NCBI GenBank assembly: GCA_001724265.1
Contig: MEDY01000096.1
Location: forward strand, 1-64,000
Direction of reading: 5' to 3'
Origin: Rhizaria sp. SCN 62-66
Taxonomy: Eukaryota
DNA: 64,000 bases
The notes under the pieces were generated by a model. That model had not been told where the DNA came from, did no database searches, and was given only the letters and a program-made list of their open reading frames with translations. Shown piece by piece: positions 1 to 64,000 of this stretch (positions are counted from its first letter, which is position 1; each line of letters starts with the position of its first letter). The position numbers were made by a program, and so were the translations under genes.

Positions 1-646
1 GAGATATATGATGTTTATATGTAAGGATACCAAGGAATATGCTCAATTATGCTGTATATCGAAGACTGTATTGAAGGGAAATAAAAATTAAGTTTGTACG
101 TACTTTCCAAGAGGGATTGCCAATAACGTAAGATGACGTGAGACCGATTGGTGGCGACCTGACTGTGAGTGAGCGACCTCGATATCTGCAATCATTGCTC
201 AGTATGTGCCTCTCCGTCAAAAGAGAAACCGTTCACACAATGATAACCTTCGAGTGCTTTCTACATATAATTTCAATTAGAATATCTCAAGTTGTCGTTT
301 AGGTGCTTTACGCGCTCCTTCATCAAGCCACGAGGCAGCTCTTACTGACCCGCCAACGACTTCTCCCGATCGCTGCCAGAGCTCATTCATGTCACACCTA
401 AGCTCTATAACGACGCCCACCCCTTTTACTCTTGAATTTACAATGCGAAATTGCGTGTCTTTTGTCTCCCCACTTTGTTTCACTACAGAGCCGCGTTTCG
501 CCAAGGCCACACGCGCTCCCCACTCCAACGTTTCATCTCTTTAACAGCACTGCTGTCTGGCACAGCCCACATTCCCACAGCACAGCACATCGCGGCCGCA
601 CACTCTTACCCACACAAACTCCGCGTACCGGCGCGCGCGGCGGACG

Positions 647-3600
647 ATGGGAGCCTGCAATAGCGCCCCCTGCGCCCGCAAACCCGGCCCCGACACGGGC
701 CCCGGCCCAGGTGGCTCCGGCGCTGTGAAGGGCCGCGGCAGGGGCAAGGGCCGGGATAAGGGCCGAGGCACGGCGGGCGACGGCAGCCGCGAACAGCCCC
801 AGCTTTACGGCGACTCGAGTCCGGTCGAAATCGCACTTGAACCGTCGTCTAAGGGGCAGGGACACTTAGATCGGGACGATAGCAGCCCGCTGCCGCAGTC
901 GCTGACGGCCTTCACTGGGGAGGACGATACGACAACCTCTACTGTGCCAGCCACGGCCACGGCGACGGTGACGGCGACGGATACGGTGCCTGCGACGACG
1001 AGCGCGAGTGCGGCCGAGATTGCCAATAGTAACTCACAGTCGCAGACACAGTGGCAGTCGCAGTTTGAGCCGGAGAAGCCTGCCGAGCCCCCCAAGCGCA
1101 AGGGCGGCTGGTTTCGCTCTCTGTTCAAGTCCAAAGACAAAAGCAAGGACAAGGGCAAAGCCACTGAGAAAGGCAATGATAAGGGTAACGCTGACAAGAA
1201 CAACGGTAACGGCAACGACGCCAAGAAGACTGACAGGGACGACAAGTCTGGCCGCTATCGCCACGATTCCGCGCTGGATGGCGATGCAGGCGCGACACGT
1301 GACCGTGAGCACAGCGGTGGCGGCGCCTCCGAAGGTCAGTTGGACAACCACAACACGTTCACCCTGACAGAGGACGGTGGCTTTACTTCGCCGTCGTCGG
1401 GCGGCCTAACTTTGATCCGCCCCCCCAACACACTCAGCGGCCTCGCTCTGTCCGCCACGAACACCAACACCGACACCGTCTCTGGCACTGCCACGGGCAC
1501 TGGCGCTGGTTCTCGCAACACGCCCGGCGGTGATGCAGACTCCGACGCTGCCTCACGGTCTCCGTCACAGCCAAAGTCGCGGTCGCGCTCACAGTTAGAA
1601 TCAGGAGAAGACACGCTCTCTCAGTCCGGTGACTTGTTGTCGCCTCCGGTGCCAATGCTACATTCGCTTCTCGCGCCGCCGCCGTCGCTGTTGTTGGCTG
1701 GGGTGCCGGCGTCTCTGCGCGCGCAGTCGCCCGCCGCGAGGCCCACCGCGTCGCAGTCCAAGCGGCAGCGGCGGCCACAGCAGCAGTCAGATGGCGAGAG
1801 TGTTGGCGACTCGACTGAGGAGGACGGCGTTGTTGCAAGCGCGAACGCGCTTACGAGCACCACTGACTCCACTGATGCAACTGGTGACGCTCATGGTGGT
1901 TTCCAGCTTGTGTCTCCGCTCTCGGCGCAGCTGCCACCTCGAACTCGCCCCGGCTCGGGCTCAGGCTTTGGCCACGGCTCAGCCTCTGGCTTTGGCCCTG
2001 GCTCAGGCCTCGGTGCTCCTGCGGGAGGACGGAGACTGCGGCCGCGGCCGCGGCAGTCGCTGTCGCCAGTTCACCACTCCGTCTCGGCCTCAGCTCTAAA
2101 CGATAACAACATGAAATACGATGGCGACGACGACGACGCCAGCAACGGCAACAACACCGACTCGCAGAGCGACGACGACGACGACGACGGCAGTGGCAGC
2201 ATTGCCGGCGGTCGACAGCGCCAGCCGCGCCCCCGCACCCGCAACGGCGGCGACAGCGGCCACACGAGTCGCAACAGCCACAACCCTCACTCCGCACTGC
2301 TGCACACGTCGCGCTCGATGCCGCCCGTGGTGCCGCCGCGCCGCGGCTCCCGGGCGCGGCCGGACGTGTTTGGCACTGGCAACGCCAGCTACAGCGACAC
2401 CACCACCAACAGCAGCGACGACAACAATGCCAACAGTGCCAGCGATGCCAACAACGCGAGCGCCGATGACGCTGAAGCTGGCGGCAAGGGGCCCAAGACT
2501 GGCGCTGCAGCGAAAAGCAGCGACGACGGAAGCGACAGTGCCAGCGACAGTGGCGATGACGACGATGACGGAAATGGCGATGAGAGCGGTGCAGCCGTGG
2601 GCACTTACATGTCCGCATCTAAGGGGGGAAGCAAGGGGGACGAGCGGTCGGTTTCGCGCTCACAGTCACTCTCATTCTCTCCATCGCAGTCGCAGCTTCA
2701 GGCGCAAACCCCGCAGCAACAACAGCAGCAGCAGCTGCAGCGGCCGCCGCGCCCGCTGCCAGCGCGCCCGCCACGACACCCTGCTGCCGCGACTACAAGC
2801 ACTCGCACTACTAGCGCAGCAGCACAGCAAACGCATACGAAGCCTGGCAGTGCTGTGCCCGTGGCCAGGCCGCCGCGGCCGCAGTCGCCGCCGTCCTCGT
2901 CGCAGCTGCGCGCATAGCAACAACAACAACAACAACAACAACAACTGCAACAACAACAGGCGCAGTCGCTGTCTCCGCCGCAGTTGCGCACTGCTGCTCA
3001 CGCACATGCCGCTCACGGTCACTCCGCTCATGGTCACTCGATCCCCTTTGCGAACCTCACCTCGGCGAGACCGCTAGTGACCGTGGGCAACGCGACCGTG
3101 AGTACCACGGGCACCCTGGCAAACAACAACAGCAGCAGCAGTGCAGGCAGCACGGTCACCAGTACCGACTCCGGCTCGCTGCCCCCGGCGGCGCACTCGC
3201 TGGCCCGTACATCCTCTATCAGCGCTCACCTAAGTGCCCATGACCGCGCACTGCTCCTTGCGTCGCCCCACTTGGATGATGACGGCGCTGCGTCTCAGGG
3301 TGCTCAGTCGGGATCTAAGGGCCACTTACGCGCGGCCGCGCGCGCCTTCCGCCGCGCCAGCCGCGCGCGCGGCGGCCACTCGCCGCTGCCCCGCCTGCGC
3401 AGTTACGCCTTCCCCCCCGCGGTGCCGCCCGTCACGCAACGCCAGCACTAGCAGCAGCACTACCGCCGCTACGCCGAACAACAGCAGCAGAAACATCAGC
3501 TCCAGTTCCAGCAGCGGCGCAACGGCAGCGGCAAGCCCCGCCGCGCCGCGCCGCCGCCGCCGCCGCCGCCGCTGCCGCCGCCGTGTCTGTTCACGTTCCA

Positions 3601-4768
3601 GGTGCGCACAGTCACCTCTCCGGCCTTTGCTGAGGCGCAGCGGGACAAGCTCAAGGACGTCCGCGACCGGCTGGAGGCCGCGCGGCTGTTTCGCGGGCAG
3701 CCGCAGCACCACGCGTTCGGCGTCCTCACCGCCTCACAGACGCAGTCGCCTCCGCAGCCGCAGTCGAGGCCGCAGTTGCAGCCGCAGCAGTCCAGGGGCA
3801 GTGCGGGCGCGGAGGCCGCGTTCGCCGCGGCGCTAGCCGCGACCGCGCTGGGCTTCGCTGCCAACGGCGGCCACTCGGACAGCGAGGACGACGTGGTGGC
3901 GCTGCTGCCGGGCACGGCGCTGCCGATCCCGCAGGCCGCGGTGCTGGCCGCCACGGGTGCGCTGGTCTCGCAGCCCGCAGACAAGCTATCTACCCCCGCA
4001 AAGAGTAAGAGCGGCAAGGCTTCCGGTGCAGCTGGCAATGGGCTGAGTCTCCCTGTCTCTGCGACTGCGTCTGGCGCTGGCGCTGGCGCTGGCGCTGGCG
4101 CGACAAATGACCGCGGGTTTGCTACCCCGCAGCGTGGCGGTCCGCAGCGCAGCGGGCTGGCGGCGTCGTCGTGCCCCATCGACCCGCGCGCGTTCGCGCA
4201 GCCTGGCCACAGTGCCGCCGCCGCCGCCGCCGCTGCTGCAAGCAGCCACAATAGCAACCACGGCCACGGCTATAGCATGCATCCGCAGCATCAGTACCCG
4301 CAGCAGCAGCAGCAGCAGCAGCAGCAGTACTTGCATGACATGCGCTCACAATCGCCTCGCATCCCCGACCGGCCGTCGCAGCGGCGCATGAGTGCCCCTT
4401 ACACCGACCCGTCTAAGGGCGGCCCGGGCCCTTACATGCACCTGCATGCGCACACACAGCCCCAGTCCGTGTCAAAGTCGAGGTTGCCGGTGCTGCCGGC
4501 ACCAACCGTTATTTCCCCCGCGGTCTCGTTCAGCAACAATAACTCTCATTTCCACCACACCTCGTACTCTGGTCACCCCGCGACAGCCCACGGTCACCTC
4601 GCCGCCCACGGTTACTCCGCCCACGGTCACCCGTCGCCCTTCGCCGCGACTGCACCTGCGCCCACGCCTGCGCCCACGGGCGCGTTCATGGTTACCAGCG
4701 TCGTGTCCCCCCAGTCTCCCTCGGCCGGCCGCATCCGCAGCGCGCGCAACAACAACACCAACAACAGC

Positions 4769-4829
<61 letters not shown>

Positions 4830-7800
4830 GCAATACTGGCAATTACAATGGCAATATGTATTCCCCGCATCGTACGGCGCCCTTACCCATTACGGCAAGT
4901 CTTAGCAGCTCAGTGCTGCCCCCGCCCCCGACTCTCCTCGCCGGCGGCCTAACCTCCGGCGTTGGCGGCTTGACTTTTGCTTCCCCTGCGAACGCGTCTC
5001 TTGCAGCCGCCAGCGGGCTCGGCCTCGGTCTCATGTCCCCCGCCGCGGTCGCTCACAGTCACTCTGCTCACGGTCACTCTGCTCACAGTCACTCGGCGAT
5101 TGCGGCGGGATTGATCTTGTCGCCACTGCAGGGCGGCTACAGCGCGGGTATGTACGTCGCGCCCGCGCCGGTGCGCTCGGCGCCCGCGCAGAGGCACTCG
5201 CGCGCCGGCGGCACCAACAGAGGGAGTGCGAATCACCCTGTGGCCGCGAACGATCGCATGAACACGGGCAGCTCTGTTGCAGGCGAGTCAACTTTTGACC
5301 GCGAGCGCGAAGGCAAAGCGACGCAGCAGCAACAGCACCCACAACAACCGCATCAGCCTCAGCAGCAGCAGCAGCAGCAGCCGCAGCGGCAGCCGCAGTC
5401 TCAGTCGCCTGCGCTGTCGGCTTTGTCGTTCGCGTCTTCCGGCTCGCCGTCGCCGTCCCGCCGCGCCCACAGTCACTCCATGCCCCCCGCAACCCCCACT
5501 GGAACTGTCGCTGGCGCTGTGTTTGTTCCTAGTACCGGCGCTCTCAGCCCACAACAGCAGCAGCAGCGCCTGTTGCGCTCGCAGTCGCCCGTTGTTGGCG
5601 TTCTGCATGCGCGCTCGCACTCGCCCGCCCCGGCCTTGCTGCGCTCGCAGTCGCCGGGCCAGCCGACGGGACAGTCGCCCGCTCCGCTGCGCGCACAGTC
5701 GCTGGGCTTCGTGCTCAGCCCTGGCCGCGCACAAGCCAGCGGGACCAGCAGCAGCAGCCCCGGCATTAACCCTGTTAGCTGGCCCACGAACCCAGACTTT
5801 GCCACTGACGCTAACGCCAACGCTAACATCGCCACCGCCGCCGCTTCAGCTGCTATGATACCGCCGCTCACCGACCCCAGTCCGATCGGCGTAGTGCTCA
5901 GCGGCGGCGCGACTGCCGACGGCGACGTCGCTCTGTCGTCACCCGCCGGCCGCCGCACCGCCAGCGCGGCCCGCGCGCGCACGTTGCCGCAGTCTTTCTT
6001 CGCACCTCTACTCACGGCCGCCTCCGCGCATCCCGCGCACACTGCAGAGCAGGCCGGCGGAGCGGCCGCGGTGCGCAGTCACGGTGACGGCAGTCCGGGC
6101 GTGTCCCAGGGAGCGACGGGCAGCAGTGTGCTCACGCCGCCGCTGCCCATGTCGCCACAGCAGCAACATCAATACCAGTTGCAGCAACAGTATCAGCAGC
6201 ACATGCAGCAGCAACTGCAGCAGCAGCAGCACATGCAGCAGCAGGAGGGCTATAGCGCGAGCGGTAGAACGGTGTCGTTCGCCCCCGTTGTTGCAGCCCT
6301 TGCTGGTGTCGCCACCAGCTCCACTGCAAGCGCCAGCGCCAGCGCCAGCGGAAGCGCACGTGCTGATGTTGGCGCTGACGCCAGCGCTAGCGCTGTGGTC
6401 AACTCCACCTCTGTTCCCGACAGCCCCGCGGTGCGGGGAGACGGCGGGGTACTTACATTCGCCGCCGTCGTTGGCGATGGGGTACTTACACCGCTCCACC
6501 CCGTGCGCTCCTCGACGCCGCCTGTAAGGGTCGGCACGCCGCTGGGGGTGCTTACACCCGTCGGAGCCCTTACGCCGGGCCGGGCGCTCGGCGTGAGCGT
6601 GCGCGTGCAGACCCCCGAGCTGGGGTACTTGCAACTGGCGACCCCGCTCGCCGCGACTGAGGCCGGCACGCACTGGATGTCTCCGCGCGCCGCCGGCGCC
6701 GCTCACGACTTCACTAGCAGCACCCAACACGCCGCCGTGAACGTGCACGGGGGCAGCAACGCGAGCGCGAGCGATGGTGACAGCAGCAGGGTCAGTGCCG
6801 AGAGAGCTCCTGCGACTGCCGCCGTCGCTCGCAGTCAAGCTCCTCCCAGTGATCGCGAGCAGCAGCAGAGCGCGGGTGACCGTGGGCAGTCCACCGGTGA
6901 CTGTGAGCCGTCCGCTGGTGACCGTGGGCAGGCTGTTATGGGTGACCGTGTTGCAGTGTATGCCACGGACACGGACACTGGCGAGAGAGTGCTCGTCGGG
7001 CTGGTTTCGCCGACGACTGTCAACACTACGAATAACAACAACAGCAGCAATAGCAGCAACGACAACACCGCGGGCACGCATGTCAGCAGCCCCGGGGCTG
7101 CCAATACCAGCGCCGATAAGGCCAGAAACAGCAACGAGAATAATACCTATTACAATGACAACAACGCTGATGGCGATAGCGTAAGCGTGAGTAGTGTCGA
7201 TGTTTCCGACACTGACTTCAACATCGACAATGCTGCTCAGGAGCAGCAGCAGCAACAGCAGCAACTGAGTCCAAGTACCCCCTTAGATGCTGCGCAGGTG
7301 CAGTCGATTCTTTCGCCAGCACACAACTCGCTAATCATGCCCACTCCGAATCAAACTCAAGCCGCGCCAAATCAAGAGCGTGCCACCGGCGCTCAAAGTC
7401 AAGCCACCTCTAACAATAGGGTCACTCTGCCCAGAACTGAGGGTTTCATGACTGCATCGTTGGAGCTCGAGGCAGAAAGTCAAGCCGCGTGGTTACGCAC
7501 GATCATGCGTCCGGAGGGTCACCAGCTGTCGTCCCCGCCGTCTCACTCGCGCTCCCACTCACAGTCGCTGACACAGTCGCAGCCCCAGTCGCAGGCGCAC
7601 TCGCTCGCGCAGTCGCAAGCGGCGCCCATGACCGCGGCCGCGCTGGTTGCCGCCATGACCGCTGCGATGACCTCGCCGTCGACCCCCATCTCGCCCGCCC
7701 CCGCGACCGCCGCGACGGCGACCCCCGCGACGGTGACGCTCACTGCGGCTGCGGCGGCGGCTGCTGCTGTATTGGTTGCAACTGCGCCCGCAACTGCGCC

Positions 7801-10800
7801 GAGTATGGTAACGAGCGTGGTGCCCGTGACGCCCGTGGCGGCGTTCAGTGCGCACGTCTTTGAGAGAAGCCAGACTAGCAGCAGTGGCGGCGGCCGCGAC
7901 CGCAGCAGCGCTGACTACTGCTCCGGCGGCCCTGTCAACGACGCCGCGCACGCTGGCCAGGCTCATGCGCTCTCACCCGCAGCTGCTTACGGTCGCTTTG
8001 TCGTTAGCTCTGACGAGCTAGACGGTGGGCTAGATGCGAATCGGTCGCTGTCGCCGATGCAGCCTCTCCAGTTTCTGCAGTCGTCGGCGGACCTGGAGGT
8101 GAGGCTGCTCTCACCCACCTCGCCGCCTCCGGCGCAACCGCGGCAGCTGTTGCAGCAACAGGTGCAATCACAGAGCGACGCTGTGGCGCCGAGAGCGCAC
8201 GCCAGCATTGACACCGGCGCGAGCGCAGACACTCAGACTTTTAGCTCCAGTGCTGACGGCGGTGTTCACTCTAACGTGAGCCCTTATGCGAGCGGCAGAG
8301 TCAACACCGACGAGTCTCAGGTGCGTGTGACTGCTACTGCCCCCTTAGACAGCAACGGTGACGTAAGTGCCTGCCTGGCCCACGCCAGTACCGGAAGCAT
8401 GCCGGAGTATGACGAAGACGATGTGGAGATTGTCAGCGGCAGCTCACAGGCGTCGGCTGGTCCGAGTAACGCCTCGAACAACGCCACTGATGTCAGTCAA
8501 GGTGCGCCCCAGCCACAGTCGCCGCCTCAGTCGCCGTACCAGTCTCGGCAACGCACAGTAGCTGCCTCAGGTGACAGCCGGACTCCCACTCACAGTCAGC
8601 CGTCTCCCAGCGTCGATCGCCCTGCACGCTCGAACGCGGCTGAAACTGAGACAGCGCAGGGCGCTCTTGCTAGCGGTGGCGACGACAACGACGAAGCTGC
8701 GATGCTGGCTGCCGCGGGCGTGTTTGTGCGCGACTTGGCTCAGTTTCCGCGCGGTGCATCCATGTCTCCGGCGTTCGCGAGCAAACTCGCTCGCGACAGC
8801 CAGCGCATTGACGACGACGACGGCGCAGTCGAGAATGCCGACGCGAACACGACGAACATTGCCCATATGAGAGACAACCAGGGCCAACAGCAGCGAAACA
8901 ACTCAGGCTCGAGGGTCGACGTTTGCGCTGACCGTAGTATCGTCAAGGGGACTGTGTCCAGTGGCGGGTCTGATGGCGTAAGTACCCCCTTAGTGCACAC
9001 GGTTGCGATCAAGAATCTGGATGACCCGCGCGAAGACACCACGTACTCGTTCCTGTCACCTGCCGCGCTCGCCACGCTTGCGAACAACGCCAACGCGAAG
9101 AACTGCTCTGAGAACATGAGCGGCTATAGCAGCAATCGCGCTGTGAGCGCCCCTGAAGTCAATGCTGGCTTGGAGGACTTGAGCGGAGTTATGGGCTCCG
9201 AGTATCGCGCTGAGGAGCAACCCCATCAGCAGCAACAGTCGCAGCAGGTTGACTTGACGCGCCAGCCCTTAGACTCCCCGCCGTACAGCAAGCTGCCGTC
9301 GAATGGCCCCGCATCCCCTGTTCTGAACACCCGTGGTCGTCCGACGCAGCTGCAGCCACACCAGTCGCCGCACGCCCCACCGCCGCACGCGCCGCGTGAC
9401 GTGAGTCTGGAGGCGCGGCGGCGCGCGCAGGAGAGCCGGCGGCTGGGCGAGCAGCGCCGCGCGGACGTGCTTATCGGCCATGAACGTCAGCAGCGCCAAC
9501 AGCAACAACAACAGCATCAACAGCTATTGCAGCAGCAGCAGCAGCAACGCCAAGAGCGAGGTGATCACGGAGGGCACCCAGATGGCGGGAGTAACAGCGC
9601 GTTTAGCACGCCTTCTAAGCACTACCGCAGCGGCACTCGCTCCAGCGACGCCGGTCAACATCACGCCGCTGGCGCGCCGCGCGAGACCCCGTCCCGGTCT
9701 AAGGGCCCCTTAGACGGCGAGATGGATCCCTGGGAGGCGCACGCGGCGCACAGGCCCGGGTGGGTCCCGGGCTCTGTGCGCCGCACTCGCCGTGACTCGT
9801 GTGCTTTCGGTAGCGACGCCAGCAATGAGGGCGACTTGCTACTGCCAACGGGCGTGTCCCATACACACATCCACAGTCAGAGCCAAATCCAGAGTCTCAA
9901 TCAGAGTGAGGGCCAGAGCGCTGCCGCGCGCAACAGGGACAGGAGCCTGAGCCGGAGCCACTACCGCTACAACGGCAACGACGACGACTATGACGGCAAT
10001 CAGAACGTCAACGGCACCGCCCACGGGCACAGCGGCGCAATCACGTTCCCGCCGTCACTCTCCGCCAACCCGAGCGACACGACCCTGAGCGGCGACTCTG
10101 CTTCTGCGCCCGTTGACCCCGCAGTGGCCGCAGAGGCGGCTGTGAGCGCCATTGCAGCGGCCGCGGTTGCCGCGGTGCAGCGGGGGCTTTTGCATAGCTC
10201 CGGCGCGAATGCCGATGCTTCTGCAGTGAATTCGAGGGTTTTGCCGCAGTCGCACAGCGATCCCACGGACGTTAGCGCTTACAACAATACCGCGGCCCAC
10301 GCCGTTGATCGGACGTCGATTCGCCGCATTCTCTCGCGCGGGAATCTAAGTACTCCCTTACACCCCGCACTCCCTGGCTCGCACTCGGTGCCGACGGTGA
10401 TGCCCTCAAGCGTCAATACGAGCAACACTTATAATGGAAACAGCGCTGCCACTGCAAGTGCCTCTGCAGCAGTGAGCACCCCAGCAAAGCCCCGTGTCAG
10501 CGCAGGGTCTGACCGCGCGCGCGCCTACCTGGCGGCGCGCGACGCGGAAAACACGGCCGCCATTGCCAGGGCGGCCGCTGCGGCTGCTGCAGAGGCTGCA
10601 GCACCTGTTGTTGCCGCCGTAGAGTTTGGTGCTGCTGATGGAGATGATGGAGCTCACCGGGGTCGCACGCATTCGAACTCATTTACCGAATCAAATGTGA
10701 ACAACAACCACGGTACTGATCGCGAGGCTCGTGGTATCGCGTTTGACGAAGAGGAAGACGCGGTTGAGGAGGACAACGACGAGAGCGTGATGGTTGTGAC

Positions 10801-12823
10801 TGGACCTGCAACTGTGACGAGACTTGCCCCGCACAGTTACAACAACGCACGAGATCACAACTACGATGGCGCTCGCCGGAGCTCCCCAGCTGCTGCGTCT
10901 GGTCCGACGCGCTCAGTGCACCGCAAGCAGCAGCGTGGTAGCGGAGCTGTTTCGACGCCATCCGCAGTGCCAATGATGCCGTCGTCGAGTCTCGCATTCA
11001 CGTTCACACCGACTGGCGCTGGCGACAAAAGGGCTCACATGTCACGCGATATCATTAACTTCAACTTGACCCGTGGCCATGCATCCGGAAGCGCAGCAGC
11101 GCCTGCAACGCAGCGTGCCGATAGTGACGCTACTGACGATCTCAGTACTCCGATGAAGTCTAAGCGCAGTGTCATCGGCGGCGCCCCCGCGCCTCGAGTC
11201 AGCTTCTCCCCCACGGTCGCTTCCGACCCACAGCCGCTCGTTGCGAACCCGCAGGTGTTAGCAACGGACTCGCTGTTGCCGACCAGCGACTCACAGCCGC
11301 GCACTCAGCTTGCGCCTCCAGTCGCCGCTGTTGCGACTGGCGATGCCGGCGTTGAGTTCATCCGCAAAGACGGCGGTATTATTGGCGCCAGTCTCAGCGC
11401 GAGCGTGAGCGTGACTGGGAGCGAGTCCAAGGGTGAGTCCGAGGACGGGGCCGTGCCACCGTCGAAGGCTGAGGGCTTGCTGAAGCCTGACGACGAGCTC
11501 ACGTCGCCCTACGTCTACGGCTACGACCACTCAACTCCCGCGTTCAAGCAGCACCAGCAGCACGGCTACTCGAGCAAAGATGGCAGCAAAACGGGACCGA
11601 TCACTCCCGGCGGCAGCGTAAGTACCCCCTTAGACTCCTCCGCGACGCCGCGGCGCCGCAAGTACATCCCGGCTGCCGTGTACCAGCAGGGCTCCGCGGC
11701 CGTGTACAAAGCGATCACTGGCACGTCGGGGACAGACTTCTACGGTCCCGACGGCGGCCCACGCATTGTCACGAGCAAGACAACGACGATCGTTGCCCCG
11801 AAGCAACCGCGCAAGTCGATCATGGGCGTGAACACGCCGTATAAGGCCGGCACTGCGCGCGTCAAGGACGGTGGTAAAAGTGGTGACTTTGCGCAACTCT
11901 CAGTAGCGCAACTGTCGCGCTCGCCGTCACGCGCACAGTCGCACTCACGGTCACGTACACAGCCACAGCTGCGGTTCCCCTCTCGAGGCCAGCTCGCACC
12001 GACTGTCACTGCGCCCACTGTGACTGCAACTCCGGCTGCGCCTGTTGTGACGATGGTGACGAGCGCAATGCACCCGAGTCTTGGTCCGGGGTCAAAGAGC
12101 GGCAAGCCGCACACTTATAGCAGCAGGGCTGCAGCCGCAACTGCGGCGCCGACGAACAGCAGTGCAACGCCTGTGAACAGCGCTCCGACCGCGATGAACG
12201 CACACGCAGCGAGCAAGTCTGGCGCGGGTGATCATGACGTCACTGGTGGTGACGGCGACTGGGACAATGGGGAGAATGAGCGCGAGTTGCTGCGGCTTCG
12301 ACGCTTGTTTAAGCACGTAGCCACTCGCCAGGCTGCTTTCGACGAACAAACTCAAGCCGCCGCTGCGAATCAAAATCAAGCCGCTCTCACTGCGGCGCGA
12401 AGTCCGATCAACAGTGATATTGCTAGCTTATCTGTTCCTGTCAACGCTACCAGCAATAACAGCAGCAACACGATTGTCACATGTGTTACCAGCAGCAGTC
12501 ACAGCCTGGGTTTGAGCGAGGCCGAGAGTCTTGCCGCGTTGCAAGCCATCATGCGCAGCGCCCTGTCCGGCGGTCACACCGGCACTAATCACGCCGGCGC
12601 GACTCTGGGCGCCGTCACCTGTGACGCGGTTGCTGATGTTGGTGTGAACAATGGTACAAGCGCTAGCGGCAGCAGTGGCGGCCTGTCGTGGGCGTACGCG
12701 CCGACGACGGCGGCGCAGCACGTCGCGACAACAAATGCGAACGCTAATGCTGCTGCGGCGGCGGCAGCGGCGACTAGCGGCGGTAGAGCACTCGGGATGG
12801 TTGTGAGCTTTGGGTCGCCGTAA
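647..12823 (+). CDS. Giant intronless low-complexity/disordered protein (~4058 aa if TAG is read as sense), N-terminal MGACNS acylation-type motif
   Basis: ORFs 647-2917, 2984-3451 and 3602-12823 share one frame and are separated only by single TAGs at 2915-2917 and 3449-3451. The sequence between them is open and coding-like (poly-Q, poly-P). It ends at TAA 12821-12823, followed by AT-rich 3' sequence. Confidence 0.75.
2915..2959 (+). repeat. (CAA)n poly-Gln tract headed by an in-frame TAG
   Basis: gca TAG (caa)9 ctg caa caa caa cag, in the frame of ORF 647. Confidence 0.9.
4748..4829 (+). repeat. (AAC)n microsatellite encoding poly-Asn
   Basis: Long, near-perfect AAC run inside the giant ORF. 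Confidence 0.95.
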
Positions 12824-13313
12824 TTGCAACCTGACGCATTTTTTTTAATGATGATTGTATATATAGATATTCACCAATAACGGAATGCAAGTGCATGGTA
12901 AAACAACGTTGCTTGTGTTACTGTTTTATTGATGAGTTTGCAACAACTATTTACTCTGTGTTATTTAGAACGTTGTACTTGTTTACCTACAATGAACACG
13001 AACAATAGATACGATTTCTTTTGTAGACAGTATTTGTAAAGGATAATTGTCAGGATTCCTTACCACTTGCATATCTAAGCAACCTACATTTTTTCAGCCC
13101 CGTCATGGTCACCATACCATGGTCACTCGTCAACGGACAGAAATCTTGTGTTGGTAGGATGTCCTCAGCCTGACCGTCAAGCGCTATAAGATAAAGCCAC
13201 GCCGCCTTAATCACTTACGTATATTTACATCCTTTAATTATATTGTTTGAAGTCCACGTCAAGTCCGGTTTTGCAGCCCGTTACTTGGTCTTGCTTAGAC
13301 CCGTTTTTGAACC

Positions 13314-16300
13314 ATGGAGCCCTGGCTCATTTTCCAGCGGCAAAAGCATGATGCTGATCACCGCGCGTACGTCTTCTTATATCCTGCGGTACTAACACTT
13401 AGCGCAGACGCAATGTTCCAGTCTCAAGTTCTTCCATTTAACATACCATTCTCACTGCTCAGATTCATCGCCACTCGCTTGTTTGCTCGTCCACCCCATT
13501 GCTCTTGCCACAGCATGCTGAACTCGATCGCGACACAGCCTTCCACCCGCGTCTCGCACCACCTGCATTCCGCGCACGCGGCGTACACCCGTACCCGCGC
13601 CCAGCTGCGCGCGCACACGCACTCGGCGGCGCTGCCCTCGGCGCCCGCCCCACGCGCGCGCACAGTGCAGCAGGAGAACGAGCGGCTGTGCTCCGCGCTC
13701 GCCGCCGTGCATGCGCGCCCGCCGCCGCCGCTCAACACGGACCCCATTGGCCCCGCGCGTGAGCGCAACTTGGAGCACATTCGCAGGCATAAGGCCGAGG
13801 CACTCGCAAGGGTGAACATCCTCGACCAAGAGGTAAGAACGCTGGATAGCCTGTATCCTGAAATTGCGACTGGAAAGTGACTTTTACAAATATCGGAATG
13901 TGTTTCAACGTGTTTTTACTTTGCATTTCTCTACTCTGACAAAGCTATCTCTTTTGCCTCCCGCTATGTTTTGTTTTCTCTTGCCTCGCCACTATCCCCG
14001 CTCAGCGCATCGCCCAAGCCCGCTCGCGCGTCTTCAGCCCCGCGTGCGACGACACCGGCGCCGGCGAGGACTGGTTTGTGCGCCAGGCGCGTCTTGCCTC
14101 CGCGCGCATTCGTGCCGCCGCAACGCTGTCGGCCACGTCGCGCATCGCGCCCGCGCTGCGCAGGGAGCCGCCGCCCAAGTACGTACTCGCTACTCGTCGT
14201 GATCGCAACTCCGACTCTGACTCTGGCTTTGACTGGGTTCACAATCAAAATGAAGCTCAAACAACTAGACCTCATATGATGATATGTATTATTGCAATGT
14301 GATGTGATTTTTTCTTGTATCGTAATCGCTTATCTTACTTCACCTTCTTGTTCGTAAATCTCTATCTCCCTCTTGCTTTGCGATCACAGGCCTGGTGACG
14401 CAGAGCTCAAATCGCTGTCCGGTGTTGGCGTCACAGAGCAGGGCGTGGCGGCGCTTAAGGCGAAGCGCACGTTAAGCCGCCTCACATGTCCCGTGCCCGA
14501 CCCCGTTGACTACAACGACTACGCCGACGAGTACTGCCAGGACGCCGGCTATAGTAACACGGAAGATGTCGACTATGATGATGACGACGGTAAGTGTATC
14601 AATGGCGGTGCAGACGGCCCGTACTACGGCGACGGGCGCGGCTTAACTTCGGAGAAGGCCGCAGCGGACGAGCTGGTGCGGCGATCGCTAGGCCCGATGC
14701 CCGAGAGCTACCAAGACTGGGTTAGTCTAGCCGCCGCCGCCACAGCCGCCGCAGGCGCCGCCGTCGCAGGCACCGCCGTCGCAGCGGACACAGATGGAGC
14801 GTCCGACGCCCACGGTTACCCGCCTGGCGCTGGCGCTGGCGCTGGCGCTGGCGCTCACAGTCACTTTCACGGCTTGTCGACGTCACTCGTGGGGGACTTG
14901 ATCCCGCCCTACCCCGGCCTCCTCTCCAACAACGACGACGCCAGCAGACACGATGAGCACAGTGCACACGGTCGCGCGCACGGCGGGGCGGCACGTCGCC
15001 CGGCGACGGCGATGCCGCTGACGCGCGCTCACGAAGCCGCTGTCGCCGCCTCACAGTTGCCAAAGAGCCCCGTCAGCGGGAACCTCAACGCTAGCCCAGT
15101 GCGGCAGCCCGGTCACCTCTTGGCTCCCAGCGCGTCGCCGCAGGCTGGCGTGTTGCCACGGCCAAGCACTGCGCGGCGGCTTGATGATGGGTTTACGGCG
15201 CACAGCGGCGCGCTGGCGGCGCAACCGCCCGCGCGGGGCCTCGGCTCGTTCCAGGCGCTGGTTGACGGCCAACGGCGGCCGCGCCCGTCGAGCTACTATG
15301 AGCCGCGCCCGCGCTCTCCCGTCGCAGTTGCCGCCGCAGCTGTCATCGCTGCGACTACTTTGGCGACCACTGCTGCTGCTGCTGCTGCGACAGCTGGGAC
15401 TGGCGTTGACGCCGATGTCCACGTGGTCGACGTGCGCAAGCCCGTGTCTGTGTGCATGGGCAACTGGGAACACGGGCTGTACACGGTGCCGGCTGACCCG
15501 CTGGCCCGCGCGCACACACAGGGCGCGTGGGGTGGTGGCCGTGCGGTTGTGCGCGCTCATGACGGCGGGGGAACGGTGCTGGGCACGCGAGTGCGTGACG
15601 CGCTCGTCCCGCCCTTGCCAGAGTCGAGCTCGAACTCAAAGGGTGCTGAGAAAGATACCGACGACGGCGCTGGCGATGTGGACGCTGCTCCTGCTGCGAG
15701 ATCGAGCAAAAAGAAAGGCGGCCTGCAGCAGCAGAGCATGTACAGCGAGCCGCAGTACCTGTGGGAGCCCTGGCGCCCGCCACCGCTGCCGCCGGCCCTC
15801 GTGCCCGGCGACGCCAACGCGCGCAGCGGCGGCGCTGCACCTGCTGCTGCTGCTGCTGCTGGCGCCGCGAGCCACGGCGCGGCGAAGGACCGGGTTGACC
15901 CGCTGCGCAAGCGGGCGCTGCGGGAAGGCGCGCGGCACGCGGCTGAGGCACCAGAGCGCGAACGCGTGGCGAGGGCGCTGCAAATCAGGCCGCCACGCGA
16001 AGAAGTCAAGCCGCATGCGGGGAGCCTTAAGGGTGAGCCCATTCGGTACTACTGTCGCTCACTGGGTAAAGACATGGGTAGCAAGAAGACCAGCGGCGCT
16101 GAAATGGGCAAGGAATCTGGTGCTGATGGTCAGACACACAATCCGTTGTTTCAAGCCCGGCCGCAGGCTGGCTCTGGCCCCTGTAAACTGGATGGCGCAA
16201 CGCTGGGGCTGGTGCGCAGGCTTGAGTACGAGGAGAGCGTTCTTAGGGCTCTCGCGGCGCAGGCCGATGAACGCGCACTCTCAGTCCTCACTGCACAAGA

Positions 16301-17231
16301 ACAGCAACAATTCGGCGACACCAGCAATGAGCATAATGTGCCGTTGTATGCTGAGGCATCGCCACGCGGATCTAAGTATCCGTCGAAGCCCCCGTCTAAG
16401 TACCCCGGCTGCGAGGGTAGTGGCGTTTGGCTGCCGACGCCGCCGCGCAACTCAGGCTGGGCTTCAGAACGCGTGCCACTCTCGGTCACCAGCAACGACG
16501 ACCGTCTCAACAACTCCACCCATGCGCTTGTTCCAGTTGACGACGGCACCAGTGGAGGTGACCTCGCAAAATCTGCTACGATTGCTGCGGTTGAGAGGAG
16601 CGGCAATGTTGACGCAAACGCTCCGTCTGCCTATGTGCACACGCACACAGTGCGGCACAACATGCCCGCTCGCAGTAACATGAATGACAATGGGCCTTTG
16701 CATGGGTCGATCGCCGCCACGGTGGCGAGCCGCAACAGCACGGACGTGGTGATGGGTGCGGGCGCCGCGGGCGGCGGGTTTGACCGCTACAGCAGCAACA
16801 GCCAGTTCAACAGCACGCAGCTGACTATGGCCCAGCAGCGGCGCATCGCCATGCAGCAGCAACAGACACACCAAAATGATGTAGGTGACAGTGAGCAACA
16901 GAGGGTGCCGCGGTATATGCAGCCACAACAGCGTAGCGTGCGTATGCAACTTCGGCCGCACACTGCTGCCCCCGCTGCGGCACGTCACAACAGATTCATC
17001 GAACACCGTATTAGTCAACGACAAGAGTAGTATGACAATGAATATCACCTGTTAACTGAAGACAGTGGTGAGAATGTGCCTGTCGCGCCAGCGGCAACGC
17101 TTGCGTCACGTGAAGGCATCATGCGCGCACAGCAGCAGCGCCAGGAACAAAGGCGGCGCCAGATTGCGATTGACGAAGCCTTGCGGCTGCGCGCTAGCGA
17201 GCGCCTTGCAAGTGTATACATGCAACAATGA
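13314..17231 (+). CDS. Protein with a possible N-terminal CFAP97/Hemingway-like coiled-coil region and long disordered tail (~1128 aa). Exons 13314-13366, 13514-13832, 14006-14178, 14390-17231
   Basis: GT-AG introns keep the frame. N-terminus VQQENERLCSALAAV...RERNLEHIRRHKAEALARVNILDQERIAQARSRV resembles the CFAP97 domain pattern (tentative). In-frame TAG at 17028-17030 is followed by 66 more coding-like codons to TGA 17229-17231. Confidence 0.6.
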
Positions 17232-17418
17232 GTTGATGTGCATGTGATCAAGCTGCATGTTGAATATTTAGTGTGATTTTTACAATAGCTTCTCGGAATA
17301 ATAAAATATATAACTTTATTCACAATATCAATATTATTTATAAGTAAAAGCAAGCGGGATAGAAAATATTCTTGTTTCGAGGGTCCGTGACTTTGTAGAT
17401 CGAAAATTAGGTGGGACT

Positions 17419-19563
17419 TTACTTGTGTCCCGCTTCAGCGCCAGCATATCCGCTGTGCGCCGTCCCAGTGAGAGATCCCCAGCTAATCCCGCTGTCAAAA
17501 AGACGCGCGATGTCGACCGGTGCGAGCGCTGCCTGAGCCAGCGTCACGCCCGCGTGCGACGGCACCGTCACAGCGGGAACTGCTCCGACGCGACTGCTAC
17601 TGCGACTGCCGCTCGAAGGGCATGCGGGCGCCATTCTGGGCAGGGACTGGGACTCGCACGTGTCGTTGCCAGCACCAAGTCCCTCCAAATCGTTACGTGC
17701 AGGAAGCCCGCGCCACTTCGCACTGCCACTGTCATCATGAGCGTCGACATCAATCGTCTTGCCTTGTTGCAGAAGCTGCTGCTGTTTGATCCAGAGTGCT
17801 TGCTCGCGCAGCTCTTGCTCGGCGTCTACACGCTGCTGCTCGAGTTGCGCAGTGTGCAGCGCACGTAATGCGCGGATCGACTGCAGCGTGTCTAGCGACT
17901 TGCCGGCCGTGGCCGCGATCGCGGCAGCTGCGACGGCGCTGCTGGGGTTGCCCGCAGCGGAGACCGCGGCGAGCTGTCTGGACGCAATGACCGTGCGCAG
18001 CCGGGCGATCGCGGGCGCGAGCTCGCCACTAACGCCAGACTTGACGCCGGCGCCGTCGCTGCTGCCGCTGCTGCGGTGACTGGGGTTGTAGCCCGCAGCG
18101 CCGTCGCCGCCGGCGGTCTCGTGCGCCGCGGTTGGCAGGAAGAGTTGCGGCAGCGGCCGGTACGCGTTGTCTGTGCGGCCTGCGCGCGAGCTGAGCGCGT
18201 GCGCGTCCAGCACGACAATGCTCGCCTCGACGGGCTTCGCGCTGCTCCGGACCGCGCTGTTGCTGCCACTGGTGGGAGTCTTGGTGGTGCCGTTGTTGCT
18301 GCCAACGCGCCTGTGCGCTGCCCCATACGACGGAAGGATCATCTCGTCCTCCTCACTGAGCAAGTTACCGCTCTGGTCGTCAGCGTCCGCGCTCGCGTTG
18401 CGGGAGTGCGCTGCCGAGCTCCGCTTGGCGAGCGCGACAGCGGCTGCGAACGTCGTCTCGCCCGCGCGCAGAGCACCGGCGGCAGCAAACGTGGATTTAG
18501 ACCCCGCAGCAACGCCCGCACTCGAGCTAAAGCTAGAGCTGGAGGACGAGTGTGTCGGAGAGAGTTGCGAGCTGCGGCCGTGGGGACGCAGTATCGCAGT
18601 CGCGGCCGCCACAGCAGCCGAGGTCGAGCCGCTAGAACCGTTGACGCCGCTGCCGTAGCCCCTGCTCTTGCTCCTGCTCTTGCTACTGCTCTTGCTCTGA
18701 CCCTTGCTCTTGCTCCGCTTGCGCCCGCTGCTGCCGCTGCCGCCGCCAGTGGCGCTGTACGCGCTGCCAAGCGGAGCCAGCAGCCCCTGCAGCACGGGGG
18801 CCTGCACGCGCGCTACGGGGGTCGCGCCGCTCGACTCCGCCCAGTGGTGCTGCGGCTTAGCTTTCGCCGGGTGATTGTGAGCATGAGGGGACGGCGGCGC
18901 GTGCACAGGGGGCAAGTCGTAGCGGTTCTTACTTCCAGTCGAGGCGAACGCAGCGTGCGTCGCGCGCCCACTGCGATTGCGTCTCGTGTGCGCACCGCCC
19001 TCGGTGTCATAGTCATAGCCGCCCGCGTGGTAGCCTTGCCCTTTCGGCTCAGACGCAGATGTAGGTGGCGTGCCGACCTTCGCTGCTTGCGGCGGCAGGT
19101 GGCCCCTCGTTGCGTCGGCGCCAGAGCTCCCCGACAGCTGGCTCAGCTTCATCCTCGGTCCAGACGCGCCGCCGCCGCTGCTGCTCGCGTTCGCGGCGCC
19201 CGCGGCCGCCGCGGCCGACAGCCACAGCGCGCGTTCCTCGTCCGTGACCCCCGCGGCGCGGCCCGCGCTGCCGGCGGACCCGCCCGACCCGCCCGCGCTG
19301 CCGGGTGGCCCGCGGCTGGCGAGCCCGGAGCCCGCGTCGGCGGCGCCCGCGCGCTTGAGCCGTGAGAGGCGCGCGTACATGATGTTCATGTCAGCCACGC
19401 CCGCCGCAGTCGGGTTGCGGCGCGCGGACGCGGCGGCGGCCGAGTCGGCCGCGGCGGCCTCAGCCTCGGCAGCGGCGGCCGCGGCGGCCTCGCGGAGGCG
19501 CGCGTTGGAGTGCAGCCCGCGTACGAGGCCACTTCCCCCGCCGCTGTTGTCGCTCCTGCTCGA

Positions 19564-19598
<35 letters not shown>

Positions 19599-22500
19599 TC
19601 GCAGCGTTGCTCCGGCGGGCCGGCGCGCCGCCGTTGCTGCTGCCGCCCGCGCCGCCGGCGTCCGCAGCGGCGTTGTGGGCGACCGCAAGCGAAAGCGGCG
19701 TGAAGCCCAGCTTGGCAAGGATCGACGCGCCGCCAGTCGTGGTCACGCGCCGCCGCTGCCGATGCTCCTGCTGCGAGCGCTGTCCGTCCAGGCATCTGCT
19801 GCCGTCGGCCTCACTGTCGCCCTCGCTGTCGCTGCCGCTAGCGCGGCCGCCCGCGTCGTCGCTGTCGCTGTCTCTGCCGCTGTCGCCGCGCGCGGTGCCG
19901 AAGCCGCCGCCGCGCTGCCGGCCGCTCGCGCCGCCGCCGCTGTCGTCGGCGATGCGCACGCGCCGGCCAACCACACTGCGGCGGCTGTTAGCGTTGGTGT
20001 TGCCAGTGCTCGCGCCGTTGCTGCGCCTGCCATAGGGCCCGGCGGTGATGGGTGCGGTGTCACCGAGTCCGAAGAGCTCGCGCTGCTGCTGCCGCTCAAT
20101 CGCACGCATCGCAGACTGCGCGAGTGTCGGATTAAAAGAAAAATCACAGTAGAAGGGTGAGAAATGTGCAGCACAGAAGGTTGTGTTGAAATTTTTGTGG
20201 TTGAATATACTTTTTTAAAGTTAAACAGTGCGTTTCTTTGCGAGAAATATCCGTTCAAGGTGTCACGCCGTACCTGGCGTCGGTACTCATCCTCGCGCTC
20301 GTCCGTGCGGTGCTGCATCTCAGCGACGGCCTCGTCCAGCGCAAGCGAAGAGAAGAGCTCCTGCCACAGCGCGCGGTCGCTTGCTGCGGTCGCCGCAGCG
20401 GCAGCACGGGCGCGGCGGAGGACCTGTGCGAGCTCGGGGTCCTCGTGGCTGTCCTCATCCTAATAGAATGAAAGAAAATATAGCGAACGTGGTGAAGGTT
20501 AGATTTGATTTAAGATAGACAAAAGTGACAGAATTGGCTGTAGTTATACGAATTATATGTTGCAAAAATGATTCATGTCGGCAGCGTACCTCAATCTCAG
20601 CAGGGGCATTATCAGTTGCGACTTCAGTCTCAACCTCTGTCTCTGGCGTATCAGTACCCGCGCCAATGTTGGCGTCCGCGCTCTCAGCTGCGCTCTCGCC
20701 GTCGAGGGCGGGGCTCGGGCTCGCCAGCCGGAACGGACTGGGGCTCGGGTCGACATCCTCACCCGCAGCGTTAGCGTTGTCGTCAGCGCCCGCATCTGCG
20801 TTGGCAGCAGCGCTGCTGTTGCGCGGGCTGGGGCTAGGCAGGACCCTGAACCCGCTCTTGGTGCGGCTGTGGTGCTGGCCCTTCTCCGCCGGCGCGGCGA
20901 GACCGTGGGCAGCAGCGGGGTCCGGCTCGGCGCCACTCAGGCCGGGGCTGAGGCGGTCGCCCTGTGGCGGGCTCGTCGCGGTGAGCACCACGCGGTGGCC
21001 GCTGTTCGGCCGATTCGCGGGAGCGAACGTGAACGACGGTGACAGGGATGGCGAGGCGCCAAGGCCGCCGCGCGTCACGGGCCTGCTTCCGGGCAAGGTC
21101 AGGCCGCCAGAGGGCAATAACGGCAGGATGTAGTGCGCAGATGTCAGCTTGCGCTCGGTCTTACCGTGAGTAGCACCGCCATTATTGCCGTTGTTGTTGT
21201 TATAGATAATCACGCCTTGTGACTGAGGGCGTGAGTGTACACGCGACGTCTGCGGCACCAGAGTGAGAGGCTGTAACGGCGATGTGGGGTCCAAAGGCGG
21301 CGGCAAACTGTCGAGTCTCAACAGCTGCTGTTGTCGGTCGCTCGCGTTCGCGCCCGAGAGATCCTTCAGCGTCATCGCGCCCTTCTGCGCCCCCGCAGCT
21401 GTCGCACCGGCGCCGCTGCCGTCTCCGGACGCATCGCGGCCGTCAGCGCCCGTGTTGCCGAAGCTCGCCGCCTCCGTCGCCGTCGCGGTGCTGAACGTGT
21501 GGCGCAGCGATGGCAGCCGCGCCAGCGGCCGTCCCTCGCAGTAGCCGCCGTCGACGCTGCTGGAGCCCAGCGACGGGCTCTGCGCAAGCGACGGCGACAG
21601 CGAAAGCGCCAGTGCACTCTGGTGCTGCTGCAGCAGCGCGGCGCGGGTCGCGGCGTAGGCGTCTGCGCGCGGGTCGTAGGTCGCCTCGGGGTACTCCTTG
21701 TGGCGCTCCTCGGTCGCGTCCAGCCCGAAAACGGGCACGTAAAAGAACCGACACACCAGCCCGCTGCCGGCGGCGCTCGTGCTCTCGGCCTCGGCGTCCG
21801 CGGCGGCCGCGGCGGCGATGGCGTCCACTGCCGCGTCCTTCGGGTTGCTCGCGCTTTGCTGCGACTTGCGACCGATAGAGCGCCTGCCGGGCGGTGAAGT
21901 TGAGAGGCTAGTTGTCGAAGCCGAGGTGGGCAGGCGGCCTGACTTCGGGGCAGGAGACGGCGACCGCTCCCGGTCTTTGCGCGCGCTCGCCGCGCCAGCG
22001 CCACGCGCACTGCGCTCACCAGTGCTCGGGCAGCCGTTCGCGCCCGCGCCGCCCGCGCCCGCGCCCGCGCTGCCGCCGTTGCCCGTCGCGCCCGTCGGCG
22101 TGAGCGGGATGCGCAGGGCGGCCGAGAGCGCCTTGGTGAGGCGCGCGAACGTGGCGCGGCGCGGCACGGCCACGAGCGCGGGGTCCACCTCGCAGCCCGC
22201 GGTTTCGCCGCCCAGCCGCGCGCGCGACAGCGTCTGCTCGCTCGCCTCCGCCGCGGCCACCAGCGCGGACGACTCCGCGAACGCCGCCTCGGCCACGGTC
22301 AGCGCCGCGGTCGCCGCAGCGACAGCTGGGGTCATCGCGACCTCGGCCGCCGCGACTGTGGCTGCGGGCAGAGGCTCAGATACGTCGGCCTCGCTTTGCG
22401 AAGACTGTGTATCCGCGTTTGCGGGCTTTGCAGCAGCATCAGCAGCCGCCGCAGCCGTCGCGGCGGCCACGGCGGCCATCGCGGCGGCAGCCTGCTTGGC

Positions 22501-25500
22501 GCGCGCCGCGGCCGCGGTGGCCTTGACGAGCTCGAGCCGCGCGCGCGCGTGCGCGCGGTGCACCTCGCCGAGCTTGCTCTGGCGCGCGCGCGTCTGCTTC
22601 TCCACGCGCGCCGCGTTGGTCGCGCTGTCGAGCAGCACCACCAGCGTCACGCCCGTCACGAAGCCCGGCAGGCGCGACAGCAGCGGCGGCGGCGGCGCGG
22701 TGGGGGCGGCGCCCGACGCGACGGCCGCGGCGGCAGCGGCAGCGGCTGCGGCGGAGGCGGCGGCCAGCATTGAGTTCGTCGCGTCGTCAGCCTCTATTGC
22801 AGCCGAATCGCCAACACTGTTGTTGTTGCTGTTGCCTCCGCTGTTGTTGCCGGGTGTATTTGACACAGTCATACTGTTCTTGCGGGCAGCAGGCTTGCCG
22901 ACCACAAATGCACCCTTTGGGGCCGATGAAGACCCGCCATGGGCTCCACCGACAGCGCCGGCACCGTTGTCGTTGCCGCCGCTACTCGCGGCCACAGCGT
23001 TCACGCTCGGCGGCGGCAGGATCTCGATAGCACCGGCGAGACGCGCGATGTTAACCTCGACCTTGACGTGGCAAAGGTACGCGCGCGCGTCGTAGGCCAC
23101 TGGGTGCAGCCACCACGACGGCCGCGGCTGCTGCAACGAGTGCAGCCACCCCGTACCGCTCGCAGTCGCAGCCGCGTTCGCAGCCACGGTCGCGGTCGGT
23201 GCGGTGGCTCCAGTCGCGGTCGACGCGGCTGCAGCGTTGGCAGTGCGGCCGGTCGAGGGCATCACTGCGCCTGCCGTGCTGACGGCGTTAGGCGGGGTGC
23301 CGAGGCGCGGGAGCGCGCCGTCCTGTGACTGCGGGCGCGACAGGTGCTGCTGTAGCTGCAGGGCGTGCAGCTGCAGCTGCTGCAGGTTGAACGAACTGTT
23401 GCTGCTGCCCGGAGCGCTGCCGCTGTTGCTGCTGCTACTATGGCGCGGGGACTGTGCAACGCTGTTGCTGTTGCTGCTGCCGTTGCTTTTATTGTGGCCG
23501 TGAGGGCCGGTGACAATGACCGACGGCAGGCGGTTCAACCACTCGCCGATGTTCGCCATATCCGGCTGCTGCCCGAGCTGCTGGTGCTGCTGCAAGAGCT
23601 GCAGCTGCTGCTGGATCTGATTGCGCAGCGGCGCGAGCGGCGCGGCGCGCAGCACGAGCGAGCGCGAGGGCGCGCAGGGCGCAGAGGGCAGCGGCGTGGC
23701 GACGGCGGGGCCGAAGAGCCACTGCGCGGCCGCGGCCGAGTCGAGCCCAGACAGCACTGCGGGCGCGGACCGGCCACGCGGGAAGCTCGCGGCCAGCGGG
23801 ACCGGCCGGTGCGTCGCGGCGCCCAGCAGCGGCGCGGACAGTGCCTGCGCGGGCGCGGGCGTGAGTGGCGGGGACGGGGCGGGAGCGGGCAGAGGGAGCG
23901 GCAGAGGCGCGGGCGCGGGCGACGGGGAGCTGTCAGGGGGCGGCTCTGTTGTGACTGCAGGATTCGAGCTGTCGCCCTCCGCATCGGTTGTCGCCACTGC
24001 AGGCGACGTGCTTGCGTTCGGGGCTGCATTCGCGTCCCGAGTACTGTCAGACAGCTTGCGAGAAAGAGCAGCACGTGTAGGTGACCGCGGCTGCTCCTGG
24101 CTTCCCGCGATCAGGCTCACGGCCTTCGGAGTCGCAATCGCGGCCGGTGCAGCCGGTGACACACTACTAGCCGCAGGCGCACCAGCGCCATGGGTGTTGT
24201 TTATGAGTGCGTGCGCGTGCGCGTGCGCGTGCGTGCTCGCCGTGATGGCCGCGAGCCGCGCGTACCGCACGAGTCCCGCCATGTAGCCGCTGAGCACGGC
24301 GCCCGTGAAGGCGCGCAACTGTAGCGCCATCTGCAGGTAGCCCTTGCGCGCGTCCTCGACGCCGTCCTCCTCTTCCTTGAGGTCGCGCTCCAGCGCCTGC
24401 GTCAGCGCCTCGCGTGCCGCAGCAGAGGTCATCACCTCGTCCTTGTGGCCCAGCGCGACCAGTAGGTCGTTCTTGGCCTCCATCGTGCCGCGCCGCGCCA
24501 CCAGCACGGCGTTCTTGAGCGCGCGCACCTCGGCCTCGCCGTCTGCGCGCGCCTTGAGCTTCGCCGCGTCGATCCGGGCCAGTTCGGCGGCGACCTCGGC
24601 CTCGCGCCGCACGCGCTCCTCGCGCACGCGCGCCAGACGCTGTCTCAGCACGTCGGCCTCGGCGGCGGCGGCGTCGGCCGCGGCCTGCGCGCGCGCGCCG
24701 GCACGCGACAGCGCGGTGCGCCAGCGGCAGACTTCGGCCTTCTCGCTCGCGAGCTGCTGCGACACAGCGCGCGCCGCGTGCGTCTGCGCCGTGAGCGCGG
24801 CGACCAGCGCGCGCGCGCGCAGCGTCGGCGCGTCGCGGCCGCGGCTGCGGAAGCGCGCGAGCGTAGCCAGCGCGCGCGCAAGGTGCGCCAGCGCGGCGGG
24901 GTCTGTCGGATTGAGCGATAAGTCAAGCCGCACGAGGTCTGGCACGGGCGTCACTGCGGGGTCCGCGAGTCCGCCCGACGCGAACGCGCTCAGCGTCACC
25001 GCGGCCTGCTCCTCCTGGGCACGCGCGCGTGCAGCGGCCTCGGCCTCGGCCGCGGCGGCCGCCGCGGCAGCAGCGCGCTCCCGCGCTTCGTCGTCGTCAT
25101 CGTCATAGTCCTCGTCTTCGTCTTCGTCCTCCTCCTCTTCGTCGTCCTGCTGGGCGCCGGCCGCAGCGGCGACCGCGGCGGTGACTGGCGCCGGCGCGGG
25201 CGGCTTGTAGTCGGGGGCGAGCTGCACGCCGCGCGCCAAAACGGCAGCGGCGCGCGTGTCAAGTCGGTTCGCGCGCAAGTTAAGCCGCCGCAGCGTCGGC
25301 GTCGTCTGCACGAGCCGCGCCAGCGCGGGCGCCGCCGCGGGCGGCATGCGGCAGTGCGTTAGCGCGAGCGCGCGCAGCACAGGCGAGCCCGCGAGCGCAC
25401 GCGCGACGGCGCCCGCGGCCGCGGCGGGCAGCGGCGTATGCGTGAGCGCCACGTGCGTCAGCGGCGACTGCGCCAGCGCGGCCGCGAACGCCAAGAACGC

Positions 25501-28500
25501 CGCCGAGACCGGCACAACCGTGTCGCCGGGGCTGGCTGCGGCCGCGGCCGCGGCCGCGGCGGCATCGTTAAGGACAATGGAGTTCTGTGCGTGCTGCGCG
25601 TTGAGCGCGTGGCTGTGCGAGCGCGCGGTGCGGACCGCGGCGGCCGCGGCGGCCGCGACGACGGCGGCGCCCTTGCCCTGCGTGGCGCGCGCGGCGGGCG
25701 AGACGTAGGCGGGCGTGAGCTGGCAACGGCGCAGCGAGAGCGCCGCCAGCGCAGTGCCGCGGTGCGACAGCAGCGTCGTCAGGGCAGGCAGACTCGCCGG
25801 CGACAGCGGGTTGCCGTCCAGAGTCAGCACACGCAGGTATGGGTACCCGCGCGTTGGCGTCGCCGCTGTCAGCCGGCGGTCCGCAGCTACGACAGCAACC
25901 GCAGTGGCCGCGGGCTTAGCTTTGGCAATGCGCGGCTCGCGGGTCGTATCGCGACGCGAAGACTTACCGCCGCTCTTGCTCTCTGAGCTCCCGTCCTTCT
26001 CGTCTTTGCTCTCACCGTCTTCGCCGTCTTCATCGTCGTCATTGCGCTTGGAATACTTCTTCTTCTTCTTGCTTTTCTCTGCGTCCTTATCTTTGCTCGC
26101 GTCGGCCACAGCAGGCTTCGCGGCGCCGGACGCCGCCACCGCAGCCCACAAGTCTTTATCGACCTTGCCGCCGCCAGCCGCTGCCGCCGCCGCCGCCGCA
26201 GCGGCCGCCTGCCTGCCCGCAGGCCCGTTGCTGCTGCTGGCCAGCGCGCGCGCGGCGTAGGCCTTGCGCGCCGCCGCGTGCGCCGCGCCCGCGCCGCCCG
26301 TGAACGCGGTGGCGAGCGCGGCGACCGTGGCGGCCGACAGCGCGTTGCCCGCGAGGTCGAGGCACGTCAGCGCGGGCAGCGACGGCCGCGGCGCCGCGCC
26401 GCACAGGTCCGCGAGCTCCAGCGAGTACGCGCGCGAGAAGCGGGGCGGCTTAGCTTGCGGGGCAGAGCTCGGCGCAAGCGCAGAAGCTGCAGGGGGCGCA
26501 GATGAAATCGCAAGACGACCGTTCACGCCGATTGTCGTGTTGTTGCTAACGTGGCCGGTCGCAGCCGTGTAGGGAACCGTGAGCGCGAGCTGCGGCACGG
26601 ACATCTGCGAGGACGCAGCAGTGACCAGCGCCATAATCGCGGCGTCCAGCTCGGTGCCGCTGCTGACGCCTGCGTGACGCAGCCGCAGCGAGACAAGCCC
26701 GCGGTGCCAGAGACCCTGCAGGCGCGGGATCGGCAGCGGCGCAAGCGCCTGCTCCGCGCGCAGCCGCTTCAGCGCGGCGCGGCGCGCGGCAGGCGCCAGG
26801 GCCGCCACGCGTTGCAGTTGCTCGGGGCTCAGACCGCGCGAAAGAGCCTCCTCCTCGGCCTCGGCGGCGTTGGGATCGGTTCTATAGTCGTTCTCGCCGT
26901 CATTGGCGTCGTCGTCGGCGTCTGAGTTGTCGCAGTCGCTGTCGCCGTGGTACTCCGCGTTGTCGTCGTCCGCCGCGACCGCCGCACTGCTGCTGTACAG
27001 CACGACTCTCCCGCTGACTCTGTCGCTGATCCTGTTGCGCAGATACGCGCTCTGCGGCCAGAGCGCCTGCAGCGCCTGGTCCGGCCGCAGCAGCGCTTCG
27101 CCGAACACCAGCGTCGGCACGTTCTGGTTGTAGATCGACGCCGTCACCACGGCCTCGCCCGCACTCGCGGCGGCCGCTGCCGCCGCGGCGGAGACCACGG
27201 CCTCGGCGGCCGCAGCGGCGGCAATGACGCCGCTGTTGGCAGACGCGGCCGCTGCGGCGGCGCCAGTCAGAGGCGCGGGCGCAGGCACAACTGCCGTCAC
27301 GGGGGGAGGCGCCGTCGCCGCCGCGGTCGCAGCCGCATACTTCGGGTCCAGCTTGGCGACAGCTGTGGTCGTCGCTGGAGCTCCTGGTGCTGCTGCTCCT
27401 GATGCTGCCGTTGCTTCGGTCGCCAGCGCTGTCGCAGTGGTCGTGACACCGCGGCGAGCCCACGCGACCTTGCGATGCACGCGGCGCGCGATGGCGGCCT
27501 CGGCCAAGTCGGCGCGCTGGCCGGCGTCCCACGCGGCGCGCGCGAGGTCCTGCAGTAGCACCGCGTACAACGAAGACAGCGACAGCGTCGACAGCGACAG
27601 GGAGTCGGCGGCGTACGCCTGGGACTGGGCGTGCAAGGTCAGCTGAGACTGCGAGTGCCAGTGCGAGCGGGACTGTGACTGTGAAAGGGAGTTGCCGGTG
27701 CCACGCAGTGGGGGTAAAGGCGAGGGCGCGAATTGAACGGGCGCGCTGAGGTTGCAGTAGGGATTGTGCGCGACGGTTGTCTGGCACGTCGCCAAGAACG
27801 CCGCGACGTCGCGCCCGCGGATTAACTTCAGGTTCAGCGCCGCGGCGGGCGGCCCAGCCCAGGTCACCGTGCCCTCCGACTCGGCCTCGGCGGCGGCGGC
27901 CACTGCGGCGGCGCGCTTGGCCGCGGCGGCCGCCCGCTGCGCGCGCGCAGTCTGCACGGTCAGCCCCAAACGCGTGGTGCTAAGGCTCGCGTGCAGCGCA
28001 CCGGCCTGCGCGCGCAGCCGCGGCACGGGCAGGCTCAGCTCCTGCATGCGCGGGGACAGGAGCGCGCCGTCTGCGTCTGCGTCTGCGTCGTCGTCCTCGT
28101 TACCGTTGGGGTTGGGATCCTCGGGGTTCGAGTTAGGCCGCGTGCGGCTTAACTTCGTGCAGGCGCGTGCGCTAGCGTCAGCGCCATCCTCGCCGTCAGC
28201 ATCGCCGATATCGAGATCTTGCTCTTGCTCGTGGGCGTCGCCGGCCTCGTCCTCCGGCCCCTGCTCTTGCTCATGCTCGTTCTCGCTCTCCTCGGCGATC
28301 TTGGCATCAGTCGTCGCAGTCGCGACTTTCTTGGCACTAGCTTTGCCTTTGCTAGCGTCGTCGCCATCATTGTCACTGCGGTGGCCATTATTCTCAGCAT
28401 CATCACCATCGTCATCCTCGTCGCCATTCGCGCTCGCGCCCGCCTTACCGCGCGCGCGGCCCTTGCCCTTGGCCGCCGCGGCCGCCGCCGCCGCGCCGCC

Positions 28501-30473
28501 GCCCAGCGCAAGCTCCACGAGTGCGCCGGGCGCCGTGAACGTGCCCAGCGCGGCAGCCGTGACGAGTCCCAGCCGCGACGCGCCCTCGAAGCAGAGGCGG
28601 CGCAGCGCCGTCTGCGGGTGTCGCAGGTGGTGGTGCAGCGCGTGCGCGGCGACGGGACCGAAAAAAGACGGCCGGCGCCCGGGCAGCGGCGAGAAGTCGA
28701 ACGAGCGCAGCGGCGACGGGCGCACGCGCGGCGGGTAAGTGACCGTGGGCACACTCGTCCTAGCCGCGGTCGCGGTCAAACTGACCGAGGGCCCCCCGGT
28801 CAAAGTGACCGTGGGCGGGCGATCGTAGTTGACCGGTGCGGAGAGCAGGCACGCCACGGCGGCGCCGCTGAGCCCGCAGCCGCGCAAATCCACTGCTGCG
28901 AGCGCGCGCGTGACCGTGAGCAGGGCCGCGAGGGCCGCGGCGCCCGAGTCGCCCAGCGCGCAGCCGGCGAGCGAGAGCGCGCGGAACGCGTCGCTGAGCG
29001 CGTCGTTGCCGGTGCTTTGCTGCTGCTGCTGCTGTGCGGCGGGCTTCGTTGCAGCGGCGCTAGAAGCGGCAGCGCTGCGGATGCGTACCGAAGCGAGCGT
29101 GTGGGCCGTGAACACCTCGTCGCAGCCGCTCGACATGACGCCGCTGCTGCTGCCGCTGCCGGCCGCGCCCACCGTCATCGCATACGCATCGCCCGCGCCG
29201 CCAGCGCCGCCAGCGCCCGCGCCGCCAGCATCTACGCCGCCGGCGCTGCCGCCGGAGGACCCCGTGGCGGCGGCGGTAAGTGCGAGCAGTAGCGCCTCGG
29301 GGGCCGGCCGCAGCCACGCCCGCGCGCGCGGCGGCGCGTAGGCCGTGGCGCCGGTGCTGTGCGGCAGCGCGAAGGGGAACGGGGCCGGCGGCGGGATCAC
29401 AAGCGCGGGGCTCGACGTAGAGCAGCTGCTGCTGTTGTTGTTGAGCTGAGATGGCCGTGGCTGTGAGCTTGGTGACTTTGGAGTCTGGGCTGCAGTCTCG
29501 GTCTCCGTCGCTGTCTCCGTCTTCGTCTCAGCCTCTGCAGCCTGCGCCGCCGCCGCGGTCTGCCCCTGTCCCTGCTGCGTCTTCGCGGCGTGCGCAGCGG
29601 TGACGGCGACCGCGGCGGCGGCCTCGTTGGTGAGCGCGTCCGCGTAGCTCTGCGCGTCCGCGTGCGAGGTAATCGGCGTGCCGCCGTCAACGTACACCGG
29701 CAGCAACGCGTCGGCGGGCGCCAGAAAGTGCAGCAGCACCGCGCACGTGTAGGGGCCCGCGCCGGAGAAGGCCACCGAGAGCGTGCCCAGCCCGCCCCAC
29801 GACGCGGGGCCGCCACTGCTCGCGGCGGCAGCCGCACTGGCGCTCGCAGGCGCAGTGGTGCTGCCGGTCGGGCTCGCGCTCGGACTCGGAGCCTCATTTG
29901 CATTTGTGGTCGAAGCAGCGTCAGTAGTGTTCGGATTGCCATCAGAGCTGCACGCATGTGTATCTGTGTTCTTGCTGTGGCGTTGAGAACGTTTCTTGTG
30001 CGCAACGCCGTCGTCTTCGTCGTCGCTGTCAGTCTCGCTGTCGCCGTCGCAGTCGTTGCCGCCGCTCGAGGCTGAGGCGGAGGCTGTCGCGGCGGCAGTC
30101 GTGTCGGTCTCGGGGCCAGCAGTGATGACGCCGTCGCTCAGAGGCCCTTCGTCGTCGTCGTCGTCGTCGTCATCGTCGTTGCCGTTCGAAGCACGGCCAA
30201 AGCCGCCGTTGCCGCGACTGCCGTTACTGCCGAACAAGTCCTCATCAGCCGCCGCGCTGACGCTCGCACTCCTCGCGTGCGCGCCGCCGCCGCTTGCCTC
30301 GGCGCGCGGATTGCGGATATTGCGGTTGTGCGACGGCGTGGGCGGCACGGGCAGCACAGAGACGACGAGGTCGCTTGTGTCGACCTCGCCTGTCGCGCCG
30401 CTGCCAAGCCCCAGCCCGCCGCCAGCGCCACCGCTACCAACGCTACCACCGCCGCTGCCGCTGCCGCTGCTGC

Positions 30474-30519
<46 letters not shown>

Positions 30520-31200
30520 CGAGTCGTCGCTGCCTTGCATACCGTAGCTACTGCTGCTGCTGCCCGCGCTGTTCGCGCTCGCGGCAGCCGGCGTCGGCAC
30601 AAAACCGCCGAGCAGGCCCCCGCCCATCCCGACGCTGCCGCCGCCGCCGCCGCCGCCACCGCCGCTACTGCTGCCGTTGGAGCGCATCGACGTCGAGATG
30701 ACTGCAGAGATCATCTTCGCGCCGACGCTGCGGCCGGCGCTCTGGCTGCTACTCGCAGTCGCAGCAAGGCCGCCGCCGCGGGCACTCGCGCGCGCGCTCA
30801 GGAGGCTCGTCGCGGTCGCAGCCGACGCGGTTGCGCTCGATGCCAGAGTGAAGTCGAGAGACTTAGCCGTGGCCGGCGCTGTGGGGAGCTGCGGTGTGCT
30901 CTCGTCAAACACGAACTGCTCAAGACTGCCGGGAAGGTTCAGTCCCTCGCGCGCGTGCATGGCGCAGGCAAAGGCGGCGCGAAAGCGGTGGTAGCCCGCG
31001 GCCGTGGGCGTCGTGGCCTGGTCTCGGCACCGGGCGAGGAACAGGGCGTCCTGCAGCGAGACCAAGGAGCGCAGAAACGCGCGCTCCGTCGACTGCGAGT
31101 GTGTACGGGCAGAGACGGTGGGGATCGTCGGAATCGTGGGCCGCATGGAGTCATGTGGGGGCGAGGGCGGCGGCGGGGGGCCGTGCACAGGGGCATCCAT
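17419..31200 (-). CDS. Giant leucine-rich-repeat (ribonuclease-inhibitor-like LRR) and coiled-coil protein (~4497 aa). Exons 31200-20590, 20459-20274, 20115-17419
   Basis: LRR motifs LSLAGCALGDSGAAALAALL, AVDLRGCGLS, LTCLDLAGNALS, LRVLTLDGNPLS, LRRLNLRANRLD, LVRLDLSLNP. Two phase-0 introns (20460-20589, 20116-20273, both with GTACG donors) join ORFs 20455-31299 and 17419-20109. Stop TAA. Confidence 0.75.
30450..30517 (-). repeat. (AGC/GGC)n trinucleotide repeat encoding poly-Ser/Gly in the LRR protein
   Basis: (GCT)n run on the + strand. Confidence 0.9.
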
Positions 31201-31453
31201 CCGTTTCCCAGGTGAAGTGTCAAAAAGTGGGGTTGGAAGACTGTAACAAGAAATCCAGAAGTGGTATTTTGTGAGAATATTGTATCTATCGCGAAACAAC
31301 TGGATATAGTAGTCGTATTTGTAATGACGGAAGACTGGGTGAGATACAGATAGGCACAGTGGTCGCCATAAGAAGCGACTGTGGGAGCCGTTCGGCCAGT
31401 CTCAGCCAGAGCAGCTCTGATTATGATCTTCGTTTCCTCTATCCGTATTGCGA
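31201..31453. promoter_or_regulatory. Probable bidirectional promoter between the divergent LRR gene and BCDIN3D
   Basis: Only 253 nt of AT-richer sequence separate the two head-to-head ATGs. No specific motif identified. Confidence 0.5.
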
Positions 31454-32920
31454 ATGTCACACGACGCGGACGAGAACGTCCAGCTGCCCGTCCCATGTGC
31501 CCCCGCACTTGTTGCTGGTGGCGGCGCGAGCCCTTTTGGCAACTTCCACAACTATTACTCGTTCAACTCTGTGGAGCAGCGCTTCTGCTTCCTGCCCCGC
31601 GACCTGGCCGCCACACTGCTCGCCGTGCGCCGCGCCGCGCTGGGCTCTGCCGCTGGTGAGAACACACAGGCCGCCAACATGCTTTCCTTTCTCGACATCG
31701 GCTGCAACGAAGGCAACATTTCCCTCGCGATGAGCGAGCTTCTCGCCCGCCAGCTCGCAACCAGCAGCGCAACAGCGAGCGCCAACGGCGCGGCCGACAG
31801 TGCGACTGCGGCAGCCAGCGAGGACGCGCGCGCCGCGCGCCCGCTGATCCGCGGAGTGGGCGTGGACATCGACCGCGTGCTGATCGCGCGCGCCATCGCC
31901 AAGACGGCCAACAGCTACCCCTACAGCGCCACGACGTTGCCTTCGCAGAGCGCGCATAACGCCTCCGTGCTCGTCCACGGCGGCGACGACAGAGCCGACG
32001 CGAGTGTGGGCACTGACGGCAGCAGCGGCGGCAGCGCTGAGAGCGATGGCGCGGCTGTCCCGGCCGAGGCGGCATCTGCAAGCAGCAGTGACAGCGCGAA
32101 GAATGGACTTATTAATGGGCTTGACTGCGCGTTCGAGCTGACTTTCGTGCACGGCAACGTGATGGAGCCCCAGTGCCAGGCCGCCATCGAGGCCTTTATG
32201 CAGAGCGGCGACGGCAACAGCAACGCGGACAAGACCGAAGCCACTGATCGTATCGTCCATGTAAGCGACGCGTTCCCCCAGTCAATGCTGAGCCGCACGT
32301 ACACTGCGCGCGCCTTCGCCCCCGCCCTGCCCGCCTGCGACGGCGCGACCGTCGCCGCCAGCAGCAGCAGCAGCAACAGTGCTGAGTCTGGCAGTAAGCG
32401 GGGCGGCAACGCGAACGATAGCAAGAACGAGGTCACTGCCGCTACCGCTACAGCTGCCGCTGCCGCTGCCGCTGCCGCTGACACTGGCGCTGGCGCTGTC
32501 CCCGCCGTTACACCCGCCGCCCAGCCCGTCGCTGCGCCGCTGCCGGCGCCTTTGTTCGACATCTCGTTTGCGTTCTCGGTGACGCTGTGGATCCACCTGC
32601 ACCACGGCGACGACGGGCTGCGCGCGTTCCTCCGCCGCCTCTGCGCGCTGTCGCGCAACGTCATCATCGAGCCGCAGCCGTGGAAGTGCTACCAGACGTG
32701 CCGCCGCCGCTGGCGCCGCGCGGGCGCCGCCGAGCCGCCGCTGCTGGTGACGATGCAGTGGCGACAGGACGTCGACGTGCAGATCGTGCGGTTCATGACG
32801 GAGCAGTGCGGAATGCGCGTGCGGCGCCGCCTGGGCGAGACCAAGTGGGAGCGCAGCATGGTTTGGCTCACGCGCGCGGAGGACTTCGACTGCGGCAACG
32901 GAGAGACCGGCGAGCAGTGA
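31454..32920 (+). CDS. BCDIN3D: BCDIN3D/Bin3-family SAM-dependent RNA 5'-monophosphate methyltransferase (488 aa)
   Basis: Motifs PFGNFHNYYSFN, FLDIGCNEG (SAM-binding motif I), GVDID, FDISFAFSVTLWIHLHHGDDGL, IEPQPWKCY and GETKWERS match BCDIN3D. Single exon, stop TGA. Confidence 0.9.
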   Translation: MSHDADENVQLPVPCAPALVAGGGASPFGNFHNYYSFNSVEQRFCFLPRDLAATLLAVRRAALGSAAGENTQAANMLSFLDIGCNEGNISLAMSELLARQLATSSATASANGAADSATAAASEDARAARPLIRGVGVDIDRVLIARAIAKTANSYPYSATTLPSQSAHNASVLVHGGDDRADASVGTDGSSGGSAESDGAAVPAEAASASSSDSAKNGLINGLDCAFELTFVHGNVMEPQCQAAIEAFMQSGDGNSNADKTEATDRIVHVSDAFPQSMLSRTYTARAFAPALPACDGATVAASSSSSNSAESGSKRGGNANDSKNEVTAATATAAAAAAAAADTGAGAVPAVTPAAQPVAAPLPAPLFDISFAFSVTLWIHLHHGDDGLRAFLRRLCALSRNVIIEPQPWKCYQTCRRRWRRAGAAEPPLLVTMQWRQDVDVQIVRFMTEQCGMRVRRRLGETKWERSMVWLTRAEDFDCGNGETGEQ

Positions 32921-33153
32921 TGTGATCGAACACAAAACGTAACGAACTTTGAGATTTCTGCGCGAGTGCAACTCTCTTTTTTCTTGATGTATTTATTTGT
33001 GTGTATTCGTGTAGCCTTATATTCATATTTCTTTCGCAAAGGATCATTTATTTTGCAGGCCATTGGCTAAAAATAAACTCTCAATTATAAAAGATTCTTT
33101 ATTGATGCTACTTTGCAGCTCCAACGTGTTTCTTGCTTGTCATACAATCATTA

Positions 33154-36100
33154 TCACTCGAACGCCCTGTTGATGCTCTCTCTGAGCTCGATCTTTGCCC
33201 TGCGCACCTCTGCAAGCGCCGCGCCGCGCCCATCGCCGCCACCCTCCTGCGCAGCCGCGCGGCGCACCATGTTCCCCGCGTTGCTGCACAGCGCAAACGC
33301 CGCGCGCGCCGCGTCGCGCGCCGCCCGCGCGCGGTCCGCCGCGGCGGCCTCGAGCCCGCGGCGCAGACTGCGGCCGCCCTCGGCCACTGTCGCTGCCGCG
33401 GCCTCGGCGGCGTGCGCGGCCGTCTGCAGCCGCTGCGCGCCGCCGAGCTCGCCGCCGCCGGGAGCCAGGATCTGCGTCAGCTGGACCGCCGCGCGCTCAA
33501 ACCCTGCGAGCGCCGCCGTCATGACTGGGTTAGTGCGCGCGCCACTGCCGCCGCTGCTGATGCTGCGAGCGAGAGGGCCGCCGGTGTCGGCGGCGCTGCG
33601 CAGCGGCGCGGTGCGTGCGCGCTTGGTCGCCGGGAGCAGCACAGGCAGCGCGGCGGCGCCCTCGCTGGGCGCGGGCGACAGCAGCTGCGACGCAATTTGC
33701 GAGAGCTCGGGCTTTGAACGCTGCTGCGGAGGGGTGAACTTGGCCGCGTCGGTGCGGGCGCCGCGGTCAGCCTTCCCGCGTTGCGGCTGCGGTTGTTGCA
33801 CTGCGCTAGCGCCTGCGCCGATGTTGCCGCGCTGGCTGACGGGCACGTTCTCCTCGTCGTTGGCGTCGTAGTCAAGGTCGTGCATGTCGCTAATGCCTGC
33901 ATCGCCGAACTCGTCAACGGCGACATGGGCAGCGACGTTAGCATGAAGCTCGTCCTCACTCTCGCTCTCGCCCTCGCTCTCAGCTGCAACGGCAGTCTTG
34001 CCCTTGCGCTGGCCAGCAACAGCCCGTGCGCCAGCCTTGCCCTTGCCGCGAACAGCAGTGGCAATCTCGTCAGAGTCTGTGACTTGGCTGTCAGCCGCGC
34101 TGGCGGCAGGCGCGGGCCGCTTGAGCCTAGCCCTCGCGCTCGGCAGCATCGGCGACACCACGGTTGCAACCTCAACAGCTCTCACACCGGCAGTGTCGTA
34201 ACTGACGGGAGACTGTGAATGCGACTGCAAGAGTAGCCGTGAGCGGGTCGCCCGGGGAGCGACCGCGGGGGCGGGAGAAGCAACCGTCTGCTCCGCGGAT
34301 GTGACCGCGGAGGTTGGCGCCGAAGGGTATGGCGTCATAGCCTTGTACGCCGCAAGGGGCGACGCAAACCGCACACCAGCGCCCTTAGCCATGCTCGCAC
34401 CGCGGTCCCTGGCCATGGCAACACCGCGGCCTTGAGCCTTACTCTGAGCGCGCCGAGTGACCGCGTTGTCGCGCTCATCCTCGCTCGCTCCCGCAGCAGC
34501 TGCGGTTGCAGCAGCAGCAACAGCAGGTTTGGTAGTCTCAGGAGACGCAGTTGCGCTGCTGCTTGCGCTTCCGCTCGCCTCAGCGCTCGTGTCGGTAGTG
34601 TCGGTGGCAGCGCCAGTGCGGCGGCGACGGCGAGAGCGGACTCCGCTGCCGTCGTTGCCCACAGTCATCTCAGTGCCGCCTCTCCTGTCCACGGTCACCT
34701 CTCCACCCTCTGCGGCCCCTTCGTCGCTTGTTGCAGCTGCAGTCTGAGCGCGGCCACGGCTTCGGCCGCGGCGGCTCGCTGCATCAACGCCAGCGCCTGC
34801 GGCAGCTGCTGCGGCGGCGGTCCTCGAAACAACAGCATCTGCTGGGCACGCAAACAGAACGCTTGTTGGGGGATGTGCCGGTTGACTAGCGGCATTAGCG
34901 CCAGTGTCAGCGTTTGCGCCGCGGATGCGGCGGCGACTTGTGCTCGGGTCAAGCTGCTGGCTCGACGCCCTAAGAGCCGAGACACTGCTTGGGCGCGGTG
35001 CAGTGAGCCGGGAAGCACTGAGGTCAACAAACTCAGAGTCGACCCAGCCGGAGTCCGGTGCGCGCGGCGGAGACTGCCCGCGGTCACTCTCACGGTCACT
35101 CTCGCTAACGCTGGCGCGGTCGCGGCCACGAACCCGGCCCCGCGGCTGTGTGCGCAGTGGTTGCCGTCGATGATCCTCGTCTTCTTGTTTCTGCAGCGCT
35201 GCAAGGCGGGTGCGCGCCTCTTCCTTGAGCCTCTCCTCGCGTGCGCGTCGCTCCTCAACGCGCGCCGTCACGTTTGCGGCAACAGCGCTGCGCACCTTCG
35301 CGGCCACTGCGGCCGCCGCGGCAGCTGCGGGTGTGCTAGCGCCCTTGCTTGCGCGAAGTGTTGCGCCGCGAGACAGCGTGGCCTCCGGTGCGCTGGGCGC
35401 TGTGGAGCTGCGGGTGGCAGGGTCATTGAGACTGAGGGGCTAATCGATTGCACTAACACGGGGGTGCTTGCCCTTAGTGAGAGATGGCGGCTTAACTTGT
35501 TGCACTTGTGAGACATCTTGGACTTCCGCGTTGTAGTTGCCATCCATGTCGTTGGCAATGCTCTCCTCACTGTCTTGATAGAGGCCGCGCCTACTGCGAA
35601 CAACGCGATCGTTTGTTGCAGTCGCACTAATGCGCGTGACCGGGCTCCTGCCTGTGTTGACCGCAGCGGGACTCAGAGCTCGCGTCGCTGGGCTCTTGCG
35701 CTGTGAAGCGGGACTCACGCCGCGAGTCACCGGACTCTTGCTCGCGCTCTCAAACGCGACACGCGCGCGCGTGTCTACATCACTCTCAGTGCTCGCAACT
35801 GGGCGAGAAAGCGGCATCATGGCGCTTACAACAGAAGTCTTTGCGGCAGCCCCGTGGCGCTGTTGTAAACGCGATTGTTGTTGTTGCTGCGGCGACTGCC
35901 GCAAGTCGGTAACCGCTGCAGTTTTCGTGCTGCCGTCGCTCTGAGGTGCGATGCTTAGATCCGCGGTCACAACTGACGTCTTGGGCGCGCGCGCAGCATT
36001 TGCATCCTTTGCAACACTGGCAGCACGTGCTGCTTCTGCAGCCGCTGTCGCAGCAGCAGCGGCAGCGGCGGGCGTCAGCCTGATGTCTGTCCTTGGCGAA

Positions 36101-39100
36101 GCCAGCAGCGCCGCCAGAGACCCCGGCCGAGGGAGCGGCTTTACTTTAATATGCGGGGATGCCGCGACCGCAGCGTTGCGCTTGAAGGGAGTCCCGCCAC
36201 TCGCTTTGTAGTAGCTGCTCAGAGATGGCGGCGGCTGACCTTGGGCATGGATTGGAGTTGGCTGTCCAGCAGCAGCAGGGTGACTGTGTGTCGCGGGGGT
36301 CTGCGGTGGGTACGGATATGGCACACTGAGCTGCCGGTCCAACGGCGGTCTTGTGTCAACGCTGCCGCTACTGCTGGCCACAGTGATGTTGTTTGGCGCG
36401 TTTGCCCGTGCGACAAACGCCACGTCGCCTGAGCGCACTGCAGAGTCCAGCTCGGCCATGAAGTCTGCCTTCTCGTCTTCATGGAGAGCCATGAGGCCCT
36501 GCATTGATGCAACAGATGTCTTCCGCGGTGCACTTTGTTTCTGTTGCTGCTGTTGCAACATTTGTTGCTGCTGTTGCTGCTGCAGCTGTTGTTGTTGCAT
36601 TGCGTGCTGCTGCTCTCGCGTCTGCGCAGCCGCCATGCTGCTAGCGGTGACTTGGCCACTTAATGGCATAAAACCAGTCGTTGACACCTTCGGTTGCTTC
36701 TTGTAGATTGAGTGTCCGGGCGCCGTTGGGTGGCCGTAAGCAAGCGCAGTAGCCTGGCTCTGCGCTGCCGCGGTGTGATGCTGCTGCGGTGCCGGAGATG
36801 CCTGTGAGAATAAGACCGGTGTCGACTCTAGCGCGTTTCCGCCGCCGCGCCGCGCCCATCCGCTACCCACATGCGGCTGCTGTTGCAGCTGCTGCACGCT
36901 CATACTGCCTGCAACACCAGTGGCGTGCTGCAGCGCACTGCCCGTTGCGCGGTACTGTTGCTGCTGTTGCTCGAAACCGCGGCGATGCAGCCGCAGCTCA
37001 AACAGAGTCTGCATCTCTTTGCCCCACGTTCTCTGCAACTGAACGTGATCAGCCGTGTTGCTTGCAGTCGCGTGTAAGTGCACTGCGGCCGCCACTGCAG
37101 TCGCAGTTGCCTCTATTGCAGCGACGGCGGCGGCTGCGGTCTGGCGCGAGGTGCTGCTAACGTCAGCAACGCGTGTGGCGCCCAGTCGGTCGCGCAGCAT
37201 GCCGGCGCAGTGCGCCACGCCGCACGTCTGAGGTTGCTGCTGCAGGGTAGCAGAGTCAGTTGGTGCAATCGCGCCTGTGCGCAAGATGGAGTGCAACACG
37301 CACAACCGAACGCCCGAAAGCGTGGCAACGTTGTCGCACTCGTTGGCACCTGCGCTGGCACCGCTATCGTTAGCGCCAACGCTGCTGGAGCCAGGTGTTG
37401 CTGTCTAGAGCGACTGGGGCGTAACTGACAGAGGCGCAGTAACTGTGAGTGGCGTTGAGAGGTAGAGAATGGCAGCGGCAGTTGCAAGGCGGCTATCAGC
37501 GCTTGCGCTGCGACTGTCAGTGTTTGTACTGCTGTCAAGAGTGACTGTGAGCACCTGCTCAACTTGCAGATAGCGGCACGAGATGAACTGCACACATTGA
37601 TAAAGTTGCCCGCAGTCGCTGTTCTCCGCATCAGTTGCGGCAGATACAAGTGGCAGTAAAGCAGCTGACTCTGTTGTGGCTGTGGCTGCTCCAGTTGTTA
37701 GCGACAGCAAAGCTGCGGCGCTGTTATGCGTCGCATCGCCGTTAGAGCTGCTACGCCTGCGGCCGCCCCGGCCGCGGCCCGGGCTGCCCTAGCTAAGAAG
37801 GTGGGTATGCGTAGTATCGTGCGTGTGACTGTGCGTGGGCAAACACATCACGACCTTGTCGATGCCAAAGAAGAGCGTGGCGGGCGAGAACGCGTGTCCG
37901 CTGCCGCCAAAGCACACCCCGTCGACACCAACGGTCACCACACTAAGAACACAAAAAAGATAACATGAATGTTGCGTATTAGGGATTTTTTTAAACAAAA
38001 CAGTTTGTCAATTTTTGTCGAACATAATAGCACTTCATGCTGTAATGTGTCAAGATGTTTTTACTTTAAGCCGTACCTTGGCGACGGCGTGTTTTGGCTT
38101 AGCACTGCAGCTAGTTGCACCATGACCCAGCGGCGCCGTGCGCGTGCCGCTTCCGCTCGCGCCTCCGCCGCGGCCTCGGCCTCGCGCTGCTTTTGCTGTT
38201 TTTTTCCCTGCGCAGCGCCAGAGCCCGTGGGCGCGGCGCGGTCATCCGCCGCGCGGGGCGGCGGCGGCGGACTGGCCAGCATGGCGGCCACGTCTGCGTC
38301 GGCGAGCGGGTGGGCGATCTGTGCCCACAGCGCACCGGCGAAACCAGACAAGCCCACCTGCAGTTGTTGCATGCTGCGCTGCTGCTGCTGTTGCAAGGGC
38401 GTGGCAAGAGCGGCGCAGAGTGCCTGCAGAGTGGCCTTCCGCTCAGGCGCGGGCTGCGAGTCAGTTGCCGCGAATATCACGCGCAGCAAGTTCACTGTCA
38501 TAGCGAACCAACATGGCAAGCAAAAGTGACAAAGTCTCAATGTGAGCTTAATCATGCTTGAACTGTAAAGAAAGCAAAAATATATTGAGAACATCATGTC
38601 AAGCTTGTTTCAGACGTACTCTGCAGCATAAAGTCTCCTGCCGCGACGATAGCGGCGGCGATCCTGCCCGCGCTCTCAGCAACCGCAAGCAGCGATGCCA
38701 GCCGCATCTCGCTCTCATCCGCATTGGGGCCACCGGCGCCGGCCCCTTTGCCGCGTGCAACGGCACTGCGCGCGATCGCGAGCGCGGGCGGTGTCAGCGG
38801 CGCGGCCTCGAGCAGCCACGCGCAGGCCTGGGCGGCAATGGAGCTTGCTGTGGCGTCGGCGCCGGCGCCGGGGGACACGGCGGACGGCGCGGGGCTTAGC
38901 GCAAAGGGCAGCAGAGCCGGGACAATGCGGAAACGCAGGTGCTCGAAGAATGGGGCTAAGATGACATGTTATGGAAGTGTAAATCAACAAAGACGTGAGC
39001 AGGACGAACAGACAGTCGAGCATCTACATGAAACTGGGGCGCAATACGTATCAAAACACCACATACCGCGAGGATCTGAGGCCTCACAGATCATGTAGAT

Positions 39101-39789
39101 TGTCTGGAGCCGCTCCATTGTCTCAGCCCTGGTGCGAGTGCTGCCCCCGATCGCCGACGCAGCGGGCGCTGCTGACACTGCAGCTGCGGCCGCACTTGTC
39201 CCGCCAGCCGCGAGATACAGCGTCAATGCGTTGGCAACCGCATCGGCTAGTTCAGAGGACTCGAGCGCAGAGAGAAAGCGGCGCGGTGCGGTGTCGAGCA
39301 AGATGCAAAACGCTGATACTAGCAATGATGCAGCACGCGACAGAGGCTCAGCGATCGAGATCTCGCGAAATGTCTGCGGGGACATCATGAAAACAAGATA
39401 AGTATGATAGCCACGTTAGCAACGAGACAAAAACAACGCTCCATTGGTTATGAGCTTGATGGCAGATGATGTACCTTGATGAGAGTTTGCAGGAAGGTCG
39501 AGGCATGCGTCGCCTGTGTGGGAAAAAGGCAAGCGTGTAAGCGCAAGCGTTTGTGAGAAGAAAGTTTGATCATATGTTAACAAATAAAATACGCAAGCAA
39601 ATTTGCTACGTACGGTTGACTGACCAAAAACCTTAAGGATGGTGTCGGGGCATCCGCTGTCGACGGCGGAGGCCAACTTGTCCTACGAAGCCAAAGTGGG
39701 ATAGTGAAAGTGGATCAGAGAGCTGTAAAACAGCAAAAGATCACTCGGACCAAATATGATAGTCTACGTACCACCCATGTAGGCATCAT
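33154..39789 (-). CDS. Unknown protein (~1985 aa): helical N-terminus, beta-rich segment, long disordered region, C-terminal coiled coil. Exons 39789-39772, 39682-39632, 39513-39475, 39373-39067, 38955-38620, 38494-38077, 37942-33154
   Basis: Six GT-AG introns give a consistent frame. The last exon joins ORFs 37789-37998, 37405-37710, 35440-37305 and 33154-35307 (same frame) across three in-frame TAGs. Ends TGA TAA. Confidence 0.65.
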
Positions 39790-40252
39790 TTTTGTTGCCA
39801 GGTAACTTAAAGCACGGTTGTTTGAGTGAGGAAAGGCAGGAAATGCACGCTCAAACGCGTCACGACCAAGGCGGGTAAGAACTCAAAAAACAACTCGTGG
39901 TCAAAACATATCGTTCACTCTCCTGAGAAAACCAGACGAGTGGCGATATAGAATACGGATTAATATTTTATTGTGCTTTATTTTCTGCTGAAGCTCGTTG
40001 TTTTCGCTCTTTGATACATGACATATCGAGTCATTTGTGCCTTTGTGATGATACTTTGGAGATGATACTAGGAGCTTATGAAGCTAGAGCCCCTCAAGAA
40101 AAAGCACAAAGCTTCCTAACAGAGCTTTAATTTGCGCGCATTAAAAAGCTGGCAAGCTTGATTAATGCGTTAGAAGCTGTATGCCTGCAGAAGTGCCCTC
40201 ACTGCCTCAGTCGACCGTTATGCAACCGGCGTGACTTGGAGTCAAGCCACTT

Positions 40253-40282
40253 GAAGATTCAAAATCAGAAGATTCAAAATCA
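40253..40282. repeat. Perfect 15-nt tandem duplication (GAAGATTCAAAATCA)x2 in intergenic DNA
   Basis: Directly visible. Confidence 0.85.
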
Positions 40283-41260
40283 AATTCATCAATAAAACGT
40301 GATTTTGGAAATAGTATGTGAAGAATATGTGTTTATCCCATTTTCCATACTTTAATGTAATTGTATTTATATTATTATATTTCGGGCGTCCTTTTTTCTG
40401 ATCGTCCAAAACTAAAAAAGAAATATTTTAGAATGTTGGCACGGTTAGAGAAAACACTCATTTTTCTACGAAAAAATGGGCCAAGCAGCAAAACATGGGA
40501 AAGCTAGGGTTTTAAACTAGTAATTGAAAGTTGAAACGACATAAACTGTTGCATCTTTTGATCATTCACAAATTATCTCGAACAAACTGGTGTAACAATA
40601 ATCACTGTCAACATCACCTGTGACAATATGATTACCACGCCGATGAAAGATTATAGACGTGCACTTTTGATCATTTTCATTGCACTAAAGCGGTACCCGT
40701 TGTATTGCTATTCTATTTACGTGTACAGTACAAGCCATCGCACGGATTGCGACGGACATGTGTACTGCATCAATCGCACCGCCGATGTCTGCACCAGAGT
40801 GCTTCACAGACACCGTACTTAGAAAGAGAAATGGACATGTACACACAGCACCGCATAAGATGACACATTGAGTGCTACACCATGCTTGTGCCTGCCAATA
40901 GTTCGCAGGCAAACACCAAATATCGTGTGGCAAACTTCAGCATTAAAGGAAAGTTCAAGTGTGAGGTGAAAAACTACCACTTGAAAGAGATATAATCTTA
41001 AGGGCATTCATGAAAATATACACAGATAATAAACAGAAAAAATAGGAAAACATACACAAAATAGAGAAAACAAAGTAAGAGGGCAGAACGACAACAACGC
41101 AACAATGCAAGCATTTACTCGTTGTCCGTCTTCACATCACCTCGCTTAGCCTTGCTTTGCTATCCTAATCCTAAGCAGAGAGTCAAACAGTGTGCGCTTT
41201 CGTGCTTAATGCACGCAGGCACACGCCGTGAGCTTGCGCGTGTTGCAAGTAGCCCGTTGT

Positions 41261-42959
41261 TTAGCGGTAGAGCTTGGCGCGCGCCTCACGGATCTGCGCC
41301 ATAGCCTCGGGGCGGTTGGTCTGCATCGCCTCGGGGTCCTCGGCCCACACCACGAACGTGGCGCGCACGGCGTCGTGCATCTGGTTCAGCACCAGCGCGG
41401 CGGCGATAAATGACACGAAGAAGACGATGAGCAGCAGCGCGATCTGCGACGTGCCCTCGGCGCGCCAGTCGTCCTGGTAGTTGTAGTAGTACGGCAGCCC
41501 GACCACGAGCGTGGTGAAGAGGCCGGACGAGATGACGCCCGAGAAGATGGCGTAGCCAGTCATGTCGTCGTTGATGATGGCATCGAAGCCGCGGGACTTA
41601 AACAGCGAAAAGACGCGCTTGGCGGCCGTGATGTAGTCGTAGCCGTAGAGCGCGATCTGCACGTAGGCGTAGGCGTTGAAGTAGCGTGCAAGGCGCTTGA
41701 GGCAGTCGAGCCAGCAGATGGCGCAGCAGATGAGCAGCGATGTACACGCGTTGTTGCGGCCGCGGTTGTTGCCGTTGCGCGCGTTCTGCAGCATCGCGAT
41801 GAGCGCCTCAAGCACGGCGACGATGAAGGCGCCGAGCGCGAGCGAGCCGAGCGAAGTGGTGCACGCGCGGCCCCAGGACGCGAGGGAGACGCAGTTGGAC
41901 GCGCCGGGAAGGTACCACCACGTGCCGACGGCGCCAGCGCAGGTGACGTTGCTGATGGCCTGCGCGGTGCCGATGACCCAGTAGAGCGAAATGACGAGGA
42001 GGAACCAGATGAAGCCGGCGAGCCCGGTGGCGGTGGAGCCCGTGGTGGTGCCCGTGTCGGGGTCGTACGATCCGGGGTCGACCATATTGATGATGGAGCT
42101 GGCGGCGTAGACCCAGAACACGGCCCACACGATGGTCACGGCGGACATGATGAGGTGGATGCCGATGACGCCGTAGTACTGGCGTACAGCAGTGAGCGAG
42201 TTGCTGATGAGCGCGGCAGAGAACGGAATGCGGCGCCGCAGGCAGAAATAGCAGAGTACGCACAGCGCGGCAAAGATGGCGAAGATGATGCCGCCGATGA
42301 CGTTGCCGATGTAGAAGAAGAGCACCGCGGCGGCGACAAGCTGGAGGAAGTTGAGGAAGAAGCCGAGCTTAATCATACCAGCGGCGCAGAACGATGTCGC
42401 ACAGAGCCAGAAGATACCGCAAATGAGACCGATAACGCCTGAAACGGCAATGACACCGAAGAAGCGCGTGTTGAATTCGAAGGACGCATCCGAGGGCACC
42501 TCGGTGGAGGGCTCGTTGTTCCACTTCCCGATGTACACGATGCCGATGATTATCATGGCGACGAGGTGAGCGAGGAAGATGAACGCACAGCCCCAGTCGT
42601 TGCAGCGGCAGTTGGAGTTGCCCTTCTCCGTGGTGATCATCTCGCCGCGCGGGTCGACCTCGATCGCCGGGTCCGCGGTGAGGTTGTCGTTGTTGCCCGC
42701 GGGCATGCCCTGGTTAGCGACCTCAGGCGGCGGCGCGTGGCGGTTCGGCGGCTGCTGGTTGTACTGCGGCTGCTGGTACTGCTGAGGCTGCTGATACTGC
42801 TGCGGCTGCTGGTACTGCTGCTGCTGGTTGTACTGCGGAGGCTGCTGGTACTGGTACTGCTGCTGCTGGTACTGAGGGTACTGCTGCTGCTGCTGGGGGT
42901 ACTGCTGCGGGTACTGTTGAGGGTACTGCTGCATCGGATAGCCCTGCTGCTGCATCGGA

Positions 42960-42991
<32 letters not shown>

Positions 42992-43045
42992 CTGCGGGTA
43001 GCCGCCCTGCTGGGGCGGGTAGTAGTTCGGCGGAGCGTTGCTCAT
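41261..43045 (-). CDS. Choline transporter-like (CTL/SLC44, PNS1-type) multi-pass membrane protein (594 aa)
   Basis: About 10 hydrophobic TM segments. Motifs CNDWGCAFIF, RRIPFSAALI, RACTTSLGSLALGAFIVA, YFNAYAYVQIALYGYDYITAAKRVFSLFKSRGFDAIINDD and FVVWAEDP. Gln/Tyr/Pro-rich N-terminus. Stop TAA. Confidence 0.92.
42760..43030 (-). repeat. Coding tandem repeats (QQQGYP / QQYP / QQYQQP) forming a Q/Y/P-rich N-terminal tail
   Basis: Repeated peptide units are directly visible in the CTL N-terminus. Confidence 0.8.
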
Positions 43046-44074
43046 CGCGAACTAAAACGAGGAAGCAAAAAACAACAACAAAGGTGACGTTTTAAATGAG
43101 AAACGAAGCGGATCAGACTGGCAATGTTGCATCGATAGCGCGGTTTTCTCGGCGGCGCGGACAAAAATAGAAGCGGCACACGGTAGAACGCAACAAGAGA
43201 CGTTGGTTGTGGGCCGCAACAAAGACACAATACCCACATGAAGCTCACAAGCGATGACGCAAGCGCACGAGAGCAACATTCGCGAGCATGGGCGTGTGGT
43301 GCGAGTCTCGAAATCGTGTTTTCGCATGTGAGATTGCCTTCCCAGCCACAGTAGCCGTTGATTTTGGTTCAGTTCAACGCGCCATAGCAAATAAACATAG
43401 TATTATGAATAATAAGCTCGGTGAGAGCCGCAGGCATGAATCGACGGCGGGCCTAAGCTCAGATAGTTTGTGAGGGAAGCGGTTTCTTCCTCTGCTTTGG
43501 TAGACATCATCGACGAATGTGATGCCACTTCAACAAGTATATTCACATTGATAACACGCACACACACTATAAAACACAGTGTATGGACTGTGATGACGAG
43601 CTGGGAAGGCACATGATCGTAATCTGTCGACACCTCCTGTGTCTCGTGGGTCGCGACATTTCGCTCGCGCCTGGACACTTTTTGCCTCCCGACGGTTCGT
43701 AAAAAATCTTCGCAATGCAGCAAAATAGCTCTTTACACCGTAGAAATGACGTACTTTAAATAAAAAGTCTTATTTTTGTATATAACACTCAATAATATAC
43801 ATATGCGCACCGTTATTATTGCATACTGGTTCGAGTTGACCTTCCAAAACATGCCGAGTTAATGTCGGACTGGCTGGCCATTTAAATGGCTACTCTTGAG
43901 CTTACAACAAAACGGCCTCCCGCCACTTCGTCATCCCAGATCAACGCAAATTTTTACAAAGGGATCTAATACACATGACCATAGCGATATACAAGGCATA
44001 TACCGCTCCGAGAACTGCTAATATGATGACATGGCGTCATAGAGTAACCGGAAGAGTGTCAGTTATTCGCTAAC

Positions 44075-46276
44075 TCAACCGGCGACTGCGAAGAGCGCAA
44101 CAGCGAGCACTGTGGCCATAGTCAGCGCGAGCGCCGTCGCCACGGGGCCCTTGGCAGCGGTGACAGCCACCGCGGCGTTGTCGGCGTCGGACATGTAAAA
44201 TGGGTACAAGAAGTCTGTGGGCAAAGTCGGCAGCACAGGTGGCGACGAAGGCACCACCTCCTTGATGCCGCCCCACGGCCAGTGCAGCCAAGCCACGCTC
44301 GCAAACACCGGCACGGGCTCCAAGTCCGTCGCTGCGGCCTGCGCAAATGTCACGGCACCGCGCGCGTATGTGACACGCGCGGAGACAATCGCGCGCTGAG
44401 GGTTGAGCTGCGAGCCGTAGTCGGCGGTGATGAACTCGACCTGCACGCTCGTCACGAGGTTCGAGCACGTCGCCGTCAGCGGGTCCCACGTGCCCGGTGT
44501 CGCTGAGGGCCACGCCGCGGTCTGCAGCTCGCGCCAGTCGTACAAGTTCTCGGCGCTGGCGTTGCCCCAGACGCCGACGCGCGTCTGAGTGGGCTCCATG
44601 TAGGCGCGCAGCCCGTCGGCGTCGGTGCAGAGCGTCTCGAGCGCGGCCAGCGTCAACGGGACCGTGCACTGCGCTGCCGTGTCCACGCCCACCGAGACGG
44701 GCGCAGTGAACGCCAACAGCGAAGGCGTCGCAGCCGTGGCCACACACTGCCGGTCTGAGTTGAACGAAATCGTAGTGAGCCCGCCAACGGCGCGTGCAAC
44801 GGCCTGGCCAACCACTGCCGTTGGATCCGCCGCGGTGGGGTCCGTAACGTCGACGACGACGCCCGCGAGCACGGCCGAGCCCGCCAGGTAGCCCGGGACG
44901 CCGGAGCGCGCGGGGACAACGACGAGCCCAGTCGGCAGCTGCGCCACGCCCGCGGTGGCCTGGAACGAGCCAGCGAGTGGGGAGACGAGCCCCCACGACT
45001 GCGCGTAGTTGAACGGCAGCGCGCAGCCACCCGAGGTGGTGGCGCTGACGGTGCCCGTCGCGGGGCCAGTCACGGCCGTGACGTTGACGCTAGAGATGGC
45101 GCCGGCCGCGGTGTAAGACACCGAGTACGTGGCCGCCAGCAGGGCGCCGTCGCAGCGGCAGTTGGCGGCGTCCCACACGGGCGCCGCGAAGGTGTAGGGC
45201 GTCACCTCCTCCAGGGTCTGCCCCGCGGTGACCACAGTGCTGATGTCGTACACCTGCGTGAACGTGTTGGTAGACGCTGTGACCGTGAAGACCGACGCGA
45301 TGACGATTGGCGCCCAGGACGCGGCATCCGAGTGCACGGCGCCGGGCGTGCGCGCAAGCGCCAAACCCGACAGCGCGACGGCGGGCGCGAACACCCCCGT
45401 GGCGCTGCACGCCGTGGCGGGAGTCAAAGACGCGCGCTGGCACGCGCGCGAGGGCGCTTCGGACATGAAGCCGGCGGGGCTGAGCGGCGAGCACGCGCCC
45501 TGCAGGTCGCCCGTCGGCAGCGGGAGGAACGCGGGCACCGCGGGCGTGATGGTGTAGCCGCCCGAGCCGTCAGCGGTGCGCAGAGCACGGGGGATGCGCG
45601 CGTTAGACGTGTATGCACTCGCCGTCGTCGTTGTCGTAGTGCTCGTGCTAGTCGTTGTCGTCGTAGTGCTCGAGTCGGTGGGCGCGAAGGAGAACGCGCC
45701 AAAGTTGGTGCGGACATCGTTGAGCTGTGCTTCGGTGAACGTGTCGGGGGTGTCGAGGAAGCGGCCCTGGGTAGGGTAGTTGTCGCGAGTCACGCACATG
45801 AGGTTCCCTAGTAAGTTTGCGGTCAGGTCGCCGCGCTTGTTGACGCGGACCAGGTCGGGATCGACGCAGGACGTGAGGTTCGCCACCACGGGCCCGTCGG
45901 GGAGAAATGAGGAGAAGAGCGCGACTTGCTCGGTCGAGCAATCGGGGTCGCAGCCGCAGCCGGCGTCGCAGAACATGGGCAGGATGTTGCACGTGCACGG
46001 ACCCATCTCGCGCAGCGTCGGCGTCGGCACGCTGGAGCTCGTGGCAATACCAACAAGCGAAACATTGACGGGGAAGGTCGACATGGCGTCAACAGTCGGA
46101 ACGGGGCTGAGCGAGAGCTGCGAAGCCTCGAGGGCAGCAGCATCAGCAACAGACGCAGCAGCGGCAGCACTAGAGGTGACTGCAGCTGCGGTGGATTGTG
46201 CGAAAGCAAGATGCCGCGCGGACAGACATAAGACCGATAGCAGCAGCAGCCGGAGGGCCGCGCGCGGAAAGGTCAT
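44075..46276 (-). CDS. TCTN: Tectonic-family ciliary transition-zone protein (733 aa)
   Basis: Signal peptide MTFPRAALRLLLLSVLCLSARHLAFA. Cys motif GPCTCNILPMFCDAGCGCDPDCS. RSGVPGYLAGSAVLAG, VGVWGNA and GSQLNPQRAIV. PTLPTDFLYPF followed by a hydrophobic C-terminus. Stop TGA. Confidence 0.88.
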   Translation of the reverse strand: MTFPRAALRLLLLSVLCLSARHLAFAQSTAAAVTSSAAAAASVADAAALEASQLSLSPVPTVDAMSTFPVNVSLVGIATSSSVPTPTLREMGPCTCNILPMFCDAGCGCDPDCSTEQVALFSSFLPDGPVVANLTSCVDPDLVRVNKRGDLTANLLGNLMCVTRDNYPTQGRFLDTPDTFTEAQLNDVRTNFGAFSFAPTDSSTTTTTTSTSTTTTTTASAYTSNARIPRALRTADGSGGYTITPAVPAFLPLPTGDLQGACSPLSPAGFMSEAPSRACQRASLTPATACSATGVFAPAVALSGLALARTPGAVHSDAASWAPIVIASVFTVTASTNTFTQVYDISTVVTAGQTLEEVTPYTFAAPVWDAANCRCDGALLAATYSVSYTAAGAISSVNVTAVTGPATGTVSATTSGGCALPFNYAQSWGLVSPLAGSFQATAGVAQLPTGLVVVPARSGVPGYLAGSAVLAGVVVDVTDPTAADPTAVVGQAVARAVGGLTTISFNSDRQCVATAATPSLLAFTAPVSVGVDTAAQCTVPLTLAALETLCTDADGLRAYMEPTQTRVGVWGNASAENLYDWRELQTAAWPSATPGTWDPLTATCSNLVTSVQVEFITADYGSQLNPQRAIVSARVTYARGAVTFAQAAATDLEPVPVFASVAWLHWPWGGIKEVVPSSPPVLPTLPTDFLYPFYMSDADNAAVAVTAAKGPVATALALTMATVLAVALFAVAG

Positions 46277-46837
46277 CGCGAGGCGCGGGGGCGGGCAGCT
46301 GGCAGAAAGAGGATGAACGAATGCTCGAGTTTGGACGAGGGAAGAGCTGGAGCGAAAATACGAAAATGACAGGGAAGGACATATTTTTGTGAGTTTGAAT
46401 TTAAATGGCATATAGATTTATTATATGAATTTCGCGGAATTTGTGTTTCATTTCGAAATCACGATTATAACAAGAGCACAGAGCTGTTGACTTTACGCGC
46501 GTCTTTTGAAGTTGACGACCGCCTTTGACTGGTGGCGCTAATGCCACCATCTGTATAAGCTCACTAATCGGCAAGATTTGAGTCGCAAGATGTATATTTC
46601 TCAGCATAGGTCCAAAATATATGAAACCTAGAAGTACGAGCAATCCGAAAGAGTCATCGTTTCAGTTCTATATTGTGTATATCTCTGCTAAATCTCGCAG
46701 GCGGCATGAGCAATAGCCCTTCGTCACTGTGTGTTAAATCGTTATATGTGTAAGATTAGTCGTATCATTTGTTATCAAGTCATGAACACTTCATCTTTGT
46801 TAGTCCATACATTATCTCTATGCACCACGCAGCTACT

Positions 46838-49516
46838 TCACATATCGAGCAGAATATCCGCCATCAAATCCTCCTCGGCCGAGTTCATACGCGTGTGGTG
46901 CTGACCCTTCAGTCCTTGCTTCTGTCCCTGCTGCTGCTGTTGCTGCTGCTGCTGGGGCGTCGCGAGTGAGCGCCGCGCAACGCCCGGCGAGAGCCCCAGA
47001 CTGGCGACCAGCCCCGCCAGGTCGTCATCAAGTCCGCCCAGCGTGGCGCCCGTGGTGGCCGTGCCCACCCTCTCCGGGTCCAGTCCCCGTCTGATCAGCG
47101 ACAGGCGGTTCGCCGCCGCCGTGGGGCCCGGCGACGCGGCTGCGCTGACGCCGCCCACGCCCAGCAGACAGGTCCCGTCGCCGGAGCTGTTGAGCAGCGC
47201 CTGCGCGGGCGACGCGGGCAGAAACGGCGACCTCTCGGCCAACTGAGCCCCCGCGCCGTTGTTCCCGCCGTTGGCGGCGTTGTTGTTGTTGCCTTGGAGC
47301 TGTGCGTGCGCCTGCGGGGGCGTGAAGCCGGCGCCTGTGGAGGGTAAGTACGCCTTGCGCTGGTCTAAGTACCCCCCGGGCGCGACAAAGCCATCGCTCG
47401 CCCCAGAGGAGGCGTTAGTGTTTACGTTCGCGTTGAGGTTCGAGCACACGCTCCCGTCCTGCTGCGGCGGCTGCGGCTGCTGCGGCGGTTTGGCGCCCGC
47501 ACCGTGGTTGTCGTCCTCCCAGGACGCGCTGAGGTCGAGCACGGCCATGGGGTCATACGCCGATACAGCCGTCGCCGCCGCGGCCGCCGCCATGCGCGCG
47601 CGACTCTCGGCCGCCACGGCAGAGCCCGGCGTGGTCAGCAGGTCGCTGTGGAGCCGCTGGCCGAAGGCGGACAGCGGGCGCGCGTGCCCAGGGGTGCCCC
47701 CCGGTGTGTTACTATGGACGCCGGAGGAACCCACGGGCGACGAGACGGTCGTGGCTGCCGCTGCGGCCTGTGAGCTGAGCGCGCCGCTGCTGCTGAGGGC
47801 CTGGAGCGCGGCGGGGTTGGGTAGGGACCCGCGCTGCGCAGTCTGCCACTGCTGCAACTGTGACGGCTGCGGCGCCTGCGACTGGAGGGACTGGGTCTGC
47901 GCCTGGGGACTGCCGGTGAGGAGCTGGTCCAGCTGGCCGTCCAGGTGGCTCAGCAGCGACGGGTGCTGCTGCTGCCGGTCGTTTGCAGTGGGACCGACAG
48001 CCGCAGACCCAGAGCCAAAGCCAGAGCCAGCGCCCGCGCCGGAGGCGGAGCCAGAGGCCGTTGATGACGAGGACGGGAAATAGCCATAACCGTTGCCATT
48101 ATTGCTGCTGCCGCTTGCAGTGGCAGCGGGGGGCGAGACACCCGGCGTGGCCGGTCCATACGCACTGCCGCCGCTATTATTGTTGCTGTTTGTGTTGGTA
48201 GTGTTGCGGGCGCCGGCAGCGGAGGCCGCGGCGGCCGAAGCGGACGAAGCTGAGGCGTCGTCGCCGAGGTCCTTAGTCTGGATCTTCGGCAGACCCATCG
48301 CTGCGCACAGCGCGTTGCACCGGTGGCGCAGCAAAAACGCCCTGTAGACAACGATGCAAACAACGAACAGGGGAGCAAATGCAAGATTAGAACAGGACCG
48401 CTCGAGCACGAGATGAAGGGCTATCACGACTAAACGACCAGATGATATCGAAAGCAGGCATGATATGACAAATGCCACTAGGTAATTGAAATACAATTGC
48501 AATGTTCACAAGTATATGTGTGTTTTGTTATGTTTTCTGAGGCCGTACCTGATGCCCGTGTAGCCTAGGTTTCCGACGCCGAAGCCCTTGCCCGAGAGCG
48601 TGTGGATCTGGGGATCGGTGTACGTCTCGCCCACGCCCTGGATATCGCAGATCAGGATCTTGCCGTCGCTCTTGGCGTACGTGAAATGCGAGAACGCGTT
48701 GGCCACCACCACAGCCTCGGAGTCGGCCGCGCTGGCCACGGTCCCGCCGGCGCACACGCCGCTGCCGGCCACCGCCGAGCTGCTACTGCTGCTGCTGCTG
48801 CTGCTTCCGTTGCCAACGCCGGCGTTGGGCCCCGTGGCAACGGGGGGCGCGTCGGCAACCGCGCCGACGTTGTTGTTGTGCTTGGCGAACTCGCCCTTGA
48901 TGTGGGGTTCGCAACCCGCCAGCGGGCGCCCCGGGCGGTCCACCATTTCCACCACAAATGCCTCTACGAACGACACCGGCCGGACCGCGCTCAGCCCGCC
49001 GCTGCCGCCCGCGCCCGCGCCGGAGCCGGCGGCGGCGCTGGCGAGCGCGGCGGGTGACGGGAGGAACTGGTTGAACTTGGCAGCCCAGCCTGCGGCGTAG
49101 ACCTGGGCTTCAACATCCTGCGCGTACAGAGTCTTGGGCGTCGAGGGGTCCATCGCCAGCTTCGCCACGTACAGCGACGGCGCCTGGCCCGGAGTGCGCG
49201 CGAGCAGGGCGCGGTACGCCTCGCGGAAAGCGCCTATGATGCATCACAAACGCAAAACAGGATTTGATAATGCATATGAGCGAAGTGCACGTCAAAAGAA
49301 AGCACGTAGTAAAAAAATAAAGATTTACAGCGATATACAGAGTTTGAGTGCAGCCATGCACAATAATTGTGCTGAGATCGCGCGTTTGTTGACGCCCGTA
49401 CCGTTAGCGAAGGGCTTTGTCTCGATGGACATCTCGGAGGCCTGTTTGGTCCATTGCTGGCCGTCGTACGAGTGGATGAGTACACGCTCTGCAGGGCGGT
49501 ACACGGGGGCGTCCAT
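46838..49516 (-). CDS. Alpha-kinase (eEF2K/myosin heavy chain kinase family) with long disordered C-terminal tail (767 aa). Exons 49516-49402, 49233-48549, 48341-46838
   Basis: Spliced motifs KPFANGAFREAY, YVAK, EPHIKGEFAKHNNNVG, NAFSHFTY, ILICDIQGVG, YTDPQIHT, GFGVGNLG and the Zn-binding HRCNALC. Introns 49234-49401 and 48342-48548. Stop TGA. Confidence 0.92.
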
Positions 49517-50383
49517 CTCGGCGGCACGGGGGCAGGCTCACAGACGTTAGGTCGGTGGACTCGCGCGCTGTGTCGCAGCAGAGCTCAGGGAGCTGGGAGG
49601 GGAAACAACTGCAAGGCACGAGGGTGTGTGGTGCCGTTGCCGCGGGGGGACAGAGCGCGCTGGGTCTGTCACGTGCGGTGAGTGCGACAAAGCAGGGCTC
49701 AAAGGAATGCAGAAAACGCTCGTGTACAGAGGCACTGCGGGTTGTTTCGCTGTGAACTGGGAGCTGGAGGGCTAGTGGAGCTTTGTCGAGCGAGGTTGGG
49801 GAGCAGGGCAAAGGGGCACGTGGGATTAGATAGCTGTGAGAGTCAGGATGGAGGCTGCGGATCAAAGTAGTGAGAAAGCAAAAGTATATAGTATCTGTAC
49901 ACCATGTATGCCTGTCCGGAGGGTTAGATATGTGCGTGTGGGAGACAGAGCGGACGGTTTCTTAGTGAGCAGCTGAGACCTTTACTGGTCAAGCGGGTGG
50001 GCAAGATATCCGCTCAGTTGACAGCGAAGATCAACCACGATGACTATAAAAAAAGAGGTGCAAATACACAGCAGCAGTGCTACCAAGATACGACTGTTAT
50101 GCCCGAATTGAACGTCTGAATGCTTCAGTCACAGTTGATTTCGGCCGACTTGAGAAAGCCGTTGACAGGTGGCTGTTGGCTGGCCGTCGTGAGGCATGCC
50201 GCGCCTCTTTGGAGGCCAACTTTACAGCTCTGCACCGCATGTTTAGATCGTTATAGACACATTTGTGCCGTTTAAATGGAAAAGATACGGAGTAATTTTA
50301 CTTGATTTGTATTTTCTTTTCTTCAAGTCTTCTCACGTCTCTCGTAATCCTGTCTTTACTCTCATCGCCTTTCACACAGGAGA

Positions 50384-50650
50384 ATGTCGTCGTCTTCCAC
50401 CCGCGCGCACGAGGACGCCGCGACCCAGCAGGCCGCCGAGACGATGGAGTCTCTATTCGAGATTTCCCAGCTTCTCAACACGGGACTGGACCGCACTACA
50501 CTCTCAGTGCTCACCAGTCTATGCGAGTGTGGCGTCAGCCCAGAGGCGCTCGCCACAGCCGTCAAGGAGCTACGCCGCGAGAAGAGGCTCATCGACGCTG
50601 AAATCGCCGCGGCAAACGCGCAGAGCACGCACAGCAATAGTTTCCGGTGA
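50384..50650 (+). CDS. MZT1: Mitotic-spindle organizing protein 1 (MOZART1/GIP, gamma-tubulin complex), 88 aa
   Basis: ETMESLFEISQLLNTGLDRTTLSVLTSLCECGVSPEALATAVKELRRE is the MOZART1 signature. Stop TGA. Confidence 0.93.
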   Translation: MSSSSTRAHEDAATQQAAETMESLFEISQLLNTGLDRTTLSVLTSLCECGVSPEALATAVKELRREKRLIDAEIAAANAQSTHSNSFR

Positions 50651-51435
50651 GCCACCTTTGGCTGTGTGCGATTGCTGACTTTGGTGGATTGTATGTGCTC
50701 TCAGAGAGCTCTAGTTTTAACGCCACCTCCCCGATTTCGTTCTGGCCATTCCACATTTGTCGTGGATATACTTGTCTCAATCGCTTGTATTTGACATGTA
50801 CAACATATATGCCAATACTACAACCGTGTCATAGTCGCACGCGATGTGCTTATTTAGTTTTATTTTATTGAGTCTCTATCTAGTCTTTTTGCTGTCACAG
50901 CTTTGCAACTTCTTCAGCACCCTTCCGTCACGACGCAAGCTTGACGACGTTTGGTATCGTAAAAATTTGAGCGTGCCATTGAATGGTTTATATTCTACGA
51001 CGCTGTTGAGTGCTGTTGCACAATAATCGAGTTTGACTGCGCACAGGCCGGCGGTGTCCTGACTGCTTTGATCTGAGCGAGATCTTCATATCAAAATACA
51101 CAGGATGTATCTTTTCAGTTTGAAAAATAAAGGTGCCAACTCATATCACGTGACTTTATTTGCGATATATTTTAATTGCATCGCCATTTACATCTATTTA
51201 CCTGACAGTCGCCTCTGTTTAACTTCAATAACGCATTTGTGGTGGATGCTGTGCTGCGGTTAGTGGTGGCGAGAGCGGGTGGCTGGCCACGCAAGCCGAC
51301 CTCCGAATCCAGCACGCCATCTCAGCACTTCCCCATCGTTGTTTCGTCATGCCAGCACTAAGAATAGACATATCATCTTACGTCATTTCTTTCTTTTCTT
51401 TTGTGTGTTTCATTTCCCCTGTATTTGCGTTCAGT

Positions 51436-52061
51436 ATGGAGGCTGAGGCTTTGCAGTCGGCGTCGTTCGTCGTCGAGGTTCCCATCGATATGGTGCGCCT
51501 GTCGATCGACGAGATTGTCGTTGTCAAGTGCCGTGGCGATCGCGAGCTCCGCGGCAAGCTCCACGTACGTCTATTACCACTTCCACCCGGCTGTTTCCAC
51601 TCTTTATTCCCCTTTCGTAGCCCACAATCTGACTGCCTCGATCCGTCTGTTGCTCACCTTCACTCACTTCTCTGTTATTCTGCTCTCGCTTCTAGGCCTA
51701 CGACGAGCACATGAACCTCGTTCTTGGCGATGTCCTTGAGAAGATCTCCACTGTTGTCGTTGACCCCGAGACTCTCGTTGAGTCTGTGAAGGTCCGTCTC
51801 CCCACATGACCCTCCCTATCTTTGATCTTGACATCACCTTTCATCGACATGTAACTCATTAGGATTGTACTCTATCGATATCTCATACGACTTTTGTCTG
51901 AGACTATCATATGTATATGCTTCATTTAGCTTACGAGTATTTCCCGTCTTTTGTTTGTCTTGCTTTTCGCTATTGTTATTCAGGTCGAGGAGCGCACGTT
52001 CGACCTGCTTTTCATCCGTGGTGACTCGGTCATCCTCCTCTCCCCACCCCTGCGCGTCTAA
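51436..52061 (+). CDS. LSM3: U6 snRNA-associated Sm-like protein LSm3 (100 aa). Exons 51436-51564, 51696-51791, 51984-52061
   Basis: Spliced protein ...[41 protein letters not shown]...|[25 protein letters not shown] matches the LSm3 Sm1/Sm2 motifs. Stop TAA. Confidence 0.95.
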
Positions 52062-52752
52062 TCGTCCATGTCTATGTACACTGCTATATACCCCGCTATT
52101 GAATGCGGCGATGACGACCGCATTGCGCACCGCACTCGTAATCTGCGCGACTCACAGCACGCAGCCGATGTTTCATACTGTGTCATATGACAGTTGCATT
52201 GCACGACCTTTACCACTACAACTCAGCTGCGCTATCACAGTTACTCGGTCGTGACGTGAGTATGGATGCGCAAAAACACAACACATCCACATATCATTAA
52301 TACCAATCAAAACACATCCAATATAGAGTATAAGACGTATATAATACGTGTATTGTCGTATTAAACATGTTCCTAGCAACCACTTTGAATACATATTTTG
52401 ACCCCGTTATTTACACACTTTGCACGGATGCTCAATGTTGTTACTCAACTCGAATCTATTGATTTCGTTGAGATAGCGTTTGTTGTATCCCATTCGCCTG
52501 GCAAATTATTGGCAAGCAGATAGGCGGCGGCAGAAGATTTCACACGCTATACTTAAAACACAGGAAAATAGTTTAGATTTTATTAAACATACACTGGAAC
52601 ACCTCATTAAAATAATAATACAAGTGTTATAATTTAAAATACCTGTACAGGGCAGCAAAAACAAACAAACACACACGTGCCTGTTACGTACTAGTCTCAC
52701 ACAACCAAACAAGACAAACTCGGATTGTTTGGTACGCCAGAGCAAAGCCCGC

Positions 52753-55700
52753 TCAGACGCCGTCGGGCCGGCGCACGCACTCGGACACGGTCTTCCTAAA
52801 CATCATGAGCGTGCCCGTGACGGCGTCAATGCTCGTCCCGTCGTCGTCGTCGCCGTCACCGTGCCCGTCGCCGCCGCCGCCGCTGGAGCCGCCCTCAAAG
52901 CAGCGCCTGGCGAGCTCGGCGACCTCGCCCGCCGCGGTTTGGATCGCGCCCACGCGCTGCTCGGCTGAGACCACGCCCGCGAGCGACATCCCCCCCACGC
53001 CCGCGCCGCTCATCGCGCCAGCGCCGCTACCGGCGGCGGCGGCGTCGGCCTGCGCGGAAGAGACCGCGCCGGCGCAGAGTCGGTCGACGTATTCGGCCCA
53101 TGCGCTCGAACACGTGTAGATGAACGGCAAAACGACCCGCGTGAGCGCGCCGCCGCGCACCTCGCCGGTCTCGAACACGAACTGCGTCAGCACGGTCGAC
53201 AGCAAGGCGGCGAGCACGTCTTGCACGCCGCCGACCTGCCGCTGCAGCTGGGCGACAAGCCCCGCCGCGCGCTGGCGCCCGCGCGACACGCCGCGCCCGC
53301 CGCCGCGCGCGAAAGCCGCGTCGCGCGAGGAGCCCTCGAGCAGCTTCGTTGTCTCCTTAGTGAAGACAAAGAGGTTCGACAGCGCCTCGATGGCGAAGAC
53401 GTGCGCCTTGTGCAGTGCGTGACCGGCCGGGAAGCCGCTGTACAGCTCCGCCGCCGCGGCCAGGTACTGCACGCACGCGCGGAACGAGTCGGACGGCAGC
53501 TTGAGCAGCGCGGCGGGCGCGGACTCAAATGCTGCGTCCAGCAGCTGGAACAGCGCGGCGACGAGCTCCGGCCGCGACAGCACGTCCGCGCGGTCGATCG
53601 TCAGGATGAACCCCAGCACGGAGCTGAGCATGCGGTCCAGCGACGGGTCGTTGAAGGCCTCGAGGCAGCCCAGCGGGCAGAACCCACCGGACAGACAACG
53701 GAACGCGATCTCAAGACAGCTCGCCGCAGCGCTGATCTTGTTGCTGTAGCGTTCGCGCGCGGCGGCGCTGTTGCTGCCGCCGTCACCACCGCCCGCGGCA
53801 CCGTGTTTGGCGCCCGCAGTCCCCGCGGTGGTGTCCTCCCCGTTATCATCGTCGTCGTCGTCCGTCTCGGCGTCGACGCCCCCGCGCGCGTTGATGCCCA
53901 GTCCGCCGACGCTGCCGCCCTTGCCACCCGCGCCCGCGCCGGCGTCCGCGCCCGCGCCCGCCGCGCCGCCGCCGGGCCCGCCATGCACGGCGACCGCGGC
54001 CGCGCCCGCGCCGGCGCCGTTGACGCCCGCACCCGCAGCGTTGACCGCGGCCGTGAGCGCGGCGGTGGCGTCGGCGTCGGCGTGCGCCTTGACGCCCGCG
54101 GCACGCGTGCAGTAGACCTCGACGACGAGCGCGCACGCCTTGAAGAAGTGCACGCCCGCGGGCGAAGTCGGTGCGAAGAAGATCCGGCTCGACCGGTTGT
54201 CGGACATCTCGACGAAGAGGCCGAGCACTGCCTCGAGCACGTCTGCCTCGCCCCACCACGCCTCGACGGCCTGCGTGAGCAGCGCAACGTAGTCCGGAAA
54301 GGCCCACTCGAACACGTGGAGGTAGTTGGTGCGCGTGGAGCAGGCAGCAAAAAGTCCATGCAGCGCGGTGCAGAGCCCGTGTGCGAGCACGGCGGCCCGC
54401 GGGTCCGGCGCGGGCCGTTGCAGCTCCACGGCGAGCAGCCCGAAGCCGGCGTCAAGCGGCAGCAGCAGCGCTGTGAGCTTCGGCTGTGCGGGGCGCGATC
54501 GCGTGACAATCGACGCCAGACACTCGTAGTAGAGTCGGCGGAACGGAGCCAGCCGCGTGTCGCGGCCCAGGGGCGACGCGGTGTGCGAGTTGAGCAGCGC
54601 GGCCGCGGCCGGGAGCCCCCACATGGTGCTGGCAACCGAGTACGTTGTGCTCATGTCGTGCAGCAGCTCCAGCGCCGCCGACAGCACCGGCTCGCGCCGG
54701 TGGTCCGGGTGCGCCCAGTGCGTCAGCGAGCTCGACAGCAGCTGCAGGATCACCCCCACGGCGTCGCGCGCGTTGAACGTCACGATGCGCGCCAGCGGGG
54801 ACAGAGGGATCTCGGTCGCCGACCGTGGTACAGGGAACATGAGCGGCATAAGCTCGTCCGCCGTCCAGTCCGTACCTTCGTCGACGAACTCCAGGTCGAG
54901 CAGGTCGTCGAGACTGCCCGTGATAGTCAGTGAGCCGACGCCGGAGGCCACCGACGACGCCGGGGACGTCATCGTGGGCGTCGCCAGCGCCTTGCCGGCC
55001 CGCCCCGTGCTCTTACCGCCGCCGCTGCCGTGCGGGGGCAGGGGCCGGATCCAGGACAGGGTCTCTCCGATCATCTGGAACACGGGCGCGGCCGACCCCC
55101 GCGAGTGGCGCAGTTGCGAGACGGTGCAGTAGCGCTGCGAGAAAGCGCGCGCGAACGCCAGCAACGCCAGGTCCAGCGTCGGGTTGCGCGGCGGCACGGC
55201 GTGGTTGACCGACGGCGTCCGCAGGAGACTCGCCTCGCCCAAACCCAGCGCACCGCTCGCACTGTTCGCGCCGCCGCCGTTATTCTTGTTGTTGTTGGCG
55301 CTGGAGCTGGAGCTCGCGCCGCTGCCGCATGCCATAGGGGCCGGAAGCCCGTCGAGGCAGACGCCGCTGAAGGCGCCGTCGCCGGGACCCCAGCCAGGCC
55401 GCTCCACGGGGTTTCCGCTGCGGTCAACGGGCACGATCTCGGCCGCCAACAGCGTCAGCACCTGCGCTGTGGCGCCCGCACCGGCGCCCGCGGCCTGGAC
55501 CGTCGCGGCAGTGCCGCCGGACTCGGACGCCACGCGCAGCGCCGCGAAGCCCGTTGCCGCCGCGGACTCGAGCTGGCCGTAGACCTGCGAGTGTGCGGCG
55601 GAATCGAAAAACGGGAAATCGGAGATTTCGAGAGGATATATGAGATTATGGGCACAAAGTTCGGAATACAAGTTTGAAATAAAGACATAAACATCAATTC

Positions 55701-58700
55701 ATATTAACTCTTTTAAATAAAGGTGACAATATGAAGATATAGCTCGCCGCCGTACCTGCGCGGAGATGGCACCGAGCCTGACTGGCAGCAGAGGGAGCAC
55801 GGCCCACACGGTCACGGCGATAACCACTTCGGCGGCCTCGAGCGCGTGGCTCAGCCCAGACCGCGTGCGCTGGTCTGCAGGCCGGCCCGACGCGGCGCCT
55901 GCGTTGAGCAGCGAGAGGAAGAGCGAGCTGCCCGACAGACCGCCCGTGGCCGAGGCCGCCCCGGCCATCGACCCGCTGCCGTTCACACCGGCACTCGCTC
56001 CACCGGCACCAACACCGGCACCGGTAGCCCCGGCGCCCGCGCCGCCGGCGCCGCTGGTGATGCCCGAAGTGGAGGCCGTGGCGGCGGTGAACGGCGAGTA
56101 GAAGCGCCCACCCCCGCCCGCGCCCCCGCCCGCGAGTGCTAGCGTCGGCCCGAACGACTGTAGGTTCCCCGGATGCACGCCGGGCGGGGCGAGGGCGGCG
56201 GCGGCGGCGGCGGCCTCGGCGGCCTCGCGCGTCTTGGCCGCGCCGTCGCCGATGCCGAACAGCGCGCGCAGCGTCGAGACGCCGCCTAGCGCGGCCGCGG
56301 CGCCGCTCAGCAGTGAGTTGGTCGACAGCGTCGCCGGTCGCGGGCCGCCCAGCCGGTCCGGGGTCAACACAGCCGCCGCGAGCGCGATGAGGTAGCCCAA
56401 CCGCGCCTCGCAGGCAAGCGTCTCGACCGCAAACGCGATGCGCTTGGCGGGGGGCTCGGCCGGTAACGAGTCGACGCAGCTGGCGAGCGCGCGGAAGCCC
56501 GCCACTTCGCGCTCGAGCGAGGCGATGAGCGCGTGCGCGCCGCCCGTGGGGTGGAAGCGCGCGATGAGCGCGAGCGACAACAGCTGCTCGCTGTAGCCGG
56601 GCTCGTCCGTCAGCTGCGCAAGTCGCGCCAGCGCGTCCTCAGTGGAATTCGCTGCCGCGGTCGCCGCCGAGATGAAGGTGAAGCGCGCGGTGATGTAGCT
56701 GCCCATGACGTCGGTGGCCGAGTCAAGCACTTGCGTCTGCAGCGGGGCTGCGGCGCCCGCGCCCGAGGCGGCCTCGGCGGCCTTGGTCCAGAACGCCAGC
56801 AGCTGCAGCAGCGCGGGCGCAGTCAGCGGGCCCGCGTCCCCGCGCGCGGCGGCGGCGGCGGCGGCGGCGATGGCGGCGTCGGTGAGCGCGCGCGTGACCG
56901 TGAGCCACTGCGCAACGGCGGCGGCCGCGGGCAGGCTCTGCTTGCTGCCGCCGCTCGTCACGTCCAGTGGCTGTGTGCGGTGCGTCGTTGAGGGCGGGCT
57001 CGCGTCCACAACGGCGATCGACGCGGTCACGGGGCGCATCGGCACTGACGCGCCGGGAGGCGCCTAAGCGTTATGGTCGAGAGCGAAAACAAAAATAGAG
57101 GTATGCGTGAGTTATATGCAATAAAAGGGAAAATTTTTAATTGGAAACATACAAGTAAAGACACATATACATTTTCATTATAACAAGAGCTATTGAGAGG
57201 ACATACCTGCACGCCTGCGTCGTATGCCGCCGCGACGCCCCCGTGGAGGCCCGGCATGGCGCGGGGCCCCAGCGACTGCAGCGAAACGAGCCGCAGCGGG
57301 CATGGCACGGCCGGGTTGAACGCCTCCGTCACCTCGGCCCACGAGAAGGCCGACGTGACGCGGAAGATAAGCCGCGCGGCGACCGTGAAGAGCTCGGGCT
57401 CAGCGCTTAACAGAGGCTCGCCGGACGGGTCCGCGGGGTCGGGGGACGCGAGCGCGGCCAGCAGTGGCATCGCGCCGAGCAGCGAGTGGCGCAGCGCGCG
57501 CGTGTGCGCGGAGGTGTTAGTCCAGGAGGAGGAGCGGTAGCTCAGGATGGAGATCACTACCTCGAGCACCAGCTGCGGCGTCTCGGTGTCGTCCTAGATA
57601 AACACAAAGAGATAAATTGCGCAAAACGGAGGGTTTAACAATAAAGATGAGTAATACATACATTAGTTCGCAATGTCAGATAAAAAACGCAAGTAATTGC
57701 ACATTTGACTAACTATGATGCGAATACGCAGATATCATGCGGATATATCTTGCGATTTGTAAGCGTACCTGGTCGACGCCGCCGGCTAGCGTCCACAGCG
57801 CCTGCTGCAGCGCGGGCCCCTCGAGCGCCTCGCGCCAGGGCTTGGAGTTAAGCAGCATGAGCGAGGCCGTGTCATCGGGCCAGTCATCGGGCGACAGGAA
57901 GTGGAAGTCGTATCGCAGGCACGCCTGGATGAGGGTCAACGCGCTCCGGACCACCTTCTTCTGGTCGCCACTGCTCACGGTCCGCGTGCCGTTGCCGTTG
58001 CCGTTGGCGCCGTTGCCGGCGAAGGAAGGCCTGCCCGCGGCGACTGAGTAGAGCACGTCGACGGCGGCGTGAAAGATGGCCAGCAGAGGAATGGCGCCGA
58101 AGGACAGCGTGGCGCGCCGCATCGCCGCGAACGACAGGTCGGCCACGCGCATCGCCGCGTCGGTGGGCCGCGTGGACCCGAACTCGGCCACCATCTCGCC
58201 CCAGACGGTCATGGCCGCCGCGCAGTGGGCCGGTGACAGCGCGAGCAGGGCGGAGACGGCCGAGGGCACCTGGCGCAGGTCGGTCGTCTCGCCCCACGTC
58301 ACGCGGGTCACGCGCGCGAGCACCTGCGCCGCGGCGGCAACGAGGAAGGGCGGGAGCTGCCCCGCGTAGGAAGTGAGGAACTGGAGCAGCAGCGAGCAGG
58401 CGCGCTCGAGCACGTCAAGGGAGAGCTGCTTCCAGTGACGCGTCACAATGCGGCGCAGGCTGCGGCGGCGCCGCGGAGACACGGGGGGAAGCAAAGAGCG
58501 GGAGACAGAACAGTCGTACAGTGAGCGCGTATCAAGCGAAGCTGAGGCGTTTTGTTGGCGAAGGGAAGACGCGAGAGGGGAGTGCGGTATACTGGGAAAT
58601 ATGAAAGCAGACAAGAAGAATAAGAGCGTACCTCTGAAGAACAAACTGTAGTGTGTAAGGATCTTGTGTCATTTGCAGCACGTCGAGAAACGGCGGCACG

Positions 58701-58843
58701 TTTTGCGGCGCGATCGAGAACCCGGACAAGGCTTGGCGCGCACGGCGACGCTCGTCGGCGTCGGGAGAGCCGAACAGTGCGCGGCACATCGCAGCCATCT
58801 GCGCCACAAGGTCCGCTGATATCGCGGGGCCCTGCGCACTCAT
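52753..58843 (-). CDS. XPO7: Exportin-7 (RanBP16/17)-like importin-beta family protein (~1809 aa). Exons 58843-58632, 58459-57769, 57593-57207, 57063-55756, 55584-52753
   Basis: IBN_N-like start (CRALFGSPDADERRRARQAL...DPYTLQF), VLARVTRVTW, ACLRYDF, ACEARLGYLI, EMSDNRSSRIFFAPTSPAGVHFFK and CLSGGFCPLGCLEAFNDPSLD. Four frame-consistent introns. Stop TGA. Confidence 0.85.
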
Positions 58844-59346
58844 GACGGGATGTCTGTGCGGGGGGCGGTGGAGGTAGTTATGAGTGGTGCGAAGAGAAAA
58901 CGCAGTTGATCCAGTGTGTGGTAGGTGAGAATCAGATCGTCCAGTTTTGCATCGAGATATTAGTGGCCATAAACCGAGATTAATAGCTGTTTAAAATAAC
59001 AATTAACTATATGATTACACAACGTATGTGGATCTACACGTATTATCTGCGACTGTCGTTCATAAAGATGTGTGCAATTGACGCAGCAAAACGGGCACCG
59101 ACATTTGGTGGTTCTGGGGTGTTCCACCGTCAGCTGACCTGAGATTTCCACTTGACTAATGAAACATCATGTCCAGGCGTTATAATTTCATCCCCATCAC
59201 AAAATAGCTAATGAGAATACATTTTAAATACGCCTGCTGCTCTTGACGTTCAAATATTCACACAATCCCCTGTTCTCCGTACGCACGTCTCCATCCCTCT
59301 CCCACCGCCACCGCAGCGCCCCGTCTTCGCACGCCCTGGGCTCCCC

Positions 59347-62300
59347 ATGTCGTCCGAACTCACCCCGCACGGGCTGTCCCGCGCCTCGCTGAACTACGAG
59401 GAAGACATCACCCGCTTTCGCGCCTCGCTGGACTCTCTGTACGCGCTGCACGCGAGCTACGAGGGCGTGCAGTCGACCCTCGCGACGCTGCCCGACAAAC
59501 TCTCCCACGACGTCCTCGTTCCACTCGGGCCCAAGGCCTTCGTCCCGGGCCGCCTGCTGCACCCCTCCGAGGTTACCGTGCGGCTTGGCGCGGACCACTA
59601 CGCGCGCATGACGGCTCGCGCCGCCGCCGCGCTGGCGGGCCGCCGCAAGGACGCTGTCGCCGGTCAGATCGAGCAACACCACGCGGGGCTCGCGCGCGCC
59701 GCGGCGCACCTCAAGCAGGCCCGCGAGTGGTTCGCCACCGGCGTCGCCGCCACGGCCTCCGCCGACGCGGGCGCGAGTGGCGGCGCGGGCGCGAATGGTG
59801 CCGCCGGTATCGCAGTGCCGATGGGACTGTTGCCGGAGCAACCCGCCGCCTTCATCAACAACAAGAGGGACAACAATGCCAGCAACAACAAGAGCGGTGC
59901 CAGCGCTGCTGCGGCGGATGGGAGCAAGCCCGAGGTCGGCACACTGGCGCCCAAGCCCTCCGCTGGCGCTGGCGCTGCTGGTGGCCGTGCGATCGCGACG
60001 GCGACTGAGCCTGAGTCTGCGAGCTCTGGCGTGATTGTGACCTCTGCCGATGGGACCAAGTATGCGCTGTCGGTGCAGGGCAAGAACGACGACGGCGACG
60101 ACATTGTTGAGATCACAGAGTTCCTCGACGACGACGACGATGGTAACCACGATGACAACGACGACGACGATTCAGATGATAATGAAGCTGTTCCTATTCG
60201 CCGCACTTCCACTGCGAGCAACGCGACCTCTAGCTCTCGCTCTAACACTAGCTCTAGCTCTAGCTCAAGCAAGATTGGTGCCGGCGCTGCTAGCGGTGGC
60301 GCCGTGTCGCGTGTGACCCTGACCCCGCAAGGCAAGAACGACGACGGGGACGACATCATCGAAATCACGGAGTTTCTCGACGACAACAACAACTACAACA
60401 ACAACGACGACGACGATGAAAACGCGACTGTCACCGACGAATCCCCCGCCCCACGTGTTCCGGACCCACATGTTCCGCTGGGCGAGCACACCGCGCGCGG
60501 CCCGCTGGACCCCGTGACCGGTGCGCCCGCCCTCACCCCGCTGGCGGCGGCGGCGGCGGCGGCGGCGGCGGACCCGCGCGCGAGCGAGATGCAGCGCGCC
60601 TTCTGGGACGGGTTCGCCAGTCAAATCGAGGCCGGCGAGGAGATGCGCCGACGCGAGCTCGAGCTCGAGCGAGAGCAAGAGTTAGCCGAGGCGGAGAAGC
60701 ATGCGGCCTCGTTTGTAACCGCCGAGTCCGCGAAAGAGGCTGCTAAGCCCGCGACCGCGACTGTGACCGCGAGCGCTGAGACCGCCACTGAGAGCACGGA
60801 TGCGACTTCGCTGCGCGACTCGCGGGGCCGCGTCGTGCGCCCCATCCTCTCCAAGTCGCCGGCCAACCCGGCCACGACCGCGACCCCGACCGCCCCCGGC
60901 GAGGCTACAGGAGCGTACATGCCGCCGCGGCAGCGCAGCTACCAATACCACCAGCGCGCTAGGTCTGCCGCCAAGTCTGCCGCCGCGGCCGCCGCGGCGA
61001 GCTACGCGATGGCGGAGCGCACGGCAGACACCACGTGCACTCACGGCCGCAACGTGAGCTTCCACGCCTCGTCCGACCGGGGCGGGCTCAAGAGGGGTAT
61101 CCCCACCAGGTACGCACCGCGATTATGATAACAATCACAGTATATCACTGGTTTTCACCCACTTTCTCTCAGTGATGCAACGAATTCTCACTCAAAATTG
61201 TGTTTGATTTTACTTTAATATGGCTTGTATTCGTTTCTCTTTGTTCCACATCTTGCTCACTCAACTGCTCTTGTGTTTGTTTCCTTCACTTTTTTTTTGT
61301 TTTTTTTTCTTTCTCTCAGGGCTGCGTTCAAGTTGGCCGAGGTTGGTCTGCGCAAGCGCGCGATCAAGGAGGGCAAGCTCTACGGCGAGCTCGAGCTCAC
61401 CGAGGAGGACCGCGCCCACTTCGCCACCGTCGACATCAGTGACAGCGACGAGGCAGACACGGAGCGGAGCAGCAGCGCACAGCGCCCCACTGTGCCCGCG
61501 GGCTTCCTCATCCGCGGCTCTACCCACAATAACAACAACAACAACAACAGCGCAAGTGTCACTGCGAATGCTTCATCTGGCTCTCGTTTTGGTGGTTCTG
61601 CAGTCATTGACACGGACTACTACGACGGGTGCTTCGACGACGCGTCCCCGAGTCGCACGCATAAGTCGCGCGTCCAACACTCTCCGTCTCAGACGCAGAC
61701 CAATAACAACAAGGGCGACAACAACGGCAAGAACGGCAACGACGCCACGGTGGCAAACACCGGCAAGAAGTCCGACGCCCAGGCCACGTCTGCGGCTGCT
61801 GCCGCCGCAGCTGCCCCAACCCACGGTCACCTGGACCCGTCCGGCCGCGCCGCAGTGGCCGTGGGCGGGATCACAGTCAAGTCCACCGGCTTCTCCACCC
61901 CGCCCCGCGGCGACGCCCAGGCCGCCGCCCGTGCCCGCCGCGGCGGCGCGCCTCACGGCAATGGCGACGGCACCAGCGGCCGTAACAACAGCGGCACCAG
62001 CAGCGGCGAGCCCGGGCTGGCGGGGGTCGATCCTGAGGCGTACAGAGCCGTGTCGGCCGCGTTTACTGAGGGCGGCGGCGTCGCGTCGCCGTGGTCCTCC
62101 CCTGAGACCGCAGCGCCGGCCCCCGCATCGGCCTCTGCGTCCGCCTCTGCGTCCGCGTCTGCTGTGGCGGTGCCGATGCCGATGCTAGACCCCGCCGAGG
62201 ACGACGACGATAACGGCGATGGCGACGACGAGGACGCAGGTGCGTATGATAAGGGGCCTGTGACTGCGGCCGAGTTCGATGACTTTGACGACTTTTGGGC

Positions 62301-63882
62301 TCAGCTGGGCAAGATTACCAGCACTGAGAGTGAGCAAGAAAGGGATAAGGGCAAAAACAAGAACAAGAACAAGACCACCAGTGCTACTACGACTACGACT
62401 GAGACTGAGACTGAGACTGCAAGTGACGAGGCTGCTGCGAAGGCCGATACCACAAAGCGTCAAACTGACAAGCATGAACCTGGCAAGACTGGGGCTAAGA
62501 CGGCGACCCCGTCCGAACCCCAGCTGGAGACGAAGAACACCGTCACTGAGTCCACTCCTGCCGCAGAGCTCAAGCCTGAGCCTAAGTCTGGGCTCAAGCC
62601 TGAGGCCAATCCTGAGACTGGGGCTGAGGTTGCGCCTGCCGAGGCAGACGCCGCCACGTCTGAGCCCGAGTCGGCGCCGCCGACGGAGGCCGAGGTCGCT
62701 GCGGCCGCGGCCGCGGGACTGGGCATCGGCGCGGACGAGGCGATGAAGCTGCACGCGCAGGTCATGGCGCGGGCGCGGGCCGCGATGGCTATGGCCACCA
62801 GCGCATTCGGATTCGGCTTTGACGACGAGGACGACGACGACGACTTTTACGGCGACGGCGACGGCGAAGGCGATGACAACGGCGACGATGACGGCACTGG
62901 CAGCGACGCTGATGGCGAGCACGGGGAGATTGAATCCGAAGCAACCGCTCCCAGCCGCGGTGCTGCTGCAGCCGACGACGACGACGTCGTCGAGTTCGGC
63001 TTCGCAAAGTCCCAGGGCGCCAAGCCGTCCAAGCCCAAGCGCGCCGAGTCCAAGTCCGGCGCTGACGGGCCCCTGCTATTCTCCAAGACCAAGTCTCGCC
63101 CCGCTAATGGCGTGTTCCGGGCCGGCCGCGCCGCCGCGGCTGCTGCCTACGAAGCTCTGGGCAGCGCCAACCTGGGGCCCGAGAAGAGCAAGAACAAGAG
63201 CAAAAGTCTCCATGGCGACAACGACGGCGAGGAGGAGGAGGAGGAGGAGAACAGTGACAACATGAGCGGCAGCGACAGCGACGACAAGGACGGTGGCAGC
63301 GGCGGCGTGGACATGCTCGGCGGGCGCTATAAATCCATCTCCCTGTCCGCGATGACGCAGCTGATGGACAAGGCGCGCCGCGACCGCGCGCTCCGTGCCG
63401 CCGGGCTCGACGCCGCGGCGCATGGCACTGACAGCGACGAGGACGACGAGCCGGGCGCCCTAGCCTCGGGCTCCCGCGGCCATGCCCCCGGTCACGGTCG
63501 TGACGCAGCGGACGATGATGACGATGATGAGGCGGAGGAGCGCGAGAGTGCGAGGCCGAAGGTGTCGCTGTTCAAGCTCGCACGTAAGACTGAGACTCAC
63601 AGCACTAATACCGGCAATTCCAAGACGGCTGCGAGCGCTGTTGCGAAGGAGACTGACGCAACCGCGTTCACGAATGTTGTTGCTCGGGAGCGTGCATCCG
63701 CGAACAAGAGCACAGATTCGAAGCCTAGTGTTACAAAGATGGCTGTTACTGAAGCTGCGTCCGCTGCAGATGGCAACACGTCGGATAAGGCGGCTAGAGC
63801 AAAGAGCAAACGCGAGTCAACAGAGCCTGCCGCGTTTGGCGATGGTGTTACTGAGCGCGTGCGCCCGTCACGCCGTCGTTAA
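59347..63882 (+). CDS. URI1: Unconventional prefoldin RPB5 interactor (URI1/Bud27)-like protein (~1441 aa). Exons 59347-61109, 61320-63882
   Basis: Alpha-prefoldin domain TLATLPDKLSHDVLVPLGPKAFVPGRLLHPSEVTVRLGADHYA. DIVEITE motif, acidic tracts and a C-terminal KVSLFKLAR resembling the URI box. Intron 61110-61319. Stop TAA. Confidence 0.85.
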
Positions 63883-64000
63883 GCTACGCCTTATTTTTCG
63901 GCGACTGTCATGTACACTTTATTCCTTGAGTATGACCGCGCACACAAAGAAGTATCTAACTGGTATCAAGAGAAACCCTCCTCTCCATATTAAAATACAC

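Follow-up and report, generated by a model that had tools for sequence, protein, structure and literature searches.

In NCBI table 15, a nuclear code, UAG specifies Gln and termination is left to UAA and UGA. In the fornicate Iotanema spirale, UAG is reported to encode Gln, the terminators described comprise 104 UAA, 15 UGA and no UAG, and UAG is common and found at hyperconserved Gln columns of conserved proteins (22/28) (PMC5304391). UAG is read as Leu in the rhizarian exLh, for which 71 UAGs in eight conserved proteins are described (PMC5304391), as Ser in Scotinosphaera, and as Gln, Leu and others in Protocruzia and phyllopharyngean ciliates (PMC5304391, PMC11687900). In Amoeboaphelidium protococcarum, an aphelid and a fungal relative, both UAA and UAG are described as Gln codons (PMC6299283, PMC11687900). 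Gln is also inserted at UAG and UAA by near-cognate tRNA-Gln in yeast, where laboratory nonsense alleles are reported to show 2-8% readthrough (PMC13192750).

Here we describe a stretch of 64,000 nt (the window) whose source is an uncultured eukaryote, GC-rich and intron-bearing, found repeatedly in metagenomes of bioreactors and wastewater. Six in-frame TAGs lie within genuine coding sequence of three genes, and in a small sample of 12 genes the terminators are UAA and UGA, never UAG. Because the TAGs occur in expressed-looking coding sequence whose frame continues past them, and UAA and UGA terminate the 12 genes, the best explanation is that UAG is decoded as sense and that UAA and UGA terminate, a reading to which we assign a probability of about 0.62. 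The initial annotation had proposed the same code; reading frame, GC content and codon usage past the TAGs speak for it, as do the terminators, and the rarity of TAG and its absence from conserved genes speak against it.

Genes and terminators of the window

The genome has AT-rich spliceosomal introns of the form GTACG...YAG. At least 13 introns are defined in the window, all AT-rich, 111-211 nt long and running from GTACG, GTATG or GTAAG to YAG; the genes are not intron-free, and the initial gene models require correction. Of the 12 genes first listed as separate, 17419-20214 merges with 20455-31401 into a two-intron gene, and 59215-61128 with 61219-63882 into a gene with a single intron. The former, gene C (17419..31200, − strand), has 4497 codons and introns at 20116-20273 and 20460-20589; it terminates in TAA without an in-frame TAG, as does the latter, gene K (59347..63882, + strand, intron 61110-61319), which encodes a prefoldin-domain protein. 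The initial statement that no gene model contains an in-frame TAA or TGA is correct after splicing but not for the raw DNA, in which TGAs at 48506 and 55699 split same-frame coding ORFs; both are intronic. The first lies within intron 48342-48548 of the alpha-kinase gene H (46838..49516, − strand, second intron 49234-49401, ending in TGA). The second lies within an intron (55585-55755) of the exportin-like gene J (52753..58990, upper end approximate, − strand, ending in TGA), which has at least four introns, others being placed at 57064-57206 or -57152, at 57594-57768 and, provisionally, near 58580-58684. After splicing, the ten modelled genes comprise 17,641 codons that contain six TAGs, no TAA and no TGA in frame, and no frameshift.

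As first annotated, all 12 genes terminate in TAA (five) or TGA (seven) and none in TAG; ten of these terminators were computed, and those of the MZT1-like (50650) and LSm-like (52061) genes were read from the sequence separately. GC content drops past the stop in most of the 12. Gene F (41261..43045, − strand), which encodes a choline-transporter-like/PNS1 protein, ends in TAA and has no TAG in its coding sequence. A TAG is found two codons 5' of its start ATG, within an AT-rich leader.

In-frame TAG codons in genes A, E and B

All six in-frame TAGs are found where the initial annotation had placed them. Those of the + strand occupy 2915-2917, 3449-3451 and 17028-17030; those of the − strand occupy 35440-35442, 37405-37407 and 37789-37791. 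Each is within GC-rich exon sequence and is flanked on both sides by long open stretches in the same frame. The open stretches after the TAGs run for 66, 127, 177, 654, 761 and 3123 codons until the next stop of any kind; past 10 real terminators, 0-49 codons are open before the next in-frame stop, and frame continuity past the TAGs exceeds chance. GC content over the 150 nt past the TAGs is 0.56-0.73, versus 0.28-0.52 past the terminators, and none of the six shows the GC fall that is typical where a true gene stops. With a codon-usage model trained on the seven TAG-free genes only, frame 0 is the top-scoring of the six frames in all TAG-flanking segments except the tail past 17028. The claim that the frame stays coding-like past the TAGs thus stands at all six for openness and GC content, and at five of the six for codon usage. 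No Pfam domain is found in gene A, B or E, in keeping with the claim that the TAGs lie outside conserved domains.

Gene A (647..12823, + strand) is a single-exon ORF of 4058 codons that terminates in TAA (12821-12823) and encodes a low-complexity protein with the N-terminus MGACNS..., rich in Q/S/A. Its first TAG (2915..2917, in the context LRA-TAG-QQQQQQQQQ) has a GC content of 0.58 in the next 150 nt, and the nearest TAA or TGA is 3301 codons off; its second (3449..3451, in the context QRQH-TAG-QQH) is the one with 3123 open codons before a stop. The segment between them (2918-3448) has a codon-usage score of 0.153, above the non-coding null maximum of 0.122, and the 900 nt past the second (3452-4351) score 0.401, matching the rest of the gene, and contain no in-frame ATG. 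P0068, a protein prediction based on an ENA-sourced assembly, begins with GTG 3602. No start-like codon lies between TAG 3449 and this GTG, which is consistent with a stop being read at 3449 in that assembly too.

Gene E (33154..39388, − strand, 1954 codons in four exons) has three in-frame TAGs in exon 4. With its three canonical introns removed (38956-39066, 38495-38619 and 37943-38076), the upstream exons are in frame with the TAG-bearing exon, and the gene is one ATG-to-TGA frame (terminator 33154-33156) in which the three TAGs are the sole interruptions. The first, at 37789..37791, is 51 codons into exon 4 and is followed by those at 37405..37407 and 35440..35442, the last being flanked by 654 and 761 open codons. 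No homologue of gene E was found, and the opening part of exon 4, used as query in an exhaustive HMMER search, gave no hits.

A comparison with contigs from other samples covered gene E's three TAG sites, and there the TAGs recur in independent data: TAG 37789 is identical in a contig of run X5, TAG 37405 in contigs of runs X4 and X5, and TAG 35440 in contigs from three studies (runs X3, X4 and X5). Over the 20,000 bases compared with other-run contigs, at least 10 differing places are listed, and none of those listed is at a TAG. The X5 contig matches from 36601 to 37942 unbroken, spanning two TAGs, and the match stops exactly at exon base 37942, a predicted exon boundary, in a record that is 378 letters longer, as expected of spliced cDNA; run X5 is labelled cDNA, yet its flag reads 'RNA? 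(probably DNA)', and the matches listed do not include the splice joint.

The single TAG of gene B (13314..17231, + strand, 1177 codons, three exons separated by introns at 13833-14005 and 14179-14389, terminator TGA 17229-17231) is the weakest of the six cases. TAG 17028..17030 is followed by 66 more codons and then TGA, and GC content is 0.56-0.66 up to that TGA and 0.22-0.34 beyond it. The codon-usage score of this 198-nt tail is -0.03, versus 0.21 on the opposite strand. If 17028 were a true stop, UAG would terminate at least one gene and could no longer be regarded as unused for termination. This TAG overlaps a GTATG.

Rarity of TAG, candidate residue and rival explanations

TAG accounts for 6 of the 17,641 codons of the ten spliced genes (0.034%) and for none of the ~10,450 codons of the seven domain-bearing genes. 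Wide use of UAG that includes conserved genes is not seen in the window, and these counts speak against the full reassignment first proposed. All six TAGs are confined to three orphan low-complexity genes that hold 41-42% of the codons and have the lowest GC3 (0.67-0.72, versus 0.76-0.90 in the others). Genes A, B and E contain 337 CAG and have TTG and CTG in a ratio of 67:165. On this basis, over 100 TAGs would be expected if TAG were a neutral codon for Gln, versus the six observed, a deficit of some 20-fold relative to a neutral CAG synonym. Given this rarity, and since the only proteins with TAGs are three Q-rich, disordered orphans, decoding of UAG would probably be inefficient, recent or still ambiguous, the mark of an early or incomplete capture and not of a mature reassignment.

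The same distribution is what lends some weight to the rival that survives best, an unlikely one, in which the code is standard and each TAG is a premature stop. The three low-complexity genes concerned would then be fast-evolving, dispensable and either truncated or recently decaying, with an ex-coding remnant downstream. It would accommodate TAGs that occur only in domain-less orphans of lowest GC3 and are otherwise strongly avoided in frame, as well as the tail past 17028 with its lack of codon-usage signal. TAG is also the commonest nonsense outcome in CAG-rich sequence: from the codon make-up of these genes, 62% of random nonsense mutations would yield it, so that the probability of six TAGs in six is 0.05-0.07. 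In the non-coding DNA of the window TAG is observed 181 times versus 333 expected and makes up 20% of stop trinucleotides, so that the probability of no TAG among 12 terminators is ~0.07. Both counts on which the initial annotation relied hold, but each reaches only p ~0.06-0.07. Premature stops would, however, mean that 3 of ~12 neighbouring genes are disabled, one having taken 2 hits and another 3, with no frameshift, TAA or TGA in the ~5,000 codons 3' of the first TAGs. Neither the mixed lesions nor the lost downstream coding signature of pseudogenes is found. Indeed, codon-usage scores downstream of the TAGs equal those upstream (0.393 versus 0.399 in gene A), 3452-4351 scores as coding yet offers no ATG to start a separate product, the drop in GC content is missing at every TAG, and the TAGs are fixed in samples from several studies.

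The mean number of Gln among the six residues neighbouring a TAG is 1.33, compared with 1.79 for Gln sites (P=0.77), and the TAG neighbourhood is unlike the sites of any non-Gln residue (all P<=0.075; Leu, P=0.043). This context suggests Gln as the likeliest residue for UAG and weakly disfavours Leu. The earlier assignment to Gln agrees with the Gln-like neighbours, which would be equally expected if the TAGs were nonsense mutations of CAG; no conserved column or homologue spanning a TAG was found. Decoding of UAG as sense would need a tRNA that pairs with it, the simplest candidate being tRNA-Gln(CUG) with its anticodon changed to CUA, and UAG recognition by eRF1 would be weakened. No tRNA gene was found in the 64,000-nt window with ARAGORN or Rfam, no eRF1 gene lies within it, and metagenome and genome scans gave no further DNA of the source organism beyond it.

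Improbable, and more so than premature stops, is leaky termination under a standard code, in which near-cognate tRNA-Gln would read UAG in Gln-rich mRNAs with neither a dedicated tRNA nor an altered eRF1. Flanking Gln codons, a C at +4 and overall Q content are reported to favour such readthrough (PMC13192750); genes A, B and E are Q-rich (~5-7% Gln codons), two of the TAGs adjoin Gln runs, and the +4 base is C at three of the six. Adjacent Gln codons are found at just two of the six sites, however, and in place of a single leaky stop per mRNA in Gln or +4 C flanks there are three TAGs in gene E and two in gene A. At the few per cent reported for yeast (PMC13192750) at each stop, about 1 in 10,000 gene E products would be full-length. 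Leaky termination also leaves the absence of TAG terminators unexplained, although this is weak evidence. That the TAGs are assembly errors, unrecognised introns or RNA-edited sites is very improbable: the final AG of each TAG could pass for an acceptor site, and 17028 has its GTATG, but introns here are AT-rich with GTACG, GTATG or GTAAG starts and the TAGs are in GC-rich sequence, the X3, X4 and X5 contigs have the same letters at gene E's three sites, the X5 contig is unbroken over two of them, and for the sites of genes A and B the P0068 start point bears on 3449 only.

Comparison with known codes

The PNS1 protein of the window is closest to fungal PNS1, and the PNS1 and tectonic proteins look opisthokont-like. 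The nearest PNS1 relatives have 56% and 50% identity. The source had been described as a GC-rich flagellate; it is GC-rich, and the sole hint of a cilium is the tectonic-domain protein. Within the preferred reading of UAG as sense, we tentatively consider an early or incomplete capture of UAG, possibly in an opisthokont-like eukaryote, a narrower proposal that is itself doubtful: UAG would have lost its role as a terminator, a weak suppressor-type tRNA would read it, with Gln the probable residue, and so far only disordered Q-rich proteins would tolerate the codon. If true, the window would represent a 'UAG first, UAA later' intermediate on the way to coupled UAR=Gln codes. Such coupled codes, that of the aphelid Amoeboaphelidium for example, are thought to have passed through a stage of this kind.

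Readthrough in Gln contexts, as reported for yeast, resembles the window in its Q-rich disordered proteins; it differs in that up to three TAGs are fixed per gene here and four of the six are without flanking Gln codons. Iotanema, as described, shares with the window the in-frame UAGs, and termination by UAA and UGA only (here five TAA and seven TGA); for both, a CUA-anticodon tRNA is predicted. In contrast to Iotanema, TAG in the window is 0.034% of codons with none in conserved genes, and the source organism is GC-rich with AT-rich introns and with PNS1 and tectonic proteins that look opisthokont-like. In exLh, Scotinosphaera, Protocruzia and the phyllopharyngeans, UAG is likewise reported to be uncoupled from UAA (PMC5304391, PMC11687900), with other residues or in other lineages, and in exLh UAG is abundant in conserved proteins, whereas the conserved genes of the window have none. 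Amoeboaphelidium offers a stop-to-Gln change in a fungal relative, and it is fungal PNS1 that the PNS1 of the window most resembles, a likeness that does not tie the window to aphelids. Unlike in Amoeboaphelidium as described, TAA ends 5 of the 12 genes here, with GC content falling after most, and UAA is therefore a stop in the window.

Position of the TAG codons and structure of the genes

All six in-frame TAG codons placed by the initial annotation were confirmed at their positions. They are distributed over three genes, two in gene A (647-12823; TAGs at +2915 and +3449), one in gene B (13314-17231; +17028) and three in gene E (39388-33154; -35440, -37405 and -37789), and in the 17,641 codons of ten spliced gene models they are accompanied by 0 TAA and 0 TGA inside coding sequence. 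The one TGA counted for gene H, the alpha-kinase gene, lies 5′ of its ATG and thus outside the coding sequence. As annotated, 12 of 12 genes terminate in TAA (five) or TGA (seven) and none in TAG, and TAA clearly acts as a terminator in the window. Past the terminator, the first further in-frame stop was TAA or TGA in each of the ten 3′ flanks studied and TAG in none. The terminus of gene E (33151-33156, minus strand) is a tandem stop, a TGA followed immediately by an in-frame TAA. The gene for the PNS1/choline-transporter-like protein has an in-frame TAG at 43052-43054 (minus strand), two codons 5′ of its start ATG in an AT-rich leader; were TAG sense, this gene would gain 29 codons from an ATG at 43132, a stretch that is non-coding by composition.

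The initial annotation had implicitly treated the genes as intron-free, a model that did not survive: 13 spliceosomal introns were resolved under the criterion that removal must leave a single open frame. These AT-rich introns measure 111-211 nt, with GTACG, GTATG or GTAAG at the 5′ end and YAG at the 3′ end. Genes B, C and H have two apiece, gene E and the exportin-like gene J three apiece (with one more in J not resolved) and the prefoldin-domain gene K one. Two same-frame ORF pairs are split by TGA in the raw DNA, at 48506 and 55699, and because both of these TGAs are intronic, the earlier statement that no in-frame TAA or TGA interrupts any gene is true only after splicing. The stretch 17419-31200 (minus strand) is a single giant gene (C) of ~4497 codons whose two introns lie close to the 3′ end; the sole Pfam hint for it is an LRR_6 match below threshold.

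Five lines of evidence indicate that the TAGs lie within translated sequence. The next in-frame stop is found 0-49 codons past ten computed terminators but 66-3123 codons past the TAGs, and GC in the 150 nt downstream is 0.28-0.52 after true gene ends as against 0.56-0.73 after TAGs, with GC not exceeding 0.50 in 50-nt bins two and three past the true ends of 10 of 11 genes. When six frames were compared with a codon-usage model trained on the seven TAG-free genes only, the gene frame ranked top in all TAG-flanking segments but one. The score is 0.153 for segment 2918-3448, exceeding the non-coding null maximum of 0.122, and 0.401 for segment 3452-4351, equal to the rest of gene A even though this segment has no in-frame ATG at which an independent product might be initiated. 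Once three canonical introns are removed from gene E, a single 1954-codon frame extends from the start codon through three upstream exons into the last exon of 4.8 kb, and the three TAGs are its sole interruptions.

The TAGs of gene E are unchanged in contigs of other public sequencing runs (35440 in X3, X4 and X5; 37405 in X4 and X5; 37789 in X5). This comparison covered one 20-kb stretch, genes A and B lying outside it, and none of the 10 differences listed in these 20 kb is at a TAG, a number too small for a selection test. Several contigs of X3, X4 and X7 show, in part of the depth, an A>T at 36887 in gene E, near a Gln-repeat region; this could reflect a true polymorphism or repeat cross-matching. 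An X5 contig of 2666 letters aligns continuously over 36601-37942 with 378 letters left over, and its alignment ends exactly at the first exon base past the predicted acceptor, behaviour that would be expected of a spliced transcript; the library is labelled RNA-Seq cDNA but was guessed to be "probably DNA", and the part of the alignment listed does not include the joint. Among the pieces listed for the poly(A) RNA run X7, none crosses any TAG. Standard-code gene callers fragment TAG-bearing genes, and P0068, a protein predicted from an ENA-sourced assembly and 100% identical over 98% of the gene A query, begins just past a TAG: its start, GTG 3602, is the earliest start-like codon downstream of TAG 3449, which would be expected were a stop present at 3449 in that assembly too.

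Competing explanations and the identity of the residue

Decoding of UAG as sense is the best-supported reading, and we assign it a probability of roughly 0.6. It is unlikely that the TAGs are instead disabling hits in decaying genes, since three of ~12 neighbouring genes would have to have been hit, two of them repeatedly, and the ~5,000 downstream codons show no frameshift, TAA, TGA or decay of the codon signature. The case for sense decoding is nevertheless weakened on several counts. Random nonsense mutations would give TAG in 62% of cases, given the CAG-rich codon make-up, and six TAGs out of six therefore has P=0.05-0.07. The lack of TAG among 12 terminators has only about p=0.07, because TAG is depleted in the non-coding DNA of the window (181 observed, 333 expected) and constitutes 20% of the stop trinucleotides in it.

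Genes A, B and E together contain 337 CAG codons and a TTG:CTG ratio of 67:165, so a neutral Gln synonym arising by the same C-to-T change would be expected more than 100 times and not the six times observed. Moreover, all six TAGs are confined to these three genes, which are orphan, low-complexity and lowest in GC3, and the seven domain-bearing genes contain 0; as A, B and E account for 42% of the mutational routes to TAG, this confinement has a probability of 0.42^6 ≈ 0.006. Because TAG is so rare, sense decoding would more likely be inefficient, recent or still ambiguous than a mature reassignment.

The weakest case is TAG 17028. The 66 codons beyond it hold exon-like GC up to the TGA at 17229-17231, after which GC is 0.22-0.34, but codon usage past this TAG does not single out the gene frame; should it be a true stop, a gene of the window does end in TAG. 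A candidate intron at 17030 (GTATG...) was considered; it would span 39-64 nt and, unlike the other introns, would not be AT-rich.

Leaky near-cognate readthrough of Q-rich mRNAs is a distinctly doubtful explanation. In yeast such readthrough is documented at levels of 2-8%, Gln being inserted (PMC13192750). It would suit the Q-rich genes and two TAG sites, but neither a single mRNA with three TAGs nor the four sites that have no flanking Gln. An artefact, an intron or RNA editing is very improbable; for gene E it is countered by the recurrence of the TAGs of that gene in contigs of other runs.

Given sense decoding, Gln would be the favourite residue on the basis of sequence context. The six residues neighbouring a TAG include a mean of 1.33 Gln, compared with 1.79 at Gln positions of the same genes (P=0.77), and the neighbour composition is atypical for every other residue (P≤0.075), a Gln-like signal that comes mostly from the two sites of gene A. 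The Gln assignment of the initial annotation is matched by the flanks, but the same flanks are equally expected of nonsense mutations from CAG. Pfam returned no credible domain for genes A, B and E, an exhaustive protein search with 335 residues across TAGs 37789 and 37405 gave 0 matches, and an AlphaFold model of 300 residues across two TAGs, built with no alignment, was unusable (mean pLDDT 34.9). Sense decoding of UAG predicts a cognate tRNA and an altered eRF1; a search for tRNA and RNA families within the 64-kb window found none.

Host affinity and occurrence

GC is 55-74% in most 2-kb bins of the window, the gaps being AT-rich, and the eukaryotic proteins encoded include PNS1/choline-transporter-like, tectonic-domain, alpha-kinase, exportin-like, prefoldin-domain and Bin3 methyltransferase proteins. 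The AT-rich region at 50-52.7 kb contains two small genes, one (50348-50650, plus strand) which from its sequence we take to be MOZART1-like and one with two introns (51430-52061, plus strand) which is presumably LSm-like. The stretch 30000-39900 is present in 10 of the 13 public runs listed, which are bioreactor, wastewater and activated-sludge metagenomes generated in six studies.

The best named matches of the PNS1 protein are fungal (28-30% identity) and its closest relatives are 56%, 50% and 37% identical; by language-model similarity this protein resembles fungal PNS1, and the tectonic-domain protein resembles animal tectonins. Together these suggest an opisthokont-like host, a lead and nothing more. 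A first reading as an intron-free, polycistronic kinetoplastid was dropped because introns and fungus-like PNS1 matches appeared.

A metagenome scan with the PNS1 protein retrieved a contig (L001) identical to window 37831-41998, ending 40 bases before TAG 37789. A second contig (L002; 15.6 kb, 31% GC) has no DNA similarity to the window and was rejected as unrelated; it had been retrieved because a short peptide rich in Q and P, 44 residues long, matches the low-complexity PNS1 N-terminus at 61% identity. Prokaryote genome contigs scanned with the window protein and with a relative, P0004, gave no match. Protein searches by word matching, with the exportin exon and gene A as queries, returned only the same organism, in ENA-sourced assemblies, and therefore provide no divergence for comparison. 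One such protein, P0067, matches the exportin exon identically over 919 residues apart from an in-frame gap of 24 residues within a Gly/Ala repeat, in the GA-rich stretch at 53.9-54.0 kb, where assemblies or strains of this organism thus differ in repeat length.

Comparison with known codes

In the accounts of PMC5304391 and PMC11687900, UAG and UAA have different meanings in only a few eukaryotic lineages, UAG being uncoupled from UAA in Iotanema (Gln), a rhizarian (Leu), Scotinosphaera (Ser), Protocruzia and phyllopharyngean ciliates. The literature searched reports no UAG reassignment for a wastewater or bioreactor eukaryote. If real, the present case is a further one of this known uncoupling, its unusual trait being that the codon is nearly absent. 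It would be a further independent data point on stop-codon capture, and a near-absent UAG in a GC-rich non-ciliate would be especially informative on the path taken, because it bears on near-disappearance of the codon versus a stage of ambiguous decoding. In Iotanema and the rhizarian exLh, UAG is abundant in conserved proteins (PMC5304391), whereas in the window it is absent from the seven domain-bearing genes. In the aphelid Amoeboaphelidium both UAA and UAG are read as Gln (PMC6299283, PMC11687900), whereas in the window TAA terminates.
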